Below, one piece after another: positions 1 to 64,000 of a stretch of DNA of 64,000 nt; position 1 is the first letter of the stretch, and the number at the start of each line of letters is the position of its first letter. The notes beneath the pieces are model-generated. The model did no database searches and had not been told where the DNA came from. It saw nothing but the letters and a program-made list of their open reading frames with translations. The translations under genes were made by a program, and so were the position numbers. Origin of the DNA: a virus; IMG/VR virus record IMGVR_UViG_3300042521_002634, positions 34,427 to 98,426 of that record; one strand, 5' to 3'.

Positions 1-279
1 GGCGTCAGCGTCTGCGGAAGTTAAGGTCGTGCCAGCTGCCTCTGCTTTATCGTACACTGGAATAAATTCTAAAGTTACTTGATATACCTCAAGATCATTG
101 AGGATGTCGGAGTCGTCGATCATAATCGGCAGCCAAGTACCGTCTGCACGCACGTACATTTTCTTTTTTTCTTGGCTTGAAAACACGAGGTAGGTGATAT
201 TTGCGCTCTCAGCGTCGACACCAGCGAAGAGAATCTCATTCTCTTTAATCTCTGTTGGCCATTGTTTAGCAACGTTCAT
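1..279 (-). CDS. Hypothetical protein, 3' end outside window (MNVAKQWPTEIKENEILFAGVD...)
   Basis: ATG at 279 directly after the stop of 280..660; open to the window edge; not in ORF track. Confidence 0.7.
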   Translation of the reverse strand, partial: MNVAKQWPTEIKENEILFAGVDAESANITYLVFSSQEKKKMYVRADGTWLPIMIDDSDILNDLEVYQVTLEFIPVYDKAEAAGTTLTSADADA

Positions 280-660
280 TTAGTACCTGCCGTCTATTGA
301 TTCTTTAAACATTTTTTCCATTTGTTCAGCTGACGCCGTTTTCTTCTTAGAACCTGACAAAAACCAAGACCTGTCAGAATCTTGAAAAGCGCGGATAGTA
401 TACTGAGCACCGCGCGATGTAAACTTTATTATTCCTTCTTTTTCGTTTATATCAAGATCCTCATCAGATTGTAACGGGTACTCGGATGTACGAGAGTACA
501 TAGGGCACATAACTGCAGTTCCTCTAAGACGCACTGAGAACACAGGGCGCGATCCAGCAGGCTTGCCATCTATAGACGTATCTAAAACTGCAACACCTTC
601 CACAAGAAGATACATAGTTTCTGACGACTTATAGTCTGCTATTTTTAGTTTTCTGGCCAT
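280..660 (-). CDS. Hypothetical protein downstream of the giant head-associated protein
   Basis: 126-aa ORF starting 3 nt after the 664 stop. Confidence 0.75.
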   Translation of the reverse strand: MARKLKIADYKSSETMYLLVEGVAVLDTSIDGKPAGSRPVFSVRLRGTAVMCPMYSRTSEYPLQSDEDLDINEKEGIIKFTSRGAQYTIRAFQDSDRSWFLSGSKKKTASAEQMEKMFKESIDGRY

Positions 661-663
661 AAG

Positions 664-3600
664 TTAGTTAGATCCTTTGCTTTGTTCATCTGAAGTAAGA
701 TACGTCCACCCTGGGAAATCGTTTTCAATTTCTTGATACTCATAGGTAAACGGTGCGCCAATAGCTCCCGTGTACCTGGTGTACGAAAGATACGCGCCGT
801 TAGTAAGACGAACGATGACTCTTTCTTGTTTTTCATTGTTCAGGTCTTTGACTGCAACAATGACCGCGTTTTCATCTACTGGCGGAGCGTATTCTTTTGC
901 CCGTCCTGATGGATCTTCATTTAGCCAGTCTTTGTACTTTTTCGCGCCACCAAAATCTTCTCCAAACCTGGTTTTAAGATTTTCATCTAGTTTTGTTTGG
1001 AACTTCTTAACTGCGCCTTCTTTTTCCATAACTACACCTTGACCGCCAACTGTCACAACTTCGTCAACAGACCTTCCGTTTATTTCAGTTATTCCGCGGT
1101 TCTTGAGTTCTTCAATCAAAAATGGAACTACTCTTGTGTGAACAACGATGTCTTTTAGCATATCAGTGCTAACTCTGTCCTTGAACATCAGCTCATAGCC
1201 GCCAGGAGCAGCGTTCTTAAGATTGTCGTTTTCTTCAGATCTAGCGCCATAAGTATCGACGTAGTTGGCATAGAAATCAAGTCGCGTGAACAGATCAACC
1301 GCGTCAAATGTCACTGTAGCGTCACTGGCGTCACTGACGCCGTAGCCGATACTTGAGGTTACAGTCATGTCTTTAGGCGAGAAGAATACGTAGTCTGCAC
1401 CGCCCGTGGCCATGTCAGTTTCTGAAGACTGACCCGAGCCGCCGACGCCTTCGGTCCATCTTGCCAACGTCGACATAAGTGCTCTGTTTGGCCCAACGAT
1501 AATGTCTGCTATCTTTTTGGCCGCAAGTTCTGGGTCAGGGCGGTACCCAGCAGACACAGTTAAATTATGCTCTGCAATTTCAATTTTAGCTTCTTTTGCC
1601 AAAGCTGCTGCTTTTTCTTTAGAAACTCGCATCTCGATACGGCCATTGGCGCCAACACCAACGTAGACGTCTTCAACTCCAATACCGTATTTAGTTTTTA
1701 CTTCAGAGAGAATCTCTTGTCTGACTTCTGGTCTAGCTTCATTTCTTGACGCATTTGTTTTTCCACCAAGCACGCTCATAAGCCGATTTTCAATAAGAAC
1801 GCGAAAATCTTGCTCTACCGATGGGCGTGGGTCAACAACGCCAGCAATATTAAATGCTGAGCGCACGCTGTCTGGCGACACGCCGTCTGGGACATCTATG
1901 ATTACATAGTTGTTTAAGGCATTAACTACTTCATCGTAGTCCTCAACGCTTCGTGAAAAGACATGGTCTGTGTAAGAGCCTTGCGCTCCACGGAAAAATT
2001 GAATTTTTACGCCGTTAGGTAGTGTTGCTTCATATGTTGTTCCGTGGCGCCAATTGTTATAAACATTTGTATCTGGCTTTAAAGCTGGGACTGCAGCATC
2101 TTTTCGACTAATCTCTTTGAGTGCTACTCCATTAGTTATTGTGTACTCGTTGCGTTTAAGATCTTGTACATCTTTATACAATTGTTCACCAGCCCAAGCT
2201 GTGAGCTTGTATCTCATTCGAGTTATTTGCTCAGACGTCTCAAGAGAGCGTAGTCTAGTTACACGAACTGACATGTCTTCTATGTCAGTCGAGTCTATCG
2301 CCGCGTAAGAACCAATAATTGCTGCATTCGGCTCGTCTGAAGCTACAAACGCAAACGCATCTGCAAGAGACGGCGTGCCAGGTATTCCTGAAGAAGTGTA
2401 TGGTAACGCTTCTTCAATAATTACTGGCTCAACGCCTGGTCCAACTACTCCCTGCTGTTTATCTTTTTTACTTTTTGGAGGTTCAGGCGCTCTAGGAGCT
2501 AGAGGCATGTTGTCTGGAAACGGAACTTCAGGAGCTTTGGGAGCCCCTTTCGGGGCTTCAGCTTTTGGGAGTTCAGGTCCAGACGGTTCCGGTGCTGTAG
2601 GCGTGCCACCGCCGCCACCTTCTCCACCAACAATTTCAAGAGTCTTAGTTGACTTAATTTTTTCCTTGCTACCGTCTGTTGGCTTGACGTAGACGTAGTT
2701 CCAGTTAGATGGATCATAGCGATGAACAACGTACGTCACACCGTCTTTAGACTTAACTGTCATTCCTGGTTTTACCAGTGTGACTTTGTCTTTTGAAAGT
2801 CCTAGTCCGCTACCAGGCGGTGGAAGATCTTTGTCGATGACGACAACAGGATCGTAGATCGTGCCATCTAAGTTCTTGATTATATGATCAATCGCTTCAG
2901 CTGTGGCTTCTTTTGCAACTGGCTCACCGCCGCTTGCTGAAATTTCATCACGAAGAGCGGCGAGTTCAGCTGCTGCCTCTTCACGAGTTATTTCACCGGC
3001 GTCGTAGCGCTCGCGAATATCTTCAATCTTTGCACGAGTCTTCTTGTACTTAGACTTATCACTGCCTTCAAGACCCCAGTCGCTAGAAAGATACGTTTCA
3101 ATATCGTCAAAGATGACGTCAAACGCATTGCTAACTTCTTCATCGCTTGGTAGTTGCCGTACTTTTGGCTCAGCAAGTTCAGCGTCTGTCGGTGTTGCTT
3201 CTGCGATTAGCTCGTTTACAGAAGGCAGATCGCATGGATTAGTTGCTGCAGACGTTAGTCCGCCTTCGCAATTCCAACCTTTAGCGATTGCTTTGTCCAT
3301 CGCAAAACGAGCAAGTTCATCTTTAAATGCTTCGATAGACTCAGGACTCTTGTCTGCTGGAGCTGTCGGCCGCTGAGCAACTTCTGGCATATTTAGTACA
3401 GAGTCTTCAATGTCAAATCTGTCTAGAACGTCAGCACGACGCTTCTTTAACCGATCTTTGAGACCTTCAGCCATGCCAGGATCTGTGACGATTGAATCAA
3501 CTATTTGATCAATTCTTTGAGGAGTGATGTCCAGCAGTTTTTGAGCTGACGCTTTGCGCTGTTCTTCAGTCATTCCACCAAAGACTCTAGATGCTGATGG

Positions 3601-6600
3601 GTTGATGTCCGGATCTGTAAGAGTATCAATCTCGCCTACGCTGTCGCCAAACATGTCGCCTTTTTCAGCGCCACGAGCACGGAACAGCAGTGCGCCACCC
3701 GGATCTACACGAAGAGGATTTCCATCGTTATCTACAACTATGTTGTCGTACACGAGGCCAGCGACATCGTAGTTACCGAGCCACGCGTCAATTGCAAAAT
3801 CTTCGCGGATCTTATCAATGAACTCACCGTCATTTAGTCGATCAGCAAGAGTTTCACCAGTTGTTGAAACAATAGGTGACACTGTACGTGGTGCGCCGTC
3901 TGCTTCACCTACGCGAACGTCTACAGCGTTTACGCCTAGTTCTTTGTAGAATGCAGACGCAAGAGCTTCGTTCTCTGCGTGCTTGAGAGACTTAGATTCT
4001 TTTACGTAGTAGATGTCACCATCTGGGTCTTCGTACGTTCCGCCGAGGTTTGAACCGAGTTGCGGTCCAACTTTGTCCCAGCTTGCGACGTTTGGCTTGG
4101 CTGGTGTGTCAACTGCTGCGTCGTCACCTGGTCCAAAAATATCTGAGTCAGCTGCACCACCGTCAGCGTCAACGCCAGAAGCTGAAACTTGGCGCAAACT
4201 CACGACAGTCAAGTCTGTTCGTCCACCCATTTCAACTCTGCGAGTGCTGTCTACTTCGTAATTACCCCAAGCAATATGCTCTGCTTCTCCTGAAAACCAA
4301 GACACAGACGCGAACGAGATTGAAGTACCCTCATTTGGCTGTATCTCAAACACAATATGCGTTGTCTCGCTGTTTGGAGGATACTTCAGCAGCGACACGA
4401 TATCCTCAGCTGCTTCATCTTTAGTTGTAAATGAGCGAGCGTCAATAGGCAGAACTACGCCAGGAGTTAGGTACTGCTGAAGTGCCGGGTCATCTTTTCT
4501 CACGTCGATGTAACGATGAAGGCGAACATCATTCTTTTCAGCGGACGCGGCCATCAAACGGAAAAACGCTCCAGCTGAAGATTGATCTGAGAATATGTCA
4601 GCATCTCCGTCAGAGATAGCTTCTTTTCCTGTAGTCCACTCCGGGTACCCGCCGTACTCACTAATCAGCCTGTCGTACTCTGCTAGCGCGACTTCTTCAT
4701 CTCCGCCGCTTTGACGTTTAACAGACTCATAGACTGCGCGACGGAAGCCGCTAGTGCTTTGTACTGGTCGCTTGTCGTCCATATCGTTTGTTGATCCACC
4801 GTCGATACTCATCAGCATTCCCCAGAAACCTCTAAAAGCTTCTCGTTCATCAGCTGAGTCACTAAACGACCACGGCATATAGCTGTCTAATACATTTCCA
4901 AGATTTTCAGCGCTGTACTCGTTTAAGTTTGGATCATTTTGACGGTTAATAAGATCGTCTGCAACTTCTTTAATGCTTGGATTCTTTTCTTCATTCTTCG
5001 CAGCGTCTGTCATCTGCGCCACAGCAAGCGCTGCGCGTTGCGGAGTTGCTAGCTCGCCATTACGCTTGATCGCTTGCTTGATTTCCCAATCGCGTGCAGT
5101 ATTGATGTCAGCCGGGTTAAAGTCTTCTCCACCGATCTTGTCAAGGTCGTCTCGCTGCATAGTGATGCGCTCAACGTTTGTTTCACTGCCTTCAGGTAAC
5201 GCGGAGTCGTAGATGCCAGCGACAACAATGTCGGAGTCGATTCCAGCAAAATCAAGTGATTCATACAAAGCTTCTGCTGGAACTGCTTCATCGCCACCGT
5301 CAAATGGCAAATAGCCAAGTCCGATCGCAACGTCACCATCGCTAGACGGTACCAACGCTTGACGAAGAGCTTTCTGTAGATTTTCTGCAGTAAAACTATT
5401 CGCTAAAATCTGAGGATCATCAGTGTAGTCTGTGCTGTCTTGGTCTACACGTCCGCGTGGGTTGTATTGCTCGAACACATTTAGTTTGTACGAATCGTCA
5501 GAAGTGATAAACGTTTCATCGAACAATGATTGATCTACTGGATCGTTAGTCTCAGGCGTACTAGGAGCTTTTTCTGCAGTAAGGTACGGCACTGCTCCTT
5601 CTTCACTGGCTAACTTTCTAATAGATTTCTCGGCGTTGGACTTAGCTTTTTCTATAGAGAAACCACGAAGCTCGACGTTTTCTATTTGCTTTTTCAGACT
5701 GTTATAGATTTGATCGTTGTTTGGCACGTCGTCAATAGCTACGCCAAGTAGATCTAAAACTTCGCTTGCATCGACAGCTCCACTGTTATAAGAGTCGAAT
5801 AACGCTTTTACTTCGCTAACTACACCGTCTAGCGCCGAAGGCTCAGCAGCGACTTCAAGTTCTGCACGCCTACCACTAAAATCAATAGTTGGAAGAGAGA
5901 GATACTCATCAACTGCTTCCTTGAGCACAGAACCGGCGTCTTGCATGTCTGCATTAGTCGCGTTAGAGAGAAGTTCTGCCATTTCTCCAAGGTCAGCGCG
6001 AGCTTGATCGAAGTAAATATCGTTAAGCTGCGAGCCCTCTGGGTCTATGTTGTCTAGCGCGTCTCTAGCAGAGTCCGACAGCTTATTGATTTTTTCAAGA
6101 ATGTTCGCATCGTCGTCGTCTAAGTCATCGAGATCTGCATCATCAATGTCTGTAAGAATTCCTTCCGCTGTAAGTGCGCCTTCGTCAAGAATGTCTCGAG
6201 CAGCTTCTGGTGATGTAAACGGTGGCTCGCCTGGGCCGGCAGTTGGCAGATCAAGCTCGTCTCCCCATCTATCTACAAATGCATTAACAGCATCTTCTAC
6301 AGACGTTTCGCCATTTTCTATTTGCGAAGCTTGATCGTTTAGATAATCAAGCACATCGTCTGTTAGACTATCAACGTCTACGCCTTTTTCTTCTAACGCT
6401 TCTGTTAGCTTGCTTACAATCTCTTGAGATTTGCCGTAGTCGTCTGGCTCGTCTGGACCGCCTGTAGGTGGCTTGCCTGGGGCGCCGGCTGGTGGCTCGC
6501 CCGGGCCTTCGGTTGTTCCGCCAAACGCACGCGCAATTTCTTCGTCGTCGTAGCCGAGTATGTCAGCGATTTTTGCAAAATAGTCATTTGCAATTTTTTC

Positions 6601-8424
6601 CATCGCCTCGTCTTGATCATCAGAATCTTCAATTTCTTTAGCCGCGTCCATTTTGTCTTGCCGCTCTTCAAAAGCGTTGACAATAGCTTTCTTTTCAGAA
6701 CGATTAAACGAATCATTATCATCAATGTTTCTAATGAGGTCTTCGTACTCGTCGCCATCAATGTTGCCAATGTTGTATCCACTTGTGTTTCTTAGGAACT
6801 CGTCACGCTCGGGGCTACCAGGACCTCCGCCTGTGGGTGGCTCGCCTGGGGCGCCAGTTGGTGGCTCGCCTGGAGCGCCTTTAGTGAGTTCGTCAAACAG
6901 CTCTTCACGCTCGGAGCCTTCGCTGTCGTCTTCAAACCTAGCGTCGAATGCTCCGTCGCGCCCTGGGCCGCCAAGGAACGCATTAGCCTCTGCTGGTGTA
7001 AGACGCGGCTTATTGAACGTGACAACTATTGCATCTGCGCCTTCTAGAGTTGGTGTTGTGTCAATTTCTACGAATCCGCCAAGATCATTAGCTCTCTTAA
7101 CTTGATCAGCAAAAGTCTCTAAATCATATTCGTACTCAGCAAGTGGGAACGAGATACTTACTCCGTTACCCTTTGGAATTGTGTTCGGTACAGCGAATGG
7201 TGGCTCGTCTGCTGGTGTTGACAGAGCTTCAAGATCTTGCTTGTAGTCGTCTTGATCAGCAAGAACAGCTTTTTGAACCTCGCTCCATGAGCGCATTACT
7301 TTTTTATCTTTTGCAAACGGATCAGTGTCAGTCGCTTCCATTCGTCGCACTGAGTAGCCGTAGTCAACGCCTGTGCCAGCCGCGTTAGGTCGTGCTTCGC
7401 GCTTTACTGTATAGCCGTCATCGCTTGTGTATTCAGAATAAGACGTGCGGCCCACTTGTCGCGTTTTGCCTAATTGCTTCCAACCGCTAGGAGCATCCTT
7501 GCGCGTGAGAGTTGCTGAGTCTACATAGACATCGTCCATAGCATCATCACGGTCTGGAAGTTCTTCTACAGCTTTTGTAGGAAGAACAGCTTTAACTGAC
7601 TCACCCTTTGCAGATGGCATAGTGTAGACGCCGTCGTCAAGATCTTTGCTTCCAGTTACCTCGATCTCAATTGCGTCAGTACCTGAAGCGCCAACAACAC
7701 GACCCGACACCGTCTTGAACAGTCCGTCAGGCAGACGTAACTTGAACGACCAGCCGCCGCCCATTTCAGCAAAACGGCCTTTGCGGTCGCGACGTTGAAG
7801 CTTGGCACGAAGACTTCTAGCAGCGTCTGAGTTTCCACCGAGACCAAGAACTGCAATGATAGGTGTCAACTGTAAATCAGCGTCGATTCTAATGTCGCGT
7901 GGAATAGCGCCTACTGGAAGTACTGATATTCGTGTAAACGCATGGCGATGTTCGACAGAACCTGGAGTCTGCGAGTACGCTGCTGCGACAAGATTTCGTA
8001 AGTTATCGTCAATTCGTGGATCAGCGGCAAGCCACTGTGCACGCGCAGCGCGTAGTGACGCTTCATTCATCGTGTGTGAACGAGTAGAAAGCGGATGCGC
8101 GACTGGCAAAAGATCTGTGTTAGACAGACGCTCTACACCAGGCTTTCCAGTTCGTGAAAGGTTTATAAATGAATTTACAGCTCGTATAGCCGCAAAAACT
8201 CGTGCAGCAGGCTTAGCACTTGAAGACGATGTTTGAAGAGATCGTGAAGCTGCTATTACAGCAGAGTACGGTGAAATCTGACGATGTGTTTGCAGCTCTG
8301 AGTTTGCACTGACGACCATATCCATGATCGCACCCTTTAGAGCTTTTTGATATGTCAATGGCAGGTCAGCAAACGCGTGACTATACTGATAGCTGCGTTT
8401 CTTTTGTTTATTGTGCTTAGTCAC
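664..8424 (-). CDS. Giant (2586 aa) head-associated polyvalent protein: R-S-E ADP-ribosyltransferase, HipA/PI3K-like kinase, probable H-Y-E ART
   Basis: QRRDRKGRFAEMGG motif; ART motifs LHRY...RSFTT...EAE (~4200-4530); kinase motifs GSNLGG...YYVK...NEALA...WLGNYD...DNI...RVDPGG (~3420-4080); C-terminal H...LMS...GGADYVF...YELMFK (~1050-1580); located in portal operon. Confidence 0.7.
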   Translation of the reverse strand: MTKHNKQKKRSYQYSHAFADLPLTYQKALKGAIMDMVVSANSELQTHRQISPYSAVIAASRSLQTSSSSAKPAARVFAAIRAVNSFINLSRTGKPGVERLSNTDLLPVAHPLSTRSHTMNEASLRAARAQWLAADPRIDDNLRNLVAAAYSQTPGSVEHRHAFTRISVLPVGAIPRDIRIDADLQLTPIIAVLGLGGNSDAARSLRAKLQRRDRKGRFAEMGGGWSFKLRLPDGLFKTVSGRVVGASGTDAIEIEVTGSKDLDDGVYTMPSAKGESVKAVLPTKAVEELPDRDDAMDDVYVDSATLTRKDAPSGWKQLGKTRQVGRTSYSEYTSDDGYTVKREARPNAAGTGVDYGYSVRRMEATDTDPFAKDKKVMRSWSEVQKAVLADQDDYKQDLEALSTPADEPPFAVPNTIPKGNGVSISFPLAEYEYDLETFADQVKRANDLGGFVEIDTTPTLEGADAIVVTFNKPRLTPAEANAFLGGPGRDGAFDARFEDDSEGSEREELFDELTKGAPGEPPTGAPGEPPTGGGPGSPERDEFLRNTSGYNIGNIDGDEYEDLIRNIDDNDSFNRSEKKAIVNAFEERQDKMDAAKEIEDSDDQDEAMEKIANDYFAKIADILGYDDEEIARAFGGTTEGPGEPPAGAPGKPPTGGPDEPDDYGKSQEIVSKLTEALEEKGVDVDSLTDDVLDYLNDQASQIENGETSVEDAVNAFVDRWGDELDLPTAGPGEPPFTSPEAARDILDEGALTAEGILTDIDDADLDDLDDDDANILEKINKLSDSARDALDNIDPEGSQLNDIYFDQARADLGEMAELLSNATNADMQDAGSVLKEAVDEYLSLPTIDFSGRRAELEVAAEPSALDGVVSEVKALFDSYNSGAVDASEVLDLLGVAIDDVPNNDQIYNSLKKQIENVELRGFSIEKAKSNAEKSIRKLASEEGAVPYLTAEKAPSTPETNDPVDQSLFDETFITSDDSYKLNVFEQYNPRGRVDQDSTDYTDDPQILANSFTAENLQKALRQALVPSSDGDVAIGLGYLPFDGGDEAVPAEALYESLDFAGIDSDIVVAGIYDSALPEGSETNVERITMQRDDLDKIGGEDFNPADINTARDWEIKQAIKRNGELATPQRAALAVAQMTDAAKNEEKNPSIKEVADDLINRQNDPNLNEYSAENLGNVLDSYMPWSFSDSADEREAFRGFWGMLMSIDGGSTNDMDDKRPVQSTSGFRRAVYESVKRQSGGDEEVALAEYDRLISEYGGYPEWTTGKEAISDGDADIFSDQSSAGAFFRLMAASAEKNDVRLHRYIDVRKDDPALQQYLTPGVVLPIDARSFTTKDEAAEDIVSLLKYPPNSETTHIVFEIQPNEGTSISFASVSWFSGEAEHIAWGNYEVDSTRRVEMGGRTDLTVVSLRQVSASGVDADGGAADSDIFGPGDDAAVDTPAKPNVASWDKVGPQLGSNLGGTYEDPDGDIYYVKESKSLKHAENEALASAFYKELGVNAVDVRVGEADGAPRTVSPIVSTTGETLADRLNDGEFIDKIREDFAIDAWLGNYDVAGLVYDNIVVDNDGNPLRVDPGGALLFRARGAEKGDMFGDSVGEIDTLTDPDINPSASRVFGGMTEEQRKASAQKLLDITPQRIDQIVDSIVTDPGMAEGLKDRLKKRRADVLDRFDIEDSVLNMPEVAQRPTAPADKSPESIEAFKDELARFAMDKAIAKGWNCEGGLTSAATNPCDLPSVNELIAEATPTDAELAEPKVRQLPSDEEVSNAFDVIFDDIETYLSSDWGLEGSDKSKYKKTRAKIEDIRERYDAGEITREEAAAELAALRDEISASGGEPVAKEATAEAIDHIIKNLDGTIYDPVVVIDKDLPPPGSGLGLSKDKVTLVKPGMTVKSKDGVTYVVHRYDPSNWNYVYVKPTDGSKEKIKSTKTLEIVGGEGGGGGTPTAPEPSGPELPKAEAPKGAPKAPEVPFPDNMPLAPRAPEPPKSKKDKQQGVVGPGVEPVIIEEALPYTSSGIPGTPSLADAFAFVASDEPNAAIIGSYAAIDSTDIEDMSVRVTRLRSLETSEQITRMRYKLTAWAGEQLYKDVQDLKRNEYTITNGVALKEISRKDAAVPALKPDTNVYNNWRHGTTYEATLPNGVKIQFFRGAQGSYTDHVFSRSVEDYDEVVNALNNYVIIDVPDGVSPDSVRSAFNIAGVVDPRPSVEQDFRVLIENRLMSVLGGKTNASRNEARPEVRQEILSEVKTKYGIGVEDVYVGVGANGRIEMRVSKEKAAALAKEAKIEIAEHNLTVSAGYRPDPELAAKKIADIIVGPNRALMSTLARWTEGVGGSGQSSETDMATGGADYVFFSPKDMTVTSSIGYGVSDASDATVTFDAVDLFTRLDFYANYVDTYGARSEENDNLKNAAPGGYELMFKDRVSTDMLKDIVVHTRVVPFLIEELKNRGITEINGRSVDEVVTVGGQGVVMEKEGAVKKFQTKLDENLKTRFGEDFGGAKKYKDWLNEDPSGRAKEYAPPVDENAVIVAVKDLNNEKQERVIVRLTNGAYLSYTRYTGAIGAPFTYEYQEIENDFPGWTYLTSDEQSKGSN
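6220..6880 (-). repeat. GAPGEPPT-type Pro/Gly linker repeats inside the giant protein
   Basis: ggtggctcgcctgg-like units near 6221, 6467-6505 and 6837-6880 separate acidic modules. Confidence 0.75.
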
Positions 8425-8435
8425 GTTTACCTACT

Positions 8436-9218
8436 TTATCTCTTCTTTGGTAACAGGTCTGAGTCAATACTGCTGTACAAGTCAACAGCAAGTCTTTTAG
8501 CTCTTATGTACGGACTTTCGTCTGCTCGCACAGCACGAACCCACGCGGCGCGAAGCGCCGGGATAATTTCGTAGCCTTGACCAGAAAATTCAGCAAAAGC
8601 TAATATCGCATCTTCTGGTGTAGCGTAATCTGCTTCATCTTTGATCTCGACGTCAAGAAGTCCAGAAGCCGTGATTGATGTCTTACTTCGTGATGATTTA
8701 GGGTGACCGCTTGGCAGAATATCGTTGTCTTGCTTGTAGTTTGGATTAGCTGGTCGTCCAGATCTTAAAAGTCGAAGATACGCGTTTACACGAGCCATTG
8801 CCCAGCGGTCTCTTGTCATGCCTGGACGATGCGAACTTGAAAATGCTCCAGCGCCGCGACGATAGACTGCCTTAAGTTGCGCCATCGTTGCTCTTCGGCC
8901 ATTTGGAGCTTTTTCATTGTGCTCTTTGACTTTGTTGCGTAGCGCCGTTTCTGTCTTAGCAGAGAACGTAATCTTTTTGCCACCTGCTGCCGAGCCTGGC
9001 TTGTTCTTCTTAGAACCGTAGATACGATCTTTCTTAGGAGCTCGACGAGACTTTGCAAATTCTTGAGATGTAGCTGCGTCTTTAGGCACACAGTTTGGGA
9101 CCATCTTGCCATTTTTCTTTTTCATTCCAACTTGAACATAGCCGTCCCAACAAGGACCGCGCCCTGCGGCGGTAACTGGTTGATACGAATCTAAAAGATC
9201 AATTGGCTCAGTTGACAT
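8436..9218 (-). CDS. Conserved phage head-region protein
   Basis: CWDGYVQVGMKKKNGKMVPNCVP motif and AVYRRGAGAF...WAMARVNAYL domain; lies between portal and giant protein. Confidence 0.65.
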   Translation of the reverse strand: MSTEPIDLLDSYQPVTAAGRGPCWDGYVQVGMKKKNGKMVPNCVPKDAATSQEFAKSRRAPKKDRIYGSKKNKPGSAAGGKKITFSAKTETALRNKVKEHNEKAPNGRRATMAQLKAVYRRGAGAFSSSHRPGMTRDRWAMARVNAYLRLLRSGRPANPNYKQDNDILPSGHPKSSRSKTSITASGLLDVEIKDEADYATPEDAILAFAEFSGQGYEIIPALRAAWVRAVRADESPYIRAKRLAVDLYSSIDSDLLPKKR

Positions 9219-9220
9219 TG

Positions 9221-10948
9221 TTACACCTCTGTTGTTGGCGTCGGCTCTGTCGTCTTTTCTGGTGTCGGCGTCTCTACTGGCGATTCGGCAGCACTCGGCT
9301 GCGCTGTCTCTGTCTCTGGCGCGCCCTGCAAAATCTGCTGTAGTGCAGACGGCACAGGCGCGACGCTCGTAGCTTGCTGTGCGCTTCTTGCAGCGTCCAT
9401 GACGTCAGGCGCGATCGCCGTCAGCACAGCTTGAGTAAGTTCAGGAGAGATTACGCCCTTGTCGATTATCATACGAAGAGCGACTTCCTTAGCTGTTGGT
9501 GCGTCGGCCTCGCTAAATCCATGAGCACGGCGCCAAGTATCGTATGAAACTGCACCACGGTCAAATCCACTGTCAGCGTCTGCAGCGCGGTCATTACGAG
9601 TTGATACCTGCGATGGGTCGTACCAAGCGACAATTCGTGAAACTTCCGTTGGATCAAATCCATTAGCAATCAAGTATGGACGCAGATAGACAACTGTCAG
9701 CGCGTCGGCGATAAGCAGCATCAACGGTTCGATGTGAGCCTTATACAACGACTCATCAATTTGAAGTGCGTTGCTATACTTTACGTTTGCCATTCCGGTA
9801 ACAACATCTTTTGGAATGTCGATGCCTTGAAGAATACGCTCAAGAACACGGTCAGCTCGCTGAGCAAGTGACGGGTCGAACGAACGCTCGAACTTGAACT
9901 GCTTAATCTTGTCACCAAGCTCTGCTGGGCCGCGAATGATCAACGGTACAACAGCGCTTGCTGAGTCCTCGTCGCGGATCGGCGTCGTCATAGCATCGAT
10001 CAGCGCGTCTTCAAATTCGTCTTGTTGCTCTTCAGGCGTCGGCATTGACTCAAAATCTGAGCCCGTGTCGTAAGGATAGTCAGGATCTGGATTAGCAGCG
10101 ACGCTAAGTCCGTCTGGCAAATACAAAGCTCCTGCGTTTAATCGTGACCGCGCAGTTGCACGGAACGTGCGATTCAAAAGCATAAGTTCAGCGCAGAGAT
10201 CTAACAGTCCACGAAGCGATGAATCTGCTTCGTCGCTGTAGCGAGGATGCGCGCGCCAGATGCGGCCAACAAACGCACTTCCTGGAACTTTAATTCCGCC
10301 TTTGCGTGTAGCGTCCTGACCAGACAACTCTCGTCGAGGCGAGATGACGTAGTTACCGCGCGTGTCAAGCGACACTTCGTCTACTGAGCGAATGTCCCAT
10401 GACTCTGGAATACTGTGCCCGGGACGCGCTGGCATCTGCACGAGATAGCACTCGCCTGCAACGCTAAGATTCAACGCTGCGTCTCGAAGCATTCCAGCTT
10501 GGCCGCCGTAAGCAGAGTCAAGACGCGATAGCGCGCGTTCTGCTGCCGCGGCTAGTGCAGCGTCCACCTTAGTGGCTGAACGAACGTTGACAGGCATCTC
10601 TGCTGGGTTCTCAACAACTGCTGCGTGCAAACGAATTCGTGACACGACTGAGCCAACTAAGTTAAAAGCGTATTTAATTTCTCCAATAGCGTCGTAGTAC
10701 TCCCAGGCTTCAGACTGCCATTGGCTAGAACCAGCAGAGCGACGTTGCCTGAACATCTCTGCTTCATTCTTATTGTTTACGCTTACCTGTGCGGCAGCCG
10801 CTGTAAGACCGCGCGGCGCGTTATATGGAACTGAAATAGCTGGTGAGTATCCAGAAGGCACGATAAGCGAAGATGACAATACCTGCGGATTAGTAGCGTT
10901 TGTGCGACGTGTTCGTGCTATTGATTGATTGCGCCTGAAGACGCCCAT
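9221..10948 (-). CDS. Portal protein
   Basis: 575 aa; WQSEAWEYYDAIGE, LSVAGECYL, IWRAHP, SAVVPLI motifs of actinophage portals; downstream of terminase. Confidence 0.8.
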   Translation of the reverse strand: MGVFRRNQSIARTRRTNATNPQVLSSSLIVPSGYSPAISVPYNAPRGLTAAAAQVSVNNKNEAEMFRQRRSAGSSQWQSEAWEYYDAIGEIKYAFNLVGSVVSRIRLHAAVVENPAEMPVNVRSATKVDAALAAAAERALSRLDSAYGGQAGMLRDAALNLSVAGECYLVQMPARPGHSIPESWDIRSVDEVSLDTRGNYVISPRRELSGQDATRKGGIKVPGSAFVGRIWRAHPRYSDEADSSLRGLLDLCAELMLLNRTFRATARSRLNAGALYLPDGLSVAANPDPDYPYDTGSDFESMPTPEEQQDEFEDALIDAMTTPIRDEDSASAVVPLIIRGPAELGDKIKQFKFERSFDPSLAQRADRVLERILQGIDIPKDVVTGMANVKYSNALQIDESLYKAHIEPLMLLIADALTVVYLRPYLIANGFDPTEVSRIVAWYDPSQVSTRNDRAADADSGFDRGAVSYDTWRRAHGFSEADAPTAKEVALRMIIDKGVISPELTQAVLTAIAPDVMDAARSAQQATSVAPVPSALQQILQGAPETETAQPSAAESPVETPTPEKTTEPTPTTEV

Positions 10949-10984
10949 CAGTTTCTCCTCGTCATCAACGGAGCGTGTTTACGA

Positions 10985-11275
10985 TCAAACACGCGCGGCT
11001 ACTAGTCCTGTGATCGCGGACAGCGCTAAAACACACGCTACCGCAAACACTATGTTAGGTATCATAATATACATAACTACAGTCATTGATGATGTCCAAA
11101 CACTAGTGCACCAGTCACAGGTAATCAGGTAGCCGATGCCGCCTTGTTCGGGCGGATACTTTTTCCAGAGTCTTGTCCGTGCGCGATCAAGCAGTACATC
11201 GGTAGTAACAAGCCTAGTCAGGCGGTAAACGCCAAGAGCAAGCACGACGAAGTGAAATACTGAGATATCGGTCAT
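10985..11275 (-). CDS. DUF1360-like membrane protein
   Basis: YRLTRLVTTD...LITCDWCTSVW plus TM helices. Confidence 0.75.
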   Translation of the reverse strand: MTDISVFHFVVLALGVYRLTRLVTTDVLLDRARTRLWKKYPPEQGGIGYLITCDWCTSVWTSSMTVVMYIMIPNIVFAVACVLALSAITGLVAARV

Positions 11276-11646
11276 TCAGTTGGGTCCTTACTCGAGTGTA
11301 GTGTATTATACGGATTCCAGCTTCGTAATCTGCTTCCGCAACCGCAGCTATCGTCACGAACGAAGATAATCGTCTTACCCGTAGAGGTAGTTAGTGATGA
11401 TTCGGTACGGGCGCTTCCGCTCCAGTTCAACTGTTCAATCGGCTCGGAGAAGATCGTCACAGGTCCTTTGTGTGAGTCCGCCGCGATCAAAACCCGAGAA
11501 TCCGTAATCAGCACGCGAACCGCCTCAACAAGCCTCGTCGGTGGTTGCGGCTGGCTGGTCTTCGTCGTCAACTGCTCAAGCGAGATGCCGTGATTCTGCG
11601 GAGCAACAAGAACTCGAGCCGGAAAGATATCGTGAAGAACCTTCAT
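11272..11646 (-). CDS. Hypothetical protein (CGCGSRL motif)
   Basis: 124-aa ORF with ATGA overlaps at both ends. Confidence 0.7.
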   Translation of the reverse strand: MKVLHDIFPARVLVAPQNHGISLEQLTTKTSQPQPPTRLVEAVRVLITDSRVLIAADSHKGPVTIFSEPIEQLNWSGSARTESSLTTSTGKTIIFVRDDSCGCGSRLRSWNPYNTLHSSKDPTE

Positions 11647-12176
11647 CTTGTAATTCTCCTATTTATCGCGCGATAGGTAACTTCTGCAGCCGCGGCGATC
11701 TCTCTAACCGTAACGCCTCTCGAGTACAGCGTGTTCACTAACTGCGTGAAATCCGCGTTCGCTTTTCCATAGGCGGAGGAGGTAGAAGAGGTAGATCTAT
11801 ATCTACTTGCGAGTTGCGCTAAAGCCTTGATACTACTCTTGTCAACTTCAGTGAGCCCCGGTGAAGCGTGCGGCATAACGTTCTTGCGCTTCGGCGCGTA
11901 TCTATCCTTCTTGGCGGGGGCGGTAGGAACGGGGTGAACTGAGTGAACTAAATTAAAGCTTGAGTTTTTCACCGCGGATATTGTTGAATCGGAAGAAGAA
12001 GAGGGAGAGATCCAAGATCTTATTGTAGATCGGGAGCGGGGCGGCGCACAGGCCTTGCCCACGGCTGACATCGACCAACCTGCGGCGACGAGCTCGCGAA
12101 CACGGGCCTTTAACTCGTTACCCGACAATGCGCCGAGGAGGCGGTGCTCACTCTCAGGTAACTGCGCTCTCTCCAT
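11643..12176 (-). CDS. Tandem helix-turn-helix DNA-binding protein
   Basis: GWSMSAVGKA...RSTIRSW and GVTVREIAAAAEVTYRAINRR; TGATACAAT just upstream suggests a leaderless transcript. Confidence 0.7.
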   Translation of the reverse strand: MERAQLPESEHRLLGALSGNELKARVRELVAAGWSMSAVGKACAPPRSRSTIRSWISPSSSSDSTISAVKNSSFNLVHSVHPVPTAPAKKDRYAPKRKNVMPHASPGLTEVDKSSIKALAQLASRYRSTSSTSSAYGKANADFTQLVNTLYSRGVTVREIAAAAEVTYRAINRRITR

Positions 12177-12528
12177 TGCACTATTGTATCATACTTAATT
12201 GTGTACATCGCTGCCTTGTTTGACGAACACGACAATACCTGCGGCGGAAAAATCACACCCTGCTTGCGCTGCTCTGCGTGCGTGCCGAAGGCACGCCGCG
12301 TCTTCTGCTAGTGTCATTCACCGCGGCGGAAGACTATGTACAAGGGGAAGTATAGTACCTTGCCATAATTGCCTTGGACGTGAGAGAGGGATATGGATAG
12401 AAATACAGAAAGTGTAAAGTGTCTCCAACTTTTTTAGAAAAATATTTTTTTCTTTGCGAAAAGTTGAGCGCGAGCGAAGAAAAAAGTTGCTCTACTTTTT
12501 TAGATTCCAAAGTTTTTATAATGATGAC

Positions 12529-12888
12529 ATGATGAAAAGAAAAAACATTGTGAGTGTGCTACAAAGTTTGAGTGAGAAAAGCGCGCGTGCAAAGAGCTTG
12601 CCTCCTCTCACTCGAGCAGAGATGAGCAAGTGGCGAGATCCATTTGGCAGAGAGATGTTGACTAGCGCCTCTGCGTTCGCTCAACAGAAAGAGAAAGCAG
12701 AAAAGAAAAAGCGATTTGTTGTTGTTCGACACAGCGATGGAAAAGCTTGGTCAGGTCCATGGCTTAACGATGGAAAGCGATTCTCCTCAGTAGAAAGCAA
12801 GTGGCACTACTTCTTGCGAGAAGAAGACGCGGAGCAAGCTGTAGAGCGCGAAGGCTTCGACTATAGAGTTGATGTGTTTGAAATGTAG
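12529..12888 (+). CDS. Hypothetical protein, probably leaderless, lone + strand cassette
   Basis: ATG 6 nt after TATAAT of the motif copy at 12506-12522; track start 12454 runs through the promoter. Confidence 0.65.
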   Translation: MMKRKNIVSVLQSLSEKSARAKSLPPLTRAEMSKWRDPFGREMLTSASAFAQQKEKAEKKKRFVVVRHSDGKAWSGPWLNDGKRFSSVESKWHYFLREEDAEQAVEREGFDYRVDVFEM

Positions 12889-12901
12889 AGCGTGACTATG
12901 C

Positions 12902-13345
12902 TTAGACGATGACGTTGATGAATGGTTCATCAGCGAACAAAGCTACAAGCATGTCCGCATCGACAGTGCCGGTTACCGCACGGTTGTTGGCCGCTTGATA
13001 TTGCTCTACCGCACGCTTAGTTGCGTCTGCATACCAGCCGTCTTTGTCAGTGCCTGCTTCATTGAACCCGCATTCGACTAAACGACGTTGAAGGTGATGT
13101 ACTGACAACGACTTGCGTGTTGCTGGGTTTTTGTAGATGCACATGTCAAGCCGCACGTCATCGCTGTCCGCACCGCTTGCGACAATTCCTACGCCAGACT
13201 TGACCGCACGCTTACGCGGCGCAGGTTCAGGTGTTGGTTCAGGTGTTGGTTCAGGAGCAGGCGCTACTGGCTGCTCTTCGACAACTACCGCAGCCTCTGC
13301 CACGACTGGAGTCTCTTCAACTGCTGGGGTTTCTTCGTTGCTCAT
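12902..13345 (-). CDS. Peptidoglycan-binding-domain protein with Pro/Glu-rich N-terminus
   Basis: VHHLQRRL...DGWYADATKRAVEQYQ...TGTVD (PG_binding_1-like). Confidence 0.7.
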   Translation of the reverse strand: MSNEETPAVEETPVVAEAAVVVEEQPVAPAPEPTPEPTPEPAPRKRAVKSGVGIVASGADSDDVRLDMCIYKNPATRKSLSVHHLQRRLVECGFNEAGTDKDGWYADATKRAVEQYQAANNRAVTGTVDADMLVALFADEPFINVIV

Positions 13346-13395
13346 TTGTTTACCGTACTTTCTTTAAAGACTTGATGTGTAATTGTATACCCGCA

Positions 13396-14811
13396 CTAGC
13401 GAGGCGAGAACACACGGCCACCGCCGCGGCCATTGCCGTTCCTAAAGCTTGGCAAGCGTCTGTGCGCCAACGACTTGGCTGTGATAGTTCCTCCGAGGAA
13501 GCCCGCAGGTGGCTTGATTAGCAAAGCAGTAAGTGCGTGAACTAAGGCGTCAACTCTGTCTGGTGACTTGCCTTCACCTGGAATCCATGCGCACATCTGC
13601 GACTCGAGGTCCGCAAGATAATTGACGTGATGCACGCGGTTTTGCTCGTAGGCAAGTGTGATTGGTTCAGCACGCAAGGCTTTGCCGACCTTTGAATGAA
13701 CCTCAAATACTTTGATCGTTGGGTCGATTGTGTTGATGGCATTCCGCACTAGTGCGCCGCCTTGGTTTACTTCTGCTACAACAGGGCACGACCACTTGCG
13801 CGCCATTTGAACTACCGTATTGGCCCAGCGGTCTGGCGCGCCAAGAAGTGACGCGTCCTCGAGAACCCATGAATGACGCTTGTACAAGTCACGTTCGCCT
13901 GTGGAAGCAACAACAACAATCCCGCATTCGTCGCGCGGATTCTCGGCTACGGACGGGTCGACGCCGATGCAGCGCAATGGCGCGCCAAGCGGCAGTTGTT
14001 TTTCCCGGGCGCGTTCAATCAGCTCGATAGTCCACAGCGCGCCTTCGATGTCACTAAGCATTTCACCGTAGAGCTCTTGAGCTGCCAACCGAGTGCCCTC
14101 GTAAACGCCTGTGATTGCGTCAAGATAGGTGCTTGAAAGGTTGCCCGCATTGTCAAGTGTCGAACCTCGTGACACGACAACGCGCCCAGTTTTTTCTGCC
14201 TCGTTCAGCAAGCCGTACAGCATTGGCACACGCTTTGGCGTTGTAGTGCAGATGATTTGTGGATTGGCGCCAAGACGAGTTGCAACTCGAACGTTGTCCC
14301 ACGACGTCATGCCCGCAGCGTCTGGCGACTGACGCCACGCCGCAATCTCGTCGCACCAGGCGTAGTGAAACTGAGGACCGCGAAGGCCGTCGGGTTCGTC
14401 AGCAGTAAAGCAAGTAGCCGTATTTCCGTTGGGCCAAGTCAGACGGCGCTTCGATGGCTCGTATAGTGGGCGCTCGCTTGGCGGCGAAACAGAAATGATA
14501 CCAGATTCGCCTTCAACAATTACGTCACGAACGTCGGCTGCAGTACGAGCGACAAGGGCAAAGCGAAGTTGGCCCATGTTTGTGACCTTAGCTCTATCAC
14601 GAACCCACTCCGCAGCTGACCGCGTCTTACCAGCACCGCGGCCAGCGAGGTACATCCATATTGACCAGTCATCTCCCGGCGGTGGCACTTGTTCCGGCCT
14701 TGCCCAGAGTTTCCAGTCCCACACAAGAAGCTCTGGGTCGATTCCGTCGAGAACTTTGTCACGCTCTTCGCGCGGCAACTTAGCAAGCTCTTCCATGATG
14801 CTCTTGGCCAT
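13396..14811 (-). CDS. terL: Terminase large subunit
   Basis: Walker A AGRGAGKT, LRGPQF, Walker B WCDE, TTTP coupling motif, nuclease GVDP and SPDRVDA. Confidence 0.95.
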   Translation of the reverse strand: MAKSIMEELAKLPREERDKVLDGIDPELLVWDWKLWARPEQVPPPGDDWSIWMYLAGRGAGKTRSAAEWVRDRAKVTNMGQLRFALVARTAADVRDVIVEGESGIISVSPPSERPLYEPSKRRLTWPNGNTATCFTADEPDGLRGPQFHYAWCDEIAAWRQSPDAAGMTSWDNVRVATRLGANPQIICTTTPKRVPMLYGLLNEAEKTGRVVVSRGSTLDNAGNLSSTYLDAITGVYEGTRLAAQELYGEMLSDIEGALWTIELIERAREKQLPLGAPLRCIGVDPSVAENPRDECGIVVVASTGERDLYKRHSWVLEDASLLGAPDRWANTVVQMARKWSCPVVAEVNQGGALVRNAINTIDPTIKVFEVHSKVGKALRAEPITLAYEQNRVHHVNYLADLESQMCAWIPGEGKSPDRVDALVHALTALLIKPPAGFLGGTITAKSLAHRRLPSFRNGNGRGGGRVFSPR

Positions 14812-14823
14812 GGAGCTATTGTA

Positions 14824-15051
14824 CTACGAAGCAGCAGCCTTGTAGCCGCAAGGGCAGTGTTTTGAAAGCATTGGCATCATCCTTGCGCCACACCTCGGGC
14901 AGGGCTCTTCAACTGCCCTGCGCGAGTGATCACGGTCGTCGTAGTGTTTGTACGAAGTTACGTCCGCATGCTTTTTGACAACATGAATCATCGCATCGTT
15001 CGCGCTGTCGTGTCTGGCATCGCAGAACTTGCACTTATGTTTGCCTGCCAC
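14824..15051 (-). CDS. Small zinc-finger protein
   Basis: CKFC...H...H and CPRC...CPCG; probable GTG start overlapping the upstream stop. Confidence 0.55.
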   Translation of the reverse strand: MAGKHKCKFCDARHDSANDAMIHVVKKHADVTSYKHYDDRDHSRRAVEEPCPRCGARMMPMLSKHCPCGYKAAAS

Positions 15052-15578
15052 TAAAGACTCCAGTGACCAAGACCACCGTTGTTGTACAGATACTTTGCAA
15101 CAGCGATGTTGCACTCGACAGCGAACAGAACGTCCAAGTGCCCAAACGGCTGTCCGCAGATCTGCATAGTCACTGTTTTCCAAGTTGAGTTGATCTGCAG
15201 CAGCCCGTAGTCTCTTGACTTGTCTCTGTTGAGAGTGCTGTTGTACGCAGTTGGAGTGCATCTTGACTCGCGCCAAGCGATGAATGAAAACTGTTCAACT
15301 GGCAAACCTGCCTCAGCAAACAGCGGCTCAAATTCCGGGCAGCGTCTACTTGACTCTACTGACAGCGCCTTTATCGAGCTTTCTGCAACTGAAGTGCTAG
15401 TAACTGGCGCCGCATCAATCTCGACAGCAGGCGCCACGCTTGAAGGCGTAGTTTCTGTTGCGATTTCTACACGAACTGGCTGCAGATCCGCAGGCTCACC
15501 AAATGTCACGCTTAAACTAAAAGAAGTCAAAGAGTAGCAAACGGCAGCACCAATTGTCACCTTGGTAGACGTCCGCAT
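15051..15578 (-). CDS. Secreted lytic transglycosylase (SLT-like)
   Basis: N-terminal hydrophobic segment; WRES, DYGLLQIN, NIAVAKYLY...GLGHW. Confidence 0.85.
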   Translation of the reverse strand: MRTSTKVTIGAAVCYSLTSFSLSVTFGEPADLQPVRVEIATETTPSSVAPAVEIDAAPVTSTSVAESSIKALSVESSRRCPEFEPLFAEAGLPVEQFSFIAWRESRCTPTAYNSTLNRDKSRDYGLLQINSTWKTVTMQICGQPFGHLDVLFAVECNIAVAKYLYNNGGLGHWSL

Positions 15579-15579
15579 G

Positions 15580-15921
15580 TTAGCGTCTCGAGTTTACGTC
15601 AAGGTCTTCTGTTCTAAGCATTACTGACCACACGCTGGACAGCGCGTTGCAGAATCTGTCATCACGCAGATGATGCATTCTGTTTTTGTAGTTGTCGTAG
15701 TCAAGTTCTTCAACCGCATTGAGCAAGAACTTTTGCCAAGACTCGTCTTTGATGAAGACACGATACGGGTAGTCTGAACCTGCATGCGTGATGATGTCAG
15801 CTTCTGCAAAGTCTGCAATTGCCTGAATCGACTCGAGATCTCGAGCACGCACTACGAGCGCGTCTGCATCTTCGCGGTGGCGAACCGCACTTAAAAAGCC
15901 TGTCTGTGTAAATACCCACAT
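15580..15921 (-). CDS. Conserved phage hypothetical protein
   Basis: MWVFTQTGFLSAV...LVVRAR...DYPYR...DYDNYK; GGAG RBS. Confidence 0.7.
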   Translation of the reverse strand: MWVFTQTGFLSAVRHREDADALVVRARDLESIQAIADFAEADIITHAGSDYPYRVFIKDESWQKFLLNAVEELDYDNYKNRMHHLRDDRFCNALSSVWSVMLRTEDLDVNSRR

Positions 15922-15988
15922 TATTATTTCTCCTTGTCATTTTGTCTTTTTGCGTAGCGGGATTGCTACGACTTTATTCAGCGCGATG

Positions 15989-16174
15989 CTAGATGTTGGT
16001 TTCTTCCATCGCTTGAATTTCTTCAAGTGACGCAGACTCTACCGTAACCGAGCTGCCGTACTCTTCTCTCATTGAACGAGCGTATGAAACGCGACGCTCA
16101 GGAGTGACATACGCGACGATGGACTTACCATCACGCGTGATTGTCGTAACCTTGTACATTTCTGGTTCTTTCAT
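15989..16174 (-). CDS. Small hypothetical protein
   Basis: AAGGAG RBS before ATG 16174; TATAAT at 16196-16201. Confidence 0.6.
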   Translation of the reverse strand: MKEPEMYKVTTITRDGKSIVAYVTPERRVSYARSMREEYGSSVTVESASLEEIQAMEETNI

Positions 16175-16208
16175 TTCTGTCTCCTTTGTTAGTTCATTAT
16201 ACACTGCT

Positions 16209-16775
16209 TTAGAATCCAAACTTTTTTCGACACTCAGGTCCAAGTTGCAACTCACGAGAGCGAACATCTGTGAGCTCAGCTCCACATGAACCGCAGCACG
16301 AGTAGTGCTTGCCGAAGAGTTGCGTGTACTTGTACGGATCAACCGAGAGAATTGCGACGACTTCTTTAGTCTGCTCCGCTGTAAGCTTGCCGCGGTTAAA
16401 CGCGCCCGGAGCTCCATGGAGCGTGCGAATGTAGAGAGTGTTCATGTACTCTTTGATCTCAACAAAAAGCAAGTCATTTGCTACTTTGACTGACGACAGC
16501 TCGAGTTCGTCCGCAGGGATTGCGTACTTTGATTTCGGCACGCTTGCGAGAAGTGTCTGCATTCCGCCGGTCGCTTTCACGCGCTTAGGCAGCGCCAGAA
16601 ACGAGCTGATGTCCGAGCTTGCGTGCGACTTTGTGTAGTGGCCAGCAGAGATCGTGTCTTCAATGTGCTCCGCAGTATCCGCGTCAACCTCTCGGGTTGC
16701 GAGCAAGTCGCGGACAAAGCTGATCTGCTTTGGAGTCGCCATGTGGCGAAGTGTGTCTACGGCAGTAATTGTCAT
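16209..16775 (-). CDS. DUF6011-like zinc-ribbon protein
   Basis: ATPKQISF N-terminus; CGSCGAELTD..S..LGPEC C-terminus; start reset to the ATG after the GAAGGAC RBS. Confidence 0.75.
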   Translation of the reverse strand: MTITAVDTLRHMATPKQISFVRDLLATREVDADTAEHIEDTISAGHYTKSHASSDISSFLALPKRVKATGGMQTLLASVPKSKYAIPADELELSSVKVANDLLFVEIKEYMNTLYIRTLHGAPGAFNRGKLTAEQTKEVVAILSVDPYKYTQLFGKHYSCCGSCGAELTDVRSRELQLGPECRKKFGF

Positions 16776-16910
16776 AACGTCCTTCAGTCGGGCCAAGCGG
16801 GTTTGCTTGACAATTAAATTATATAAACTCTGGAAAATGCTCAACTAAACTCGAGTTGAGAAGACTGCTTGAAGAGCCGGGCCCCAACCGGCCCGGCTCC
16901 TCGAATTCAA

Positions 16911-17216
16911 TTAGAATTCGTAGCAGTAGTATTCGTGGCGCTCGCCGACGTAGAGCTTGAGGCCGCCTCTCATCGAGGATCCTTGCAGTACGTACTGGCC
17001 ATTCGCGCGAAGCGTGAACGTCATTGTTTCGCCTTGTGGATTTGGTGTGATAATCCACTGATTGCTCATTGGCGCACCGGTTGCAACAGCGTTGTCGCGT
17101 TGGGCGACCACTGTTTTGTTGTTTTCACTGACCGCGATAACAGTCATCGCAATCGTGTCGGCGCAGAATGAGACGGATGCTCCCATTCCAATTTCTGGTT
17201 TAATCATGGTTTTCAT
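16911..17216 (-). CDS. Cassette hypothetical protein
   Basis: Own promoter motif and CAACGACGAAAGGAC leader. Confidence 0.75.
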   Translation of the reverse strand: MKTMIKPEIGMGASVSFCADTIAMTVIAVSENNKTVVAQRDNAVATGAPMSNQWIITPNPQGETMTFTLRANGQYVLQGSSMRGGLKLYVGERHEYYCYEF

Positions 17217-17323
17217 TTTTGTCCTTTCGTCGTTGTCAGGCTTGTTTGCTTGACAAGATAAATATATCATCTCTGGAACTCGAGTGGCCGGCCAGTTTGT
17301 GGCCGGCCGGCCGAACCTCGAGT

Positions 17324-17692
17324 TTAGCGGTTTGGGTAGAAGGGAATGTTAAGCAGTTTGCAGTGAGCGTCGATGAAGTCGATGATTGGTTTGCCGAATG
17401 CCGATATGCAGTCGTCGAAGTCGTCGCAGAAGTCTGAACCGGCGTAGTCGTAGCGTACGCCGTAGTTAAGTGTTTCGTCGGCTGAAAAGCCGATATTGAC
17501 GAAGTCGAAGACGTTGCCGTTGTAGTCGTGGCTGAAGTTGTTGAAAAACTCAGTGGTTTCGGTTGGGTCGTCGATGCCGGACTTAGTTGTAAGTAAGTAG
17601 GCGAGTGACAGTTTTGCGTCGAAGCTGACAGTTTCGTTGTCGATGTCGGTAAGCGTGATTTCGTAGGTGTCAGTTTTGAGTTGCGTTTTCAT
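17324..17692 (-). CDS. Acidic Asp/Asn/Phe-rich cassette protein
   Basis: Own promoter motif and AAAGGAC RBS. Confidence 0.75.
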   Translation of the reverse strand: MKTQLKTDTYEITLTDIDNETVSFDAKLSLAYLLTTKSGIDDPTETTEFFNNFSHDYNGNVFDFVNIGFSADETLNYGVRYDYAGSDFCDDFDDCISAFGKPIIDFIDAHCKLLNIPFYPNR

Positions 17693-17747
17693 TTTTGTCC
17701 TTTTGTCGTTGTTGGTATATACATTATACAAACTCTGGAACTCGAGT

Positions 17748-17909
17748 CTACTGATCGTTCAACCGTACAGCAATCAGTCCAGCCAACCCAAAGGCTATCG
17801 GCACAGGTGTGTTGGCGCCGGCAATGGCAGAAACGACTGAGACTACTCCGCAGCCTGCTGCCACTACCGACGTCCAAATAACGTCACGAAAACGTGAACG
17901 CCAGTTCAT
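17748..17909 (-). CDS. Small membrane protein (53 aa)
   Basis: MNWRSRFRDVIWTSVVAAGCGVVSVV...; TAATG overlap with upstream gene; below track cutoff. Confidence 0.55.
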   Translation of the reverse strand: MNWRSRFRDVIWTSVVAAGCGVVSVVSAIAGANTPVPIAFGLAGLIAVRLNDQ

Positions 17910-18250
17910 TAGGCCTTGCGGCGAGTGCGACCCTTGAGACGCGACGAAGCATCGCGAACTGGAGTGCCTGCTTCATTGATAAGTTTACGGGCCTTGCCGT
18001 AGGTTACGCCCAAAGCTTGAGCTACTTCTACAATTGGCTTTCCTTCTGCGTAAAGCTGCGCTGCAGCTTGTGGAGTTGGAGTTGACATTATTCCTCGTTT
18101 CGTTGTTTGTTGTTTGTGCCGCACTGGCTCGTCAGTTGGCGTCATTGCCAACTGAGCTCGGGAGCGTGCGATAAGCTCCTCCGCCTCGACGAGTAGCATT
18201 TCGCTACTCACGATCAAACTCATTAGTTCGCTCGATAAGGCTGAAGTCAT
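17909..18250 (-). CDS. HTH DNA-binding protein (start may be 18088)
   Basis: YAEGKPIVEVAQALGVTYGKARKLI. Confidence 0.7.
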   Translation of the reverse strand: MTSALSSELMSLIVSSEMLLVEAEELIARSRAQLAMTPTDEPVRHKQQTTKRGIMSTPTPQAAAQLYAEGKPIVEVAQALGVTYGKARKLINEAGTPVRDASSRLKGRTRRKA

Positions 18251-18345
18251 TTAGTTTCTTTCTCAGCAACGCGTTCTCTATTTCTAGCTCCGCGTTTCGT
18301 CTTTGTAAGTAACTCATTGACCATTCTTCTTCCTTTGTCATAGCG

Positions 18346-18666
18346 TCAGATCGATGGTATATCATTTTCGTCATAAAGTACACCTTGATCCGCATCTTTT
18401 TTAGGAGCTACTACTCCAAGTAAGGTTTTTGAATCTTTTTGCGCAAAACGCTTGACAGACCACACAGTTGCGAAGTGCACCGCTGGCAGCAGCAGCCCAA
18501 GGCTCGTGATGAAGACGATGCCGGCTGCGAGACTTGTTTCTCCAACAAACGGAATAACAATCAGTGGAATAGCAATTGCTAAACTTAAAAAGATAGCCGC
18601 AAACGTTCCTGGTTGATTTTTTGTCACTTGTTCCTCACTTTCAATTTTAATATACCACAATTGCAA
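18346..18666 (-). CDS. Two-TM membrane protein
   Basis: Two hydrophobic helices; start uncertain. Confidence 0.55.
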   Translation of the reverse strand: MQLWYIKIESEEQVTKNQPGTFAAIFLSLAIAIPLIVIPFVGETSLAAGIVFITSLGLLLPAVHFATVWSVKRFAQKDSKTLLGVVAPKKDADQGVLYDENDIPSI

Positions 18667-18759
18667 CCGCTCAGATCATTTACACGACCTCAGCCAGCCA
18701 CTTTTCAATTCCAGCCGGCGAAGTGACTCACAAACGCAGTGCGTGCCTGTGCAGACAGT

Positions 18760-19017
18760 CTAGCCCTGGGTTGGCAGCTGAATTTCTTGCCCAGGGTAGA
18801 TTGTAGACGTGCCAAGGTTTAGAACTAAGTCGTCCATGGCATTTACAACGTTGCCTGAGCAATTTGCCTGAGCGATGCCGTGTAGCGTCTGGCCTTCCTG
18901 CACTGTCACGGCCGGCGAGTTGCAAGTGTACTTGCCACTCTCTTGCGCGACCTTGACTAAGCCTACAGCCGCAACTGCTGCCAGGGCAACAAAAAACATT
19001 TTACGTGCTTTCGTCAT
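18760..19017 (-). CDS. Membrane-anchored LysM protein
   Basis: TM/signal followed by VTVQEGQTLHGIA...IYPGQEIQLP. Confidence 0.8.
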   Translation of the reverse strand: MTKARKMFFVALAAVAAVGLVKVAQESGKYTCNSPAVTVQEGQTLHGIAQANCSGNVVNAMDDLVLNLGTSTIYPGQEIQLPTQG

Positions 19018-19126
19018 TTAAGTCTCCTTCGTCATTGTAGTTGATAGTACTATTTTAACTTCTTTGGAACTGAGTTCCCTAAAGCTTAGCAGCCCGGGCG
19101 ACGATTCCCGGGCGCCAGCGATCTAA

Positions 19127-19354
19127 CTAATAAGCGTACGAGTTTGAGTGACCCCAGACACGTTGATGTACCGCCGCGATGTCCGCAGCCTGCTCGTTGC
19201 TTTCGCATTCCATCTTTAAAATGACGGAATCGCTCGAGTCACCAGTCGGGCTTGCGAACCAAAGTTCAAGGGTTTTGCCGTAGAGCATGTAACCTCTGAA
19301 CGCGCCTTTGCTCTCTCGAACAGTCGAGAGTGCTTCGTCTGTCATTGCCATTTC
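19127..19354 (-). CDS. Cassette hypothetical protein
   Basis: Promoter motif 19399 and GAAAGGAC RBS; exact start uncertain. Confidence 0.6.
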   Translation of the reverse strand, partial: EMAMTDEALSTVRESKGAFRGYMLYGKTLELWFASPTGDSSDSVILKMECESNEQAADIAAVHQRVWGHSNSYAY

Positions 19355-19416
19355 ATTTCGTCCTTTCGTAAGTGCCAACCATTTTGGCTGACAGAATTAT
19401 ATTAACTTCTCTGGAA

Positions 19417-19593
19417 TCAATGCCCGTAGCGTCGAAGCAGCTCGCACGCGATTGTCATCGGATACGATGACGCGACATTGCGAACTACCTCCGCAACGAT
19501 GTCGTCTTCGCCCAGATCCGGGTAATCGGCTTTCGCGTCTTGGATACCGATCTGTACCTCGACGAGAGCGTCATTTAACGTTCTCATGCTCAT
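19417..19593 (-). CDS. Cassette hypothetical protein (58 aa)
   Basis: MSMRTLNDALVEVQIGIQDAKADYPDL...; promoter 19615 and RBS; stop abuts the next promoter; not in track. Confidence 0.65.
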   Translation of the reverse strand: MSMRTLNDALVEVQIGIQDAKADYPDLGEDDIVAEVVRNVASSYPMTIACELLRRYGH

Positions 19594-19729
19594 CCTTTCG
19601 TCGTTGATAGATACAATGTATCATCTCCGGAACTGAAGTCGTAGGCCGGCTTAGTCAGAGTCCGCTCTAGTTCCGGAGATGATATATTTATCTCATCAGC
19701 ACAACGCTGGTAACGACGAAAGGACGAAA

Positions 19730-19978
19730 ATGAAAAAATGGTGCTTGCTTAAAGGAAGCGACATCGGCCCAATGGGACGAGGTCAGAATGGCAAGAAGAA
19801 AGTCTACGAGGTAATCGCAGATGGTTCAGTGTTGCGTTGCTCGTGGGGCATGGCAGAGAAGATCAACCGCCAGTCAAGCGTGCAAGTGTATCACTCAGGC
19901 CAAGCAGCAATGTCAGCCGCGTACGAAAAAGTGTACGCAAAGCGAGACAAGGGATACGCTCTAGCTTACGAAGTTTAA
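19730..19978 (+). CDS. Stand-alone WGR-domain protein
   Basis: KVYEV...LRCSWG...A....EKV..KRDKGY; promoter 19672 and RBS. Confidence 0.7.
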   Translation: MKKWCLLKGSDIGPMGRGQNGKKKVYEVIADGSVLRCSWGMAEKINRQSSVQVYHSGQAAMSAAYEKVYAKRDKGYALAYEV

Positions 19979-19997
19979 TCTTCGTAAATGGTAAGTC

Positions 19998-20022
19998 AGC
20001 CAGCCGGCCAAACCGGCTGGCT
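19998..20022. terminator. GC hairpin AGCCAGCCGG-CCAAA-CCGGCTGGCT
   Basis: Perfect 10-bp stem after the WGR gene; near-copy at 20322-20346. Confidence 0.6.
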
Positions 20023-20055
20023 AACTCCAGTTTCCAGAGTTGTTATATTGATTAC

Positions 20056-20307
20056 ATGACAAACATACAAACACACCAAATAATCAACATCCATCACGAA
20101 CCTGAATACTTGACTACTGTCACGTTTAACTACTACGGCGACCCGTACGCCATATCGCACATCGGCAACCTAAACGGCATCGACAGCTACTGCGTAAACA
20201 GCGTCAACAGCAACGAGTACTACGAATACCTCGCTGCCAACTGCGACTTCATCGTCGACTTGCTCAAAAATAATCCGCGCATCGACGCCGCGCTTCACAG
20301 CAAATAA
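20056..20307 (+). CDS. Asn/Tyr/Ile-rich cassette protein, probably leaderless
   Basis: ATG 6 nt after the -10 of motif 20033. Confidence 0.7.
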   Translation: MTNIQTHQIINIHHEPEYLTTVTFNYYGDPYAISHIGNLNGIDSYCVNSVNSNEYYEYLAANCDFIVDLLKNNPRIDAALHSK

Positions 20308-20353
20308 CAAATAAATAATCGGCCAGCCGACTAAAAACCGGCTGGCTATTTAT

Positions 20354-20539
20354 TTACACCGCGCCAAAGTTGCGTTCAGTCCGCACGCGCTCGAGTTCTT
20401 GATTTAGGCTTTCAACTTTAGTCCGCAGCATTTGTATCTCTTCAGCTGCGTTTCTCATCACAGGCGCGGACGGACCAAGTCCATTGCGTTCTGCCAGCGC
20501 AAGAAGACGCCATACAACATCGATTGAACCATCGATCAC
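20354..20539 (-). CDS. Small coiled-coil protein
   Basis: DVVWRL...AAEEIQMLR. Confidence 0.6.
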   Translation of the reverse strand: MIDGSIDVVWRLLALAERNGLGPSAPVMRNAAEEIQMLRTKVESLNQELERVRTERNFGAV

Positions 20540-20736
20540 TTAACTAGTTCCATGGCCACTCCAGTTGACGTGTGCTCTTTCGGATTGTGGCACACTGGCG
20601 GCTCAGATACTTTCACATGAAGAATGACAGTCTCGCCACACTTTGGGCATTTCCATTTATCTTTTCGTTTTGGCAAGCGCTCGTTGCGATCTGTAGCGCC
20701 ACCGCTTTCCTCTTCTTCTGCGGCTGCTTCGTTCAT
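20536..20736 (-). CDS. Small zinc-ribbon protein
   Basis: WKCPKC...PVC...H; AGGAG RBS. Confidence 0.6.
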   Translation of the reverse strand: MNEAAAEEEESGGATDRNERLPKRKDKWKCPKCGETVILHVKVSEPPVCHNPKEHTSTGVAMELVK

Positions 20737-20804
20737 TGGTACTCCTTTTAGACAATAGTAGTTGTTAAGTATACCACGTTCTCCAGATAGATTCTGCGAC
20801 TGAC

Positions 20805-21044
20805 TTAACGAGTTCGGCGTGCAGTGCGCCGCAGCCTACGCCGCTCATTACCAGTAAGTCCGCCCCAGACGCCGATCTGTTCGTTGTCTAGCGCGTAGTC
20901 CAAACACTCCTGCCTGACTAAGCACCCAGCGCAGACGACCTTGGCCTGCCGCGTGACTATACGCGATTTCTCGTTATGGAACAAATCTCCTTTGCCGGCG
21001 CACGCCGCATGCTGCATCCAATGCTGCTGCTTAGCGATGCGCAT
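20805..21044 (-). CDS. whiB: WhiB-family transcription factor
   Basis: W...AAC...AKVVCAGCLVRQECLDYAL...GVWGG. Confidence 0.92.
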   Translation of the reverse strand: MRIAKQQHWMQHAACAGKGDLFHNEKSRIVTRQAKVVCAGCLVRQECLDYALDNEQIGVWGGLTGNERRRLRRTARRTR

Positions 21045-21448
21045 TACTTCACCCCTACTGGGGTGAAGTAACGCTTGACTGATTCTTGGAAGAATGAATG
21101 CTTCCCAGTCGCAACCTCACGTACGTAAATTGGGTACTTCGACCGCGAAGCCGCGATACCCGCAAACGCATACTCTTTTCCATTGACTGAGAAAGTCTTT
21201 CCAAGAAGACCTTCCGGCAAGTCGTACATCGAACCAAAACGAATGTAATCTGTCGCTTCTACTGAAGCGAGATTGACTCCATTTGGTCCAGTCTCGACTG
21301 GCTGAGCTTCAATCTTGAGTGAGTAAAGTTGTCCGTACTTTATGGAGACTTTGCCTCGCTCGAGACCATGTTTTGCGAAGATTGCCACTGCAGCTTTTTC
21401 AAGCTCGTTAGTAATTTCCTGCGCAAGTGATCTGCTTACTGCTGTCAT
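21044..21448 (-). CDS. Cassette hypothetical protein
   Basis: Promoter 21478, RBS, 134 aa. Confidence 0.75.
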   Translation of the reverse strand: MTAVSRSLAQEITNELEKAAVAIFAKHGLERGKVSIKYGQLYSLKIEAQPVETGPNGVNLASVEATDYIRFGSMYDLPEGLLGKTFSVNGKEYAFAGIAASRSKYPIYVREVATGKHSFFQESVKRYFTPVGVK

Positions 21449-21617
21449 TTGTTTGTCCTTTCGTAGTTGACAAGTTAATTATAACAAACTCTGGAAACTT
21501 AAACAAGTGATTACTTTATGTAAAACCACCACAGATCTTCTTCTTTTTCTTCTTCTAGCCTCGCTCGAGGCGCCGGCTGCCACAGCCACAGCATTGCGCG
21601 TTTGACAGCCGCGAGCA

Positions 21618-22862
21618 CTATCCAACTGCAATCGAGCTGTACGGCGCTCCACCTACAAGTACGATTACATTATACCCACTTAGGTTTCTAGTCGTCGTGA
21701 ACTTTACCGCACCGCTGGCTGAAGAAGTCTTCGTCCAAGTAAAGGATGACTTAGCTTTTGCTAGTGCGCTAATTTGCATCTTTGTTCCGGGGAGCGAAGA
21801 TTCAACTGCGATCTCGTAGCCTTCTGAAGTTTTCGTCACCGCAACTGTTACAGAAGTAGACGACGGCACTTCAGTCCCATTGTCGATCTCTTTGACAATT
21901 GTTGTTGAAGTTGTTGTTGTCACCGCAGGCGCAGAACTAGACCCAGACAATGGAGCGTACAGCAACTTGTTTGGAGAACCCACGCCAGCGTCAGTAATCG
22001 CATCGCTGGTGGCAGAACTCACAATCAACGAAGTAACGTCAGTTACAGACAGCGCTGGACTATTCTGTAGCGCTAACGCCGCGACGCCGGTGACGTGTGG
22101 CGCCGCGTGTGACGTACCTTTAAGAGTTTTAGACGCTGTTGGCGACGTAGCCCACGCTGACAGCACGTTTGCGCCTGGAGCAAATATGTCAACACACTTG
22201 CCGTAGTTAGCCCATGACCACCTAGCGTCGTTTTCATCACTCGCCGCAACGTTGATCGCGCTTGGAGTAGACCCCGGCGAGTAACTGCACGCGTCCTTAT
22301 TGTTGTTGCCGGCTGCAGTAACTACTACAATTCCATCTGCAATCGCGCGATCGACCGCAGCATTTACTTTTGATGACAAGTTTCCACTCATGCTGATATT
22401 CATGACTGCAGGCTCGCCAGTCTTGTGATCTGCTACTGCCCAGTCGATGCCCGCGATCATGTCAGACGTCCAACCATTACCACTACAGTCTGTGACCCGC
22501 ACAGGGACAAGAGTCACCTTTGGCGCTACGCCGTAGGTTGACCCGCCGACTACGCCGGCGACATGAGTGCCATGTCCGTAGCAGTCCTCAGTTCCTCGCC
22601 CATCAAGAATTTTAGTGAAACCCGCACGAATTCTGCCTGTAAACTCTTCATGCGACGAGAGTATGCCACTGTCAACTACGTAGACAGTGACGCCTTGACC
22701 ATTAAGCGCCAGCGAAACGTCTTTGTTCAACGGCAGTGAGCGTTGATCAATGCGATCAATATTCCACTGAGCTGTAGCAACGGCTTCCGCATTTCCATAG
22801 ATTAAGGCGATTACGACGGCAACTATCGCCGCCACAATTGCAAACTTATTTTTTACTTTCAT
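21618..22862 (-). CDS. Secreted S8 subtilisin-family serine protease (aqualysin/proteinase K-like)
   Basis: YVVDSG, GHGTHVAG, AAGN, GTSHAAPHVTG; N-terminal TM. Confidence 0.92.
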   Translation of the reverse strand: MKVKNKFAIVAAIVAVVIALIYGNAEAVATAQWNIDRIDQRSLPLNKDVSLALNGQGVTVYVVDSGILSSHEEFTGRIRAGFTKILDGRGTEDCYGHGTHVAGVVGGSTYGVAPKVTLVPVRVTDCSGNGWTSDMIAGIDWAVADHKTGEPAVMNISMSGNLSSKVNAAVDRAIADGIVVVTAAGNNNKDACSYSPGSTPSAINVAASDENDARWSWANYGKCVDIFAPGANVLSAWATSPTASKTLKGTSHAAPHVTGVAALALQNSPALSVTDVTSLIVSSATSDAITDAGVGSPNKLLYAPLSGSSSAPAVTTTTSTTIVKEIDNGTEVPSSTSVTVAVTKTSEGYEIAVESSLPGTKMQISALAKAKSSFTWTKTSSASGAVKFTTTRNLSGYNVIVLVGGAPYSSIAVG

Positions 22863-23068
22863 CGTGAGCTCCTGTATGATTCGTCAGTTGCACGCATGAT
22901 ACTTTCCCATGATGCTTTTCTGTCGTCAGCCTCTGAGCTTCTGACTATTACGCGATCGCCGTACTTAGCACGACGATTTAGTTCACCGCGTTCTTTCCAC
23001 AGAGACCAGCCAGCTACCGCGAAGAAGCTCGCAATGATAGCTTGAAACATAGCTTGAACAACTCTCAT
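22859..23068 (-). CDS. Small membrane protein
   Basis: MRVVQAMFQAIIASFFAVAGWSLW; TAATG overlap. Confidence 0.55.
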   Translation of the reverse strand: MRVVQAMFQAIIASFFAVAGWSLWKERGELNRRAKYGDRVIVRSSEADDRKASWESIMRATDESYRSSR

Positions 23069-23175
23069 TATCGACCACGCTTGCGCGATATCGACATACC
23101 GGCGATTAAGAACACCGCGACTGCCCAAGCAACCGCAGCGGCAGTATTGTAGAACTCTATATCTATTCTCATCAT
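23068..23175 (-). CDS. Small membrane peptide (35 aa)
   Basis: AAGGAG RBS; promoter 23221; not in track. Confidence 0.5.
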   Translation of the reverse strand: MMRIDIEFYNTAAAVAWAVAVFLIAGMSISRKRGR

Positions 23176-23238
23176 TTTCTCCTTTGTAGTTTGTATTGTG
23201 TCTTACTTTTCTTATTTTATATATTACATTCTCTGGAA

Positions 23239-23829
23239 CTAAACCGGCCCGCTCTGAACTTGTATGTTGAACGGCGCGCTCGTGTTTGCGTCCAACCTTG
23301 CCGCAACAGTAAGCGCAGTCTTGACCGCAGCCTTAGCTTTATCTATGTTGTCCGCACCTTCTGGAAGAAGAGCGTACAGCACACCGAGCGCGTATGGACT
23401 TCCAGTGCCAAGGCCGTAGATGCCACTTGTGTCTTTAACCCACGAGTAGTCTTCTCCGATGACGTACACCGCACCATTGACTGCAGCCAGTATTATTGAT
23501 CCAGACTCATCTGAATGATCTTTGTTGGGTGAAGGCGCTGTGTAACCTTGCTCGTTAAAGCACGCACGCAGTGACGGAACAAAGTCGCTCGTTATGAATT
23601 TGTCAAGTCGGGTGCCGACAAAATTCTTAGCGTCAGGCGGACGGAATGCGTATTGCAAGATGTTGATCGCGCGCACGTCGCCTGCAGCGCCAAGCAGATA
23701 CGCACGATTCCGCGCGACCTTGGCTGAACCTTTAGGTAGAACGTAGACGCGCCCATCTTCTTCAGTGACACGCGAATCAGACCCAACTACAGTCCAGCCA
23801 CTGCCAGTTACTGCAACTATCGTTGTCAT
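23239..23829 (-). CDS. HslV/proteasome-beta-like Ntn peptidase
   Basis: MTTIVAV...GSDSRVT...K...GTGSPYALG. Confidence 0.85.
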   Translation of the reverse strand: MTTIVAVTGSGWTVVGSDSRVTEEDGRVYVLPKGSAKVARNRAYLLGAAGDVRAINILQYAFRPPDAKNFVGTRLDKFITSDFVPSLRACFNEQGYTAPSPNKDHSDESGSIILAAVNGAVYVIGEDYSWVKDTSGIYGLGTGSPYALGVLYALLPEGADNIDKAKAAVKTALTVAARLDANTSAPFNIQVQSGPV

Positions 23830-23837
23830 GCAGTCAA

Positions 23838-24140
23838 CTATACCTTTTTGTCGAGTACGACAGGTGACATCGCATAACGGAACTCTTTTCCATCAAGCTT
23901 GCCTTCGACTATCAATGATCTAGGCCACTTAGCCGCAACAACGCACTCGGCGCCGCGCAGGGCTTCGTACCCGCATAGGTCATTTACAACAACTAGGTCT
24001 CCAGTCTCGTAGTCGGCGACTGAGCGCTTAGCGCGGATCTTCTGCGCATGGCGCGTCACCGCAGTCTCTATCGAGAACGCGACGTCGTCGTAGACTCCAC
24101 TTTGCAGATCTGACAAAAACCTCTCAGCTTTTACCTTCAT
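23838..24140 (-). CDS. Hypothetical protein
   Basis: 100-aa ORF in operon. Confidence 0.6.
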   Translation of the reverse strand: MKVKAERFLSDLQSGVYDDVAFSIETAVTRHAQKIRAKRSVADYETGDLVVVNDLCGYEALRGAECVVAAKWPRSLIVEGKLDGKEFRYAMSPVVLDKKV

Positions 24141-24333
24141 TGCTTAACTCCTCTACCGCACGCTTAATTTTCAGAATATCGGAGTTCTTCGACGTTGTCG
24201 GGTCAGTGACAAAGCGATTAACTTTCCTCGCTGTAGTGCCAGCCGACTCTGCAATTTTCTCAATGCCAATTTTCTTTACGGCATGCGCCAACTCGAGCAT
24301 TTTCTCGATGTGACTTTCTAGTATGACTCCCAT
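24124..24333 (-). CDS. Small HTH-like protein
   Basis: IEKIAESAGTTARKVNRFV; promoter 24375. Confidence 0.6.
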   Translation of the reverse strand: MGVILESHIEKMLELAHAVKKIGIEKIAESAGTTARKVNRFVTDPTTSKNSDILKIKRAVEELSNEGKS

Positions 24334-24462
24334 GTCTTCTCCTTTGTCGTTTCTTATACCTGATTGTAGATACCATTATACATTCTCTGGATAGCAAGAA
24401 GTAGAGCCGATCAAAGTCTCAGCGATTGATTATCGGCGCTACTCTACTCGCTATGGCAGCGA

Positions 24463-24735
24463 CTATACAGCTAGAGTGACCTCACCCTTAGCGACCTGTG
24501 ACATCAGCCGGCACGCTTGTTTCGTGTCGTCTACTTTGACTGACGTGCCTGTCATGATGTCGAATACGAGATAGTGAGTACGATCATCCGCTCGCAACAC
24601 CGCAAGCTTCTTTCGGCGACGAAAGTACGCTGCTGAGTACCCAGCCGGCAAACTTATGCCCGCTGCAAGTTCTGGGAGCTCTTCAGTCCGCGAACCTGGC
24701 TTAGCTCTATTTTTTGTTTCTGTTTCTGTTGTCAT
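24463..24735 (-). CDS. Hypothetical protein
   Basis: AAGGAG RBS, 90 aa. Confidence 0.7.
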   Translation of the reverse strand: MTTETETKNRAKPGSRTEELPELAAGISLPAGYSAAYFRRRKKLAVLRADDRTHYLVFDIMTGTSVKVDDTKQACRLMSQVAKGEVTLAV

Positions 24736-24765
24736 TATGTCTCCTTTTGTTTTTGTTGTTATTAC

Positions 24766-25242
24766 TTAATAAATGCTGAATCCGCCGGACTCAACTAAGA
24801 AGTCTGCGAACTCGCGAATATCGTCTACGTCAAGACTGTAGTGCGCTTCCCAAGGGCGAACCTTGCCTTTGCTATCGCATGCATTGCACGTCTTCTTTTT
24901 GTCCATGCCCATGCTGACGCCGACCGTATCCGTTCGGATACCTGTTGCGTCACAGTACTTGCATGGCTCGTCCGGCAACGCAGCAATAGCCGCATCACGT
25001 TCTGAGACGTAGCGAGCAGCGATACCATCTGCAATGTCGTTGTAGAGCTTCAGACCGAGCGCGTAAGCGTCATCTTCGTTCAGCCCATCACCATCGTTAG
25101 TCTGAGCATTCTTCACCTTTGATGCGGTGTCTACGTGCATATCTTCTACGTAGATCCACAGCGGGCGCCAGCCCCAAACGTTGCGTCGGAAGTATTCGCC
25201 CATTTCACTTTTGGCGTTTCTTCCCATTACGTCCATTCCCAT
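24766..25242 (-). CDS. Conserved phage protein with DnaJ-type CxxCxxxG zinc motifs
   Basis: MGMDV...YFRRNVWGWRPLW; CKYCDATG, CNACDSKG; SGGFSI. Confidence 0.75.
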   Translation of the reverse strand: MGMDVMGRNAKSEMGEYFRRNVWGWRPLWIYVEDMHVDTASKVKNAQTNDGDGLNEDDAYALGLKLYNDIADGIAARYVSERDAAIAALPDEPCKYCDATGIRTDTVGVSMGMDKKKTCNACDSKGKVRPWEAHYSLDVDDIREFADFLVESGGFSIY

Positions 25243-25293
25243 TATTGTTCTCCTTTTGTAGTGTGTCGTTTTAGTTTTGAAAGAAGCAGAACT

Positions 25294-25431
25294 TTAGAAG
25301 TCCCACTTCTTTACGCGGCAAGCCTGACGATTCGCAAGCTTGCGCTTGTTAGGAATCTGCTGAGCTCTGAGGATATTTCTATCCGCAAAGGCTTGGCGAC
25401 TTTCCGCGTTCCATTTGGTTGATGTTTTCAT
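25294..25431 (-). CDS. Small basic cassette protein, probably leaderless
   Basis: ATG 6 nt after the -10 of motif 25438. Confidence 0.65.
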   Translation of the reverse strand: MKTSTKWNAESRQAFADRNILRAQQIPNKRKLANRQACRVKKWDF

Positions 25432-25744
25432 ATATTCATTATACAATCTCTGGAAACTCGAGTTAAAGACTGAAGATCGAAGTTTGTGAATCAAAGAACT
25501 CCATGTCGTCCTCTTGACCCAACCACTCAGCGAGAGTTTCCGAGTCGGATTCGTTGAAAACGATGTCGATATTTGGCCAGCCGGTGGATTCGGTGGCAAT
25601 GTCGACGACGCGGACAAACGAGTCCGGAATAGTGTTTTTTAGGTCGATAATGGCGTCGAGAAGGTTTTCGGTGGCCAAGTCGACGTTGATGATTTTTGTG
25701 TGGTTGTTCATATATTCATTATACAATCTCTGGAAACTCAAGTT
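25427..25744. repeat. 33-bp perfect direct repeat (38 bp with 1 mismatch) flanking one gene
   Basis: ttcatatattcattatacaatctctggaaactc at 25427-25459 and 25707-25739. Confidence 0.9.
25463..25711 (-). CDS. Acidic cassette protein, probably leaderless
   Basis: ATG 6 nt after the -10 of motif 25718. Confidence 0.7.
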   Translation of the reverse strand: MNNHTKIINVDLATENLLDAIIDLKNTIPDSFVRVVDIATESTGWPNIDIVFNESDSETLAEWLGQEDDMEFFDSQTSIFSL

Positions 25745-26046
25745 TAGTAGGGACTTTGGCCGTTGTCGAAGCGGCTGTCAGTCGCGATGAGGGCCAGAAG
25801 GACATCGTAGTTGAAAACTTGTTCGATTTCAGATTCGTCGAAGAGTGGGGCCTCGAACGAGAACGTGGCGGCGTCGTTGCCGAGATTAATGAATGGCTGA
25901 TTGTCGACGAAGTGAATTGTGAATATCGGGTCGAGGCCAAGTTCGTTGAAGTCGATTGTTGCGTTGTTGCAGTTAGCGTAGAAGTAGTCGATGTCGAAGT
26001 CGATTGTAACTGCGTTGTCTGTTTTTGTGATCGTGTAGGTTTTCAT
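25744..26046 (-). CDS. Acidic Asp/Asn/Phe-rich cassette protein
   Basis: Promoter 26077 and AAAGGA RBS. Confidence 0.7.
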   Translation of the reverse strand: MKTYTITKTDNAVTIDFDIDYFYANCNNATIDFNELGLDPIFTIHFVDNQPFINLGNDAATFSFEAPLFDESEIEQVFNYDVLLALIATDSRFDNGQSPY

Positions 26047-26106
26047 GATTTTTCCTTTGTCGTTGTGTATATAAACATTATACAAACTCTGGAAACTCGA
26101 GTTGCT

Positions 26107-26313
26107 CTATCCGAACATCTCGGCCCAGCACTCTGGGTGCGTGCCTGAAACAAGCTGCTCACGAAGACCTCTGCTTAGATCAGGGAACGCGTTCTGTATC
26201 AACGCGCCCGCACTGCGTCGTGCAAGGCCTGAGTTCGGTACTTCTACCTCACCCTTGTATCCGCAATGAACGCACCGCGGCGTCTCGACTACTGAGTAAA
26301 ACTCTGTCCGCAT
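26107..26313 (-). CDS. Small zinc-binding phage protein
   Basis: CVHCG...IQNAFPDLS...REQLVSGTHPECW. Confidence 0.7.
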   Translation of the reverse strand: MRTEFYSVVETPRCVHCGYKGEVEVPNSGLARRSAGALIQNAFPDLSRGLREQLVSGTHPECWAEMFG

Positions 26314-26323
26314 GCTCTGCTCC

Positions 26324-26509
26324 TTAATCCCACAGAGGTTCGCGCGGTGTGAGTGCCGCAATGATGAGACATACGCCCGAGATGCCGAGCTTGAACTGTG
26401 TCGACGTTCTCACGCCGAGGTGCTCTACACCAAGCAACCGCTCGAGTTCATTGATTGCGAGTTCGAATTCATTCTCTGTGTTTACTGCCATGTTGTTCTC
26501 CTGTGTCAT
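26324..26509 (-). CDS. Small cassette protein (start uncertain)
   Basis: Promoter 26522. Confidence 0.5.
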   Translation of the reverse strand: MTQENNMAVNTENEFELAINELERLLGVEHLGVRTSTQFKLGISGVCLIIAALTPREPLWD

Positions 26510-26538
26510 GTTGATAGTTTAATTATATAAACTCTGGA

Positions 26539-26832
26539 CTAGTACTCTGACATCATTCTGTCGTAGCGAATCTCTTCCGCAACCGCGTCGTCGTCGTACT
26601 TCTCGAGAGCGACCATCGCCTCATCGACGTTGGTGAACTCTTGTTCGTGAATGCAATCTACGTCTGCCGGCTCCCAGTACGTCGCTGGAATTGTCTTCCA
26701 AACTGTCCCGACGATGAGTCCGCTAGTCTGCACTTGCACTTCAAGCCCGAACAAGTCGCCTATCGCGAAGTACTCCGCAATGACGCCTTCAAACGGCTCT
26801 CTTGTTCCCCATTGTTTCTTCGTGTATTTCAT
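26539..26832 (-). CDS. Acidic cassette protein
   Basis: Promoter 26860 and RBS. Confidence 0.7.
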   Translation of the reverse strand: MKYTKKQWGTREPFEGVIAEYFAIGDLFGLEVQVQTSGLIVGTVWKTIPATYWEPADVDCIHEQEFTNVDEAMVALEKYDDDAVAEEIRYDRMMSEY

Positions 26833-26884
26833 ATTGCGTCCTTTCGTTGTTATATATGCATTATATAAACTCTGGAACTCGAGT

Positions 26885-27031
26885 TTACTTCTTATTTTGC
26901 TTTTCGATGCACCTGACTAAGTCTTCAGCTATTTCTTTCTTTCTGAAGTACCTAACTCCAGACGGAGTTATTACGTTCCAAGTGTGAATGCTTCTCTCAA
27001 TACGTACCTGTTGTTTCGTCGTTGTAGTCAT
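26885..27031 (-). CDS. Small basic cassette protein (48 aa), probably leaderless
   Basis: MTTTTKQQVRIERSIHTWNV...; exactly fills the space between two promoter copies; not in track. Confidence 0.65.
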   Translation of the reverse strand: MTTTTKQQVRIERSIHTWNVITPSGVRYFRKKEIAEDLVRCIEKQNKK

Positions 27032-27062
27032 GCAACCATTATATAAACTCTGGAACTCGAGT

Positions 27063-27233
27063 CTATATCGAGATCGGGCAACTCAGGTTCGCATCGTTTG
27101 AGTGGAATCGAAGTTCCTGCTTGCAAACTGCGCAGATTTCGTCTAAGTCTAGACCAACAACGCTGTCGTTGTAGTCACGCATAGCTCGTCGTTTACCTGC
27201 TCGATAAGCGATGTACAGTCCTAAGATTCCCAT
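27063..27233 (-). CDS. Small membrane-anchored zinc-binding protein, probably leaderless
   Basis: ATG 6 nt after the -10 of motif 27240; CAVC...H...C. Confidence 0.6.
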   Translation of the reverse strand: MGILGLYIAYRAGKRRAMRDYNDSVVGLDLDEICAVCKQELRFHSNDANLSCPISI

Positions 27234-27266
27234 AACTACATTATAACAGCTCTGGATGTCCAAAGT

Positions 27267-27354
27267 GGCAGCGGTCTTGCCTTGCAGCCTCCCGCCAGGC
27301 CGATGCTTGAAATTGGCAGCGGTCTTGCCTCTGCAGCCTTCCACCAGGCCGATG
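27267..27354. repeat. Tandem ~48-bp repeat carrying bipartite motif GGCAGCGGTCT-N18/19-CAGGCCG
   Basis: Copies at 27267 and 27315; dispersed copies at 33909, 35028, 35340. Confidence 0.85.
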
Positions 27355-27356
27355 TC

Positions 27357-27560
27357 TCAATCGCGTTTAGGGAACGCAATGATCTTAGCATCAGGCGGTT
27401 CAGGCAGCACCTCGATGTCGAGGATGTCAACCATCTCTGCGTCTTCTATTCCCTGCGAGACAGCTGCGAATACCTCACCGTCTATCTCTGTGTATGCGTC
27501 AGGCCCGCGCCTCACGCACAGCCGGACCACTACTGAGTAGAGGACCGTGCCTTCACTCAT
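27357..27560 (-). CDS. Small hypothetical protein
   Basis: ATGA overlap with 27557..27775. Confidence 0.6.
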   Translation of the reverse strand: MSEGTVLYSVVVRLCVRRGPDAYTEIDGEVFAAVSQGIEDAEMVDILDIEVLPEPPDAKIIAFPKRD

Positions 27561-27775
27561 GATTGTGCGGCGTCAGGGAACACCAACGGCAGCGCTAACT
27601 GCGCCGTCGGTTTCATCTTGCCGCCTGACAACTGCAGCGCGATACTTCCACGCTCGCCTTCAGGCGCGTTGTCGACGTCTTCCCACTCGTCCTCGGTCCA
27701 GTCTGATGTGTCGACGACGACTAATTGACGAGCATTGCCGTAGTTTCCATCGGCAGCGAAATAGTGAATTGTCAT
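27557..27775 (-). CDS. Cassette hypothetical protein
   Basis: YFAADGNYG...DTSDWTEDEW; promoter 27805. Confidence 0.7.
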   Translation of the reverse strand: MTIHYFAADGNYGNARQLVVVDTSDWTEDEWEDVDNAPEGERGSIALQLSGGKMKPTAQLALPLVFPDAAQS

Positions 27776-27888
27776 TAGGTTATCCTTTCGTTGTTGTTAC
27801 GTACATTATATAAACTCTGGAAGAATGAACCAACCCGGGAGGAACACTAAAGGACAAGTAAAGTGTGTCCACCCCGGGCCGGCGATCT

Positions 27889-29682
27889 TTAGCGTTGAAC
27901 TGACTCCAGCGCTCTTGCTGCTGCAGATCCTATCTGCGTCGCTACGTCTGCGGCACTTGTAATCTTCTCGACGAGCTGCACTGACTTGGTGCTCGAGCTA
28001 TTGAGAAGTCGACGAGCGTCGTCACTCGCTAACGGAGACACAACCATGACTCCGACACCAAGTCTTTCGCACTCATCTAACCAGCGTCGTGCGTTCTTCG
28101 TCTCTTCGTGAGTGTAACACAGATCGCTAACGATGACGAGCAATCGCGCGCCTACGCCATTGAGCAAGTTCAACGAACCATCAAGCGCTTTGAATGCTTT
28201 CTCAAAGCGTTCAGTTCCATCTGGCGCCGAGTACACTGTCACCTCTGACAAGTGCTGCCCGGGCTTCAATGTTGGGAACACCCCAGTGCCGTAGTAAACC
28301 ATCGCCGCACGGCCTTGAACTCTCCGCACCGCTTCGCTCATGACCCACGCTGTCACTGCCATCGGCTCCATCGCCGAGGACATTGAACCGCTGATGTCGA
28401 CCATTACGCCGACAGTGAGAGTTGGGTCGTCAGTGTGCGTGCGCTTAGTCCGGCGCCATGGCTCTACTTGCGTCATGATGCCCTTCGACTTAAACGCTGC
28501 TCCCTGCACCATAGCGCGCGTGCGCAACCGGCCAGGAGGAACGATCGACTTAATCTCAGTCTCGTCACGCTCACGATACTTAGCTTTCTCAAGCATCTGC
28601 GCTACCTTGACTGCTGCTGCTCGTTCATCACCACGTGGAGCGCGCTTTTCAACTAGACGACTGTTTGTCTCAGAAGAAGATTCTGGCCCAGTGCCTCTAC
28701 CGAATACTTTGTCCGCAGCGTCCTTGTGTTCTTTCTGCTGCTTCGCTGCACCGCTTCGACTTTTAACTTCACGCTCCCATTCTTCTTGCGTCTGTTGATC
28801 TGCTGCATCGGCTGAACCACCGACAGCTGCGTTGCCAGCTGCTTCCTCGAGTGCTTCCTCGAGTGCTTCCCCGAACTCGCCAAGCTCGCCTAGCCCTGAT
28901 TCACCTTGACCAGGCTCTGGCTCACCAGCTTCAGCTGCTGCCTCTTTAACTAATCTTGCCCACTCACGGGCGACAGGGTAGAGACCTTCAATTGAACTGT
29001 GTGAAGTGTAGTCCTGAGCTTGCAGCCATAGGTTGCGAAGCTTAGTGAAGAGCTCTACACCAAGCTTATTGATTAGAACTTCCTCTACAGTCTCGATGTC
29101 TGACAGCTCGAGTGAACCCGCATCTACGCGTGCTGACGTGAGTGCCGCCATGTGCGCTGCTGTCCACATGCTGCTGGTGTCTACACCGGTGACATTGAGG
29201 TCAGCCATCACTATCTCGAGCGCGCAAGCGCGGAGAAACCCGGAGTTACCTGGCATCAAGGTGACGCCTAAGTTCTCGATACGACCTTCTTCAAGAAGCA
29301 CGAGTGCTTTGAACTCAAGAGACTCGAGGTCCTTCTGCGCTTTAATGAGATCCCAGCGAGAGAACCGAGCGTGGAGAGCTTCATGGAATATGACACCAGA
29401 AGCTTTAGGCCAGTCGAACTGAACGCTGCGTTGCGTCATGTCGCCGATCGACGCCGGCGTTATTGACTTGCCAAACGCTCTCGTCACATCTACTTCGATC
29501 TCTGCAAGCATTGGGTTGTAGCACGCTGGTGCCACGCCGCCACCGGCGCCTGGGCCGACGTACGCGATAACATCTGCGCGTTCTGCCCAGATATTTGTAA
29601 TCTGGCCGATCTGCACGCCTACGCCTAACCACTCGGGTGGCGTAGCCTCAGCTCGAGAGCTATTAATCTTAAAATGTGTCAT
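27889..29682 (-). CDS. vWA-domain protein with N-terminal HExxH metallopeptidase-like domain (CobT-like MoxR partner)
   Basis: HEALH...LEEGRIE; MIDAS motif DISGSM, DGTE, VSD. Confidence 0.85.
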   Translation of the reverse strand: MTHFKINSSRAEATPPEWLGVGVQIGQITNIWAERADVIAYVGPGAGGGVAPACYNPMLAEIEVDVTRAFGKSITPASIGDMTQRSVQFDWPKASGVIFHEALHARFSRWDLIKAQKDLESLEFKALVLLEEGRIENLGVTLMPGNSGFLRACALEIVMADLNVTGVDTSSMWTAAHMAALTSARVDAGSLELSDIETVEEVLINKLGVELFTKLRNLWLQAQDYTSHSSIEGLYPVAREWARLVKEAAAEAGEPEPGQGESGLGELGEFGEALEEALEEAAGNAAVGGSADAADQQTQEEWEREVKSRSGAAKQQKEHKDAADKVFGRGTGPESSSETNSRLVEKRAPRGDERAAAVKVAQMLEKAKYRERDETEIKSIVPPGRLRTRAMVQGAAFKSKGIMTQVEPWRRTKRTHTDDPTLTVGVMVDISGSMSSAMEPMAVTAWVMSEAVRRVQGRAAMVYYGTGVFPTLKPGQHLSEVTVYSAPDGTERFEKAFKALDGSLNLLNGVGARLLVIVSDLCYTHEETKNARRWLDECERLGVGVMVVSPLASDDARRLLNSSSTKSVQLVEKITSAADVATQIGSAAARALESVQR

Positions 29683-29800
29683 TTGTCCTTGTCCTTTGTT
29701 GTCCTTGTACTATCAATTATATAAACTCTGGAAAGAGAGGTTAGCCTCCCGCACACCTACGGGAGACCAACCAACGAAGACTGAGCGCGAAAGGCAGCGC

Positions 29801-30793
29801 TTAGATCTTCGCCGGGCGACACTCTTCTCCGAATACTCGGGTGAAGACGTCAGCCACGACTGGGCGATCCATCTCGGGAGCGGCAGCTAGCAAGTTCGCG
29901 ATAGCGAATGATGTGCCGAACTCCTTTGCGAGATCGCGGAACGCTAGAAGCTCACGCATCTGAGGAGCCCATGAGACTTCAGACGACTGCTGCTTCTTAC
30001 TTAAATTTTGCGCCGCAGTGACGATTGGCACCGGAGCTCCTAACTTACGAGCGAGCGACCAATCAGTCGTCATCTCTGCTTGCACAAGGAATCGTGACAA
30101 GAGAGCTTCAGACAATCGCACGCCTGGAGCGTTCGGGTTAGTCGCTGCGATTACGTAGAAACCTGGAGCAGCTTTCACTGTCCCACGCTCTGGGTTAGCA
30201 GTCACAGTGTATTCACGACGGCCATCCATGAGACCGTAGACGATACTGAGCACCTTCGGGTCGATAAGACCTACCTCATCGATGAGCAGCACTCCGCCGC
30301 ACTCCGCTGCTTTAAGCAGTGGGCCGTCCTCCCAGACAAAGCCACCACTTGGTGTCTGCACATATCCGCCGACTAAGTCAGCAACTTCTGTGTCGCCTGA
30401 GCCGAGCACTGTGAACAAGCCACCGGACTCGCCAGTGAACGCAGCTTCAACAACAGCAGTCTTACCGCAACCTGGTGCGCCGTACAAAAGTACGTATGCT
30501 GACATGTCTCTCGACTTGCGAAGCACCATGACATCGTCATGCTCACCCCACTTGCGTGAGTAGTAGTTCTCGCCATTTGGTCGAGTGTAACTCTTCTCGC
30601 CTACAAGCGCGTCTGCAGATATCATTGGAACTTTCTTCTTCGGAGCGATAGTCTTAGCCTTGACGCGTCCTGCGTCGAGAACCATTGACTTCATCTTATC
30701 CGCGAACTCTGAGTGCAGAGTCTGCCCCGCTGCTGCAAGCAGCACTTTGTCTAGCCCCGGGTGGAGCTTGTCGTATTCTGTACTTGATAACAT
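29801..30793 (-). CDS. MoxR/CobS-like AAA+ ATPase
   Basis: GAPGCGKT, WEDGPL, LLIDE, ATNP, EALLSRF. Confidence 0.9.
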   Translation of the reverse strand: MLSSTEYDKLHPGLDKVLLAAAGQTLHSEFADKMKSMVLDAGRVKAKTIAPKKKVPMISADALVGEKSYTRPNGENYYSRKWGEHDDVMVLRKSRDMSAYVLLYGAPGCGKTAVVEAAFTGESGGLFTVLGSGDTEVADLVGGYVQTPSGGFVWEDGPLLKAAECGGVLLIDEVGLIDPKVLSIVYGLMDGRREYTVTANPERGTVKAAPGFYVIAATNPNAPGVRLSEALLSRFLVQAEMTTDWSLARKLGAPVPIVTAAQNLSKKQQSSEVSWAPQMRELLAFRDLAKEFGTSFAIANLLAAAPEMDRPVVADVFTRVFGEECRPAKI

Positions 30794-30865
30794 TTTGTGT
30801 CCTTTCGTTGTTTGTCGTTTGGTGTGTTACTTACTTATTCATTATTATTATAAAGACTCTGGAAG

Positions 30866-31312
30866 CTAACTCTGCTTCCAGTAATCTTCAAAACTAAGAA
30901 ACTTGCGAGCTTTGTTGACTCGGCCAAGAGCCTTGTACGCGAGCTTGCCTCTGGCCGCGTCATCGACATCCTTCTGCGTGAGCTCGACGACGATTGGCTC
31001 TTTGTACAGAGCCCAGCCTCGAGTTGAAAGCTGCTGCATTGTCGAGTCTGTCAACGACGTCAGCCAAGTCGATGCCTGAACTTCAGCACTGCCGGGTCCT
31101 GGCATAACAGGGCTTGGCGTCGGGCCTGTGTAGCATCGCCACTGTCTGCGTGCTACCGCTGGCGAGATCTGTCGACGGAATACTGTAAACGGCATCATAA
31201 GCGATGAAGACGACCTAAGCGGCGGAAACATCATCATTTGATACGACGTTTTGTCGTGCCTAAATTCTAAGTAGAGCATGTGCCCTACAACTTCTGTTGA
31301 ACTGTCATTCAT
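30866..31312 (-). CDS. Cassette hypothetical protein
   Basis: Promoter 31342 and RBS. Confidence 0.7.
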   Translation of the reverse strand: MNDSSTEVVGHMLYLEFRHDKTSYQMMMFPPLRSSSSLMMPFTVFRRQISPAVARRQWRCYTGPTPSPVMPGPGSAEVQASTWLTSLTDSTMQQLSTRGWALYKEPIVVELTQKDVDDAARGKLAYKALGRVNKARKFLSFEDYWKQS

Positions 31313-31428
31313 TATTTTGTCCTTTCGTTTGGTGTGAATACATTATATAAACTCTGGAAAGCTGCCGGCTGAGGAGGGTTTCAGCCGACAGCAGTTCTGT
31401 GCTCAACTTCCGACCGGGAGTTGATTCT

Positions 31429-31806
31429 CTAGACAGCGTGCTCGTGCGAGCACACTGATAGAAAGACTTCGAAACCGAAGTTCACAAGGTCATGCTCTCC
31501 AGCGATGTCCTGAGTGACGACAGTCTGGTCTGACCAGGTGACGAGATGCACGTCATCTGTATCAGGCTCACAGAAGTCCCGGCCGCCGGCTGTAATGCCG
31601 AAGCCAGTCTCTTCACTCCACGAGTCTCCCACAATTGAGGAGATTGCGATGCGAGTCGCGTATGCTGAATCGCTCCAGCGTGGACGAGCTTTCTCGATTG
31701 CCGTGGCAATCAAGCTCAGTCTGTCGCTGCCACCCCAGTGACTGTATAGCCACACGGGAGGAGTATCTTTAGTGTCGCGGAATCCCACGACGAATCTGTC
31801 ACCCAT
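31429..31806 (-). CDS. Conserved phage hypothetical protein
   Basis: MGDR...LYSHWGG...RW.DS.YATRI; promoter 31853. Confidence 0.75.
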   Translation of the reverse strand: MGDRFVVGFRDTKDTPPVWLYSHWGGSDRLSLIATAIEKARPRWSDSAYATRIAISSIVGDSWSEETGFGITAGGRDFCEPDTDDVHLVTWSDQTVVTQDIAGEHDLVNFGFEVFLSVCSHEHAV

Positions 31807-31974
31807 TGCTTTGTCCTTTCGTCATTGCCAAGCGTTATTGCTTGACGAATACATTATAACAACTCTGGAATTACAGGCCTAGGCTGTCTTACCGCGTCCT
31901 CACGCATTGGCAAGACAGTCTAGGCCAGACCGAACGTCAGCCTGCATTACTATGCACGGCATCAGTCTGGGCTC

Positions 31975-32307
31975 TTACTTGGCGTCGAGGACCGTGTAAG
32001 ACGACTGAACTAGCGTAGCGTCGTGCGCTTCAGGGAACGCAGTCTTGAGCGCTTCACGATCAATCTTGCTCATGTTGCGATGTTGAATTCGCACACGAAC
32101 AGTTCCATTGATTGTGCCACTCTTCGCGTCACCAAGCATTGCACGAAGCTTTTGCTCCGCTTCTGCTTTCTTCGCTTCAAACGCCTTGATTGCTGCTTTC
32201 GCAGAGTTGAACTCTGCAATCGCAATCTCAGTTGCAAGTTCATCGAGAATTGCAACCTGCTCTGCTACTTCGACTGTTGAGGTCGTGATTACTGTTGATG
32301 TTGTCAT
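31975..32307 (-). CDS. Phage protein resembling the C-terminal part of YqaJ-like/Gp157 proteins
   Basis: Coiled coil followed by IDREALK.AFPE; start reset after RBS. Confidence 0.6.
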   Translation of the reverse strand: MTTSTVITTSTVEVAEQVAILDELATEIAIAEFNSAKAAIKAFEAKKAEAEQKLRAMLGDAKSGTINGTVRVRIQHRNMSKIDREALKTAFPEAHDATLVQSSYTVLDAK

Positions 32308-32406
32308 TATTGTCCTTTCGTTGTGTGTATAGTCATTATATAAACTCTGGAAACGAGAATCAAAGACGCTCGTTCCCAGAGTTGAATTCATTGTATATCA
32401 GGGGTG

Positions 32407-32820
32407 TTACAGGGTTGCTGACGCCAGCACTCTTGCTGGCTTCGAGTCATCAACATGACTTGCGCCATGGAGCTTGACCCAAGCGTCCCAGTAGCACGTT
32501 GACGAGCCATCGTCGAACGTCACCTGCTGACTCTTCAGGATGAAACCTGGAGAGCAGTTGCATGTGCAACCGGCGTGCTGCGACCAGCTCAATTTGCTGA
32601 TGTCAAGCACTCCTGCAAGTCCGCTCGAGTGAATCATCGACTTGTAGACATTGTACGGGCGACGCTTGCGATTCGCAAGGTTGCTCATAAGTGTCTCATC
32701 TTCGATGCTTACGTACATCCGAGGAGCTGCTGTCAGCTCTCGGCTGCTTGTGTATCTACGTTCAGTGAACGTAATTGACCCTCCAGTGAATTCCACTGTA
32801 CGTCGTCGTTGCGTATTCAT
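32407..32820 (-). CDS. Cassette hypothetical protein
   Basis: WSQHAGCTCNCSPGFI; promoter 32850. Confidence 0.75.
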   Translation of the reverse strand: MNTQRRRTVEFTGGSITFTERRYTSSRELTAAPRMYVSIEDETLMSNLANRKRRPYNVYKSMIHSSGLAGVLDISKLSWSQHAGCTCNCSPGFILKSQQVTFDDGSSTCYWDAWVKLHGASHVDDSKPARVLASATL

Positions 32821-32966
32821 TGTCTTGTCCTTTCGTTTGGTGTAAATACATTATATAAACTCCGGAAAGTTCGGAAGGCCGCTCAAGACGCCACATTCGT
32901 TGAACTCAGTTCTGCCTGTTTAACGGAGTGTCAGCTCCGCACCTTCCTGGCTATCAGCCAATTCTT

Positions 32967-33161
32967 CTAAACGTTGTTGATTGGCTCAAACCCAAGGTCT
33001 AGCGCGGCGCGGCGCGCTTCCTTAGCAGTCTTGAACCCACTGAACGTCGGGCCGACCACCTCGGTGTTGTGGCCGTCGTACGTGCGGTGTATGCCAAAGT
33101 ACCGACCATTCGGCCCTTTGTATACGACCATCGGCCGTAGAGGCTTAGCTTTCGTTTTCAT
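32967..33161 (-). CDS. Small cassette protein
   Basis: Promoter 33195 and RBS. Confidence 0.7.
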   Translation of the reverse strand: MKTKAKPLRPMVVYKGPNGRYFGIHRTYDGHNTEVVGPTFSGFKTAKEARRAALDLGFEPINNV

Positions 33162-33211
33162 TCTTTGCGTCCTTTCGTTGAAGTTGATAGTGATATTGTA
33201 ACAACTCTGGA

Positions 33212-33466
33212 TTAGCTCTCGCCAAGTGGATCGATTACTCGGCGAAGAGCTGTGTCAATATGAGCGTCTGCATAGCTCTTCTCAAAGCGGAAGCCATCAT
33301 CGCAAGCTCGGTGATACACGAACCAGCGATAGAAGACCTCGATGTCTTTTACAACTGGTATGCGTCCGGCTGCGAACTCTGTTCTAAACCGATCACGCAG
33401 CACCGGCGTGTCTATTCCGCTAACTACGTGCTCCAGCTCTGCAAGTTCGACTGATGATACTTTCAT
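33212..33466 (-). CDS. Small cassette protein
   Basis: DAHIDTALRRV; promoter 33494 and RBS. Confidence 0.7.
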   Translation of the reverse strand: MKVSSVELAELEHVVSGIDTPVLRDRFRTEFAAGRIPVVKDIEVFYRWFVYHRACDDGFRFEKSYADAHIDTALRRVIDPLGES

Positions 33467-33513
33467 TGTTGTCCTTTCGTTTGGTGTAGAGTCATTATAT
33501 AAACTCTGGAAAC

Positions 33514-33744
33514 CTAAGAATGAGGACTCATGACTGGGAATGCGCACTCAACACAAACAACCCATGATACTTCTAATTGATCGCATACTACAACAGCTGG
33601 AAAGAATTCGTCGTCTGTCGGGCCAACAACCATTCCGCAGTTGCAGCACTCGCTTGACTCGTAAAAAAAGTCGTAAGCGCCGACTTCAGCTGCGATCATT
33701 GCCTCAATTGGTGTCTCGACTAAGAGAAGGTTATAGCCCAACAC
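33514..33744 (-). CDS. Small zinc-binding protein (start uncertain)
   Basis: CCNCG...CVEC. Confidence 0.5.
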   Translation of the reverse strand: MLGYNLLLVETPIEAMIAAEVGAYDFFYESSECCNCGMVVGPTDDEFFPAVVVCDQLEVSWVVCVECAFPVMSPHS

Positions 33745-33791
33745 GATACAACTGGCTCACGTTCATGAGCCAACTGTATCAAATCAGAAGC

Positions 33792-34334
33792 CTAAGCTAG
33801 GCGTTTAATTTTTGCCAGACGGTCTTCAAGTTCGGCTACCCGGGCCTGAAGTTTCGCTGTTCGCTCGCTCACAAGAAGATCGATGAGCTGATCTGCAGTG
33901 TGCTTTTTGGCAGCGGTCTTGCCTTTTCGAGTGCTAGCAGGCCGACGTCCAGTTTTAAGGACGACGCCCGGTACAGCTTCAGCGACGGTGCGTGGAGGCA
34001 CAACGTTGCCTTTAGCCCAGTACAGCGACGCTTGATAGCCTTTAGGCGCTTTCATTGATGAGCGAATGAGACGTTCATCCATGGTCTCGGTACGCTTGCT
34101 TACCAGGCCGGCGGCTTCCAAACGAATCAACGCGTTTCTCACTGACACCGGATCGGCTTTTCGTCCGGTCATCTGGCTAATTGCTTGCTGAAGCTCAAGA
34201 ACGCTGAGTGGTTGAGTAGATTCAAGCAACGTAAGTTGAACGTTGTCTTTCAGTGTTTGGAACATCATTATTTTTTCTTCTATTACTTGATTGTACTTGC
34301 GCATCGTTTTCTCCTGTGTCTGTTGTATGTTCAT
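33792..34334 (-). CDS. Winged-HTH DNA-binding protein with coiled-coil tail (start may be 34304)
   Basis: PLSVLEL...SVRNALIRLEAAGLV; promoter 34345. Confidence 0.65.
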   Translation of the reverse strand: MNIQQTQEKTMRKYNQVIEEKIMMFQTLKDNVQLTLLESTQPLSVLELQQAISQMTGRKADPVSVRNALIRLEAAGLVSKRTETMDERLIRSSMKAPKGYQASLYWAKGNVVPPRTVAEAVPGVVLKTGRRPASTRKGKTAAKKHTADQLIDLLVSERTAKLQARVAELEDRLAKIKRLA

Positions 34335-34340
34335 TAATAA

Positions 34341-34748
34341 TTATATATTATCATCTCTGGAAACCCAGTTGCCTTCGGTATCGCCAAAGAGTAGCTGATC
34401 GTCTCCAGTTCTAGTCCAAGAAAACTCGCAGCACGAGTGTTCGTCTTCGTCTTCAAAAAGAGTGTGATACGGGGCACCGGCTCGAAAAATGTTTGGAAGA
34501 GCGCGAGCAACCTTTAGAAAGCAGTCGTGACAGAGCACTGTCATTTCTCGTTCTGGTTCTTCAAACATAAAATCGACGAACATGCCATAGCCGCCAAGTA
34601 AGTCAAGGACCATGCCATTTATAACTTGCGGATACTCTTCACGAGGCTCGTAGTCGATATCTACGTCTTCCACGTATTTTGGATTTTGAACGTGAGTATC
34701 CTGATTACACTCGTCGCAACGAGTCTTTGGGTAGCTGTCTCTTATCAT
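34341..34748 (-). CDS. Cys-rich cassette protein, probably leaderless
   Basis: CDEC, GGYGMFVD, LCHDC; promoter 34756. Confidence 0.7.
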   Translation of the reverse strand: MIRDSYPKTRCDECNQDTHVQNPKYVEDVDIDYEPREEYPQVINGMVLDLLGGYGMFVDFMFEEPEREMTVLCHDCFLKVARALPNIFRAGAPYHTLFEDEDEHSCCEFSWTRTGDDQLLFGDTEGNWVSRDDNI

Positions 34749-34772
34749 TACCAGAATTATATAAACTCTGGA

Positions 34773-35552
34773 TTATTCAATGGTGATCTGAAAAAGTCCA
34801 GTCTCTCGTCCAAGTCGCTCGAGTGAATTAAGCTCGGGTCCAGCTTCAGAGTCGTCTCCAACAAATCCAATTGAGCGCATCCAACGAGCTAAAGCTCTCT
34901 TCGTCTTCTCGTCGAAGATTCCTGGAATGTATCCTTCAAGGTTACACTTCAAGGCCAACGCTCGTTGCAAAGCCTCAGTGTCTAGGTTAGGCTTACTGCT
35001 TGGCCGAATCGCGCGAATTGATATTTTGGCAGCGGTCTCGGGTAATTCGCCTATGGCAGGCCGATGTTTGAACTCAGGCCTGACGAACGCGAGAACGTCG
35101 TTTCTTTCGCGGGCCCTAATAAACACACCGTCTCGGTCCTTTGACGCCTTAGGCAGGCCTGAATTTATTTGAGCCTCGATCGCCGTGAATATTCCCGCTG
35201 ACCGATACCGATGAGTCTCGAGTACGATCCCAACGTGCGGCATTCCAAAAATGGCAGCGGTCGGCCATGCGTAGAAAACAATGTCCCCGGGCCGGGGTCT
35301 CTCTGTCAACCGTCTAGCTCTTATAAACTCGCTCAGGCCGGCAGCGGTCTGCACACAGGAAGGCATAGCCAGGCCGGCGTCTCGAGCGACACAGTCGATG
35401 AACGCTCCTGACCACGGCAAAGCATGGCCGGCGTAGCCGACCCGTTGCGCGAATGGACTTAAGACTCCGGTGCGAACTCGAGTGCCAAGATGAGATTGTG
35501 CCTCGAGAAGAAATGTGTCCCGTAGGTTACTACGAAGCGATTTGCGCGCCAT
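34773..35552 (-). CDS. CHAP-like amidase fold plus peptidoglycan-binding domain (catalytic Cys replaced by Ser)
   Basis: PWSGAF, PRPGDIVFY, HVGIV, IEAQ; LQRAL...GIFDEKTKRAL. Confidence 0.7.
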   Translation of the reverse strand: MARKSLRSNLRDTFLLEAQSHLGTRVRTGVLSPFAQRVGYAGHALPWSGAFIDCVARDAGLAMPSCVQTAAGLSEFIRARRLTERPRPGDIVFYAWPTAAIFGMPHVGIVLETHRYRSAGIFTAIEAQINSGLPKASKDRDGVFIRARERNDVLAFVRPEFKHRPAIGELPETAAKISIRAIRPSSKPNLDTEALQRALALKCNLEGYIPGIFDEKTKRALARWMRSIGFVGDDSEAGPELNSLERLGRETGLFQITIE

Positions 35553-35703
35553 AGAGCTCGATGATTCCGTCAAGAAGATGAATCGCTTCGTTCAGCCGCG
35601 TGGTCATCCGAATGTGTTCCTCTCGAGTCTTTGATTTCTCGATGTCGGCTTCCAGCTGGGTGATGTGCTCTTGAGCGTGCGAGGTCAGTATCTCCAGTGT
35701 CAT
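35530..35703 (-). CDS. Small helical protein (57 aa)
   Basis: MTLEILTSHAQEHITQLEAD...; ATGA overlap with the 35700 stop; not in track. Confidence 0.55.
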   Translation of the reverse strand: MTLEILTSHAQEHITQLEADIEKSKTREEHIRMTTRLNEAIHLLDGIIELYGAQIAS

Positions 35704-36659
35704 GATTCAGCCTCTGTTCGTTCTTCTGTGCTCGTGCTCGATAGTTCTCTAGGTTCGTTATTTTCGCCGTCACTATTGTCTCTTTCGATCGATGACTCTG
35801 ATTCACTAACTCCAGCGTCGACTAGTCGAGACGCGACCTCGATCGCGCTTCTCGATAAACGAGCTAGACGATCTGCTACTATATCAGCTGCACTGCGCGA
35901 ATCGGTGACATTCAAATTGGCGTCGACTTCAACTCCTCCACGAACTCCAGCTCGATCAAGAATCTCGGTTGAGGCCTTCAACTTCACCGGCTCGCTAAGA
36001 GCGTTCTCCATAAGATCTTCGAGAACGTCAACAGCGTACGGCGCTGCCTGTACTAGCTTTGCTCGAGCGCGCTCTATATTTTCACCGGGCTTACGCTGAA
36101 CTGAGCCCAGATGAATACGACAGTAGCCGTCGTCCTTCGCGCGGCCAGACGCCCAGAGCATACAGCGAATGCCGTCTTCCTTGACATGACGACAACGCGT
36201 TGGCATCGCCGCTGGTTTTCTTCTGCTACCTGCAGGAAGGCCACCTTCGTTCTGTTCTTTTATCCAGTTGCGAGTAGCGCCGATTACCCAAGGTGGAACG
36301 AGATAGTCAGCCGCAGATTCCGCGAGTAGATCGAGGCCGGTAATGTAATCAGAGTTGACTCGGTCTGGGTCAACTAGAATTGGTTTCTTCTCTGTGAGCG
36401 AGAGCATTCTTCTGGCCTTGGCCATCTCGTCGCTGCGAGCTTGAATAAGACCGGTCGGCACTCCGTTAGAAGCATAGACCGGATCCCAGCCCATCTTGTG
36501 TCGACGAAGAATCGCGCGGTTCTCGTAGTTGTCGTGACAGATGCCGCGCTCTACTTCCTCGATGCCAAGTGCTTCGAGTTGCGGGCGGATATTTATCGGA
36601 GAGTCAACCTGAAGCTCTGGACGCTCAGGCTCTAAAGACAGTGGCTCGAGTTCGCTCAT
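35700..36659 (-). CDS. Zn-finger plus helical protein, terminase small subunit-like
   Basis: C...DGIRC...CRIHLG followed by APYAVDVL...VKLKASTEILDRAG. Confidence 0.55.
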   Translation of the reverse strand: MSELEPLSLEPERPELQVDSPINIRPQLEALGIEEVERGICHDNYENRAILRRHKMGWDPVYASNGVPTGLIQARSDEMAKARRMLSLTEKKPILVDPDRVNSDYITGLDLLAESAADYLVPPWVIGATRNWIKEQNEGGLPAGSRRKPAAMPTRCRHVKEDGIRCMLWASGRAKDDGYCRIHLGSVQRKPGENIERARAKLVQAAPYAVDVLEDLMENALSEPVKLKASTEILDRAGVRGGVEVDANLNVTDSRSAADIVADRLARLSRSAIEVASRLVDAGVSESESSIERDNSDGENNEPRELSSTSTEERTEAES

Positions 36660-36690
36660 GTGAATGTACTACGTTTTAGATGTGAAGTGA

Positions 36691-36726
36691 AGAGCCCGGG
36701 CGGGGAGAGAGCGGTACCCGGGCTCT
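36691..36726 (-). terminator. Hairpin terminator AGAGCCCGGG...CCCGGGCTCT
   Basis: 10-bp inverted repeat after 36742..36933. Confidence 0.65.
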
Positions 36727-36741
36727 TCGTCTTGTGCAGAA

Positions 36742-36933
36742 TTACTTCGCGCCGAACAAACGAGCAAAGAAGCCAGGCTTCTTTTTCGCTGAAACTGGAG
36801 CTGAAGGTGGAGTTAGCACTGGAGCTGGAGTTGGAGTTGAAGCTACAACTGGAGCATCTGTGCGGAGTTCTGCTTTCTTCTTTGGAGCTGCAGCTTTCTT
36901 CGGAGCTGGAGCTTTTTTCTTTGCTGTTGTCAT
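36742..36933 (-). CDS. Small Lys/Ala/Pro-rich protein
   Basis: AKKKAPAPKKAAAPKKK...KPGFFARLFG. Confidence 0.65.
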   Translation of the reverse strand: MTTAKKKAPAPKKAAAPKKKAELRTDAPVVASTPTPAPVLTPPSAPVSAKKKPGFFARLFGAK

Positions 36934-36962
36934 GGAGGTGATTTTTCCTTGTTTGGTTGTGA

Positions 36963-37163
36963 TTACTTTGACCCGCGGCCAAAGGCTTTGTCTTTTGGAT
37001 TTAGGTAGCGTGCTGCTGAAGGAACTACTGCAGCAACTCCCGCTGCCCAGAGTGCCGACGGATCCGTGTTACCTGAGAGGTACACTGCGATCGCCGCAGA
37101 GATGAACGAACGAACGTAAGAGGCGACAAGCTTCTTATTCGCTTCACTCAAGAATGCTTCCAT
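36963..37163 (-). CDS. Holin-like membrane protein
   Basis: SYVRSF.SA.IAVYL...RYLNPKDKAFG. Confidence 0.6.
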   Translation of the reverse strand: MEAFLSEANKKLVASYVRSFISAAIAVYLSGNTDPSALWAAGVAAVVPSAARYLNPKDKAFGRGSK

Positions 37164-37349
37164 ATTTTCATTTCTCCTTAGTGAGCCTTCGGATGAGAGC
37201 TCAGGGTAAGTATACAACAGAGAAGAGGATGCGAGAGTTTTTTGAGTGAGAGAGGAGATTGGACCTGCCTCTCGGATGTCTTTTAGAAACAGGGTTTTGA
37301 CGGTTGAAAAGTCTGCTCAAGAAAATGCTTCTGAGAATGGCTTAGCGGA

Positions 37350-37424
37350 TGGAGCCCTCGGTCAGGATTGAACTGACGACCTACCGCTTACAAGGCGGTT
37401 GCTCTACCACTGAGCTACAAGGGC
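37350..37424 (-). tRNA. trnT: tRNA-Thr(UGU) with encoded CCA
   Basis: GCCCTTG-TA-GCTC-AGTGGTA-GAGC-A-ACCGC-CTTGTAA-GCGGT-AGGTC-GTCAG-TTCAATC-CTGAC-CGAGGGC-T-CCA. Confidence 0.95.
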
Positions 37425-37435
37425 GTGTGTTTTTT

Positions 37436-37523
37436 GTGCGCAGTCTTGGACTCGAACCAAGAAACCTACCGCCCAACCATGGGGTCATGGACGCGGTTGC
37501 TCTACCGTTAATGCTACTGCGCG
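37436..37523 (-). ncRNA. tRNA-like RNA with a 20-nt hairpin-containing insert in place of the anticodon loop
   Basis: Acceptor GCGCAG/CTGCGC, GGTAGAGC D-arm half, ACCGC/GCGGT stem, TTCGAGT T-loop; no CCA. Confidence 0.65.
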
Positions 37524-37527
37524 GTTA

Positions 37528-37785
37528 TTATCTTAGCGGAGATTCTCCTCTGACGATGTCCAAGGCTCTTCTCAATCCGAGACTATAGAGTGTCTTGTCG
37601 TCGTCCGACATTTTCTCTTCCCAGTCTTTTATTAGTTCCGTTAGTTGATCCTCAATTGATTTCATAAACGCGTCAACTGGAGTCACGACAGCTTCTGCGA
37701 TCTGCTCAACGGAGGGCTTCTCGTTGTTCACCATCGCGACTGTTATATCTTTAATTATCGTAGAAATGAGCTCTTGTTTCTTCAT
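37528..37785 (-). CDS. Hypothetical protein
   Basis: 85 aa, ATGA overlap. Confidence 0.7.
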   Translation of the reverse strand: MKKQELISTIIKDITVAMVNNEKPSVEQIAEAVVTPVDAFMKSIEDQLTELIKDWEEKMSDDDKTLYSLGLRRALDIVRGESPLR

Positions 37786-38453
37786 ACTTCGTAAACCGTC
37801 TCCTTGTGATGTCTAACCTTTATCGTCGGATCTATCCAGATTTTATATCCTGACTGCTGAGCTTTGGCGCACCATGAGTAGTCTTCTCCAACGTTCACCC
37901 TCATCTCAGATTCAGAGCTCCACTGCAGTCTTGCGATGAGAAACCAAGGTCTTGGCATATTTTCAAAGACTCCAGATTTCACCGCAAGAAACCCAAAGCC
38001 GACGCCGCCAACTTCAACAGGAAGATCGTGGAGGAGGAACTCGACCTTGTTCACTCGCTTGGGCACACCTCGATCGTCTGGGTAATTGACCGCTACTGTG
38101 CCTGCGGTATCTAAAACGTACAGCCCGGAAACGATGTCCTTGTCTGACTGAAGGAGCTTCACAAAGTCGTGAGCATCCCACTCGATATCTGAGTCGATCC
38201 ACACGATCTTGTCGTAGGTGAATTCTCCACCGGCGATCTGATTTGAGTCGTAGTCGTGCTGCCACTTGTCGATAGCGGTCAGCTCTCGTGCCGTCGGCAC
38301 AAACGACGAGTACTTGTTCAAAAATGTGTAATTAAGTCCAAGCGAGTTAAGTACTCGAGTTGTCTTAACCAAACTCTGTACGTACTCGGCATGAAACATT
38401 CTGCCGGGTGTGGCGATTACGACGTTGAAGTGCACTATATAGCCGTAAAGCAC
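37782..38453 (-). CDS. GT-A fold glycosyltransferase
   Basis: VVIATP, WIDSD, VSGLY, GFGFL, GEDYSWC...G.KIWIDP. Confidence 0.85.
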   Translation of the reverse strand: MLYGYIVHFNVVIATPGRMFHAEYVQSLVKTTRVLNSLGLNYTFLNKYSSFVPTARELTAIDKWQHDYDSNQIAGGEFTYDKIVWIDSDIEWDAHDFVKLLQSDKDIVSGLYVLDTAGTVAVNYPDDRGVPKRVNKVEFLLHDLPVEVGGVGFGFLAVKSGVFENMPRPWFLIARLQWSSESEMRVNVGEDYSWCAKAQQSGYKIWIDPTIKVRHHKETVYEV

Positions 38454-38941
38454 TCACGGCACAACAGTGCGTTTAGCGCGGATGCTTCATTCTTTTTGTA
38501 GACTCCAGTAGTTCCTTGACCAATCGGAGTTGGAATAATCTTGTCGGTCGGCTGCTCGCATCTATCGCACACGATTGGCACGATCCACTCGAACGATTTG
38601 CCTCGCTTAAGCGCCTCGGCCATTCCGCGACTCAAGGCGTGCTCAGCGCCGGGACCTTCCGTTTTACGAAGAAAGCATCGGGTATCATTTGTCTTAATTA
38701 CCGGACGCGCGTTCTTGCACGGGCAGTGCATGGCCGACGGTTTGCACACGACCTGCCCACGACCCTCGACGATCGTATGCTTGTGCATCGCGTGGCCACA
38801 GACGCAGATCCTCTGGTCTCGAGGACCATTCTCTCGTCTAATCTCAGTAGCCTCTTCAATTTCCTCAAGCGAGACTCCCAGAATTGCCATGGCCTTTTCC
38901 GTCGCTACTCGAGCGGATTCAACAGATTCAACGTCACTCAT
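38435..38941 (-). CDS. Cys/His-rich zinc-binding protein
   Basis: CVCGH...H, CPC, CDRC, CREC. Confidence 0.7.
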   Translation of the reverse strand: MSDVESVESARVATEKAMAILGVSLEEIEEATEIRRENGPRDQRICVCGHAMHKHTIVEGRGQVVCKPSAMHCPCKNARPVIKTNDTRCFLRKTEGPGAEHALSRGMAEALKRGKSFEWIVPIVCDRCEQPTDKIIPTPIGQGTTGVYKKNEASALNALLCRECFTAI

Positions 38942-39039
38942 TTTTTGTCCGTTCTGTACATTTTTTATTGTACACGTTATTGTGTACAGACATCATTGTA
39001 TCACGGCATCGACTATAAAGTATTACTGACTATACAAAA

Positions 39040-39690
39040 GTAACTATATTTTTGCATACTACTATTTTCAACTATAGTTCTCGTTACCCCTATACGTATA
39101 CGTATACGTGTATACTAAAAATAATTGAATATAGTAGTATGCTATATAGTTAATATAGTCAGTACTAAGACACTTTGTTGTGCGCGCACACAGAAAATCC
39201 CCTAGTACACTTTTTTCCCTCTCTCTTTCTTTTTTCTTCGTTCTCTTCTTCCTTAGTCAATAACTGCGGCGAAAAACTGCAACTAGGCCCCAAATTCCTA
39301 ACGTACTATACTTGCCCTCTACTCCTCTTCTCACCTCTTCGCACAAGAATAGTACCTTAGGAGCGGCGAACTTTTGACGTCCCAAGAGTGCCTTCCCCTC
39401 CCTCTCCTCCTCCTCCGCTTTCTCTTCTACTAGCGAAATAACCGCGGCGAAAAAATAGCGTCAAAGCATCCCTTCTTCCCCTTCCTCCGCGGCGATAGAA
39501 GAGAGGGCGGTAGGCGCAAGAGCACCCCAAGCGCAGACAGTGACAGCAGTGACGAAGGCGTTCTTCTATAGAAATAACTGCGGCGAAAAATTCAACCTTA
39601 TATATCTCTTCTTCCTCCGCCTCCGCCGTAGAAATAGTTGGCGGAAGAGAGTTCTCGCCGGGGCGGAGAGTAGATATGATTTGACACATC
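39040..39690. other. Large divergent non-coding region, candidate replication origin or packaging/terminus region
   Basis: AT-rich block with palindrome TATACGTATACGTATA (39091-39106); AATAACYGCGGCGAAAAA at 39259, 39437, 39573; strand switch. Confidence 0.5.
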
Positions 39691-39927
39691 ATGCGATACA
39701 CAGAAGAAGACAGACACGCTAGAGCTCTTCGCAGAGTAAAGGCATGTGTTGAAACGCTGTGCAACGTCGCCGATGATCTTGACGATCCTGAGGAGATCTC
39801 GCGCAGAGCGGATCTGCTTATCGCGATTGAAGATCTTGGAGACGTGACTAGTTATCTAGTAGACGCGACACGAGTCATCGCATGGCGTGACGTTGTACAC
39901 GAACCTTCTGAGGAAAACTACGAATAG
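39691..39927 (+). CDS. Small hypothetical protein
   Basis: 78 aa; TATGAT shortly upstream. Confidence 0.6.
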   Translation: MRYTEEDRHARALRRVKACVETLCNVADDLDDPEEISRRADLLIAIEDLGDVTSYLVDATRVIAWRDVVHEPSEENYE

Positions 39928-39938
39928 CAAGGAATAGA

Positions 39939-42900
39939 GTGCGAAAAGCTCGATCTGTCTGGGGGAGAGAGCAAAAAGCATTTAGTAAAATAATTAGAAG
40001 CGGAGCGTGGATTCTCGTACCCGCTGCACTGATCGCGCTTGTCATGCCGCCCGTGACGTCAGTTCAGGCCGCCACTATCTCGAATATCTCGAACACAGGT
40101 TTTGAGGATGGAACTTTCACTGGTTGGAACAAAGGTTCTCAGACAGGAACGTTAGGCAACACGATAACTGGCAACGGTAGTGGCGTAACTATATTTACTG
40201 GTTCTCGTACTTTTACTCACGGCTCTAGAGGTGCTGTTGGAAGTCCGTCTAGTCCGTATTACGCACCAGCAGTTGCTTCTGGCAGTTGGACATTCTCCCC
40301 TAATAACGGAACAAATGCTGTTCTGCTTCAACCCAAAGGTGAACAGACTTTTGACCAAGCGGCAAGTGCTTTGAGCCTTTCGGCTGGCTCGGTAACAGAA
40401 ATCAAAAACATGCTTACATCGCAGGCGCAAGCATCAGGCAACGGTCAAGGTACACCGACAGACGCAGCATGGATAACTCGTGAAGTGGAACTTACAGCAG
40501 GAACGACATATACAATGGCGTGGAACTATGTCGGAACTGACTATGTTCCTTTTAACGATGGCTCTATCACATCACTCATTCCTGTGACTGTTACTGGCAC
40601 TCCAGTAGTAACGGTAAACAACTATGTCAAGCAATACGCACTTCTTGGATTCACCAATCCTGGCACTGGCGACTACTCAACAAATTCTTATGGCTCTACG
40701 GGTTGGCAAACTTCAACATATCAAGTCTCTATAAGCGGTACTTATAAACTTGGTTTTGCTTCGTTTAACCTTGACGATTCAGGCTTACCTCCAGCGCTGA
40801 TGGTTGACAGCGAGGCTGGCTCCACTGAGCGTTGCATTTCTGGAACCTGTACATCATTTGGTGGAGTTGCATCAAATAATGAAACTGCTCCAACGGTTGC
40901 GCCTACAACTACAACTACTGTTGCCCAAACCACTACTACCAGTAGTACAACTACCACAAGTACTACGACGACAACTACTACAACTACTACGATTCCTGCA
41001 CCAACATCGCTCGAAGTTACGAGTCTCTTAGATGATGGTTCAAGCGGAACTCTTCGCTGGGCAATCACCCAAGCGAATGCAACCGCAGGTGGAATCTACG
41101 ACGCAATCACTTTTGATATTGATGGCACAATCACCTTGACCAGTGCGCTCCCTCAAGTTACACAAAACCTCACAGTCACAGGAAACGGAAGAACACAGAC
41201 AATAATTGATGGAAACAATCTCTATCGCCCATTCAATATTGCAAGCACCAAGTCACTGACCATTTCGGACATGACTTTAAAGCAAGGACAAGCAACTAAC
41301 GGCGGTCTGATACTTAATGGTTCGGGCACTTTGTCTGCCACCAACATTCGCTTCACTGGAATGAGTGGAGGCTCTGCGGTATTTAACAATAACAATGGCT
41401 CTGTCTCAACCCTAACGAATACAACATTTGACTATCTATATATTGGTATTGCTGGAGACTATGGTTCAACGCCATCGGCTTTAAGTCAAACGGATTCTGA
41501 TTACACAAATCGCACATACGTTTATGATTCGGTTTTTTCTAATAACACCTACGGAATATCTGGACAAAGATTTTTCAAGATAAACAACACGCAATTTTCC
41601 AACAATACACAGGCTGGCGCTTCGTTGAATGGGCTCAACCGTCAACAGGTAACCAACTCGACATTTACTTCAAACGGTATTGGCTTGTATTTCTCGTCTT
41701 GGATTCCAACAAGTTGGGCTGTTGGCGCTGGCAACCAAACAGTTTCAGGTAGTACATTCAACGGCAACACCACTGCTATTCAATTTGCAAACTCTTGGAA
41801 CAACGGGTCAACCAGTTACAACGGAGCAAGCGCAAACTCGTTCTCAACAGCCAGTGGAAATACATTTGGCGTTACTGCGCTAAACACAAACAATTTCTCT
41901 GGCTCTGGGTATGTGGAGTCCAACAACACAATCACTGCGGCTTACCTGAATCCAGTTACGAACTTGACGGCTGTTGCAAACGCAGACGGAAGTGTTGACC
42001 TTGATTGGGATGCATCGGCGGCAAGCAATTGCGTCATCTACGGTTACTCAGTTAGTTTCTACGACCTCACCGTAATTGGTGGAGCAACATCAGGTGGCTG
42101 GGGCGTTTGGACTAATCAAGGAACCAACTACTCGTTGAGCACTGGGATGTTTTCTGGCAGTAACCCTGTCACGACAGGATATGGACCAGTTCGTTTTGGT
42201 ATCAAAGCAATGACGGGCGGGTGTGTTGGGGTTGGAACTGGTAGTTGCACCTATGGCCCTGAAGTAACTATTGATGCAACAGTTATTGACCCGACTCCCG
42301 TAACAACTACTACCACTAGTACAACTACAACAGTTCCCTATCAGCCCGTTCCAGGTCCCAATAATCCTGGTCAATCCGATAACGGAGGCGACTCTTCGCC
42401 AACTGATACAACAGAACCACCATACATAATCCCATTACCTGAAACAGAATCCACAACGGTGACGCTTCCAACAGAAACATTACCTGGAACCGAATTGCCA
42501 ACAGTAACCATCCCAGAAGAGTGGGAATCAACAGAAACAACTTTACTACCAATTGAAGTAGACCCAACAGAAACTGAAACGGTAGTAGTAATAATTCCAC
42601 CAGATGATTATACCGTCACAGACATAGAAGACGACGAGCCAATCACAACGGTCATATTGGACAATATTCTTGAAAATACGTTCACTACTGATATTGAGGC
42701 TGACGAGGTTGGCGCTGTTCTTGACACGCTCCTTGGCGCAGAACTTACCGACGCTCAATTTGACAATGTCCTAGAAGCCGTGTTTACCGAAGATGTTTCG
42801 GCAGATGTATTCACTGAAGCACTGACGACGATGCTGGATGCAGACATCACCAGCGAACAGTTGACAGTAGTTTTGGATTCAGCATTCTCGGAGGATACTT

Positions 42901-43868
42901 CTGCTGAGAATATGGTGTCGGCTTTGGTGTCAATCTTTGATGGTCCGCTTAGTTCTGGTGACCTAGACAAAGTTATGGACGCAGTATTTGACGAGGACAT
43001 TTCGGCTGCAGACACTATGACCGTACTTGACGACTTGCTTGAAACAAATCTCAGTCAAGCAGAAACAGAAGCAATCTTTGACAGCGTGTTTGACGATGAC
43101 CTTTCCGATGCAGAAACCATTGACCTTATCGTTGATGTATTGAAAGACGGTCTTACCGCAGACAATTTGGGCGCCGCACTTGATGCAGTCTTTGACGAAG
43201 AAGTAAGCACCGAGGTTTTGATTGAAACCTTTACCGCAGTCTTGGGTAATGAACTTAACGAAGAGTCGCTCGGCGTCATCGTGGACGTCTTGGAATCGGA
43301 CACGATTACGGGCGAGCAAGTTGGACAAGTTGTCACATTGGTAATTCAACAGGAAGGTGGTATTCCTAGTGACCAAGCAACGGAACTGGCAACGAGCTCC
43401 AAAGTGCTTGAAAGCATTGACGGCGAACAAGCGACAGAAGTGTTTGCCGCAATCGTTGTTGCCGAGGTCTCGCAAGAAGCGGGTACTGAAATTGCCGAGG
43501 CACTTGCGGGAGCTGTAACAGAAGTAAAAGAAGCATTCCAAGAAGAAATCAATGTGTTTGCTGGAGTATTTGACACGTATGTCCCAGTTGACTCTAGCGT
43601 TGATGTTGGAACTCGTCGTTCTCTTGTCGCTGCAGCTGCAGCCGTATCAACCATGGCCGTGGCTGGCACCGCGGCTGCGGGAGCCCCTAGCGCGCCTAGC
43701 GGCGGCAGTTCGGGCAGTGGCAGTGGCAGCGTTAGTGACAGCAACAACGCAGCACGAAAAGAGAATGAAGCCGAGCAAGAAGCTGCAGGAGAGATTGCAG
43801 GTGGAGAAGAAGACGAAGATGACAAAGAGTTTACCCGTAACAGTATCTACAAATATATCGAGGAGTAA
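39939..43868 (+). CDS. Large secreted/surface protein (carbohydrate-binding-like, beta-helix, FN3-like, Thr linkers, acidic helical repeats)
   Basis: Signal/TM; poly-Thr; VTSLLDDGSSGTLRWAI; STFxxN repeats; PVTNLTAV...LDW; VLDAVFDED repeats. Confidence 0.75.
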   Translation: MRKARSVWGREQKAFSKIIRSGAWILVPAALIALVMPPVTSVQAATISNISNTGFEDGTFTGWNKGSQTGTLGNTITGNGSGVTIFTGSRTFTHGSRGAVGSPSSPYYAPAVASGSWTFSPNNGTNAVLLQPKGEQTFDQAASALSLSAGSVTEIKNMLTSQAQASGNGQGTPTDAAWITREVELTAGTTYTMAWNYVGTDYVPFNDGSITSLIPVTVTGTPVVTVNNYVKQYALLGFTNPGTGDYSTNSYGSTGWQTSTYQVSISGTYKLGFASFNLDDSGLPPALMVDSEAGSTERCISGTCTSFGGVASNNETAPTVAPTTTTTVAQTTTTSSTTTTSTTTTTTTTTTIPAPTSLEVTSLLDDGSSGTLRWAITQANATAGGIYDAITFDIDGTITLTSALPQVTQNLTVTGNGRTQTIIDGNNLYRPFNIASTKSLTISDMTLKQGQATNGGLILNGSGTLSATNIRFTGMSGGSAVFNNNNGSVSTLTNTTFDYLYIGIAGDYGSTPSALSQTDSDYTNRTYVYDSVFSNNTYGISGQRFFKINNTQFSNNTQAGASLNGLNRQQVTNSTFTSNGIGLYFSSWIPTSWAVGAGNQTVSGSTFNGNTTAIQFANSWNNGSTSYNGASANSFSTASGNTFGVTALNTNNFSGSGYVESNNTITAAYLNPVTNLTAVANADGSVDLDWDASAASNCVIYGYSVSFYDLTVIGGATSGGWGVWTNQGTNYSLSTGMFSGSNPVTTGYGPVRFGIKAMTGGCVGVGTGSCTYGPEVTIDATVIDPTPVTTTTTSTTTTVPYQPVPGPNNPGQSDNGGDSSPTDTTEPPYIIPLPETESTTVTLPTETLPGTELPTVTIPEEWESTETTLLPIEVDPTETETVVVIIPPDDYTVTDIEDDEPITTVILDNILENTFTTDIEADEVGAVLDTLLGAELTDAQFDNVLEAVFTEDVSADVFTEALTTMLDADITSEQLTVVLDSAFSEDTSAENMVSALVSIFDGPLSSGDLDKVMDAVFDEDISAADTMTVLDDLLETNLSQAETEAIFDSVFDDDLSDAETIDLIVDVLKDGLTADNLGAALDAVFDEEVSTEVLIETFTAVLGNELNEESLGVIVDVLESDTITGEQVGQVVTLVIQQEGGIPSDQATELATSSKVLESIDGEQATEVFAAIVVAEVSQEAGTEIAEALAGAVTEVKEAFQEEINVFAGVFDTYVPVDSSVDVGTRRSLVAAAAAVSTMAVAGTAAAGAPSAPSGGSSGSGSGSVSDSNNAARKENEAEQEAAGEIAGGEEDEDDKEFTRNSIYKYIEE

Positions 43869-43871
43869 GTT

Positions 43872-44069
43872 ATGAAAAGAAAATTCAGTCCAGTAGGCTT
43901 TGCTAAAAAGTTCGCAAACGAGACAGCAGCACTCTCATTTACCCTAGCAGGTAGTGTTGTCGTGTTTATCACGCTGTCTGGCGACACTAGACGAATGGCT
44001 ATGATCGCAACTGGAGTTGCTTTGTTCGTCCATTACGTTCATGTAATGCTCAAGAACGACATGGAGTAG
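43872..44069 (+). CDS. Two-TM membrane protein, in frame with the upstream gene
   Basis: GAGGAG RBS; two hydrophobic helices. Confidence 0.7.
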   Translation: MKRKFSPVGFAKKFANETAALSFTLAGSVVVFITLSGDTRRMAMIATGVALFVHYVHVMLKNDME

Positions 44070-44156
44070 CTCAACACTATTTCTCTTTGTGTGCACTTTT
44101 GTGCTTTATATGGTTGTATAATCATTGTATAACGCACATATGCTACAGGAGAAATA

Positions 44157-44651
44157 ATGACATCTGAAGAAAAGAACAACTTAGTCGCAGAATACGCAGA
44201 AAGAATCAAGCCAATACTGTCTCTTGCCAAAAGAGCGTATGGTTCTAGAGCGCAGACGTCTCCTGCGCATGTTGCCAGTGCCGAGTACACTCGGTTACTT
44301 GTTGATTTTGTTGACAAAAAAGGAAGTCTGCTAAGTCTAGCCAATGAGCTTGGAGTCGCGTACTCTGGACTTCGCCGTCGCGTCATGACTGCGGGTCTCA
44401 CTCCAAAATCAGCAGGAAGAAAGAGTGCATCAAAAACTACTCCAGCTACTGACGAGCTGCTCGCTAAAATTAAATCAGCGCGGGCTGAAGGAACACGAGA
44501 ATACTACGAGCAGCTTGCGGCGGCGTACAGCAACGGTGTGTCGCTATCTGCTATAGCACGTGGGCTTGGTCTATCGCACACTTATCCGCTATATTATGGA
44601 ATTCAGCGGCATCAGCTACGTAACCAGCAGAGTCGCTACACAACAAATTAA
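44157..44651 (+). CDS. Tandem HTH DNA-binding protein
   Basis: LLSLANELGVAYSGLRRR; GVSLSAIARGLGLS; TGTATAAT and AGGAG upstream. Confidence 0.75.
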   Translation: MTSEEKNNLVAEYAERIKPILSLAKRAYGSRAQTSPAHVASAEYTRLLVDFVDKKGSLLSLANELGVAYSGLRRRVMTAGLTPKSAGRKSASKTTPATDELLAKIKSARAEGTREYYEQLAAAYSNGVSLSAIARGLGLSHTYPLYYGIQRHQLRNQQSRYTTN

Positions 44652-44659
44652 ATTTTGTA

Positions 44660-45439
44660 ATGGCGCTAAAGGACTTTTCTGTAAGACGTATAAGTGGTTG
44701 CTACTTTGGTGATATACCGCCTACTCCGCTTTCTCATGAAACTCAAGTCCGTTTGCCAGACGCATACGCCGAACTGTTGAATCTTTCACTTGCATACGGT
44801 TATACAATTGGCTATACTCAAGAGCAAAATGGAAAACTAATTCATCATTTGTTTCCAATAAAAAGCACTGAGTCTGAACAGATATCTACGTCATCTAAGG
44901 TAGATCTAGCACTTCACACTGAAACCGCTTTTCATCCTTATAAGCCAGACTACGTAGTTCTTGCGTGTCTTCGCGGCGACAAAAACGCGGCGACAACGTA
45001 CGCTGACGTAAAGACATTAGTCAAATCGCTGAGCGCTCAATCAATAACTGAGCTGCTTAAAACGCAGTACACTACAAGAGTTGATGCAAGTTTTCGGACA
45101 AATGGAGAACAAGACCAACGAGTAGAACTGTCTATACTAGAAGAAACGTCAAATGGATACCAGATAACGCATGATCAAGCGTTTGTTCAAGGAACTAATA
45201 CAAAGGCGCAAACTGCGCTTGACGAGCTAAATAAAGTGATAGCAAGTAACACTGAAGAAGTTACGTTGAGAGCCGGCGATGTTCTTATCATCAATAACAG
45301 TAGAGCAATTCACGGACGTAAGCCATTTAGTCCAAGATATGACGGAACAGACAGGTGGCTTCTTCGTTGTCTCGTCAGAGAAGAGTTGCCGCCAGAGTCT
45401 GAAAGACGCGGCAGTGTTGTTACTACAGAGAGGTTTTAA
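44660..45439 (+). CDS. TauD/clavaminate-synthase-like Fe(II)/2OG dioxygenase
   Basis: LHTETAFHP..PDYV.L.CLR; DVLIINN.RAIHGR.PF.PRYDGTDRWL.R. Confidence 0.88.
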   Translation: MALKDFSVRRISGCYFGDIPPTPLSHETQVRLPDAYAELLNLSLAYGYTIGYTQEQNGKLIHHLFPIKSTESEQISTSSKVDLALHTETAFHPYKPDYVVLACLRGDKNAATTYADVKTLVKSLSAQSITELLKTQYTTRVDASFRTNGEQDQRVELSILEETSNGYQITHDQAFVQGTNTKAQTALDELNKVIASNTEEVTLRAGDVLIINNSRAIHGRKPFSPRYDGTDRWLLRCLVREELPPESERRGSVVTTERF

Positions 45440-45834
45440 TGAACGCAGAAACTTACAGAATAGATCTTTCGCATGTCATAGACAGAATGCATAAAGAATA
45501 TGGTAAAAAAATATTCTGTGGAGAGGGTTGGTATCAACTAATTTGGGACTTAGACTATCAGCTAGCTCTTATTGACCCAGACTATACTATCTTTCAAATT
45601 AAAGAAAAATTTGGAGAACTGCGCTTTTACTACAATTCAAAAGACATGCGCAAGTACTACATGATGAGCGAAATCATTGAAAAGTACGAAGCGATGTCAA
45701 CATCAGTATGCGAAGAAACAGGGCTTCCCGGCGAGTTAATGAAAAGCTCTAAAGGAACATATAAAACGTTAAACAGAGAAAACGCACCGAAAGATTACAA
45801 GCCGGTTCATAATTTGTACCATAGCTTAGACTAA
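45439..45834 (+). CDS. Conserved phage hypothetical protein
   Basis: GWYQLI...QIKEKFGELRFY...CEETG. Confidence 0.75.
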   Translation: MNAETYRIDLSHVIDRMHKEYGKKIFCGEGWYQLIWDLDYQLALIDPDYTIFQIKEKFGELRFYYNSKDMRKYYMMSEIIEKYEAMSTSVCEETGLPGELMKSSKGTYKTLNRENAPKDYKPVHNLYHSLD

Positions 45835-46181
45835 TTAGTTTGTCTTTGTAAAGTTCTGTGAAAACCGCGTAGTTTATGTTTCAGTGAAATGTCGTTGACG
45901 ATGTACCCTTTTCGCCATCTTTCAATTTCTAACTCATCTCCCCAGATGCCGTATTCGCTGTTTCTCCGAGCAAATTGTTTACATTCAATAGCGACGGGGC
46001 AAACTTTGCATATTGCTCTTGCCAACTCTTCGCGCCTTATTCGCGCGCTTTCTTGCTCGTTGTGCGGCTCGTAAAACAGATGAGTCATGCCTTTGCACTC
46101 AGCGTGTGTCATCCACTCGACGTCTTTGTCGAATGCTTTTTTGTATTTTCTATCTATTGATTCGCCAACGTGGCTTCCCAT
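45831..46181 (-). CDS. whiB: WhiB-family transcription factor
   Basis: WMTHAEC...AICKVCPVAIEC...GIWG. Confidence 0.9.
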   Translation of the reverse strand: MGSHVGESIDRKYKKAFDKDVEWMTHAECKGMTHLFYEPHNEQESARIRREELARAICKVCPVAIECKQFARRNSEYGIWGDELEIERWRKGYIVNDISLKHKLRGFHRTLQRQTN

Positions 46182-46213
46182 ATTGTAGTTAAATATACTG
46201 CCAACTACGCTGT

Positions 46214-46462
46214 TTAGTCAACTTCTATAAAAATACATTCACCAGGGCAGTCTTCTGCAGCTTCAACAACATCACCAAGGCGGTCTTCTGCGAAAGAGGC
46301 TAAACCGCTTGCGCCTTCTTCGTTTCCCCGCAGCTTGGAAAATACTTTGCCATTCTCTTGAACGTAGGCCAGTCCATCCTCCAGCATGATGAAAACATCC
46401 GGGGCCACCTCTGCGCACAGTCCATCGCCAGTACATAAGTCTTGATCTATCCAAACACGCAT
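46214..46462 (-). CDS. Ferredoxin (actinobacterial single-cluster type)
   Basis: IDQDLCTGDGLCAEVAPDVF...CPGECI. Confidence 0.92.
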   Translation of the reverse strand: MRVWIDQDLCTGDGLCAEVAPDVFIMLEDGLAYVQENGKVFSKLRGNEEGASGLASFAEDRLGDVVEAAEDCPGECIFIEVD

Positions 46463-46568
46463 TCAACTGCCTTACTTGTTAGTTCTGGGTCATAGATGTA
46501 CGATTCTCTGTCTTCTGGATCGTAAAAAGAATTTACACTTTCTAAGTTGTAAAAATAATTGTTTTCCA

Positions 46569-46976
46569 TTATTTTTTGCTTGCAGCGCGTCTTGCTGCTA
46601 AGACCCCATAGTCTTTTACTTTTGCATCACCCATGTACTCCCAAGCGTAGCCATCGGCAATCAGCGCGTGGTTGACAGAAGTTTCTGCTCCGTCAAGATA
46701 CAACCAGCCAAGAATGCGTCCATACTTTTCTGAACTGTCTGGTTTTTCAGTTTTGATGACAATTTTTTTTGCGTTGTCAATGAGGTGCTTGACGCGATCT
46801 TTTACCTCAATCCCAAGCGCCTTCTCGGCTAAGTCCGTAGTGCGAGATTCTGGTGTATCAATGCCAGCAAGACGGACTCGCTGGTAGTAAGAAATATTAA
46901 ACCCAAGATCAATATCAACATCTATAGTGTCTCCGTCTACGACTTTAAGAACTCGTTTAATTCTGTACTCGTACAT
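46569..46976 (-). CDS. Thermonuclease (SNase-like)
   Basis: VVDGDT, RLAGIDTPE, KYGRILG. Confidence 0.9.
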   Translation of the reverse strand: MYEYRIKRVLKVVDGDTIDVDIDLGFNISYYQRVRLAGIDTPESRTTDLAEKALGIEVKDRVKHLIDNAKKIVIKTEKPDSSEKYGRILGWLYLDGAETSVNHALIADGYAWEYMGDAKVKDYGVLAARRAASKK

Positions 46977-47263
46977 TATGAGCCTTCAAGATGATCTGGA
47001 ATTCCATTGCCATTTTTGTCTTCTGCATTGCGCCCTGTTGAAATCATCAAACCCGCAAGTGTTCCTGTAATGAAAGTAGCCACTGAGGACAGAACTCCAA
47101 AAAACATTTTGTCGTTTTCGGCTTGAGCGCCAATTGGCTGAGTAACAAATACCAAAGCCCAAAGAACGCCAATAGTAGTAATTGTCAAAACAAAACCAAG
47201 CACGCAACCAATAACAAACTTAAGTCGTGCGTCAAGCTCTGCTGGTGTCAGTCGTGGTCTCAT
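46976..47263 (-). CDS. Two-TM membrane protein
   Basis: Hydrophobic helices; DKNGNGIPD tail; ATGA overlap. Confidence 0.7.
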   Translation of the reverse strand: MRPRLTPAELDARLKFVIGCVLGFVLTITTIGVLWALVFVTQPIGAQAENDKMFFGVLSSVATFITGTLAGLMISTGRNAEDKNGNGIPDHLEGS

Positions 47264-47460
47264 GGCGCGATTGTCTCCTCTGTTGGATCCCATCCAAGTA
47301 ATGTTTTTGTGCAGTTTCCATCTACTTCGCATATTGGTGGCTCACATTCCTTACTTTCCCAGTTTTTTGGATCTTGGCATGAGTATCTATATGAACCGTC
47401 GTAGCCGCAGGACGATGCTATCGCAATTCCCGCGGCGATAACTAACAACTTAGTTTTCAT
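47260..47460 (-). CDS. Small Cys-rich lipoprotein-like protein
   Basis: ASSCG lipobox-like; YRYSCQDP.NW...C.PP.C...C. Confidence 0.7.
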   Translation of the reverse strand: MKTKLLVIAAGIAIASSCGYDGSYRYSCQDPKNWESKECEPPICEVDGNCTKTLLGWDPTEETIAP

Positions 47461-47607
47461 GGCTAGTGTTTTCGTATTCTGTAATCAACTGACGAAGATC
47501 AAGTAGAGTGTCACAGACCTCAAGAGAAGACAAAAGACTGCGTCCTATTAGTTGTTCCAAGGCCTTATCAATGTGTACAACGGCTTCTTCAGCTACTGGC
47601 ATGTAAT

Positions 47608-47862
47608 TTATTGTGCTTTCTCTGTAGAGTTTTTGCGATCTACTTTATTAAATACATCATTGATTTCAGCTAAACTGAGCTTTCCATCATCTAAAAACGC
47701 GCGAGATAGCCCTTCAATCACAGTTGCTACACCAGCGATGCCAGCCATGAATATGGCTTTATACAAAGGAATTCCTGCAATAGCGCCAGCTCCAACAACG
47801 CCAAGACCTGACGCAGCAAAAGTTGCCAGAATCCTCAGGCATATGTTCTTTATCTGTTCCAT
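47608..47862 (-). CDS. Holin-like membrane protein
   Basis: RILATF...GAGAIAG...DDGKL..EIN. Confidence 0.55.
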   Translation of the reverse strand: MEQIKNICLRILATFAASGLGVVGAGAIAGIPLYKAIFMAGIAGVATVIEGLSRAFLDDGKLSLAEINDVFNKVDRKNSTEKAQ

Positions 47863-48071
47863 AAGACTTCCATATCGTAAGTCTCTCCCTACCGCAAATT
47901 CTATCCCGTATTCTAGACCTGCGAGTTCACAGGCGCTAAACCCTGTCCAATGCGCCATGAGTGAACTGAGTGCAAGTGAGCAGGACGATATCTAGCAGCC
48001 TGCAGCAACTAGTCGCACCGCGCCTGCACAGGCTAATTTTTATAAGAAACCTTGGTTATGTAGCGCCTTAG

Positions 48072-49040
48072 CTATATATCTTGTAGCGCAGAGCTAATGG
48101 TTTTTAGCGTCATTTGTATATCATAACCAATAGTGTCTACTTTTTTATAGTTGCTGACATTCGCGTACTGTGCAAAAATGTCAAAATGCCATTTGTATCT
48201 TGGCACCGCACATATTTCTATACCAGTTGTGTGAGCATCGCACCACATTAAGTTAAGTAAACCAGCTCCTGAGATGCTTGCAACATGACTTGCTTGGCTG
48301 AACTCGCGGACCTGTTCGTATAAACCATAGTCCTGTGCATGCACTACTTTATAATCATTTGCTACAAAGAGGTCTTCGACTGCTTGCTCGTCAGCAAAGT
48401 ATCTAAGTCGTGCCCGTTCTAAGTTCAAACCGCGCTCAGCCTGTCGCTTATATTCTTCGTTATAACGGCTGCGTGATATGTAGATACGACTGTTAGATGG
48501 CGGTTGAAACAAATGACTAAGGTCCTGTCGTAGTATTTTCACGGCATCCTGGTTGTACTTGAACCATTCACTGCTCCCGCATGCCTCAGTTCCCATGTAG
48601 CAGCTACAGAACGGCAGGTAGTGGCGGAAATACGGGGTGAGGTTACACATGTCAAATATGGCAACAACACGCTCGAACTTGTAGTTGTAGCGCGAGATAT
48701 CAATGACGTGGTCTTTATTGTAGCCTGTTAAATCAAAGAAGTCATCAATAACCTTGTGTAGCCAGCCGTTGCCATAATACATTCCCTTATTAGATAAATT
48801 TGTGAGAACAATTTGCGCGTCGTACATGCTTTGAATCATACGCCATTGCGCGTAGATGTCGTGCAACATATGACCGTACTGAGGAACAGATAGCGCTAAG
48901 TATGTGACGCCAGGAAATATCAATGGTTCTGAGTCGTTATTAGTAATTGTAAGATTATTGAGTTCTTGGACGGTGTAGATGCGTCCAGCGACTGGGTGTT
49001 CGGTGATGCTGTCTACAGAAAACTTAGTTTCAGAACTCAT
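48072..49040 (-). CDS. Glycosyltransferase family 61 (DUF563)-like
   Basis: YGHMLHD, IYISR, EQV..F..A...GAGLLN. Confidence 0.8.
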   Translation of the reverse strand: MSSETKFSVDSITEHPVAGRIYTVQELNNLTITNNDSEPLIFPGVTYLALSVPQYGHMLHDIYAQWRMIQSMYDAQIVLTNLSNKGMYYGNGWLHKVIDDFFDLTGYNKDHVIDISRYNYKFERVVAIFDMCNLTPYFRHYLPFCSCYMGTEACGSSEWFKYNQDAVKILRQDLSHLFQPPSNSRIYISRSRYNEEYKRQAERGLNLERARLRYFADEQAVEDLFVANDYKVVHAQDYGLYEQVREFSQASHVASISGAGLLNLMWCDAHTTGIEICAVPRYKWHFDIFAQYANVSNYKKVDTIGYDIQMTLKTISSALQDI

Positions 49041-49932
49041 TAGTAGAAAGACCTATCTTGCACGTCGCGCATATTCCAGTTTTTATTCCGTCTTGACCAA
49101 GCATGTTTCTCCAAGGAGCATACGCATCAGAAATAAATATTTCCCATAGTTTATTTTTTGACACGTTGCCCATGATTCCGCCAGCGTGACTGTTGATATC
49201 TGAGCGGGTGTTACAGCAAACCATGACATTTCCGTTGTAGTCAACGTACATATTGTTGAACGGCTGACTGCAAGACTTTGTTCGAACATATGAACTAGAC
49301 ACAATAGAGCTAAGAAATTTAGTTCTACCCGAGCCTTCTTTGCTAAAATTTCTAGCGCGTATGTGCGTAGTTATTCCAACTGTATTGAGATTTACCTCAA
49401 TTCTTTGCCCAGGAATATCTGAAACAATTGAGTACGTAAAACCAAGATCTACAGCTTTTTTGAACAATTTTGACGAAATTTTTTTATGATCGTAAAGTTC
49501 ATTATTACTAAGGTACTGCTGCACAAATAGTTCGTTTAGTCCAGCGTCGCGAAGCTGAAAAATATACTCTCTATCTAGATAGTCTCCGTTTGTATTTGTG
49601 CGCAGTTTAGCTAAAGGAAGCATGTCTCGAGCAGCTTTTATTCGAGACAAGATTATGTCTTTGTTAGACAAAGGCTCATTGTATCTGCTATACGTAATCT
49701 CACCGTCATAGTTTACTTTCGCCAACTGCGAAATTATGTCTAAGTACGTGCTTTCTTCAAGAACAACATTGTGCGAAAGTCTATCAATTTCTGAATTTGG
49801 ACAAAACCAGCATGTTCTGTTGCAAAAGGAAAACAGCTCAATTTCTATAAGACGGACATTTTGCTTAAAAAAATCTTTTGCAAACATGTCATTTTGCAAT
49901 GTCATAGAGCTCGACCCAATTACAATTGACAT
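49030..49932 (-). CDS. Radical SAM protein with SPASM/twitch domain
   Basis: CNRTCWFC; CSQPF...GNVMVCC...MGNV...CATC. Confidence 0.9.
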   Translation of the reverse strand: MSIVIGSSSMTLQNDMFAKDFFKQNVRLIEIELFSFCNRTCWFCPNSEIDRLSHNVVLEESTYLDIISQLAKVNYDGEITYSRYNEPLSNKDIILSRIKAARDMLPLAKLRTNTNGDYLDREYIFQLRDAGLNELFVQQYLSNNELYDHKKISSKLFKKAVDLGFTYSIVSDIPGQRIEVNLNTVGITTHIRARNFSKEGSGRTKFLSSIVSSSYVRTKSCSQPFNNMYVDYNGNVMVCCNTRSDINSHAGGIMGNVSKNKLWEIFISDAYAPWRNMLGQDGIKTGICATCKIGLSTNEF

Positions 49933-49992
49933 TGTTCTGTAGTCTTGTGCCTAGCTTTCTTTTTAGTTCATAACTAGACATAGTCACATTAC

Positions 49993-52041
49993 TTATTTTT
50001 GATTGTCTTTGATAAACTTTATCTCACACGCGTCCGTCGTGCAGTAAGCTTCACCAATAGCGTCGGCGGCAAGACCACCATAGACGCCTGAAAAATCAAT
50101 TGGAAAAAGACTTCCCATGCTCGAGTTGTACTCTTCTTCACTGATCTGAGTATACGGCATCTGCGGATACGTGGAGTTTCCACTTGGCAAGAACGAAACG
50201 CTCTTCATCTGACCGTCATACATGTGAAGAACTGTGCCAATGTGCCGTGCTTCAGTGTCTGGATCAAAAGAAATTGTCACAGAGACTGAGTTATCTGACC
50301 AATGCCGTTGCGCGGTAGCGGCAAGCGACATCTTTTCAAAGATTGTTACGTCACGCTCAGCGCGTTCAGCCTCAGACTTAATTGGAAAGAACACAACAGA
50401 AGTAGTCATTGGAGACTCGCTTGCTGGTTCAACACGATAGTTAGCCATTTTGAACAATGGCAACATTGGATCGTCGTTTGAAAAACGAATTGCACGGTTA
50501 AAGTACTTACCTCCTGGCGTCCAGTGAACGCCTGGAGACTCTCCAGCAAGAATTGAAACTGTACCTGACGGCTTGACAGTGGTCATTTTAATTGACTCGC
50601 GAATTCCTAACCACTCAGAATACGTATTGTCATAGTCTTTAATCGTCGCATATCCTGCGTCCATCCAGTCACGAAGAACTGGCAAGCCATGAATATCTGC
50701 AAAGTTTGCAACACCCGACATTGACGTTCCAATGCGACGGTTCCGTTGCATAATCGCATTTGTTTCTTCCCAGTGAGTTGGTAGTAACGTCACTGTTTTT
50801 GCGTAAAGGTACGCAAACTTAAGAGTGCGCTTGTAGTCTTCTAAAGACTCATGACGGTTTAGATATGTCTCAACAAGCGTGCAACACTCGTATGACTCTA
50901 GACTTTGCTCGGCGCAAGGATTGTACCCGGCAACGCGATGATCTTTATTATTTACTGGGTCTGCAAGACGCCCGTACTTACGAGAAACGTCCATCCAAAT
51001 AACGCCAGGCTCACCGTTCCTTGCGATACCTTCAACAATAGGTGACAGATCTGTTCCAACTGCTGTTTCAACTGAGTTATTCGACATCCAGCCCCAGCCC
51101 GGTGAGTCAGCGTTATACGAGTTGCGCTCTGGAAATACTTCAGCATTCTTTAAGTTCAAGAAGTCTTGGTCATCAATGCGACCAATCAACAATTCAGCAG
51201 AACGACGAACGTTACCAGAAACTACGCATACACCGATGAGGTTGCCGATGTCAGCAATATCTTTTCTTGTAAGCTTTTCACCAGCTCGATTGTTGAAAAG
51301 ACGACGAATATGAGAGTGTAGTTTCAACAATGGCTCATGGCCAGCCGCAGTTCCACCAAATGTTTTAATTGGCGCGCCGGCTGGGCGAACAAGCTTATAG
51401 TCAAATACAGCTTCATTTTGATCAGATTTTAGATAAGTGTTCAACAATGTTGCCACCGACGTAACCCAGCCTTCACGAGTATCTGGTATTTCAATTACTA
51501 CTGGAGTTTCAGTCGCGCCAGGCTCGTAGATAGTAAAGTCTTTGTCGGCACCCTTGTCATCAAATCCAACGCCAACACCAAGCATTGATGCTTCCATAAG
51601 GAATGCAAATGGTTTGGCTGGATTGTTTTTACTCATTTCAATAGTTGAAACAAAAGCGCAGTTCTGCAGCGCGGCAGAGTTTCGCTGAACATTGACAAGC
51701 GGCGTGCCCATGACCCACAGACCGCGCCCTGGCGGTGTCCACTTAAGGTTGTACATACGGTCAAAAGCTTCTTTAGCACTCGCTTGAGCTTTTGTATCAT
51801 TCCATGGAAGTCTGTTTGATTTGCAGTGATCTTTTTGAAGCGAGTACATTCCGTTAATGACTCTTTCGCATACTTCAGGCCACGTTTCCTTTGTGCCGTC
51901 ATCTTTTAGTCGTGAATACGTCCGAAGAAAAGTAATTTCACCTACAGAGTTGCCCGCGGCATCTTGATATCCAAACGGCGGTTTTTTCTCTTTGTAACTA
52001 GCGACAAACTCATCACTAATGCGAAAAGAAAAGATACTCAC
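49993..52041 (-). CDS. nrdJ: Class II (B12-dependent) ribonucleotide reductase
   Basis: PPGRGLW, NCAF, GNVRRSA, NPCAEQ, TTVKPSGT, C-terminal YCTTDAC. Confidence 0.95.
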   Translation of the reverse strand: MSIFSFRISDEFVASYKEKKPPFGYQDAAGNSVGEITFLRTYSRLKDDGTKETWPEVCERVINGMYSLQKDHCKSNRLPWNDTKAQASAKEAFDRMYNLKWTPPGRGLWVMGTPLVNVQRNSAALQNCAFVSTIEMSKNNPAKPFAFLMEASMLGVGVGFDDKGADKDFTIYEPGATETPVVIEIPDTREGWVTSVATLLNTYLKSDQNEAVFDYKLVRPAGAPIKTFGGTAAGHEPLLKLHSHIRRLFNNRAGEKLTRKDIADIGNLIGVCVVSGNVRRSAELLIGRIDDQDFLNLKNAEVFPERNSYNADSPGWGWMSNNSVETAVGTDLSPIVEGIARNGEPGVIWMDVSRKYGRLADPVNNKDHRVAGYNPCAEQSLESYECCTLVETYLNRHESLEDYKRTLKFAYLYAKTVTLLPTHWEETNAIMQRNRRIGTSMSGVANFADIHGLPVLRDWMDAGYATIKDYDNTYSEWLGIRESIKMTTVKPSGTVSILAGESPGVHWTPGGKYFNRAIRFSNDDPMLPLFKMANYRVEPASESPMTTSVVFFPIKSEAERAERDVTIFEKMSLAATAQRHWSDNSVSVTISFDPDTEARHIGTVLHMYDGQMKSVSFLPSGNSTYPQMPYTQISEEEYNSSMGSLFPIDFSGVYGGLAADAIGEAYCTTDACEIKFIKDNQK

Positions 52042-52078
52042 AACATACCGCCGTTTCTATATAAAAGTTGAAAATTGC

Positions 52079-52321
52079 TTACTTATTGTTCTCGTTATTG
52101 AACATTTTTTCGTATATGCTTTTGCATTCTTGGCATACTGGAAATTTGTCTGGATCACGAGATGGAATCCAAACTTTACCACATAAAGCGACAACTGGGG
52201 TTCCAAATATTGCCGCCTCTGTCGCTTTAACCTTGTCTACGTAATGTGCGAAAAGGTCGTGGTCACCGTCAACATAAGTTGAAAGTGTTTCTTGCGCTAG
52301 TTCTGACACGTTGGACACCAA
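52079..52321 (-). CDS. DUF3039 protein
   Basis: GDHDLFAHYV...VALCGKVWIP.RDP...CQECK.IY. Confidence 0.85.
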   Translation of the reverse strand: MVSNVSELAQETLSTYVDGDHDLFAHYVDKVKATEAAIFGTPVVALCGKVWIPSRDPDKFPVCQECKSIYEKMFNNENNK

Positions 52322-53094
52322 TATAATTCTCTTCCAGCGTGAGTTTCCTGCCTCACAGTGTCGCTACAAATTCGACAAAGTCCGCCTGTTTGTTTATAGA
52401 CATAACTATTTTGCGAGCAACCATGTACTTTAATCTCTTCTTCACTTATATGTTCGGGTTTTACAGTACGTATCTTACCATCAATAGAACCAAGCTTTAA
52501 CAATTCAACTGAATCTTTCCAGATACTTTCAAATTTTTCTTTGGATATCTGTGAGCCATGAATAAACGGAGAAGTATTTGATCTGAACAATAGTTCAGCA
52601 CGGTACACATTTCCAATACCAGCAATCACTGATTGGTCCATTAAAAGAGCAGCAATAGATTTAGAACTTTTCTTAATCTTGTTCCAAGCATGTTCTGGAT
52701 TTGCTTGTGGATGTATCGGATCTGGTCCAAGACGATCAAGTATCTTTTCTACTTCACTAGGGGTTAGTAAGGCGCAGGCCGTTGGCGCTATCAAATCAGC
52801 GTAAAAGTCATCAACCTCAAGACGAAGACGAACACTGTCTTTTGGTTTTGCCTTAGTTCCGTTGTTAAAGTGCAGCCAACCGTACAAACCTAAATGAATA
52901 TGAACCGCGTGTTCGTCATCAAATTTAAGAAACAAGTGTTTACCATGAGCGCCAGCGCCTGTCATTTGTTTTTGATCAATAACTGCGGCGTCAGCAGCGA
53001 ATCTTCCTTGTGGACTTGTTGCAGTTATTTTTTTACCTTTAAAGGCAGCATCACTTAAGTTCGCTAGGTGTCTTATTGAGTGTCCTTCTGGCAT
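52297..53094 (-). CDS. nei: Fpg/Nei DNA glycosylase
   Basis: MPEGH, GKHL, H2TH LMDQ..IAGIGNVYRAE, C-terminal zinc finger. Confidence 0.92.
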   Translation of the reverse strand: MPEGHSIRHLANLSDAAFKGKKITATSPQGRFAADAAVIDQKQMTGAGAHGKHLFLKFDDEHAVHIHLGLYGWLHFNNGTKAKPKDSVRLRLEVDDFYADLIAPTACALLTPSEVEKILDRLGPDPIHPQANPEHAWNKIKKSSKSIAALLMDQSVIAGIGNVYRAELLFRSNTSPFIHGSQISKEKFESIWKDSVELLKLGSIDGKIRTVKPEHISEEEIKVHGCSQNSYVYKQTGGLCRICSDTVRQETHAGRELYWCPTCQN

Positions 53095-53397
53095 CTTTTA
53101 ATTATACCTTTTACTAAATCTTTTTCAGCATTTTCATTGCTCTCCAGATTGAAATAGTTGCTAGATGAGAAGAGGCATCATTTTTTCCAAAACTTATGAC
53201 GTAGTCGGCACCGTCACTACACGTGCGTAGGCAGAAACGACGTCGGTATTTACCGATGAATAAGGGTTTGTCTTCATTGCAATATTCTACAATACTTGCG
53301 GTTGAAAAGGTGTTTTGTCAAAAATCACCCACTCCATACCATGAGTAATATGTATGAAGAACAACCTCCAAAACTCATCTCTAATTAGGAGCACATA

Positions 53398-54240
53398 ATG
53401 GCGAAGAAAGTTGCATGGGACTACGTAGTGCCTGTCAAGCTACCTGCGGATCTTAAAGGAGTAAAACCTGGAAAACTTCCAGACGCTCTGCTCAAAACAG
53501 CAGTTGGTGGTGGCAAACTTCATCATCTTGCAGCCGACGCCTGGGCGGCTATGGTCGCAAAAGCTAAAGCAGACGGTGTCGAGCTTAAGCCAGTCTCATC
53601 TGGAGATACGTATCGCTCGTACGATGCTCAGCTCAAGGTGTTCCTCGAGCGCTATACTAAAGAAGCAAACGGTAACAGTACTCGCACGTTTGAAGGCGTT
53701 AAGTGGTACAAGAAGAACGAGAAACTCGCGAGTCTTGCAGCTCCTGGCACGTCGCAGCATAACTTAGGTATCGCTGTAGACGTTCACACTGCAAGCGGTG
53801 CTCGTCTTGAGTGGTTGATTGATAACGTAAAAGACTTTGGTTTCTCGTGGGAAGTCGTACCGGAAGAGCCGTGGCACCTGCGCTACGTCGCCGGTGACGA
53901 TGTACCAGCTGCGGTTGCAGCGTTCACTGGAGAAGAAGTTTCAACTGTGCCAGCGCCTGCCGCTGCCGCTGCAAAAGAAGAAACTCCAGCACCTGTTGCA
54001 GTTTCTGCTTCTAAGCCTGCACCAGCAAATGACGATGCGGACTCGTTAGACATTGGTTCTCGTGGACCAAAAGTTCGTCAACTTCAACAAGCGCTTAAAG
54101 CAAAAAGCATCTACCAAGGTCCAGTTGACGGAGAGTATGGGCCATTGCTTGCAGCAGCTGTTAAGAAGTTTAAAGTTGCAAATAAACTTGCCGCCGACGG
54201 AAAAGCTGGTGGCAAAGTCTTTAAGTTGCTAGGTATTTAA
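53398..54240 (+). CDS. Endolysin: M15 (VanY-type) peptidase plus PG-binding domain
   Basis: YRSY.Q, PGTSQH.LG.AVD, EPWH; C-terminal LQQAL...DGEYGP. Confidence 0.88.
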   Translation: MAKKVAWDYVVPVKLPADLKGVKPGKLPDALLKTAVGGGKLHHLAADAWAAMVAKAKADGVELKPVSSGDTYRSYDAQLKVFLERYTKEANGNSTRTFEGVKWYKKNEKLASLAAPGTSQHNLGIAVDVHTASGARLEWLIDNVKDFGFSWEVVPEEPWHLRYVAGDDVPAAVAAFTGEEVSTVPAPAAAAAKEETPAPVAVSASKPAPANDDADSLDIGSRGPKVRQLQQALKAKSIYQGPVDGEYGPLLAAAVKKFKVANKLAADGKAGGKVFKLLGI

Positions 54241-54244
54241 GGCC

Positions 54245-54496
54245 ATGGAAATCGTTGTAGCTGTGGTCGGTGTGTTTGGAGCAATTGCGGTAGCGTTGAT
54301 AGAAAAAGATCGACGCGACAGTAAAAAGCACTGGAGTGAAAACAAAGAAGATCACAACTTTGTTGTTGACAAGATTGAAAATCTTGGAAAATCGCTTGGC
54401 AGATCAATTGATCGCGTAGAGGCGACAGGCGTGCGAACAGAAGAAAAACTTGATCAACACATCAACGATCACGCAACCGGCAAGTTAAAGAAGTAG
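54245..54496 (+). CDS. Membrane protein with coiled coil, lysis-cassette associated
   Basis: N-terminal TM; ...LDQHINDH. Confidence 0.65.
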   Translation: MEIVVAVVGVFGAIAVALIEKDRRDSKKHWSENKEDHNFVVDKIENLGKSLGRSIDRVEATGVRTEEKLDQHINDHATGKLKK

Positions 54497-54507
54497 GTAA
54501 TAAGGCG

Positions 54508-54702
54508 ATGGGAAAGAAAAAGAAAATGTCAAAAGACCGTGGGTCTGGTCGAGTAAGAGTTAATCCGCTTACTGGAGAAACAGAAACTGTGTCTGGGACA
54601 AAAGCTGGAAAACGTCGTACTCGACTTTCGTTTGGTCATCCTCTTCGTACTCATGATCTTCACTTCAATAAGAACGAAAGAAAACAATCTACGTCTAAGT
54701 GA
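54508..54702 (+). CDS. Small basic protein
   Basis: 64 aa, Lys/Arg-rich. Confidence 0.55.
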   Translation: MGKKKKMSKDRGSGRVRVNPLTGETETVSGTKAGKRRTRLSFGHPLRTHDLHFNKNERKQSTSK

Positions 54703-54874
54703 CATATGACTTTCTGAAGTTAACAATCTTTGGTAATTACAGAAGGAGATAGCAGCAGCGGCACAACATGCAAGCGCCTCATACAGACCTAAGTGACAGC
54801 TACCTTAGGACAATAATAAAGGGGGTCGGCCTACCGCTCGGAGGTGACGGTAGGCCACCTCTTTTTATTTTTTA

Positions 54875-55465
54875 TTACGGCGCTGTTGTAGTTGTTGACG
54901 CTTTGCAAACCCGCCAATTGCAAGGGTTCCACGGCTCAAAGCCTGAAAGATTATAAAGAACTAGGCCAGCCTTCAAGTTCGTCAACGGGTCAAGCAATGG
55001 TTCTTGGGTGCAGATGTTCATCTGTCGGCAGACCGCAGCCCACTTGTTTCTTGACAGGTCATAGTTGACGCCGTTGATCTGTAGTAGTCCTGTGTCGGAG
55101 CGATGATTCCATTCGGAGACGCCTGTGATGTTGCAGTTCTTATCCACCATGTCTCCACCGCGTCTGTTCGGGCAACCGCCAGATTCACGCAACACGATTT
55201 GGGTTAATTTGTCGATGGTGTGATCAGGCCAACCTGCCTGCTTGGCAAGTGACGGTAGCCAGGACACATTGCCATGAGCAAATTTTATTTGTTTAGGCGC
55301 GTCAAGCCTCTCATGACTTACCCATTCTTCACTGAATTTGCCCGTTTTTCTATTGGTTTCAAAGGCTTTTTCAACGCGGTGATCGTCAGCTTTTTCTAGA
55401 TTCTGCGCAGTTGTTGGTCCAAGTATTCCGCTAAGAAATAACAAAATAGCACCAATTGTTTTCAT
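54875..55465 (-). CDS. Secreted lytic transglycosylase (SLT-like)
   Basis: Signal peptide; LRESG, DTGLLQIN, NLKAG..LY..SGF.PW. Confidence 0.85.
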   Translation of the reverse strand: MKTIGAILLFLSGILGPTTAQNLEKADDHRVEKAFETNRKTGKFSEEWVSHERLDAPKQIKFAHGNVSWLPSLAKQAGWPDHTIDKLTQIVLRESGGCPNRRGGDMVDKNCNITGVSEWNHRSDTGLLQINGVNYDLSRNKWAAVCRQMNICTQEPLLDPLTNLKAGLVLYNLSGFEPWNPCNWRVCKASTTTTAP

Positions 55466-55594
55466 GTTGTCAGTCTCCTAGGGTATGTGCCTCTAGTACG
55501 GGCTGTAGTTATATTTTATCGCCTATTTACCTTACATAGTACGCGCGAATTTTACAGCCCTAAAAATATGGACTAAAGGTTTAGATAGTGCTTC

Positions 55595-55933
55595 TCAAGT
55601 ACGCTTATAGTCGTCTTCGTAGCGAACGATGTCGTCTTCTTCAAGATACTTTCCTAGTTGCACTTCGACAATAGTCATTCCACTGTCGCTTGTAGCTTTC
55701 GCTCTATGTCTAGTTTCAGGTGCTATCGCGAACATAGCGCCTGGGTACATCGCGAAGACTGCATCATCTAGTTCAAGTTTTCCTAGTCCTTCAGCAACAG
55801 TCCAGTACTCAGTCCTGCGTTGATGAGACTGCAGGCTTATGCGGTGATCTTTGGCTATCCAAAGTTTTTTAACCTTTATTCCGTAAGTTTCACTTAAAAC
55901 TTCGTAGTGTCCCCAAGGGCGTTCTTCTTTCAT
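55595..55933 (-). CDS. Cupin, phosphomannose isomerase type II C-terminal-like
   Basis: RPWG.Y, SLQSH..R.E.W, EVQLG.YL.EDDIVRYEDDY. Confidence 0.88.
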   Translation of the reverse strand: MKEERPWGHYEVLSETYGIKVKKLWIAKDHRISLQSHQRRTEYWTVAEGLGKLELDDAVFAMYPGAMFAIAPETRHRAKATSDSGMTIVEVQLGKYLEEDDIVRYEDDYKRT

Positions 55934-56022
55934 TTAGCCATATTATACAAAGCTTTAAGCAAAAAACAATACTTAAGTTTAATGGTAAAGTACCTTAGTA
56001 CCTTCGCGTAAAGGAATTTATA

Positions 56023-56376
56023 ATGACTGCAGGGATTCTTAATTTAACTATTGAACAAGGAACTACGTACTCGCAGCGGCTAACGTGGAAAATTGACTCT
56101 AATGCAGTCAACCTCACTGGATACACAGCACGAATGAAAGTTAGAGCCGTCAATCGTCGCGACAGAGAGCCTCTAATTTCACTTACCAGCTCAGCGGGAG
56201 GCGGCATCACTCTTGGCGGATCTGCTGGCACAATTGACATAGCGATTAGCGCTGCTTCAACTGCTTCATTGGTGCCAGCAAAATATACTTACGATCTTGA
56301 ATTAGTTTCGTCAGGTGGCGTCGTTACACGACTTGTCAAAGGAACAGTTACTGTTGCGGCAGAAGTGACATACTAA
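56023..56376 (+). CDS. Virion beta-sandwich protein (baseplate/fibre adaptor-like)
   Basis: IEQGTT...NLTGYTARM.VR...YDLEL...RLVKG. Confidence 0.7.
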   Translation: MTAGILNLTIEQGTTYSQRLTWKIDSNAVNLTGYTARMKVRAVNRRDREPLISLTSSAGGGITLGGSAGTIDIAISAASTASLVPAKYTYDLELVSSGGVVTRLVKGTVTVAAEVTY

Positions 56377-56630
56377 TGTCAAGTGTTGTTTACGTTGATA
56401 AAAGTAACACTACAGTTACAGTTGAAGAAACAACTGTAGTTGTCGAGACGACTACTTCTACTACTGAAGTAGTTGTTTCTAACCTTCAAGGACCACAAGG
56501 CATTCAAGGTCCTACCGGTCCTACTGGTCCTACTGGTCCTTCTGTGACTGGTGCGTCAGGGACATTTACATCTTCAAATGGGAAAACAGTCACAGTTACA
56601 AATGGAGTAATTACAAGTATTGTCCCTTAA
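56376..56630 (+). CDS. Short collagen-containing fibre protein
   Basis: GPQGIQGPTGPTGPT; GKTVTVTNGVITSI. Confidence 0.7.
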   Translation: MSSVVYVDKSNTTVTVEETTVVVETTTSTTEVVVSNLQGPQGIQGPTGPTGPTGPSVTGASGTFTSSNGKTVTVTNGVITSIVP

Positions 56631-56678
56631 TCGTCAGTAACTTTTAAGACAACTTAGGCCAATGCCTGCAGAGGAAAA

Positions 56679-57311
56679 ATGACAACTAACAACAGAGTGT
56701 TGATACTTGCTGCTGGCGACGGTTCTCGCTGGGGAAACTACAAAGGCACAGCAAAGCACTTTGTCAGCGTTGACGGTGAAAAACTTTTGCACAAAACGTG
56801 CAAGCAATTTCTTAAGTATACTTCGGACGTGTACGTAGTTGGAAAGTCTGAAGAGTACTTTTATCATGGAACAAAGTTGTATATTCCACCTCACGACCCC
56901 AGCTGGGGAGATTTTGCAAAGTATCGATCATCAAGAGAACTATGGTCCTCTGGCAGGACAACTCTTGCATTTGGAGATGTCTACTACTCAGACAGCGCAG
57001 TAGAAACAATTATGACAACTTCTGGAAAAATAATGTGGTTTCTTCGTCATAATCATTCAACTATTACTGGCGGACGACCAGAGATTTTTACACTTGCGTT
57101 TGATGACTCAGCGCACGCGCTGATCGATAGTCACCTCGACGCTCTTATTAAAGGAAATGTTCCTCCGCCAGGAGCGTGGAGAACTTACAGAAGCATGGTT
57201 AGACCTAACTATCACGACAATAAAATTCACACGGTTATTGACGACGAAACAACTGACTTTGACTTTCCATATGACTTAGATAACTTTGAAAGTTTGAGAT
57301 TAAATTTGTAA
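56679..57311 (+). CDS. NTP-transferase family protein
   Basis: ILAAGDGSRW...K...GE.LL; FGDVYY; DFD.P.D. Confidence 0.8.
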   Translation: MTTNNRVLILAAGDGSRWGNYKGTAKHFVSVDGEKLLHKTCKQFLKYTSDVYVVGKSEEYFYHGTKLYIPPHDPSWGDFAKYRSSRELWSSGRTTLAFGDVYYSDSAVETIMTTSGKIMWFLRHNHSTITGGRPEIFTLAFDDSAHALIDSHLDALIKGNVPPPGAWRTYRSMVRPNYHDNKIHTVIDDETTDFDFPYDLDNFESLRLNL

Positions 57312-57316
57312 ATAGA

Positions 57317-57386
57317 ACCGGGCTGGCAGTCTCTCTCAGGCCGCCAACCCGGTTCTTATTGGCGCCGCTCTCTCCCAAAGCGCCAA
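57317..57386. terminator. Paired hairpins between convergent genes
   Basis: AACCGGG...CCCGGTT and TTGGCG...CGCCAA, both enclosing CTCTCTC. Confidence 0.55.
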
Positions 57387-57391
57387 ATCTG

Positions 57392-60037
57392 TTATCTAGC
57401 AAACCGTGCTGCAACGCTCCAATCAACTTCGCCAGTTTGAACTACACGAGGTACAAGTTGGCGATGCATGATCTGCGCTCGTGATCCTACGCCGTTAATT
57501 TCAATACCACGCTCGCTAAGCTTGCGTTGAAACGCAATTTGTGTCATTGGCTTTTCACCTCGCTCGTCACTCCACAGACGGTACACAGAGTACAGTGACT
57601 TAACAGGGGTTGCTGTTCCTTCAGACTCTTTAGTTTCTTCAGTCAAGAAAAAGCCGATACGGTCTTCATTTTTTCTATAGACTTCTGCTGCGGCGCTTAC
57701 AACATTACACCAGCCAAGCGAGTCACGAGATGAAGAATTAAGTACCTTAATCGCGCCTTCAACTGCCCACGACAGAACAGCAGGCAGCGCGCCTTCAGGA
57801 TCAAAAATATAGTGCTTAAGGCCAGGATCAGGGTTTTCAGGAACGTTGAGCATTGGAATTGGCCGAATACGTCGCCACATCGCATCATCACTAATAATTG
57901 GCCGGTGATTAGTTGTTACCCACAATTTAGCGCGTGACTGAAACGTAAATGGTTTTTCACCAGGCGAACGCGCTGAGATCTCAGATGAACCAGTCAGCTT
58001 TTTAACTGAGTTTTCTTTCATGCGCTCGTTGTCTGGAAGTTCGTCAACCCACACAAGACGACGACCTCTAAGCTCAGCCCAGTGATACAAATCTGCTCCG
58101 CTGGCGTGACCGTCTCCTTGAGCAAGAATACTAGAGTCTAACGGCCAAGCGTACTGTTGAGTGCCCATAGCCTTGACAAGCGCTTCTACTAGCGTGTTTT
58201 TTCCAGACCCTGAAGGCCCGTAAACTAAAAACATAACATCATGAGTTCGAAGACCAGTCAGCGAGTAACCAGCTGCGCGTTGAATCCACTCTTGATATTC
58301 TTTGTCTCCGTTGGTAGCGAACTCGATGAATTGCTCCCAGCGTACGTTGCGAATACCTGGATTGTACGACACAGGCGCACGACGAGTTATGTAAAGGTCA
58401 GGCCGACCTTTCAATAGTTCACCGGTGCGTAAATCAACTACTCCATTCAAAACTCCAAGCAAGTGCTCATCGGAGTCCCAGTTTTCTACACCTACCAAAA
58501 TTCTCGGATCGGACGTCGCGTTTTCAATTGACCCGGTAAGCCGTGCGTTTGATTTTGCCTGCTGCGCCCACTTAATCACCTCTGACTGCTTATCTGCATC
58601 GTCAAGGTAGTGAACTACTTCGCTGGCAATAATGGGCGCGACTTTTTTAGCAAGTTCGCGCATTTCCAAATTTTCAACATCTGGCTTCCAATATCCGCCG
58701 TCCCAATGAAACCAACCAAGCCCTGGAGTGTACCGAACTGCTGCGCCAAAAGAATCAATAAGTCTTCTACCGTTTCCAGTGTCTGTCAATGTTCGTTTAC
58801 CCGGTTCACCACCTTCGTCTTCACCAAGCGCGTCTGGGTCTTTTGGAACGTCAATATTAGACAGTCTGCTTGCATCAGCAAGTGAATCGCCATCTTCAAC
58901 TGATGACATTACAGTTCCGCCAATAGTGCCGGGCAGATTACTTTGCTGCGAGTAAGCAGCGTACGCTTGCTTTGACTCAGCTTCAAACGCAGCTTGTGTC
59001 GCGGTTTCTTGCGGTGATCGTTTCAATGCTGCGCGCGACTCTTCTTGTGATTTCACGGCCCACTCATTTAGTCCTGGCCATATTTTTTCAGTTCTTGGGT
59101 TGTCAAGAACAAATTGAATTGCACGACGCACGTGCATTAACAGTCCGCCTGGACCTTCAAGCTCTAGAGGCGGTCGAACTTTTTCTGCGTTAAAGCGAAT
59201 CATCATCGTCTCAACAGCAAGTTTTCCTGCTTCTGTATTTACAGGAAACTTATTTGCCAATGCACATGTCATTGCGTATATATCGACTGCTCTTGATCCT
59301 TCATCAATACCATCGCGCAAAAACTTGTCAATATCAATTCTTTCGCCTGCAAAGTCAAGCTCTCCTAGAAATGACCAATCGCCTTCTCCAACGTTTGTTG
59401 CAGACTTACGCCCTCGTTTACGCAGCGCAGACAGCAGCTCTTCGGGCGCGGTTGCAATTTCAATTTCCCACGGCGCCTTGCCTTTTACCCACTCATAGCA
59501 CACTCCTGAGAAGTGACGTGACGGCGCTATTAGCACATATCCATTGTGCTTAATGTCTATTCCGTCAAGACCAGATTTCTTTAAGTTTCCGACCAGTGAC
59601 TCAGACTCGTCGCACTTGTAGAATAAATGGCGTCCTCTAGACACACGACCATTGTACGTGTATTCGCCGGTGATCGCTTCAACAGTTGGCGGAAGCGCTC
59701 CTTCAACCAGCGCTTCAAATTTTTCAAACGAGTCTGGGCCGCCCGCTCTTGGGTCGATATCTATTACAAAAAAGCCGCTAGGTCGACAGTATACGCTGAC
59801 GTTAGTTTCAGGTGTTTGTTCCCACCAGCGAGTAACTACTGCTAGATCACTAGTTGCTTGAACGTTCCATTCAGTTACACTAGGGTGCTTACCTACGTCC
59901 TTGGGTTCTGCGTGAACGCTTCCGCACGTGCACTTACCGTTTACAATGCCATAGCACGGTAAAATACGCCAGCCCATGTTTGCGTACCAAGACGCAGCTG
60001 GTCCAAGTCTATCGGTTGCAGATTCCCATGCCGTCAT
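57392..60037 (-). CDS. Bifunctional primase-polymerase fused to D5/P4-type SF3 helicase
   Basis: GKHP, VIDIDPR, GRHLFY, GYVLIAPS; TDTGNG; GPSGSGKN; VKKLTG; TNHRP; WRR. Confidence 0.93.
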   Translation of the reverse strand: MTAWESATDRLGPAASWYANMGWRILPCYGIVNGKCTCGSVHAEPKDVGKHPSVTEWNVQATSDLAVVTRWWEQTPETNVSVYCRPSGFFVIDIDPRAGGPDSFEKFEALVEGALPPTVEAITGEYTYNGRVSRGRHLFYKCDESESLVGNLKKSGLDGIDIKHNGYVLIAPSRHFSGVCYEWVKGKAPWEIEIATAPEELLSALRKRGRKSATNVGEGDWSFLGELDFAGERIDIDKFLRDGIDEGSRAVDIYAMTCALANKFPVNTEAGKLAVETMMIRFNAEKVRPPLELEGPGGLLMHVRRAIQFVLDNPRTEKIWPGLNEWAVKSQEESRAALKRSPQETATQAAFEAESKQAYAAYSQQSNLPGTIGGTVMSSVEDGDSLADASRLSNIDVPKDPDALGEDEGGEPGKRTLTDTGNGRRLIDSFGAAVRYTPGLGWFHWDGGYWKPDVENLEMRELAKKVAPIIASEVVHYLDDADKQSEVIKWAQQAKSNARLTGSIENATSDPRILVGVENWDSDEHLLGVLNGVVDLRTGELLKGRPDLYITRRAPVSYNPGIRNVRWEQFIEFATNGDKEYQEWIQRAAGYSLTGLRTHDVMFLVYGPSGSGKNTLVEALVKAMGTQQYAWPLDSSILAQGDGHASGADLYHWAELRGRRLVWVDELPDNERMKENSVKKLTGSSEISARSPGEKPFTFQSRAKLWVTTNHRPIISDDAMWRRIRPIPMLNVPENPDPGLKHYIFDPEGALPAVLSWAVEGAIKVLNSSSRDSLGWCNVVSAAAEVYRKNEDRIGFFLTEETKESEGTATPVKSLYSVYRLWSDERGEKPMTQIAFQRKLSERGIEINGVGSRAQIMHRQLVPRVVQTGEVDWSVAARFAR

Positions 60038-60215
60038 TAATTACCTTTGAGAGAGATGTTTACAAAAGTTAGTATTGCCACTATACTACATAAAAGTCAT
60101 CGCAAGTGACACTATTAAATAAAACTTAAAAATTCTTTGAATAACAGTTTAGAATCGTGATAAGGATTACACCAGTGTGATATAGTACACATATAAGTAT
60201 ATACTCCTAAGACGA

Positions 60216-60476
60216 TTGGAGACTCCAGTGGGCGATTTATTTAATGAAATAAAGAACAGCGCAGTCGGGCAAGGAAAAAAGTCGCGCATAGCCGTGATTC
60301 TAAGTACACTGTCAAAAGAAGAACAAAAAGATCTACTAGCGGCGCTAGACGATCACTCAATACCAGCGTCAAACATTTCACGAGCGATGTCCAAGCGAGG
60401 GCACAAACTTGCAATAAACGTGATTAGCCGCTACCGTCGCGGAGAATTGGTGACCAAGGTCGATGAGTCTCGCTGA
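60216..60476 (+). CDS. Small HTH-like protein
   Basis: ISRAM...G...VISRYRRG; overlaps the phosphoesterase start. Confidence 0.6.
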   Translation: METPVGDLFNEIKNSAVGQGKKSRIAVILSTLSKEEQKDLLAALDDHSIPASNISRAMSKRGHKLAINVISRYRRGELVTKVDESR

Positions 60477-61461
60477 CGATATTCGCAAAGAAGACGAAGT
60501 CACCGAGCTGAGAGCCGCGCTAAAGCGCGCGCAGCAAGCCGAGTACAAGGCAAAGCGAAAAGCAGATGACTTAGTAGAAGCAGTCTTAGTTGCAGCTAAA
60601 GATGCCGCACTCGCCGTCGGCAATGGCAAGAAAGTGCCGCACTCTGTACCGCCAAAAGATCCAAGAAAAATAAAGCCAGAAGTTGCGTTAGTGCATGCCA
60701 CTGATTGGCAAAATGGTAAGAAAACGGTTACTTACGGCCTTAAGACGTGCAGTGCTCGTATGGAGCAATTCACTCAAAAAGTTCTCGAGCTCACTACGCT
60801 TCAACGCACTCATCATCCAGTGCGTGAGTGTACTCTTATGTTTGGCGGAGACATGGTTGAAGGCATCACGATATTTCCAGGTCAAGCGTGGGAAGTTGAA
60901 GCTCATCTATTTGAGCAACTATTTGAGACAGTCAAGATCGAAGAAACAATGGTCAGAACGTTTGCAGACTTCTTTGAAAAAGTAAACGTAGTCTGCGAGT
61001 ACGGCAACCACGGCCGCCTCGGCCGCAAAGGTGAAATGCCTGGCAACGACAACATCGACGCGATCTCTTACAGAATAGCTATGGACAGAACAAAAGATCT
61101 AAAAAACGTCACATGGCAAATGTCTCCTGACTGGTATCAAATAGTACAAATAGGTGCGTACAGAGCGTTGCTAGTTCATGGTGACGAGACAAAATCATTT
61201 GGCAGTATCATGAGAAAAGCAAATGCTTGGGCGACTGGTGTAATTGAAGAGTTCAAAGACGTATACATGGGTCATTGGCACACTCCAACAACACTCACTA
61301 TGTCAAATGGTGGAAGAGTATTTATTTCTGGCTCGCCAGAGTCTCACAACGAGTACGCAAGAGAAGTAGTCGGCGCGATTGGCCGACCATCTCAGCGGCT
61401 GCATTTTATAGATCCAGTCAAAGGTAGAGTGACTGCTGAGTACACAGTTTGGTTAGATTAG
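60463..61461 (+). CDS. Calcineurin-like metallophosphoesterase
   Basis: DWQ, GDMVEG, GNHGR, HGD, GHWH. Confidence 0.88.
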   Translation: MSLADDIRKEDEVTELRAALKRAQQAEYKAKRKADDLVEAVLVAAKDAALAVGNGKKVPHSVPPKDPRKIKPEVALVHATDWQNGKKTVTYGLKTCSARMEQFTQKVLELTTLQRTHHPVRECTLMFGGDMVEGITIFPGQAWEVEAHLFEQLFETVKIEETMVRTFADFFEKVNVVCEYGNHGRLGRKGEMPGNDNIDAISYRIAMDRTKDLKNVTWQMSPDWYQIVQIGAYRALLVHGDETKSFGSIMRKANAWATGVIEEFKDVYMGHWHTPTTLTMSNGGRVFISGSPESHNEYAREVVGAIGRPSQRLHFIDPVKGRVTAEYTVWLD

Positions 61462-61519
61462 CGGAGAATAGGCCAAGATAGTATCTTCACATCGGCACGG
61501 CTGAAAGTGAAGGTAACAA

Positions 61520-61924
61520 ATGGCAAAGTCAAGAAAAGATAAGCCAGAAGAGCATAGTCACCTTGAGCTTACCAAAGCATTTTTTGAGCAATTTGTTGAA
61601 AGTGAAATAGAGTCAGATCTGCAAAGAGTAGGCGTAGTTTGGGCTGGAATTTTAGGCATCGACAAACCAATTTCTGCTTCAACAGTTTCTGCATTACTAA
61701 GTTCGTACGATTTAGTTCTTGCAACTGCTTTAGTTGAGTCTGAAAACCATTGGGCTAGGGCAGCGGCGTTTGCGGTAATGGGTAGCAAGGCTGAACCTGA
61801 AAAACAAGAAGAAAAGCTGGAAATTGAAGGCAAAAGTGAGAAAAGAACAATTGAGCCTATAATTGGCTTTAGGCCATCTTTTGAACCAAATAACGAAAAA
61901 AATCTAACAGTTTTTAAGCGATAG
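61520..61924 (+). CDS. Hypothetical protein, weak DUF6378-like similarity
   Basis: RVG.VWAGILG...HW...AAFA. Confidence 0.5.
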   Translation: MAKSRKDKPEEHSHLELTKAFFEQFVESEIESDLQRVGVVWAGILGIDKPISASTVSALLSSYDLVLATALVESENHWARAAAFAVMGSKAEPEKQEEKLEIEGKSEKRTIEPIIGFRPSFEPNNEKNLTVFKR

Positions 61925-62022
61925 ATAAAAAACAGCTACAAAATGAGATGATACTATGTCAATTAGTTTTGTGCTGCGCAACAGCACAATACTTTTCATT
62001 TCGCGCCTTGAATGGAGTATGA

Positions 62023-64000
<1,978 letters not shown>

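What the first reader, a model, noticed from the sequence alone, without database searches (positions are those of the whole stretch)
12506..34772. Thirty-copy promoter-cassette array with a non-canonical TCCRRAG box fixed 4 nt upstream of the -10
Seen: 30 copies of TCC(A/G)(G/A)AG-N4-TANNNT (one with N5), each oriented into an ORF. The ORF starts either 6-7 nt downstream (leaderless) or after a short leader, typically CAACGAAAGGAC. The 4 spacer bases and the -10 interior vary while the box and spacing do not. I see no conserved -35 and no copies beyond 34.8 kb; genes elsewhere use plain or extended -10s. The box sits at about -23 to -17. Known: repeated early promoters mark host-takeover regions (e.g. 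SPO1), and actinobacterial WhiA/WhiB activate via a box near the -10. Inference: an undescribed regulon read by a dedicated activator or modified RNAP; candidates are the phage WhiB and HTH proteins or the virion ART.
Basis: partly seen in the sequence, partly recalled or inferred. Interest (0 to 1): 0.88.

Follow-up and report, generated by a model that had tools for sequence, protein, structure and literature searches.

The report
Actinophage promoter array with -20 box
An uncultured lake phage of actinobacteria drives about 30 small genes from copies of one promoter that has a normal -10 box, no -35 box and a fixed 7-base box four bases upstream; relatives use other upstream elements at the same place in the genome, so the box probably replaces the -35, but what reads it is unknown.

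Summary
There are 29 exact copies of TCCRRAG-N4-TANNNT plus one N5 copy, against 0.35 expected by chance. All lie at window 12.5-34.8 kb, and there are none elsewhere in the 98-kb virus record. Each copy is intergenic and points into an ORF.

The copies behave as sigma-A-type promoters:
- The -10 is TATAAT-like, +1 is a purine flanked by pyrimidines, and there is no -35.
- ORF starts lie either exactly 6-7 nt after the hexamer (7/30 here; 41/266 in 12 relatives) or 27-53 nt after it, behind a Shine-Dalgarno leader.

New here: 80 related IMG/VR phages carry homologous cassette arrays, and each uses one main upstream element.
- Some use a canonical -35.
- Some use an extended -10 (CCTGATATAAT).
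- Some use a PafBC-like GTCRS-N10 element, often together with a -35.
- One clade, including this phage, uses the box (core C-Y-A-R-R-G at -22..-17).

So the box most likely serves as the second anchor of the promoter. It sits exactly where the Z-element of T7 A1 lies. What reads it is unresolved: an adaptor protein, RNA polymerase itself, or a repressor. I found no phage sigma factor, RNA polymerase or clade-specific DNA-binding protein.

Cassettes are shuffled between relatives, as with T4 PeSLs. This scan has already found similar arrays in other lake actinophages. I rate it a new variant of a known kind.

The parts
16209..34772 (-). Main cassette array: 27 minus-strand box promoters, plus 2 plus-strand ones at 19672 and 20033, in front of small mostly unknown genes.
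12506..12522 (+). Outlying box promoter TCCAAAG-TTTT-TATAAT; leaderless ORF 12529-12888(+).
16818..16834 (-). Box promoter for gene 16209-16775 (DUF6011). 42-nt leader with a 5'-terminal hairpin.
17261..17277 (-). Box promoter (ATGA, TATATT) for 16911-17216. 44-nt leader with a 5' hairpin.
17723..17739 (-). Box promoter for 17324-17692. The upstream stop codon is 8 nt before the box.
19052..19068 (-). Box promoter (TCCAAAG-AAGT-TAAAAT) for LysM gene 18760-19017 and the genes downstream.
19399..19415 (-). Box promoter for 19127-19351. Leader with a 5' hairpin.
19615..19631 (-). Box promoter (TCCGGAG) for 19417-19587. It sits back to back with the promoter at 19672(+).
19672..19688 (+). Box promoter (TCCGGAG) for 19730-19978(+). 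Leader with a 5' hairpin.
20033..20049 (+). Box promoter; leaderless ORF 20056-20307(+).
21478..21495 (-). The single N5 copy (TCCAGAG-TTTGT-TATAAT) for 21044-21448, followed by WhiB gene 20805-21044.
23221..23237 (-). Box promoter for 23068-23175, 22859-23068 and the S8 protease gene 21618-22862.
24375..24391 (-). Box promoter for 24124-24333, 23838-24140 and 23239-23829 (annotated HslV in DSL-LC01; only a sub-threshold Pfam Proteasome hit here).
25438..25454 (-). Box promoter; leaderless ORF 25294-25431.
25718..25734 (-). Box promoter; leaderless ORF 25463-25711.
26077..26093 (-). Box promoter for 25744-26046.
26522..26538 (-). Box promoter for 26324-26509. The upstream stop codon abuts the box.
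26860..26876 (-). Box promoter for 26539-26832.
27038..27054 (-). Box promoter; leaderless ORF 26885-27031.
27240..27256 (-). Box promoter; leaderless ORF 27063-27233.
27805..27821 (-). Box promoter for 27557-27775.
29716..29732 (-). Box promoter for the 597-aa gene 27889-29682 (annotated 'cobalamin biosynthesis protein' in DSL-LC01). A hairpin lies just upstream.
30847..30863 (-). Box promoter for AAA ATPase gene 29801-30793, the gene used to find relatives.
31342..31358 (-). Box promoter for 30866-31312.
31853..31869 (-). Box promoter for the 125-aa gene 31429-31806 (found in 20/20 box-clade loci and 4/61 others). Leader with a 5' hairpin.
32335..32351 (-). Box promoter for 31975-32307.
32850..32866 (-). 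Box promoter (TCCGGAG) for the 137-aa gene 32407-32820 (19/20 box-clade loci, 6/61 others).
33195..33211 (-). Box promoter (TTGT, TACAAT) for 32967-33161.
33494..33510 (-). Box promoter for 33212-33466.
34345..34361 (-). Box promoter (ATGA, TAATAT) for 33792-34304, a weak winged-helix plus coiled-coil protein.
34756..34772 (-). First promoter of the array; leaderless ORF 34341-34748 with the ATG 7 nt after the hexamer.

Best explanation
Each copy is a promoter for the host housekeeping (sigma-A) RNA polymerase holoenzyme, and transcription starts 6-7 nt after the TATAAT. That gives either leaderless mRNAs or 20-45-nt leaders carrying a Shine-Dalgarno sequence. These are hybrid promoters: a canonical -10, no -35, and a box at -23..-17 that acts as the second recognition element in place of -35 or TGn.

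My most likely mechanism for the box is a protein adaptor bound at about -20 that bridges the DNA to the holoenzyme. This is the logic of PafBC 'sigma adaptation' and of T4 MotA/AsiA, but at a different position and with a different sequence. Because the genes look early, the adaptor would be host-encoded or delivered with the virion; less likely it is an early phage protein.

The promoters head single-gene cassettes that recombine with each other. That recombination homogenises the promoter copies within a genome and shuffles genes between relatives.

Shown: the motif, its orientation, its geometry relative to ORFs, the conserved position of the box in relatives, the alternative architectures in relatives, and the shuffling. 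Inferred: the transcription start site, the early timing, and the anchor role of the box. Speculative: who reads the box.

The confidence of 0.42 is for the adaptor mechanism. I put about 0.9 on these being sigma-A-type promoters and about 0.75 on the box being a functional promoter element.
For: Promoter identity:
- The -10 is consensus. +1 is A or G in 27/30 copies, -1 is T or C in 28/30, and +2 is T or C in 24/30. This matches mapped actinobacterial promoters, which have TANNNT, no -35, a purine at +1 and 22-26% leaderless mRNAs (PMC3898074).
- The distance from hexamer to ORF start is bimodal. It is 6-7 nt in 7/30 copies here and in 41/266 copies from 12 relatives. In those relatives there are none at 0-5 nt, almost none at 8-26 nt, and a main peak at 27-33 nt.
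- G at -14 compensates for weak hexamers (p = 2e-4).
- Long leaders begin with a 5'-terminal hairpin.
- No sigma70_r2 domain or phage RNA polymerase was found in the 98-kb record.

Anchor role of the box:
- Homologous arrays in 80 relatives use one of three mutually exclusive main architectures: TTGACA-N16-18-TANNNT, CCTGATATAAT, or box-N4-TANNNT.
- A fourth element, GTCRS-N10-TANNNT, has exactly the PafBC consensus geometry. It gives 19 forward and 1 reverse in L083 and 12/4 in L096, often directly after TTGACA.
- Box phages form one clade on the ATPase tree (12 rows, SH-like support 98; 8 class changes against 31.9 after shuffling).
- The core C(-22) Y A R R G(-17) is conserved across 13 phages, while N4 and the flanks differ between phages.

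For an adaptor specifically:
- Relatives already use a promoter type that holoenzyme alone does not recognise and that needs an adaptor (PMC8635444).
- Box promoters are strictly confined to one block (47 forward, 0 reverse within 26 kb of a 117-kb relative), while other genes use TGn promoters.
- The box carries about 13 bits, more than the -10 hexamer.
- The box-plus-TATAAT pattern is not above its reversed control in 401 actinobacterial genomes.
Against: - No adaptor candidate emerged. The two proteins enriched in the box clade (125 aa and 137 aa) gave confident models with no fold match and no DNA-binding signature. The wHTH/coiled-coil and WhiB proteins are not specific to the box clade.
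- The box sits exactly at the Z-element position (5 bp lying 4 bp upstream of the -10), where RNA polymerase core can read DNA directly. A sister clade uses a purely polymerase-intrinsic extended -10.
- High within-genome conservation is also seen for the -35 and extended -10 versions, and even for N4. Copy homogenisation therefore inflates the apparent information content.
- The host is unknown. The 401 genomes sampled appear to be mostly the wrong class, so the host scan is weak evidence.
- There are no transcript data.
Confidence: 0.42

Rival explanations
1. RNA polymerase reads the box directly ('-10/Z' promoters). The box would be an actinobacterial version of the Z-element, contacted by the beta' zipper and/or sigma region 3. 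Together with a consensus -10 it would replace the -35, and no extra factor would be needed.
For: - The geometry is identical to the Z-element: -22..-18, '4 bp upstream of the -10'. That element can substitute for the -35 when the -10 is strong, and it was defined on the phage early promoters T7 A1 and A2 (PMC3173786).
- Sister clades use the two other polymerase-intrinsic anchors, -35 and TGn.
- The gene content looks early, which argues against a need for a newly made phage factor.
- No reader protein was found.
Against: - The sequence CTARRG / CCAGAG is unlike AACCT / AACAT.
- The published Z-element has a loose consensus, and single substitutions change activity less than 2-fold. Here seven positions are nearly invariant.
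- The box class and the TGn class are strictly segregated within one genome.
- The pattern is not enriched in the sampled actinobacterial genomes, though that test is weak.
Confidence: 0.33
2. The box is an operator for a shut-off repressor. The promoters would work as plain or extended -10 promoters with host polymerase. The box at -23..-17 would then be the asymmetric site of a phage (early) repressor that turns the whole class off later, as the many oriented stoperators of Cluster A mycobacteriophages do.
For: - In Actinobacteria a TANNNT alone often suffices as a promoter (PMC3898074), so the box may not be needed for basal activity.
- The site overlaps the polymerase footprint.
- There are many same-orientation copies confined to one temporal block.
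- A conserved wHTH/coiled-coil gene lies at the head of the array.
Against: - The box never occurs apart from a -10 above chance, and its distance to the -10 is fixed to the base. That fits a promoter element better than an operator.
- In relatives the same slot is filled by activating anchors: -35, TGn and a PafBC-type element.
- The wHTH protein is also present in phages without the box.
Confidence: 0.12
3. The box has no reading function. It would be conserved only because the promoter cassettes are copied and homogenised by recombination (a PeSL-like homology patch), with the box hitch-hiking on the -10.
For: - Within-phage conservation far exceeds between-phage conservation at N4, at -25/-24 and at -6..-3. 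In some relatives the whole 17-mer is nearly identical.
- Genes are shuffled between relatives at these junctions.
- Stop codons abut the repeat.
Against: - The core C-Y-A-R-R-G and its exact distance to the -10 stay conserved across 13 diverged phages, while the neighbouring N4 and flanks have changed.
- In this phage N4 varies (11 different tetramers) while the box does not.
Confidence: 0.08
4. The copies are promoters for a phage-encoded RNA polymerase or sigma factor, with the whole 17-24-nt block as a single recognition site.
For: - The conserved block is contiguous and phage-specific.
- About 26% of the genome is missing from the record (CheckV estimates 74% completeness).
Against: - No sigma70_r2 match and no RNA polymerase were found in 98 kb.
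- None is annotated in the 44-kb stretch of the complete relative DSL-LC01 that I read; the rest of that genome's annotation was not read.
- The canonical -10, the TG compensation and the 6-7-nt leaderless spacing are hallmarks of a sigma-70-family holoenzyme.
- Relatives use textbook -35/-10 promoters at the same cassettes.
Confidence: 0.05

Closest known systems
Z-element ('-10/Z') promoters of T7 A1/A2 (Yuzenkova et al. 2011, PMC3173786)
   Same: An element in the spacer exactly 4 bp upstream of the -10 hexamer (-22..-18). It works with a strong -10 and can replace the -35. It was found in phage early promoters read by host polymerase.
   Different: The sequence differs (AACCT/AACAT against CTARRG/CCAGAG). 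The Z-element has a loose consensus and weak single-base effects, whereas here 7-8 positions are nearly invariant in about 30 copies. Dependence on the beta' zipper is untested, and the host is an actinobacterium.
PafBC-dependent hybrid promoters, 'sigma adaptation' (Muller et al. 2021, PMC8635444)
   Same: An actinobacterial sigma-A promoter with a canonical -10, no -35, and a specific element between the -35 and -10 positions. Relatives of this phage carry that very motif (GTCRS-N10-TANNNT) on their cassettes.
   Different: The PafBC element lies at -28..-23 (12 nt between GTC and the hexamer) and contains GTC. The box lies at -23..-17 (N4) and has no GTC. The window holds no copy of the PafBC-type motif on the gene strand (2 on the other strand, chance level). 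No WYL protein is encoded in the record.
PeSLs, mobile early promoter/stem-loop cassettes of T4-type phages (PMC2839356, PMC4122927)
   Same: Dozens of near-identical early-type promoters flank small unrelated ORFs in a plastic region. Relatives differ by gain, loss and reordering of single genes at the repeats.
   Different: This is an actinophage, not a T4-type phage. The promoter lacks a -35. Most junctions have no terminator hairpin, and the stop codon often abuts the box. About a quarter of the units are leaderless.
Extended -10 (TGn) promoters
   Same: They are independent of the -35, and the upstream contact lies next to the hexamer. 11 of 30 copies do carry TG at -15/-14, preferentially those with weak hexamers.
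   Different: 19 of 30 copies lack TG. The conserved element lies further upstream (-23..-17) and is present whether or not TG is.
T4 middle promoters (MotA box with AsiA, 'sigma appropriation')
   Same: A phage regulon with a normal -10 and a phage-specific box replacing the -35. (The box position and the proteins involved are from general knowledge.)
   Different: The MotA box is centred at about -30. No MotA or AsiA relatives were seen, but they were not specifically searched for.

Membership tests
Sigma-70/sigma-A type promoter | A -10 hexamer TANNNT with the start site about 6-7 nt downstream, usually a purine. | tested here: met
   T, A and T at -12, -11 and -7 in 30/30 copies. +1 is A or G in 27/30. 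ORF starts lie exactly 6-7 nt after the hexamer in 7/30 copies here and 41/266 in relatives. The start site itself is inferred, not measured.
Canonical -35/-10 promoter | A TTGACA-like hexamer 16-18 nt upstream of the -10. | tested here: not met
   Under 0.4 bits at -52..-25. TTGAC[ATG]-N16-18-TANNNT gives 0 matches in the array, against 3-19 per locus in the relatives that use this architecture.
Extended -10 promoter | TG at -15/-14. | tested here: not met
   Only 11/30 copies have G at -14; 18 of 21 TATAAT copies lack it. It is an auxiliary feature of this class, not a defining one.
Z-element (-10/Z) promoter | A spacer element at -22..-18, 4 bp upstream of the -10. | tested here: met
   The last five bases of the box are followed by exactly 4 nt and then the hexamer in 29/30 copies. 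The geometry is as quoted.
Z-element (-10/Z) promoter | A sequence resembling AACCT/AACAT. | tested here: not met
   The box core is CAGAG here, and TAAAG or TAGGG in relatives.
Z-element (-10/Z) promoter | Activity depends on the beta' zipper and replaces the -35 contact. | not testable with these tools
   This needs in vitro transcription with wild-type and zipper-mutant polymerase.
PafBC / sigma-adaptation hybrid promoter | A canonical -10 and no -35. | tested here: met
PafBC / sigma-adaptation hybrid promoter | A -26 element with consensus tGTCgg-N10-TANNNT. | tested here: not met
   GTC[AG][GC]-N10-TANNNT gives 0 matches on the gene strand of the window array and 2 on the other strand. 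Relatives give 19/1 in L083 and 12/4 in L096. The box has a different sequence and lies closer to the -10.
PeSL-type mobile promoter cassettes | Repeated early promoter units flanking small ORFs in a plastic region. | tested here: met
   30 units over 18 kb here and 25-55 per relative, always in one block and on one strand.
PeSL-type mobile promoter cassettes | Gene gain, loss and reordering between relatives at the repeats. | tested here: met
   The order of shared genes differs between 11 box-clade loci, while the core of genes 16-17-18 stays fixed and the orientation is kept.
PeSL-type mobile promoter cassettes | A composite terminator stem-loop plus promoter; T4-type phage. | tested here: not met
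   Hairpins precede only a few promoters. In 13 of 30 units the upstream ORF ends 0-13 nt before the box. The phage is an actinophage related to DSL-LC01.
Stoperator-type repressor sites (Cluster A mycobacteriophages; from general knowledge) | Many asymmetric sites oriented with transcription that are not part of the promoter. | tested here: not met
   Every enriched box copy is locked to a -10 at N4. Stand-alone TCCAGAG occurs at chance level (5 against 6.8 expected).

The most novel reading that the evidence does not exclude
The box is the binding site of an undescribed adaptor, host-encoded or virion-delivered, that reprograms actinobacterial sigma-A holoenzyme at about -20. That would be a second sigma-adaptation-type mechanism beside PafBC. 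This phage family would then record repeated whole-regulon switches between four sigma-A promoter architectures (-35, TGn, the PafBC-type -26 element, and the -20 box), spread by cassette recombination.
Probability: 0.35. Interest if true: 0.8.

Novelty: new variant of a known kind. Interest (0 to 1): 0.6.

Why it matters
Mapped actinobacterial promoters mostly show a -10 and nothing else (PMC3898074). The authors of the PafBC study proposed that unknown adaptors recognising other upstream motifs may be common (PMC8635444).

This phage clade supplies hundreds of natural copies of one such hybrid promoter, with a sharply defined element at -23..-17. It also supplies sister clades in which homologous cassettes carry a -35, a TGn or a PafBC-type element instead. 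That is a ready-made comparative series for asking what can replace the -35 contact, and whether the Z-element position can carry strong sequence specificity.

It also shows how a whole regulon can change promoter type when its promoters sit in recombining cassettes.

The practical value is modest: compact, strong, leaderless-capable promoters for actinobacteria. The general phenomenon of promoter-per-gene cassette arrays in lake actinophages has already turned up several times in this scan.

Tried and rejected
- Close DNA relatives: megablast against the phage collection found nothing. blastn found only DSL-LC01 at about 70% identity, and its paper does not mention promoters.
- Exact box-promoter strings in IMG/VR gave only single, chance-like matches.
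- Host identification: the best genome match to the phage WhiB was 51% identical, in an Acidimicrobiaceae MAG, which is not decisive. 'Relatives' are not available for a virus record.
- Host scan: WCYNRRG-N4-TATAAT in 401 genomes of one actinobacterial class was not above its reversed control. The recurrent matches sat in genomes of about 32% G+C and showed no promoter context. One lies just upstream of a ribosomal protein S15-like ORF; the others look like orthologous conserved, probably coding, sequence. The sample is probably not the host class.
- Phage sigma factor or polymerase: no sigma70_r2 match and only sub-threshold r4-like HTH hits. No WYL domain. The 1309-aa ORF is a secreted beta-helix and Thr-rich protein, not a polymerase.
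- Reader candidates by phyletic pattern: the 125-aa and 137-aa proteins had no Pfam, PHROG-function or PDB sequence match. Their models are confident (pLDDT 90.6 and 81.8), but Foldseek found nothing at E <= 0.001, and VIA-align gave a best Z of 4.5 and 2.9. This is inconclusive, not negative.
- An inverted repeat around the -10 (GATTC...GAATC in DSL-LC01) is not consistently present in this phage, so I dropped it.
- The upstream ACTCGAGT in about 8 copies is part of an extended junction repeat, and CTCGAG is generally common in this genome (60 against 24 expected). I did not treat it as a second site.
- Rfam found only the tRNA.

Full report
**What is there.** TCCRRAG-N4-TANNNT occurs 29 times in the window, against 0.35 expected. 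One further copy has N5 (21478-21495). The window is the last 64 kb of a 98,426-base IMG/VR virus record that CheckV estimates to be 74% complete, and the other 34 kb holds no copy. In the aligned copies the conserved block runs from T(-24) through TCCAGAG(-23..-17). Then come four semi-conserved bases, TATAAT(-12..-7), and a purine seven bases after the hexamer, flanked by pyrimidines. Positions -52..-25 carry almost no information, so there is no -35. All 30 copies are intergenic and face an ORF. In 13 of them the upstream ORF ends 0-13 nt before the box. Twenty-seven lie on the minus strand between 16.8 and 34.8 kb. Two face plus-strand genes inside that block, and one outlier at 12506 faces a plus-strand ORF.

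**They are sigma-A-type promoters.** I have no transcript data, so this rests on geometry.
- The distance from the hexamer to the first credible start codon is bimodal. It is exactly 6-7 nt in 7 of 30 copies here. In 12 dereplicated relatives it is 6-7 nt in 41 of 266 copies, with none at 0-5 nt, almost none at 8-26 nt, and a main peak at 27-33 nt behind a CAACGA(C)GAAAGGA leader.
- This is the spacing expected if transcription starts 6-7 nt after a sigma-70-family -10.
- It matches mapped actinobacterial promoters, which have TANNNT, no -35 motif, 85% purine starts flanked by pyrimidines, and 22-26% leaderless genes (PMC3898074).
- The four 'spacer' bases include the extended -10 position. 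G at -14 accompanies 8 of 9 copies with a non-consensus hexamer but only 3 of 21 TATAAT copies (p = 2e-4). That is the compensation expected for contacts made by sigma region 3.
- The longer leaders begin with a stable hairpin at the predicted 5' end, and the stem sequences differ between copies.
- The record has no sigma70 region 2 match and no recognisable RNA polymerase.
- Outside the array, intergenic regions show TGnTAnnnT or plain -10 promoters without the box. Several are leaderless, including the ones before the large terminase gene and the Fpg-like gene.

**Relatives.** The only public phage genome with DNA similarity is Actinomycetia phage DSL-LC01, a 129-kb MAG from Dishui Lake. Its paper does not discuss promoters. 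Upstream of about 35 of its small genes sits gaTTCTAAAG-aTGT-TATAAT-aGAATCa. This has the same architecture with a slightly different box. Using the AAA ATPase of the array as a probe, IMG/VR returned 144 relatives, of which I kept 80 loci. Thirteen dereplicated phages share the box architecture, with 15-35 copies per 14-21 kb and almost none on the other strand. In whole records the copies fill one block on one strand. One 117-kb record has 47 forward and 0 reverse, all between 17.5 and 43.7 kb. Others have 55 and 29. Across phages the core C(-22) T/C(-21) A(-20) R R G(-17) and its distance to the hexamer are conserved. This phage is the only one with C at -21. In contrast, N4, positions -25/-24 and positions -6..-3 are well conserved within each phage but not between phages. 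That pattern marks copy homogenisation.

**The key comparative result.** The remaining relatives carry homologous cassettes with the same leaders, the same neighbouring genes and the same strand. Their promoters differ, and the three main architectures exclude one another.
- One group uses cTTGACA-N16-18-TAnnnT, a textbook -35/-10, with 3-19 copies per locus.
- A second uses cCTGATATAAT, an extended -10 without a -35, with 5-21 copies per locus.
- The third uses the box.

A fourth element appears in several relatives: GTC(A/G)(G/C)-N10-TAnnnT. It gives 19 forward and 1 reverse in L083, 12/4 in L096, 10/2 in L091 and 9/1 in L069, against about 1.3 expected per strand. It often follows directly after TTGACA. 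This is exactly the consensus and spacing of PafBC-dependent promoters, tGTCgg(N10)tA(N3)T. Those are hybrid promoters with a canonical -10, no -35 and a '-26 element' read by the PafBC adaptor (PMC8635444). I tested it on these loci myself.

On a FastTree tree of the ATPase, the box phages form one clade of 12 rows (SH-like support 98) plus one long-branch row. The extended -10 phages form two clades, and the -35 type is the scattered background. The tree needs 8 class changes, against 31.9 when the labels are shuffled. The box is therefore a derived, clade-wide replacement of the upstream anchor of an otherwise unchanged promoter.

**What reads the box.** This is not settled.
- The box occupies precisely the place of the Z-element defined on T7 A1 and A2. 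That element is five bases at -22..-18, 4 bp upstream of the -10. It is sensed through the beta' zipper of core polymerase and can replace the -35 when the -10 is strong (PMC3173786). This supports direct reading by the polymerase. So does the fact that sister clades use the two other polymerase-intrinsic anchors.
- Against direct reading, the sequence is unrelated and the published Z-element is weakly specific. Box promoters and TGn promoters are also strictly separated within one genome.
- The PafBC precedent, present within this same phage family, shows that actinobacterial sigma-A holoenzyme can be redirected by an adaptor that binds between the -35 and -10 positions. That supports an adaptor, which would have to be host-encoded or injected if these are early genes.
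- I put about 0.42 on an adaptor, 0.33 on direct reading, 0.12 on a shut-off operator, 0.08 on hitch-hiking in a recombination repeat, and 0.05 on a phage polymerase or sigma factor encoded in the missing quarter of the genome.

**The search for a phage-encoded reader failed.**
- Two small proteins are enriched in the box clade. The 125-aa protein is in 20/20 box-clade loci and 4/61 others; the 137-aa protein is in 19/20 and 6/61.
- Neither has a family, a PDB sequence match or a fold match, despite confident models.
- The protein at 33792-34304 looks like a weak winged helix plus a coiled coil, but it is also present in extended -10 phages and in a PafBC-type phage.
- The WhiB genes are at 20805-21044, behind a box promoter, and at 45831-46181.
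- A scan of 401 actinobacterial genomes found no excess of box-plus-TATAAT. However, the sample seems to be mostly Acidimicrobiia-like genomes and the host is unknown, so this weighs little.

**Cassette behaviour.** The order of shared genes differs between eleven box-clade phages, while orientation and a three-gene core are kept. Homologues of a given small gene sit on either side of the ATPase in different phages. Together with the homogenised promoter copies and the tight stop-box junctions, this is the behaviour described for PeSLs of T4-type phages (PMC2839356, PMC4122927). Unlike PeSLs, it occurs here in an actinophage, mostly without terminator hairpins, and with leaderless units. Earlier notes of this scan describe comparable arrays in other uncultured actinophages, so the general phenomenon is recurrent. 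What this case adds is the -20 box and the four-way switch of architecture within one family.

**Verdict.** This is a new variant of known kinds: -35-less hybrid promoters and mobile promoter cassettes. The question of what reads the box remains open and can be tested.

Noticed in passing
window 38942-39690: A 750-bp non-coding region lies between the divergent minus-strand and plus-strand gene blocks. One part is AT-rich with (G)TATAC repeats. Another holds three copies of AATAAC(T/C)GCGGCGAAAAA set in CT-rich tracts. It may be an origin or a control region.
   Followed up: no
window 16776-16812, 17217-17255, 31807-31847, 19352-19393 (all -) and 19694-19730 (+): The five longest leaders start with a 6-9-bp hairpin at the predicted 5' end (-6.6 to -10.8 kcal/mol, z -1.6 to -2.7). 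The stem sequences differ between copies. These look like 5'-end stabilisers.
   Followed up: partly
window 19615-19688: Two box promoters sit back to back 40 nt apart and drive divergent small genes.
   Followed up: partly
loci L083, L096-L099, L069, L077, L091 (IMG/VR relatives): The cassette promoters of these relatives carry GTCRS-N10-TANNNT, the PafBC (-26 element) consensus. It often follows directly after a TTGACA -35.
   Followed up: partly
window 39939-43868 (+): A 1309-aa ORF with a signal peptide, a beta-helix-like N/G/T-rich region, poly-Thr linkers and an acidic helical repeat tail. It has no Pfam match and looks like a secreted or surface protein.
   Followed up: partly
window 14812-14830 and 12177-12195: The large terminase gene (13396-14811) and ORF 11643-12176 each have TACAAT exactly 6 nt before the ATG. 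These structural-region genes therefore look leaderless as well, but they have no box.
   Followed up: no
window 11272-12176 (-): My crude gene caller missed two plausible ORFs (11272-11646 and 11643-12176). The second has a weak sigma-r4-like HTH hit (E = 0.04).
   Followed up: no
These look like recent duplication or conversion tracts.
   Followed up: partly

Follow-up and report, generated by a model that had tools for sequence, protein, structure and literature searches.

Promoter repeats as probable crossover points in a shuffled gene array of a freshwater actinobacterial phage

Around positions 25427-27065 of the window, the 64,000-nt stretch of phage DNA analysed here, small genes are bounded by a repeated element that begins almost directly at the stop codon of the preceding gene. 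This locus raises the question of what the repeated element is and how the genes between its copies come to be exchanged. The preliminary description regarded them as an integron-like array, recombining at the promoter or at a CTCGAG core.

The window lies within a 98-kb record that is about 74% complete, and its source is an uncultured freshwater actinobacterial phage, akin to the Actinomycetia phage DSL-LC01 and to large Microbacterium phages. Megablast of the 24-30 kb segment against GenBank phages gave no match, and a Pfam/PHROG search with the 1309-aa and 2586-aa proteins was equally negative. An exact 18-mer scan of IMG/VR returned one true relative (L003) together with five chance matches in AT-rich contigs. 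L003 and L088, two contig records of which one stems from IMG/VR and one from a JGI metagenome collection, are 99.9% identical across 5.7 kb and are treated here as relative B, the only close relative of the window itself, with about 89% identity to window positions 12170-36314. The source metagenomes are IMG 3300027804 for L003 and Ga0181352 for L088. Every genome compared is a metagenome assembly.

A probable promoter repeated at the gene junctions

The junction element contains the promoter motif TTCCAGAG-N4-TATAAT, with the consensus TTCCAGAG-N4-TATAAT-G when the following base is included. Weight-matrix and regex scans located 30 copies at 12507-34771, 27 of them on the minus strand and three on the plus strand (12507, 19673, 20034). 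The region spans 18-22 kb, and the terminase gene lies downstream of it. Thirty sites in the whole record scored above 12 bits as compared to 0-2 in 20 shuffles, a pattern that far exceeds chance, and the same weight-matrix scan found no promoter copy in the 98-kb record outside 12.5-34.8 kb. Apart from TTCCAGAG, TATAAT and the G behind it, only part of the N4 spacer is informative. The bases upstream of TTCCAGAG carry approximately 0-0.4 bits and the -35 position none, while the -10 is the consensus TATAAT; a generic sigma-70 scan recovers just a few of the 30 sites.

Each copy is co-oriented with the ORF downstream, and every cassette carries its own promoter of this type. The ORFs either start without a leader or are preceded by a Shine-Dalgarno leader, ACGAAAGGA. 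In at least six copies, the ATG is located exactly 6 nt past the -10, the spacing expected for leaderless transcripts, which are therefore predicted here; the remaining copies have the ACGAAAGGA leader. The leaders before 31312, 32820 and 33466 had been described as near-identical over about 40 nt, and we found this likeness to extend over approximately 45 nt. Intergenic space in the array consists almost entirely of promoter and leader, with stop codons abutting the element as reported earlier (TAA-CTCGAGTTTCCAGAG ending at 25463, TAA-ACTCGAGTTCCAGAG at 26885, and TAG-ACTCGAGTTCCAGAG at 27063 and 17748). The cassette proteins received no assignment from Pfam or PHROG. The repeated junction element is thus most likely a phage promoter rather than a recombination site as such, as judged from its sequence.

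All elements in the 25-27 kb region are encoded on the minus strand. Promoter P25453 (25438-25462) is composed of CTCGAG, TTTCCAGAG, ATTG and TATAAT, is abutted by the stop codon of the upstream gene (25463-25465), and precedes by 6 nt the ATG of a leaderless 45-aa gene (25294-25431) with 84% amino acid identity in relative B. P25733 (25718-25742), a CTTGAG variant, shares with it a 33-bp perfect direct repeat (25427-25459 and 25707-25739, spacing 280 bp) that encloses a single gene, confirming an earlier observation. The translation of this leaderless gene (25463-25711, junction J4) comprises 82 aa; the sole counterpart in relative B is an allele of 45% identity, which is preceded by a Shine-Dalgarno leader. 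P26092 (26077-26101) with CTCGAG is followed by a 100-aa gene (25744-26046; junctions J2-J4). P26537 (26522-26538) is without CTCGAG, its first T being overlapped by the TAG stop of the upstream gene, and is followed by a two-gene cassette (26107-26509) with ORFs at 26324-26509 (61 aa, shortened to 55 aa if the second ATG is the start) and 26107-26313 (68 aa). In relative B, the P26092 cassette is located upstream of the P26537 cassette, so that their order is swapped with respect to the window. P26875 (26860-26884) with ACTCGAG precedes a 97-aa gene (26539-26832, junction J2) that is missing in relative B, where a segment of 529 bp occupies this place, containing another gene and two promoters not shared with the window. 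This promoter lies within the other perfect direct repeat noted before, of 26 bp (26859-26884 and 27037-27062, spacing 178 bp), which surrounds one leaderless 48-aa gene (26885-27031) preceded by P27053 (27038-27062, ACTCGAG). P27255 (27240-27256) precedes a leaderless 56-aa gene at 27063-27233. An all-against-all protein search of the minus-strand array of the window revealed no paralogous cassette proteins and hence no sign that entire cassettes had recently been duplicated in tandem. Relative B has one gene in two copies of opposite orientation.

Few copies are preceded by a terminator hairpin (29739-29772, 30859-30881, and one upstream of 31357), and no stem-loop is present at the seven junctions of the 25-27 kb region. 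Host RNA polymerase with its primary sigma factor probably uses the TATAAT -10, while a factor specific to the phage or its lineage probably recognises the conserved box, which occupies approximately -23 to -17. A Sigma70_r2 search for a phage sigma factor gave no match. A WhiB-family regulator gene inside the array (20805-21044, minus strand) might provide a partner of host sigma-A at these -35-less promoters. A winged-helix candidate at 33792-34334 is another phage gene on which their activity might depend. DSL-LC01 and many IMG/VR relatives exhibit the same architecture in the same places, each with its own box variant (TCTAAAG, ACTAAAG, TCTAGGG, TCTAAGG or TCTAAAA), and the orthologous promoters of three core genes bear the variant of the respective phage.

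Most rearrangements end in a promoter or its leader

Nine structural differences distinguish relative B from the window. Twelve of the 14 window-side breakpoints fall into promoter or leader, which together make up approximately 9% of the sequence (p = 2e-11). The differences include hybrid promoters as well as the swap of two neighbouring cassettes without extra bases. At junction J1 (31342-31359, minus strand), located inside promoter P31357, relative B has an extra 506-bp cassette with a 123-aa ORF between two promoter copies, and the window promoter is a hybrid of these two flanking copies. The crossovers at J1 and J3 could be bracketed inside the TTCCAGAG box, although crossover points are in all cases bracketed and not exact. 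J7 (19593-19606, minus strand) lies in the Shine-Dalgarno leader behind P19630, where relative B carries an additional 685-bp segment with two ORFs. Between P17738 and P17276 (J8, 17285-17721, minus strand), the window holds a cassette with a 122-aa gene (17324-17692); in relative B its place is taken by an unrelated cassette of 272 bp, whose leaderless gene encodes 76 aa. A window-only cassette on the plus strand (J6, 20023-20318; promoter at 20034, leaderless 83-aa gene at 20056-20307) sits between two copies of a terminator hairpin. The idea that it represents a relocated and inverted cassette of relative B was dropped, because the two proteins show no relationship and the match is limited to the promoter and roughly the first 30 nt. 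Crossover positions thus differ among junctions, some being found in the TTCCAGAG box and others past the -10, within the Shine-Dalgarno leader or on the upstream side of CTCGAG.

Comparison of seven phage pairs yielded 86 homology ends, of which 71 are positioned within -15 to +60 of a promoter start, whereas the promoters cover 8.8% of the sequence and the same share would be expected. Homology is regained at -13 to 0 and is lost at +16 to +61. Across 21 relatives, gene order is permuted around a conserved three-gene core, with all matches on one strand. The preliminary description had proposed self-contained promoter-plus-gene units that are gained, lost and reordered, and had named conserved content and order, or breakpoints off the repeats, as evidence to the contrary. 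Neither was the pattern obtained from relative B, the six further pairs and the 21 relatives: gain, loss, replacement and reordering of units all occur, and the breakpoints lie in the repeated promoter.

The excess is weaker, and modest, when any gene boundary is taken as the null: 12 of 12 breakpoints are at promoter-bearing gene starts, as against about 27 of 44 gene starts that bear a promoter (p = 0.003, with rough gene calls). None of the approximately 17 promoter-less gene junctions is a breakpoint with respect to relative B.

The role assigned to CTCGAG did not withstand these comparisons. The hexamer abuts six of the 30 copies (17276, 17738, 25453, 26092, 26875, 27053) and is absent from the other 24, it occurs 60 times in the record, mostly within genes, and crossover positions are variable; it was rejected as a core site on the basis of its information content and its frequency across the genome. 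It is true that ACTCGAGT is palindromic, and the 6-8 nt (A)CTCGAG(T) is the sole palindrome at the junctions that were folded. CTCGAG-extended promoters are nevertheless over-represented at rearranged junctions (6/7 versus 5/23, Fisher p = 0.004), which means that the preliminary description had picked the most plastic subset of the array. These copies likely represent a sub-family with the longest shared sequence, marking the most recently shuffled spots.

Explanations for the shuffling

We consider it probable that the promoter repeats act as short-homology crossover points, similar to the PeSLs of T4-type phages. Approximately 30 promoters would drive units of one or two genes, and because the same promoter and leader precede so many genes in one orientation, the shared 18-45 bp may provide portable homology. 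Promoter copies could then recombine within one genome or between co-infecting relatives, and whole promoter-plus-gene units would be deleted, inserted, replaced or reordered with the genes staying unbroken. The agent is likely to be homology-driven exchange, performed either by host recombination or by a phage module of a PD-(D/E)XK exonuclease, a Sak4-like annealase (AAA_24, phrog_124) and a DUF669 SSB-like protein, whose genes adjoin at record positions 1872-4153; a site-specific integrase is probably not involved. Single-strand annealing activity has been described for Sak4 (PMC5928155), and phage annealases recombine diverged sequences (PMC5499656, PMC3945230). The identical homology shared at the exchanges amounts to 8-28 bp, which is very short and near the lower limit for exchange driven by annealases. 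In addition, surviving breakpoints would be driven to gene boundaries by selection against the disruption of genes.

This selection is the basis of a different account, in which the repeats are promoters only, ordinary or illegitimate recombination occurs anywhere, and alignments of the surviving gene-boundary events are extended by similar promoters. Given that promoter and leader fill nearly all of the intergenic space, it is hard to distinguish a promoter from a gene boundary, and the modest excess over the gene-boundary null is in line with this account. We nevertheless regard it as improbable in view of the hybrid promoters with crossovers inside the box at J1 and J3, the exchange of two adjacent cassettes with no base added, the intact promoter-less junctions, the enrichment of the longest-shared-sequence promoters at rearranged sites, and the recurrence of the pattern in six further phage pairs with other box variants. 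Chimeric assembly, by which promoter repeats would have wrongly joined strains or loci, has to be considered since all sequences are metagenome contigs and repeats of 26-45 bp can confuse small-k graphs in mixed populations. It appears very unlikely, as the 5.7 kb over which L003 and L088 agree, although taken from different collections, span J4-J6, and several relatives are represented by two or three contig records of identical sequence. Furthermore, typical reads and final k-mers exceed the repeats in length, and the rearranged segments hold genes that are simply missing from the other genome.

A dedicated site-specific recombinase that recognises a CTCGAG/TTCCAGAG core and moves cassettes as circles, being either overlooked or encoded in the missing 26%, is likewise highly improbable. 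The precise abutment of stop codons, the ACTCGAGT palindrome, the perfect direct repeats around single genes and the enrichment of CTCGAG promoters at rearranged junctions speak for it, and the record is incomplete, so that a recombinase could lie in the missing part. However, the PF00589 and PF00239 profiles had no match in the 98-kb record, whereas the controls did. The statement that no integrase is visible thus holds for the window and likewise for the whole record, and the proposed search of the remaining record for a recombinase or an annealase yielded only the latter; apart from the Sak4-like protein, Phage_integrase, Resolvase, RecT, ERF, Rad52, RecA and YqaJ were all without match. 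Nine junctions of the type in question, seven from the 25-27 kb region and two from 17.2-17.8 kb, were folded as single-stranded DNA and displayed no attC-like structure (z -1.5 to +1.5 versus shuffles). CTCGAG is moreover missing from 24 of the 30 copies, as it is from the variant boxes of relatives in which shuffling is just as extensive, it is common within genes, each cassette has its own promoter, and crossover sites differ by junction. As an overall reading, the shuffling of promoter-gene units is retained, and the integron analogy is given up as a mechanism along with the CTCGAG core.

A further extension is doubtful. The TCYRRRG box may be bound by a factor that is specific to the phage and evolves jointly with the box, so that all of the approximately 30 promoters of a genome change together (TCCAGAG, TCTAAAG, TCTAGGG etc.). 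The same box would then define a new class of -35-less actinobacterial phage promoters and set recombination compatibility groups, and the array would be a dedicated exchange system for accessory genes. Phages with the same box would trade cassettes freely while box divergence would isolate lineages, and the array would parallel integrons in function, yet be built on promoters and annealing.

Relation to known systems

Integrons share with the array a one-directional order of small single-gene units that are bounded by a repeated element and vary in content and order among relatives. In contrast to integrons, no integrase was found in the record (about 74% complete), where an IntI-type enzyme would be expected beside the array. 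The repeat is a promoter and not a folded attC site, each cassette has a promoter of its own instead of one Pc shared by mostly promoter-less cassettes, and crossover points vary, whereas those of integrons occupy a fixed position in a conserved core.

Relaxed homologous recombination by phage annealases is known to generate mosaicism (Martinsohn et al. 2008, PMC2327257; De Paepe et al. 2014, PMC3945230; for Sak4, PMC5928155), and common to both situations are a phage exonuclease/annealase/SSB-like module and exchange at short imperfect homologies, resulting in mosaic genomes. The known cases concern occasional similarity between temperate phages and prophages, while the homology described here is a regularly repeated regulatory element that makes the units of a whole region interchangeable.

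Promoter-mediated shuffling has its precedent in the promoter-early stem-loops (PeSLs) of T4-type phages (Arbiol et al. 2010, PMC2839356; Comeau et al. 2014, PMC4122927). Both systems comprise dozens of repeated promoter cassettes (early promoters in PeSLs) in a plastic region before small genes of unknown function. In both, the element fills the space between the stop codon of one gene and the next gene, including the Shine-Dalgarno sequence and start of the latter. Where close relatives differ by indels or replacements, these end in the repeats (here 12/14 and 71/86), and recombination is homologous and not site-specific, in the present array probably so. They differ in host phylum and phage lineage, an actinobacterial phage here as compared to a T4-like myovirus. 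Where the -35 and -10 consensus of sigma-70 would be expected, only the -10 is present, with a TCYRRRG box 4 nt upstream of it and neither a -35 nor an upstream AT-rich tract. Most copies, including all those at 25-27 kb, are without stem-loop, many units are leaderless, and the box changes in concert between relatives.

The concerted change points to a putative transcription factor or polymerase contact. The array furthermore offers a testable account of the turnover of many small unknown genes in large actinophages, and a list of approximately 30 probable promoters per genome that is usable for annotation and engineering. Taken together, promoter-mediated modular shuffling, hitherto documented in T4-type phages of Gram-negative hosts, probably extends to actinobacterial phages of a widespread freshwater lineage, there with a regulatory element quite unlike the T4-type one: devoid of a -35, with a box beside the -10, and with many leaderless genes.

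Form and distribution of a probable promoter element

The DNA derives from a single IMG/VR virus record of 98,426 bp, listed as linear with a completeness of about 74%, of which the window covers bases 34427-98426. The window has genes for the large terminase subunit, portal protein, primase/helicase, ribonucleotide reductase and tail fibres. Given that the portal protein shares 72% identity with its counterpart in Actinomycetia phage DSL-LC01 and 57-64% with those of large Microbacterium phages, the source is an uncultured phage whose host is a freshwater actinobacterium. Two giant ORFs, 664-8424 (2586 aa, minus strand, adjoining the portal gene) and 39939-43868 (1309 aa, plus strand), had no match in a Pfam and PHROG search, and a tRNA-Thr (TGT) at 37350-37424 on the minus strand is 94% identical in the related contig L092.

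Genes of the region under study are on the minus strand, and the repeated junction element preceding them reads (A)CTCGAG-TT(T)CCAGAG-N4-TATAAT on the coding strand. A weight matrix made from its copies and scored over the whole 98-kb record gave 30 sites above 12 bits, compared with 0-2 in shuffles; 27 are on the minus and three on the plus strand, all lie inside 12.5-34.8 kb of the window, and each is directed into an ORF. Information is restricted to TTCCAGAG, part of the 4-nt spacer, TATAAT and the following G. The eight positions upstream of TTCCAGAG, occupied by CTCGAG in six copies, carry almost none, and the record contains 60 CTCGAG sites, the majority of them inside genes. At least six copies (e.g. 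25453, 25733, 27053, 27255 and, on the plus strand, 20034 and 12507) have an ATG exactly 6 nt past the -10, the arrangement seen in leaderless transcripts; such transcripts are common among Actinobacteria. The remaining copies possess a leader of 20-45 nt with ACGAAAGGA at its end, before the ATG. No -35 signal was found at the 30 copies, and a generic sigma-70 scan picks up only a few of them. We read the element as a putative promoter whose -10 matches the consensus and which carries an unusual box at about -23 to -17. A search of the record, about 74% complete, gave no match to Sigma70_r2. WhiB-like proteins bind region 4 of sigma-A, and the presence of two WhiB-family genes, 20805-21044 within the promoter array and 45831-46181, could be linked to the missing -35.

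Further features accompany the array. A conserved inverted repeat (TTGTCAAGC ... GCTTGGC/GACAA) directly follows the -10 in the leader of several promoters (16800-16825, 17240-17265, 31830-31855, 19385-19405) and may act as an operator or else form a stem-loop at the 5' end. Two tandem copies of about 48 bp of a GC-rich bipartite motif (GGCAGCGGTCTTGCC ... TGCAGCC..CC.CCAGGCCGATG) at 27262-27354, between a gene end and the promoter at 27255, may serve to bind a regulator or act as an RNA element. A plus-strand island (19650-20346) with promoters at 19673, back to back with the minus-strand promoter at 19630, and at 20034 ends in a bidirectional terminator hairpin (20322-20346); its 82-aa gene at 19730-19978, WGR-domain-like by eye with no match in a Pfam search, has a second, forward-oriented copy in the relative described below. 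Larger auxiliary genes are also predicted to be driven by the array, namely a subtilase (S8; 21618-22862), an HslV-like peptidase (23239-23829) and, at 27889-30793, a dynein-type AAA ATPase, after which comes a 597-aa protein without a match in a family search. Among the PHROG families matched by the ATPase is one of porphyrin biosynthesis, and in the DSL-LC01 record a gene at the corresponding position is labelled "cobalamin biosynthesis protein".

Variation among related phages

In DSL-LC01, about 20 copies of TTCTAAAG-N4-TATAAT likewise stand before small genes preceding its terminase gene; the publication on this phage makes no mention of promoters or repeats. In IMG/VR and JGI metagenomes, the regions surrounding the conserved AAA ATPase gene (29801-30793) had the same layout, with the boxes TCTAGGG, TCTAAGG, ACTAAAG, TCTAAAG and TCTAAAA. 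The box, TCCAGAG in the phage studied here, is uniform within each genome and variable among related phages (L007, which is DSL-LC01; L009, L013, L017, L018, L026, L030 and others), a sub-lineage of which has ACCTGA immediately 5' of TATAAT. Since three conserved core genes have orthologous promoters that bear each phage's own variant, the promoters of one genome evolve in concert, which would be explained by a co-evolving recognition factor or by recombinational homogenisation.

The one close relative covering the window, B, combines L088 (JGI metagenome collection) and L003 (IMG/VR), 99.9% identical along 5.7 kb, and is about 89% identical to 12170-36314. All sequences are metagenome assemblies, and B, like several other relatives, was recovered in separate contig records. 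Nine structural changes between the window and B were resolved at base level. B has an additional 506-bp cassette at the promoter at 31357, which in the window is a hybrid of B's two flanking copies (junction J1), and an additional 685-bp segment with the crossover within the Shine-Dalgarno leader (J7). The cassette of a 97-aa gene at promoter 26875 corresponds in B to 529 bp with other promoters and a different gene (J2), the order of the cassettes at 26537 and 26092 is reversed (J3), and the leaderless 82-aa gene at promoter 25733 is represented by a 45%-identical allele with a Shine-Dalgarno leader (J4). A 105-bp indel ends 9 nt upstream of the promoter at 21494 (J5), a 296-bp plus-strand cassette flanked by two terminator-hairpin copies occurs in the window only (J6), and a 122-aa gene between the promoters at 17738 and 17276 has as its counterpart an unrelated leaderless gene of 76 aa (J8). 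The B-specific segments carry genes absent from the window's genome.

Twelve of 14 window-side breakpoints fall in a promoter or leader, which together make up about 9% of the sequence (p = 2e-11), and none was found at the approximately 17 promoter-less gene junctions. Against a gene-boundary null based on rough gene calls, the promoter excess has p = 0.003; selection for intact genes contributes to the location of breakpoints at gene boundaries. Among seven pairs of related phages that differ in their box variants, 71 of the 86 ends of homology lie at -15 to +60 of the promoter start (8.8% expected), homology restarting at -13 to 0 and ending at +16 to +61. Gene order around the conserved core (window genes 30866-31312, 29801-30793 and 27889-29682) varies widely among 21 non-redundant relatives, every match being on the same strand.

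The sequence details on which the preliminary description relied were all located: stop codons abut the element in the four cases quoted, perfect repeats of 33 bp (25427-25459 and 25707-25739) and 26 bp (26859-26884 and 27037-27062) enclose single genes of 82 and 48 aa, and three leaders match almost completely for about 45 nt. Because content and order vary among relatives and breakpoints sit at the repeats, rather than content and order being conserved or breakpoints lying elsewhere, its proposal that gene units are gained, lost and reordered is upheld.

Mode of recombination

That description had further suggested an integron-like array arising by recombination at the promoter or a CTCGAG core. 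Searches of the record, about 74% complete, gave no match to Phage_integrase, Resolvase, RecT, ERF, Rad52, RecA or YqaJ. Three adjacent genes at record positions 1872-4153, outside the window (829-3110 of locus L170), form a recombination module of a PD-(D/E)XK exonuclease (316 aa), a Sak4-like annealase (AAA_24, phrog_124; 252 aa) and a DUF669 SSB-like protein (181 aa). Sak4 performs single-strand annealing stimulated by its SSB (PMC5928155), and phage annealases recombine diverged sequences, leading to mosaicism (PMC5499656, PMC3945230, PMC2327257). The junction elements of the region under study have no significant single-strand fold and therefore nothing attC-like, and the bracketed crossovers vary in position: at J1 and J3 they lie inside the box, at J2 between the box and +1, at J7 in the leader and at J8 upstream of CTCGAG. 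Given the lack of an integrase and of an attC-like fold, the annealase module and the varying crossovers, the pattern agrees with homology-driven exchange rather than with site-specific cleavage. The homologies available are short. CTCGAG-extended promoters have up to about 26-33 identical bases in common and are enriched at rearranged junctions (6/7 versus 5/23, p = 0.004); they may be either the best exchange substrates or the freshest exchange products. Cassette shuffling at the promoter thus stands, while the integron-like mechanism and the CTCGAG core do not.

Likeness to known systems

The array fails all tested defining features of an integron. The closest described system is the promoter-early stem-loop (PeSL) of T4-type phages, repeated cassettes of an early promoter and a stem-loop in hyperplastic regions. 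By means of these cassettes ORFan genes are inserted, deleted and replaced, and the cassettes form mini-circles (PMC2839356, PMC4122927). In contrast to PeSLs, the promoter here has neither a -35 nor an AT-rich upstream tract and carries a box 4 nt upstream of the -10, many genes are leaderless, and most copies are without a stem-loop, although a few have a terminator hairpin (29739-29772, 30859-30881 and upstream of 31357). Both systems nevertheless resemble each other in the distribution of copies, in an element spanning from stop codon to start codon, in the absence of an integrase and in breakpoints that lie within the repeats.

Follow-up and report, generated by a model that had tools for sequence, protein, structure and literature searches.

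Why should one two-box sequence recur both between genes and inside protein-coding genes of the same phage? The question is raised by five short repeats in the window analysed here, a continuous stretch of 64,000 nucleotides (64 kb) from a virus record of 98,426 bases. The initial annotation had described five co-oriented copies of GGCAGCGGTCT-N18/19-CAGGCCG, and a pattern search of the window for GGCAGCGGTCT-N17-20-CAGGCCG returned exactly five matches, all on the plus strand, at 27267 (N18), 27315 (N19), 33909 (N18), 35028 (N18) and 35340 (N19). The pattern occurred in 0 of 100 dinucleotide-preserving shuffles (0 expected by chance), and a wider scan, as had been proposed, gave no further copy in the entire record. 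The description of the surroundings was also correct: the first two copies form an intergenic pair, while three lie within coding sequence and have unrelated spacers, once in a winged-helix (wHTH) gene (33792-34334, minus strand) and twice in an endolysin-like gene (34773-35573, minus strand). Scattered over 8 kb, the five repeats are genuine copies of a two-box DNA signal.

Every gene around the copies is on the minus strand. The sense reading of the element is therefore CATCGGCCTG-N18/19-AGACCGCTGCCA, the reverse complement of the version first given, which was right about co-orientation but was written antisense to transcription; on the coding strand, 5 of 5 copies are sense. Box A is CATCGGCCTG in this phage and YYCRGGCCTG in most relatives; box B is AGACCGCTGCC here and GCAGACGGGCA in most relatives. 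Read from the sequence, the boxes form an imperfect inverted repeat, symmetric at about 7 of 9 positions both in this phage (CATCGGCCT versus CAGCGGTCT) and in its relatives (CAGGCCTGC versus CCCGTCTGC), a symmetry that would fit binding by a dimer. The antisense orientation, the inverted repeat and the membership of a much wider family had all been missed.

This wider family shares the two-box architecture across about a dozen distant lineages. The boxes are separated by 18-19 variable bp in this phage and, in the general pattern, by 18-21 bp between GGCCTR and the GAC of box B. A search of 14 loci (292 kb in total) for GGCCTR-N18-21-GACSG found 61 sense copies and 0 antisense copies; about 0.6 per 98 kb would be expected by chance on both strands. 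The locations recur as well: sites are found in the linker of the endolysin, in the disordered linker encoded by a PadR-like winged-helix gene and in intergenic tandems. In a 117-kb relative (G001), all 10 of 10 sites are on one strand inside 14.6 kb of the early region. The element is strictly co-oriented with transcription and confined to the early region (8-15 kb). Box B is uniform over all strong sites within one genome and differs between genomes, which suggests a co-evolving trans-acting factor.

The initial annotation had argued for selection on the DNA rather than on the protein, and the suggested comparison of synonymous sites in relatives bears this out. In relatives whose endolysin is 79-93% identical, variation was seen at 0 of 54 box positions, compared with 26% of positions in the genes around them; counting third-codon positions alone, 0 of 19 vary in the boxes versus 237 of 565 (42%) elsewhere. 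Spacers change freely in the same phages. Because synonymous box positions are frozen, reading frames differ between phages and linker residues follow box B, selection at the level of the nucleic acid is strongly supported by these alignments. The opposite view, that the copies have no function of their own and simply reflect a peptide motif in common (RP-x8-TAA, GL...TAA) or recent copying from one locus to another, can point to the frame of box B, which reads x-T-A-A in all copies, to a tandem in frame with the downstream gene and to R171, P172 and T180, invariant in the endolysin family. It is contradicted by the changes of frame (box A falls in different frames in N18 and N19 copies), by synonymous freezing that is limited to the boxes and by the strand bias of 61 to 0 across lineages. 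The intergenic tandem, kept in sequence and position in many lineages, also speaks against it, as do the unrelated spacers, which show that the copies are not recent duplicates. We regard this explanation as highly improbable.

The endolysin-like gene illustrates how the element dictates protein sequence. Its product matches PHROG endolysin families (E 9e-11) and, weakly, Pfam CHAP, and the CHAP/NlpC-like assignment rests further on the family alignment; the C-terminal segment looks peptidoglycan-binding by eye and is covered by no PHROG or Pfam match. Site 4 (35028-35063, minus strand, N18, an exact match) encodes RPAIGELPETAA, part of the linker that joins the catalytic domain to the peptidoglycan-binding one, and is found in nearly all lineages examined; down to L037, a 79% relative, its boxes are unvarying and its spacer is variable at 4 of 18 positions. 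Site 1 (35340-35376, minus strand, N19, also exact) encodes AGLAMPSCVQTAA and is restricted to this lineage, where relatives show 10 variable spacer positions out of 19 and no variable box position out of 18; the QTAA that it specifies is YTPS or STSS in distant homologues. Residues of the linker track the box B of the respective lineage (ETAA, MTGA, ETVA, QTGD, QTGT). A half site reported at 35253 is present (35253-35263, minus strand, encoding PTAA) as GGCAGCGGTCG. It carries one mismatch and lacks a correctly spaced box A (the CGGCCTG of close relatives is 25 nt off), and it is lost in L037, whose endolysin is 79% identical and whose neighbouring 35028 site is intact; it is probably non-functional. 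Two degenerate matches of the ancestral type, GGCCTG-N19-GACGG at 35310-35339 (encoding GLSEFIRARR) and GGCCTG-N21-GACGG at 35128-35159 (encoding SGLPKASKDRDG), both on the minus strand, lie on a protein motif conserved family-wide, and their box B is not of this phage's type. They may be protein-driven.

Between genes, the element stands upstream of an early promoter. Two exact matches 48 bp apart, copy 2 (27315-27351, minus strand, N19) upstream of copy 1 (27267-27302, minus strand, N18; sense CGGCCTG-N18-AGACCGCTGCC), fill the interval between the stop codon of gene 27357-27560 (minus strand), 5 nt past which copy 2 begins, and the early promoter TCCAGAG-N4-TATAAT (27240-27256, minus strand) of a small gene starting at 27236. 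The end of box B in copy 1 is 10 nt upstream of the TCCAGAG box. This small gene X (27063-27236, minus strand) encodes 57 aa with an N-terminus that is hydrophobic by eye. In the relative L034 its counterpart is 94.7% identical; all boxes of the tandem are identical there, and the spacers differ at 1 position in copy 1 and at 3 in copy 2. In L028, L043 and L026, tandem and promoter are followed by a gene with a similar MG(I/L)...Y start, judged by eye from the first codons. The tandem reading frame matches that of the downstream gene; in L025 a stop codon is met in the second tandem copy.

Across the family the element is phased with the -10 of promoters. The GAC of box B is 22-24 nt upstream of the -10 hexamer, that is, at -35, in 11 promoter-proximal cases (9 lineages), and it is the last box B of a tandem that occupies this position at particular early promoters. 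Of about 27 promoters only 1-3 have the element next to them, and about 25 further early promoters of this type are without a conserved -35 region. In the phage studied here the corresponding distance is 31 nt, outside this range. Could the boxes be promoters themselves, with box A as -35 and box B as -10, driving sense genes of the early region as an immediate-early or middle class? The polymerase would then either be injected or be a holoenzyme that some phage factor, as yet unrecognised, redirects. Two boxes with a spacer tolerance of +/-1 have the shape of a sigma-type promoter, sites and genes are strictly co-oriented, a box B that differs by lineage fits a co-evolving recognition protein, and tandem copies right upstream of genes look like stacked promoters. 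If the left genome end lies upstream of 36659, as in Microbacterium phage Cece, the endolysin sites would even be the first oriented signals entering the cell. Yet a box B at the -35 of another well-defined promoter is odd for a -10 element, and to our knowledge the boxes resemble neither TANNNT nor any known actinobacterial ECF consensus. The next gene start is 120-600 bp from intragenic sites, several sites inside the endolysin gene have no gene start downstream, and the 117-kb relative has no sites before its replication or structural modules. In the record, which is 74% complete, PF04542 (sigma-70 region 2) found no match and PF08281 gave sub-threshold HTH matches only. An alternative sigma factor promoter, one of three functions offered in the initial annotation, is in our judgement unlikely.

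The same phasing bears on a signal acting in the sense transcript, for instance a processing or stability element, a translational-repressor site or a nut/put-like antitermination site, with box A forming a small hairpin and box B remaining single-stranded behind it. Sites are sense-only and occur both within mRNAs and between genes, and by hand count AGGC, which could pair with the GCCU of box A through loops of 3-14 nt, follows box A within a few nucleotides in about 40% of spacers, compared with about 6% expected. Folds of the five copies on either strand were no more stable than shuffles (z -0.56 to +0.87), there was no Rfam match at the sites, and the linear distance between the boxes is fixed while the loop of the putative hairpin is variable. 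Moreover, an RNA element would lack a reason to keep 22-24 nt to a downstream -10, and promoter-proximal copies precede the start site, which leaves them out of the transcript of their downstream gene. An RNA signal appears quite unlikely.

A candidate binding factor is encoded next to the sites. The 180-aa wHTH protein (33792-34334) combines a PadR/MarR-like domain, a basic disordered linker and a long C-terminal helix. Its Pfam PadR match is weak (E 0.005, under the curated cut-off); in its AF2 model (pLDDT 75) linker residues 129-141 have pLDDT below 50, and Foldseek matched this model to PadR, MarR/SlyA, Fur and RTP winged helices (probability 0.9-1.0, E 0.005-0.04). The exact site at 33909-33944 (minus strand) encodes RPASTRKGKTAA in the disordered basic linker, and its boxes are unchanged in three relatives. 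A winged-helix gene adjoins in every case and always holds a site or has one directly after it: distant lineages carry the site in the same linker or just past the gene, in a different reading frame (R-P here versus G-L in L028 and L030). Between lineages these proteins are just 25-39% identical. Their recognition helices differ in every lineage, and co-variation of wHTH protein and box B could for this reason not be demonstrated.

Of the three functions first offered, an operator fits best, because box B is placed at -35 and a site-bearing PadR-like winged-helix gene is ever adjacent; the sigma factor promoter and the packaging signal fit less well. From these sequence comparisons, the element is most likely a site bound by a phage regulator controlling early transcription. 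The specific reading that we favour, at somewhat less than even confidence, is that of polar, operator-like sites that a rapidly evolving regulator of the phage would bind, probably the winged-helix protein encoded next to them. A sequence-specific phage protein would bind the two-box site; for the candidate, a fast-evolving dimeric PadR-like protein, long flexible linkers could let its two DNA-binding heads reach half-sites about 25-29 bp apart. At promoter-proximal tandems it would occupy about -61 to -28 of selected early promoters, which would be switched up or down. Protein binding, the identity of the binder and the sign of its effect, positive or negative, are what we infer here. Sites in the endolysin linker and in the regulator's own linker may have an auxiliary or looping role, or they may act as an orientation-dependent, stoperator-like transcription roadblock; no promoter stands at a constant distance from these intragenic sites, so what they do is guesswork. 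If the endolysin gene held a roadblock, the endolysin message would be cut too, which counts against the operator reading, as do the 31 nt from box B to -10 in this phage and the spacing of the half-sites. Typical PadR operators are short dyads of the ATGT-N8-ACAT type, about 12 bp centre to centre, compared with 25-29 bp here.

The third function, a directional packaging signal, gains interest from the neighbouring 319-aa protein (35700-36659, minus strand), which is context only and outside the element as far as demonstrated. It is 72-78% identical across lineages, it is homologous to gene 1 of Microbacterium phage Cece, which carries the annotation terminase small subunit, and comparison with the PDB gave weak TerS matches (6w7t, 7joq), which makes it a probable small terminase. 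Cultured Microbacterium phages have the TerS-like gene close to the left end (about 60 nt); it falls within a direct terminal repeat of about 18 kb, together with the endolysin and dozens of small genes. The sites could accordingly be directional signals of a putative terminal-repeat region: TerS binding sites, markers of the repeat boundary, T5-like first-step-transfer stops of DNA entry, or barriers at which an RTP-like winged-helix protein would stop replication forks in a polar manner. They are limited to 10-15 kb downstream of the TerS-like gene in one direction, box A and the TerS-like protein are equally constant, and the structural neighbours of the wHTH model include RTP. Known TerS sites cluster a few hundred bp or less from the cut. 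The sites here, unlike these, are 1.3-15 kb away from the TerS-like gene, with the outermost at 9-15 kb, and phased with promoters; Cece itself lacks the motif, and the TerS-like protein is too conserved to account for a variable box B. We consider a terminal-repeat signal quite unlikely. Replication-origin iterons found no support either, with no tight array of sites, no initiator among the neighbouring proteins scanned (a subset of ORFs) and no AT-rich region that stood out by eye beside the sites in the stretches read.

The operator-like reading can be set beside several known systems. Stoperators of Cluster A mycobacteriophages (L5 gp71-type) are described as contiguous sites of 13-14 bp in 20-35 copies genome-wide, bound by the monomeric two-domain immunity repressor of temperate phages (PMC9283540). 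Like these, the present element is asymmetric, multi-copy and in a single orientation with respect to transcription, with intergenic and sometimes intragenic copies, one of them overlapping the -35 region of a promoter. Stoperator sequence varies between related phages along with the DNA-binding protein; here box B is lineage-specific and the binder putative. The element differs in being a bipartite site of about 36 bp with variable spacer and putative binding, present in only 5-10 copies in the early region of a probably virulent phage. With PadR/MarR operators it shares a candidate factor with a PadR/MarR-like winged helix and a dyad character, whereas half-sites 25-29 bp apart, a deliberately imperfect dyad and a conserved polarity set it apart from PadR operators. 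Two boxes with a +/-1 spacer tolerance recall sigma-type bipartite promoters, and a promoter-proximal box B in the -35 place recalls T4 middle promoters, where the MotA box replaces the -35; unlike in both, most sites have no -10-like sequence, and profile searches of the phage record (74% complete) found no sigma or MotA/AsiA-like gene. Promoter-early stem-loop (PeSL) cassettes of T4-type phages similarly place repeats immediately upstream of the early promoters of small cassette genes, but PeSLs are promoters plus terminator-like stem-loops of nearly every cassette, whereas the element here is also found inside genes. In the Bacillus subtilis RTP system a winged-helix dimer binds bipartite, polar Ter sites, and lambdoid ori iterons are embedded in coding sequence and vary together with the protein that binds them; unlike either, the present sites are spread over 8-15 kb, with no link to replication. 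A whole lineage of freshwater actinobacterial phages retains this signal on the coding strand of its early region, and inside genes this signal dictates the amino acids.

The pattern GGCAGCGGTCT-N17-20-CAGGCCG has five matches in the window, all on the plus strand, at 27267 (N18), 27315 (N19), 33909 (N18), 35028 (N18) and 35340 (N19), and none of 100 dinucleotide-preserving shuffles matches it. All five co-oriented bipartite copies reported by the initial annotation are hereby re-found. A scan of the whole IMG/VR record (98,426 bases, estimated to be 74% complete, of which the window is the final 64 kb) yields just the same five and no sixth copy of the exact element. Since almost every gene between the beginning of the record and approximately 39.7 kb of the window is on the minus strand, the sense reading of the element is (CAT)CGGCCTG-N18/19-AGACCGCTGCC(A), that is box A, spacer and box B. 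The boxes so read form an imperfect inverted repeat, CATCGGCCT versus CAGCGGTCT (reverse complement), which agree at 7 of 9 positions. Copies 27267 and 27315 form an intergenic tandem (27267-27351) between the stop codon of the gene 27357-27560 and an early promoter (27256-27240), which precedes a 57-aa gene starting at 27236. Copy 33909 lies in the gene of a 180-aa PadR/MarR-like winged-helix (wHTH) protein (33792-34334, minus strand), and copies 35028 and 35340 are hosted by an endolysin-like gene (34773-35573, minus strand), directly upstream of which a 319-aa protein is encoded (35700-36659, minus strand). Early promoters of the type TCCAGAG-N4-TATAAT, of which 27 are listed, stand in front of small cassette genes; the first one (34772) begins right behind the endolysin stop codon.

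In relatives whose endolysins are 91-93% identical (L034-L036) or 79% identical (L037 and L047), both boxes are exact at every site and the spacers are altered. When the endolysin, 135-aa and wHTH genes are aligned across metagenome contigs of close relatives, 0 of 54 box positions are variable. Third-codon positions vary at 0 of 19 places inside the boxes as compared to 237 of 565 (42%) outside, an outcome with a probability of about 3e-5 if positions are taken as independent. The spacer of copy 35340 is variable at 10 of 19 positions and is flanked by two frozen boxes. Box B encodes x-Thr-Ala-Ala in the reading frame of all copies; box A is read as Arg-Pro in the N18 copies and as Gly-Leu in the N19 copies. 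With boxes frozen at synonymous sites, spacers free and the frame of box A variable, selection on the element acts at the DNA or RNA level; the DNA level had been proposed, as against selection on the protein. The proposed half site at 35253 is present as an 11-mer with one mismatch; it is lost from a 79% relative that keeps the 35028 site intact. Weak ancestral-type matches in the endolysin gene of this phage (35310-35339 and 35128-35159) were excluded as sites, since they lie on conserved protein motifs and are without the phage's own type of box B. No site coincides with an indel in the endolysin alignment, which argues that the motif was written onto codons already present, not inserted, and on the same ground a mobile mini-element was rejected. 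Contigs from four lake metagenome runs are identical to the window over the region and thus reveal neither population variation nor anything on depth or ends.

The exact motif is absent from distant relatives (endolysin 39-53% identical), an exact-motif scan of IMG/VR gave 19 single matches, which is chance level, and megablast of the region against cultured phages gave no match. K-mer counting uncovered in each distant relative an own sense-strand analogue of the element. The general pattern GGCCT[GA]-N18-21-GAC[CG]G matches the sense strand 61 times and the antisense strand 0 times in 14 loci with a combined length of 292 kb; 7 and 0 of these matches are in the genome of this phage, where mononucleotide shuffles give a chance level of 0.6 matches for both strands combined. 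Additional lineages with the element came from an IMG/VR scan for the relatives' motif and from the metagenome-assembled phage DSL-LC01. No description of the motif was found in the literature naming DSL-LC01 or on Microbacterium phages with terminal repeats. Across lineages box A is near-constant, while box B is lineage-specific and identical at all strong sites of a genome: AGACCGCTGCC in this phage, (T)GATGACGGGCA in the 117-kb relative G001, GACGGTGG in the relative G002, GCAGACGGG(C/T) in several other lineages and GACCGTGAGG in DSL-LC01. A trans-acting factor evolving together with its sites would be expected to produce such concerted change. Endolysin linker residues track box B by lineage (ETAA, MTGA, ETVA, QTGD, QTGT). 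The site of the wHTH gene lies in the disordered linker or directly past the stop codon in all lineages where the gene was found, and its frame varies, encoding R-P in this phage versus S-G-L in G001 and G002. We conclude that the element is real, polar and lineage-wide, under strong selection at the nucleic acid level, and that its box B is co-evolving.

In G001, which is 87% complete, 10 of 10 sites are on one strand and within 14.6 kb, from the endolysin gene to the early array. Most lineages whose locus extends beyond the endolysin-wHTH cluster possess an intergenic tandem, in which 2-3 copies repeat every 47-62 bp. The distance from the GAC of the last box B to the -10 hexamer of an early-type promoter downstream is 22-24 nt in 11 promoter-proximal cases (9 lineages), which puts box B at -35 to about -28 and box A at roughly -61 to -56; this phage deviates, with 31 nt. 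Conservation of the -35 region was not seen at the remaining early promoters of the same type. It is mainly the phased spacing to the -10 hexamer that leads us to assign the function to the DNA level and link it to RNA polymerase. The tandem of one lineage (L040:17100-17260) carries GGCAAGGCAAGGCC(A/C)GGG in place of box A and retains box B (TTGACGGGCAGC) with its 23-nt spacing to the -10 hexamer; box A is thus not essential at promoter-proximal copies. That the element acts as an RNA signal we consider unlikely: AGGC does occur a few nucleotides past box A in about 40% of spacers as compared to about 6% expected (hand count) and could pair with GCCU of box A, leaving loops of 3-14 nt, but the boxes stay at a fixed linear distance, and promoter-proximal copies sit ahead of the start site of the gene that follows. 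Folding of the five copies, on either strand, gives no greater stability than folding of shuffles, and Rfam has no match at the sites. A tRNA-like 3' end (GACCGCT-G-CCA) was rejected on inspection of the sequence, as it is without a T-arm, relatives have no CCA and ARAGORN-type features are absent; the Rfam tRNAs of the window are confined to 37353-37522. A sigma-54 promoter on the plus strand (TGGCAG-N5-TTGC) was likewise rejected, because it fits only 3 of 5 copies and would be antisense to all genes; sigma-54 is not known from Actinobacteria. The element is neither an iteron array nor a PeSL.

Concerning trans-acting factors, sigma-70 region 2 is not encoded in the 74% complete record, and region-4-like matches in it are generic HTH motifs only. 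A 177-aa protein (11643-12176, minus strand) was rejected as a small sigma factor, as it holds two generic HTH motifs and is without sigma region 2. Its gene is one of several small genes between the large terminase (13396-14811, minus strand, PHROG E 5e-24) and the portal (9221-10948, minus strand, PHROG E 4e-104); a second peptidoglycan-binding protein (12902-13345) and an SLT lysozyme-like protein (15051-15578) are encoded nearby. Elsewhere, 597-aa (27889-29682) and 330-aa (29801-30793, AAA ATPase) proteins are encoded on the minus strand, whose DSL-LC01 homologues are annotated as cobalamin biosynthesis protein and AAA family ATPase; presumably they resemble the CobT/CobS-like pair common in large phages.

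The candidate factor is the wHTH protein. Most lineages examined share a syntenic cluster of endolysin, (135-aa zinc-ribbon protein), wHTH and 76-aa protein genes. Between lineages, the fast-evolving wHTH protein retains 25-39% identity, and its recognition helix differs in every lineage compared, so that its comparison with box B yields no pattern of co-variation. In its AF2 model (pLDDT 75), a winged helix is followed by a disordered basic linker and a C-terminal helix of 33 residues; linker residues 129-141, exactly where the site is encoded, have a pLDDT below 50. Foldseek relates the winged helix to PadR, MarR/SlyA, Fur and the replication terminator protein RTP with probabilities of 0.9-1.0 and weak E-values, the Pfam PadR match is below threshold, and a peptide-pattern search of viral_contigs returned no relative. 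The C-terminal helix would hold a dimer whose two heads sit on long linkers and could span half-sites 25-29 bp apart, tolerating a difference of 1 bp. Between the wHTH stop codon and the 76-aa gene (33745-33791, minus strand) there is a hairpin, GGCTCA-TGAACG-TGAGCC (6-bp stem), followed by GTTGTATCGTG; a similar stretch, TGT(T)ATCG(T/C), precedes the homologous gene at two loci from relatives (L028 and L025), and the arrangement may be a conserved leader or promoter of the 76-aa gene. The spacer of the wHTH site (33920-33937) contains TAGCACTC, a match to the left arm of CIRCE, a heat-shock operator; the right arm is absent, and the likeness is probably a coincidence.

Across lineages the 319-aa protein keeps 72-78% identity, as compared to 30-60% for the other proteins of these lineages. 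Homologues occur as gene 1 in Microbacterium phages such as Cece, Big4 and Zooman (186-195 kb), where the gene is present in two copies per record and is annotated, in Cece, as terminase small subunit. The only PDB sequence matches of the 319-aa protein, 6w7t (E 0.41) and 7joq (E 0.1), are both small terminases and align over the ILDRAG-type motif; a protein atlas search gave unnamed viral clusters only. Cece gene 1 starts 62 nt from the left end; a direct terminal repeat (about 18 kb) encloses it together with the endolysin and about 45 small genes. This phage, by analogy, may have its physical left end just upstream of 36659, and its early array may belong to a terminal repeat. In 4 of 4 lake runs the long contig starts near window 37378, inside a tRNA-Thr gene (37353-37424), which could reflect a repeat-induced assembly break (tRNA beside tRNA mimic) or a real DNA end. 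The analogy with Cece keeps alive a packaging-, entry- or replication-related signal, which we regard as quite unlikely given that Cece is without such a motif, that sites reach 9-15 kb from the gene of the 319-aa protein and that they are phased with promoters. Of the promoter, operator or packaging signal proposed initially, we prefer the operator: the element would represent operator or roadblock sites through which a phage winged-helix regulator acts on early transcription, a reading to which we give somewhat less than an even chance.

The closest functional analogue is the stoperator system of Cluster A mycobacteriophages (PMC9283540, PMC6550527). Stoperators are asymmetric repressor sites, co-oriented with transcription; they occur both inside genes and in the gaps, one copy coincides with the -35 of a promoter, and their sequence diverges along with that of the repressor. 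They are contiguous, 13-14 bp long, and distributed genome-wide in temperate phages. The element, unlike them, is a bipartite dyad of considerable length and occurs in the early region only, which suggests stoperator- or operator-like working outside the stoperator family. More speculatively, and with a small chance of holding in full, the element could belong, as its cis half, to a polar control system not described before, which operates in the terminal-repeat early regions of actinophages. In that system, a winged-helix dimer with flexible linkers would recognise long imperfect dyads embedded in coding sequence and would stop or license, directionally, RNA polymerase (or DNA entry or replication) moving inward from the genome end, with a specificity that diversifies between phages as with immunity groups.

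Freshwater actinophages are abundant and almost all uncultured. For their regulatory logic the element provides a concrete cis-signal, which about a dozen lineages conserve and for which a candidate factor can be tested. Here a DNA signal clearly overrides protein sequence: the motif dictates linker residues in the endolysin and in the regulator, and these residues change along with it. That box B is specific to lineages suggests specificity groups, much like the immunity groups of phages, and the 61:0 polarity together with the homology of the region to the terminal repeat of cultured Microbacterium phages point to a directional process at the onset of infection. If the polar control system were true, a stoperator-like system would have been independently invented in virulent phages with (predicted) modified DNA.
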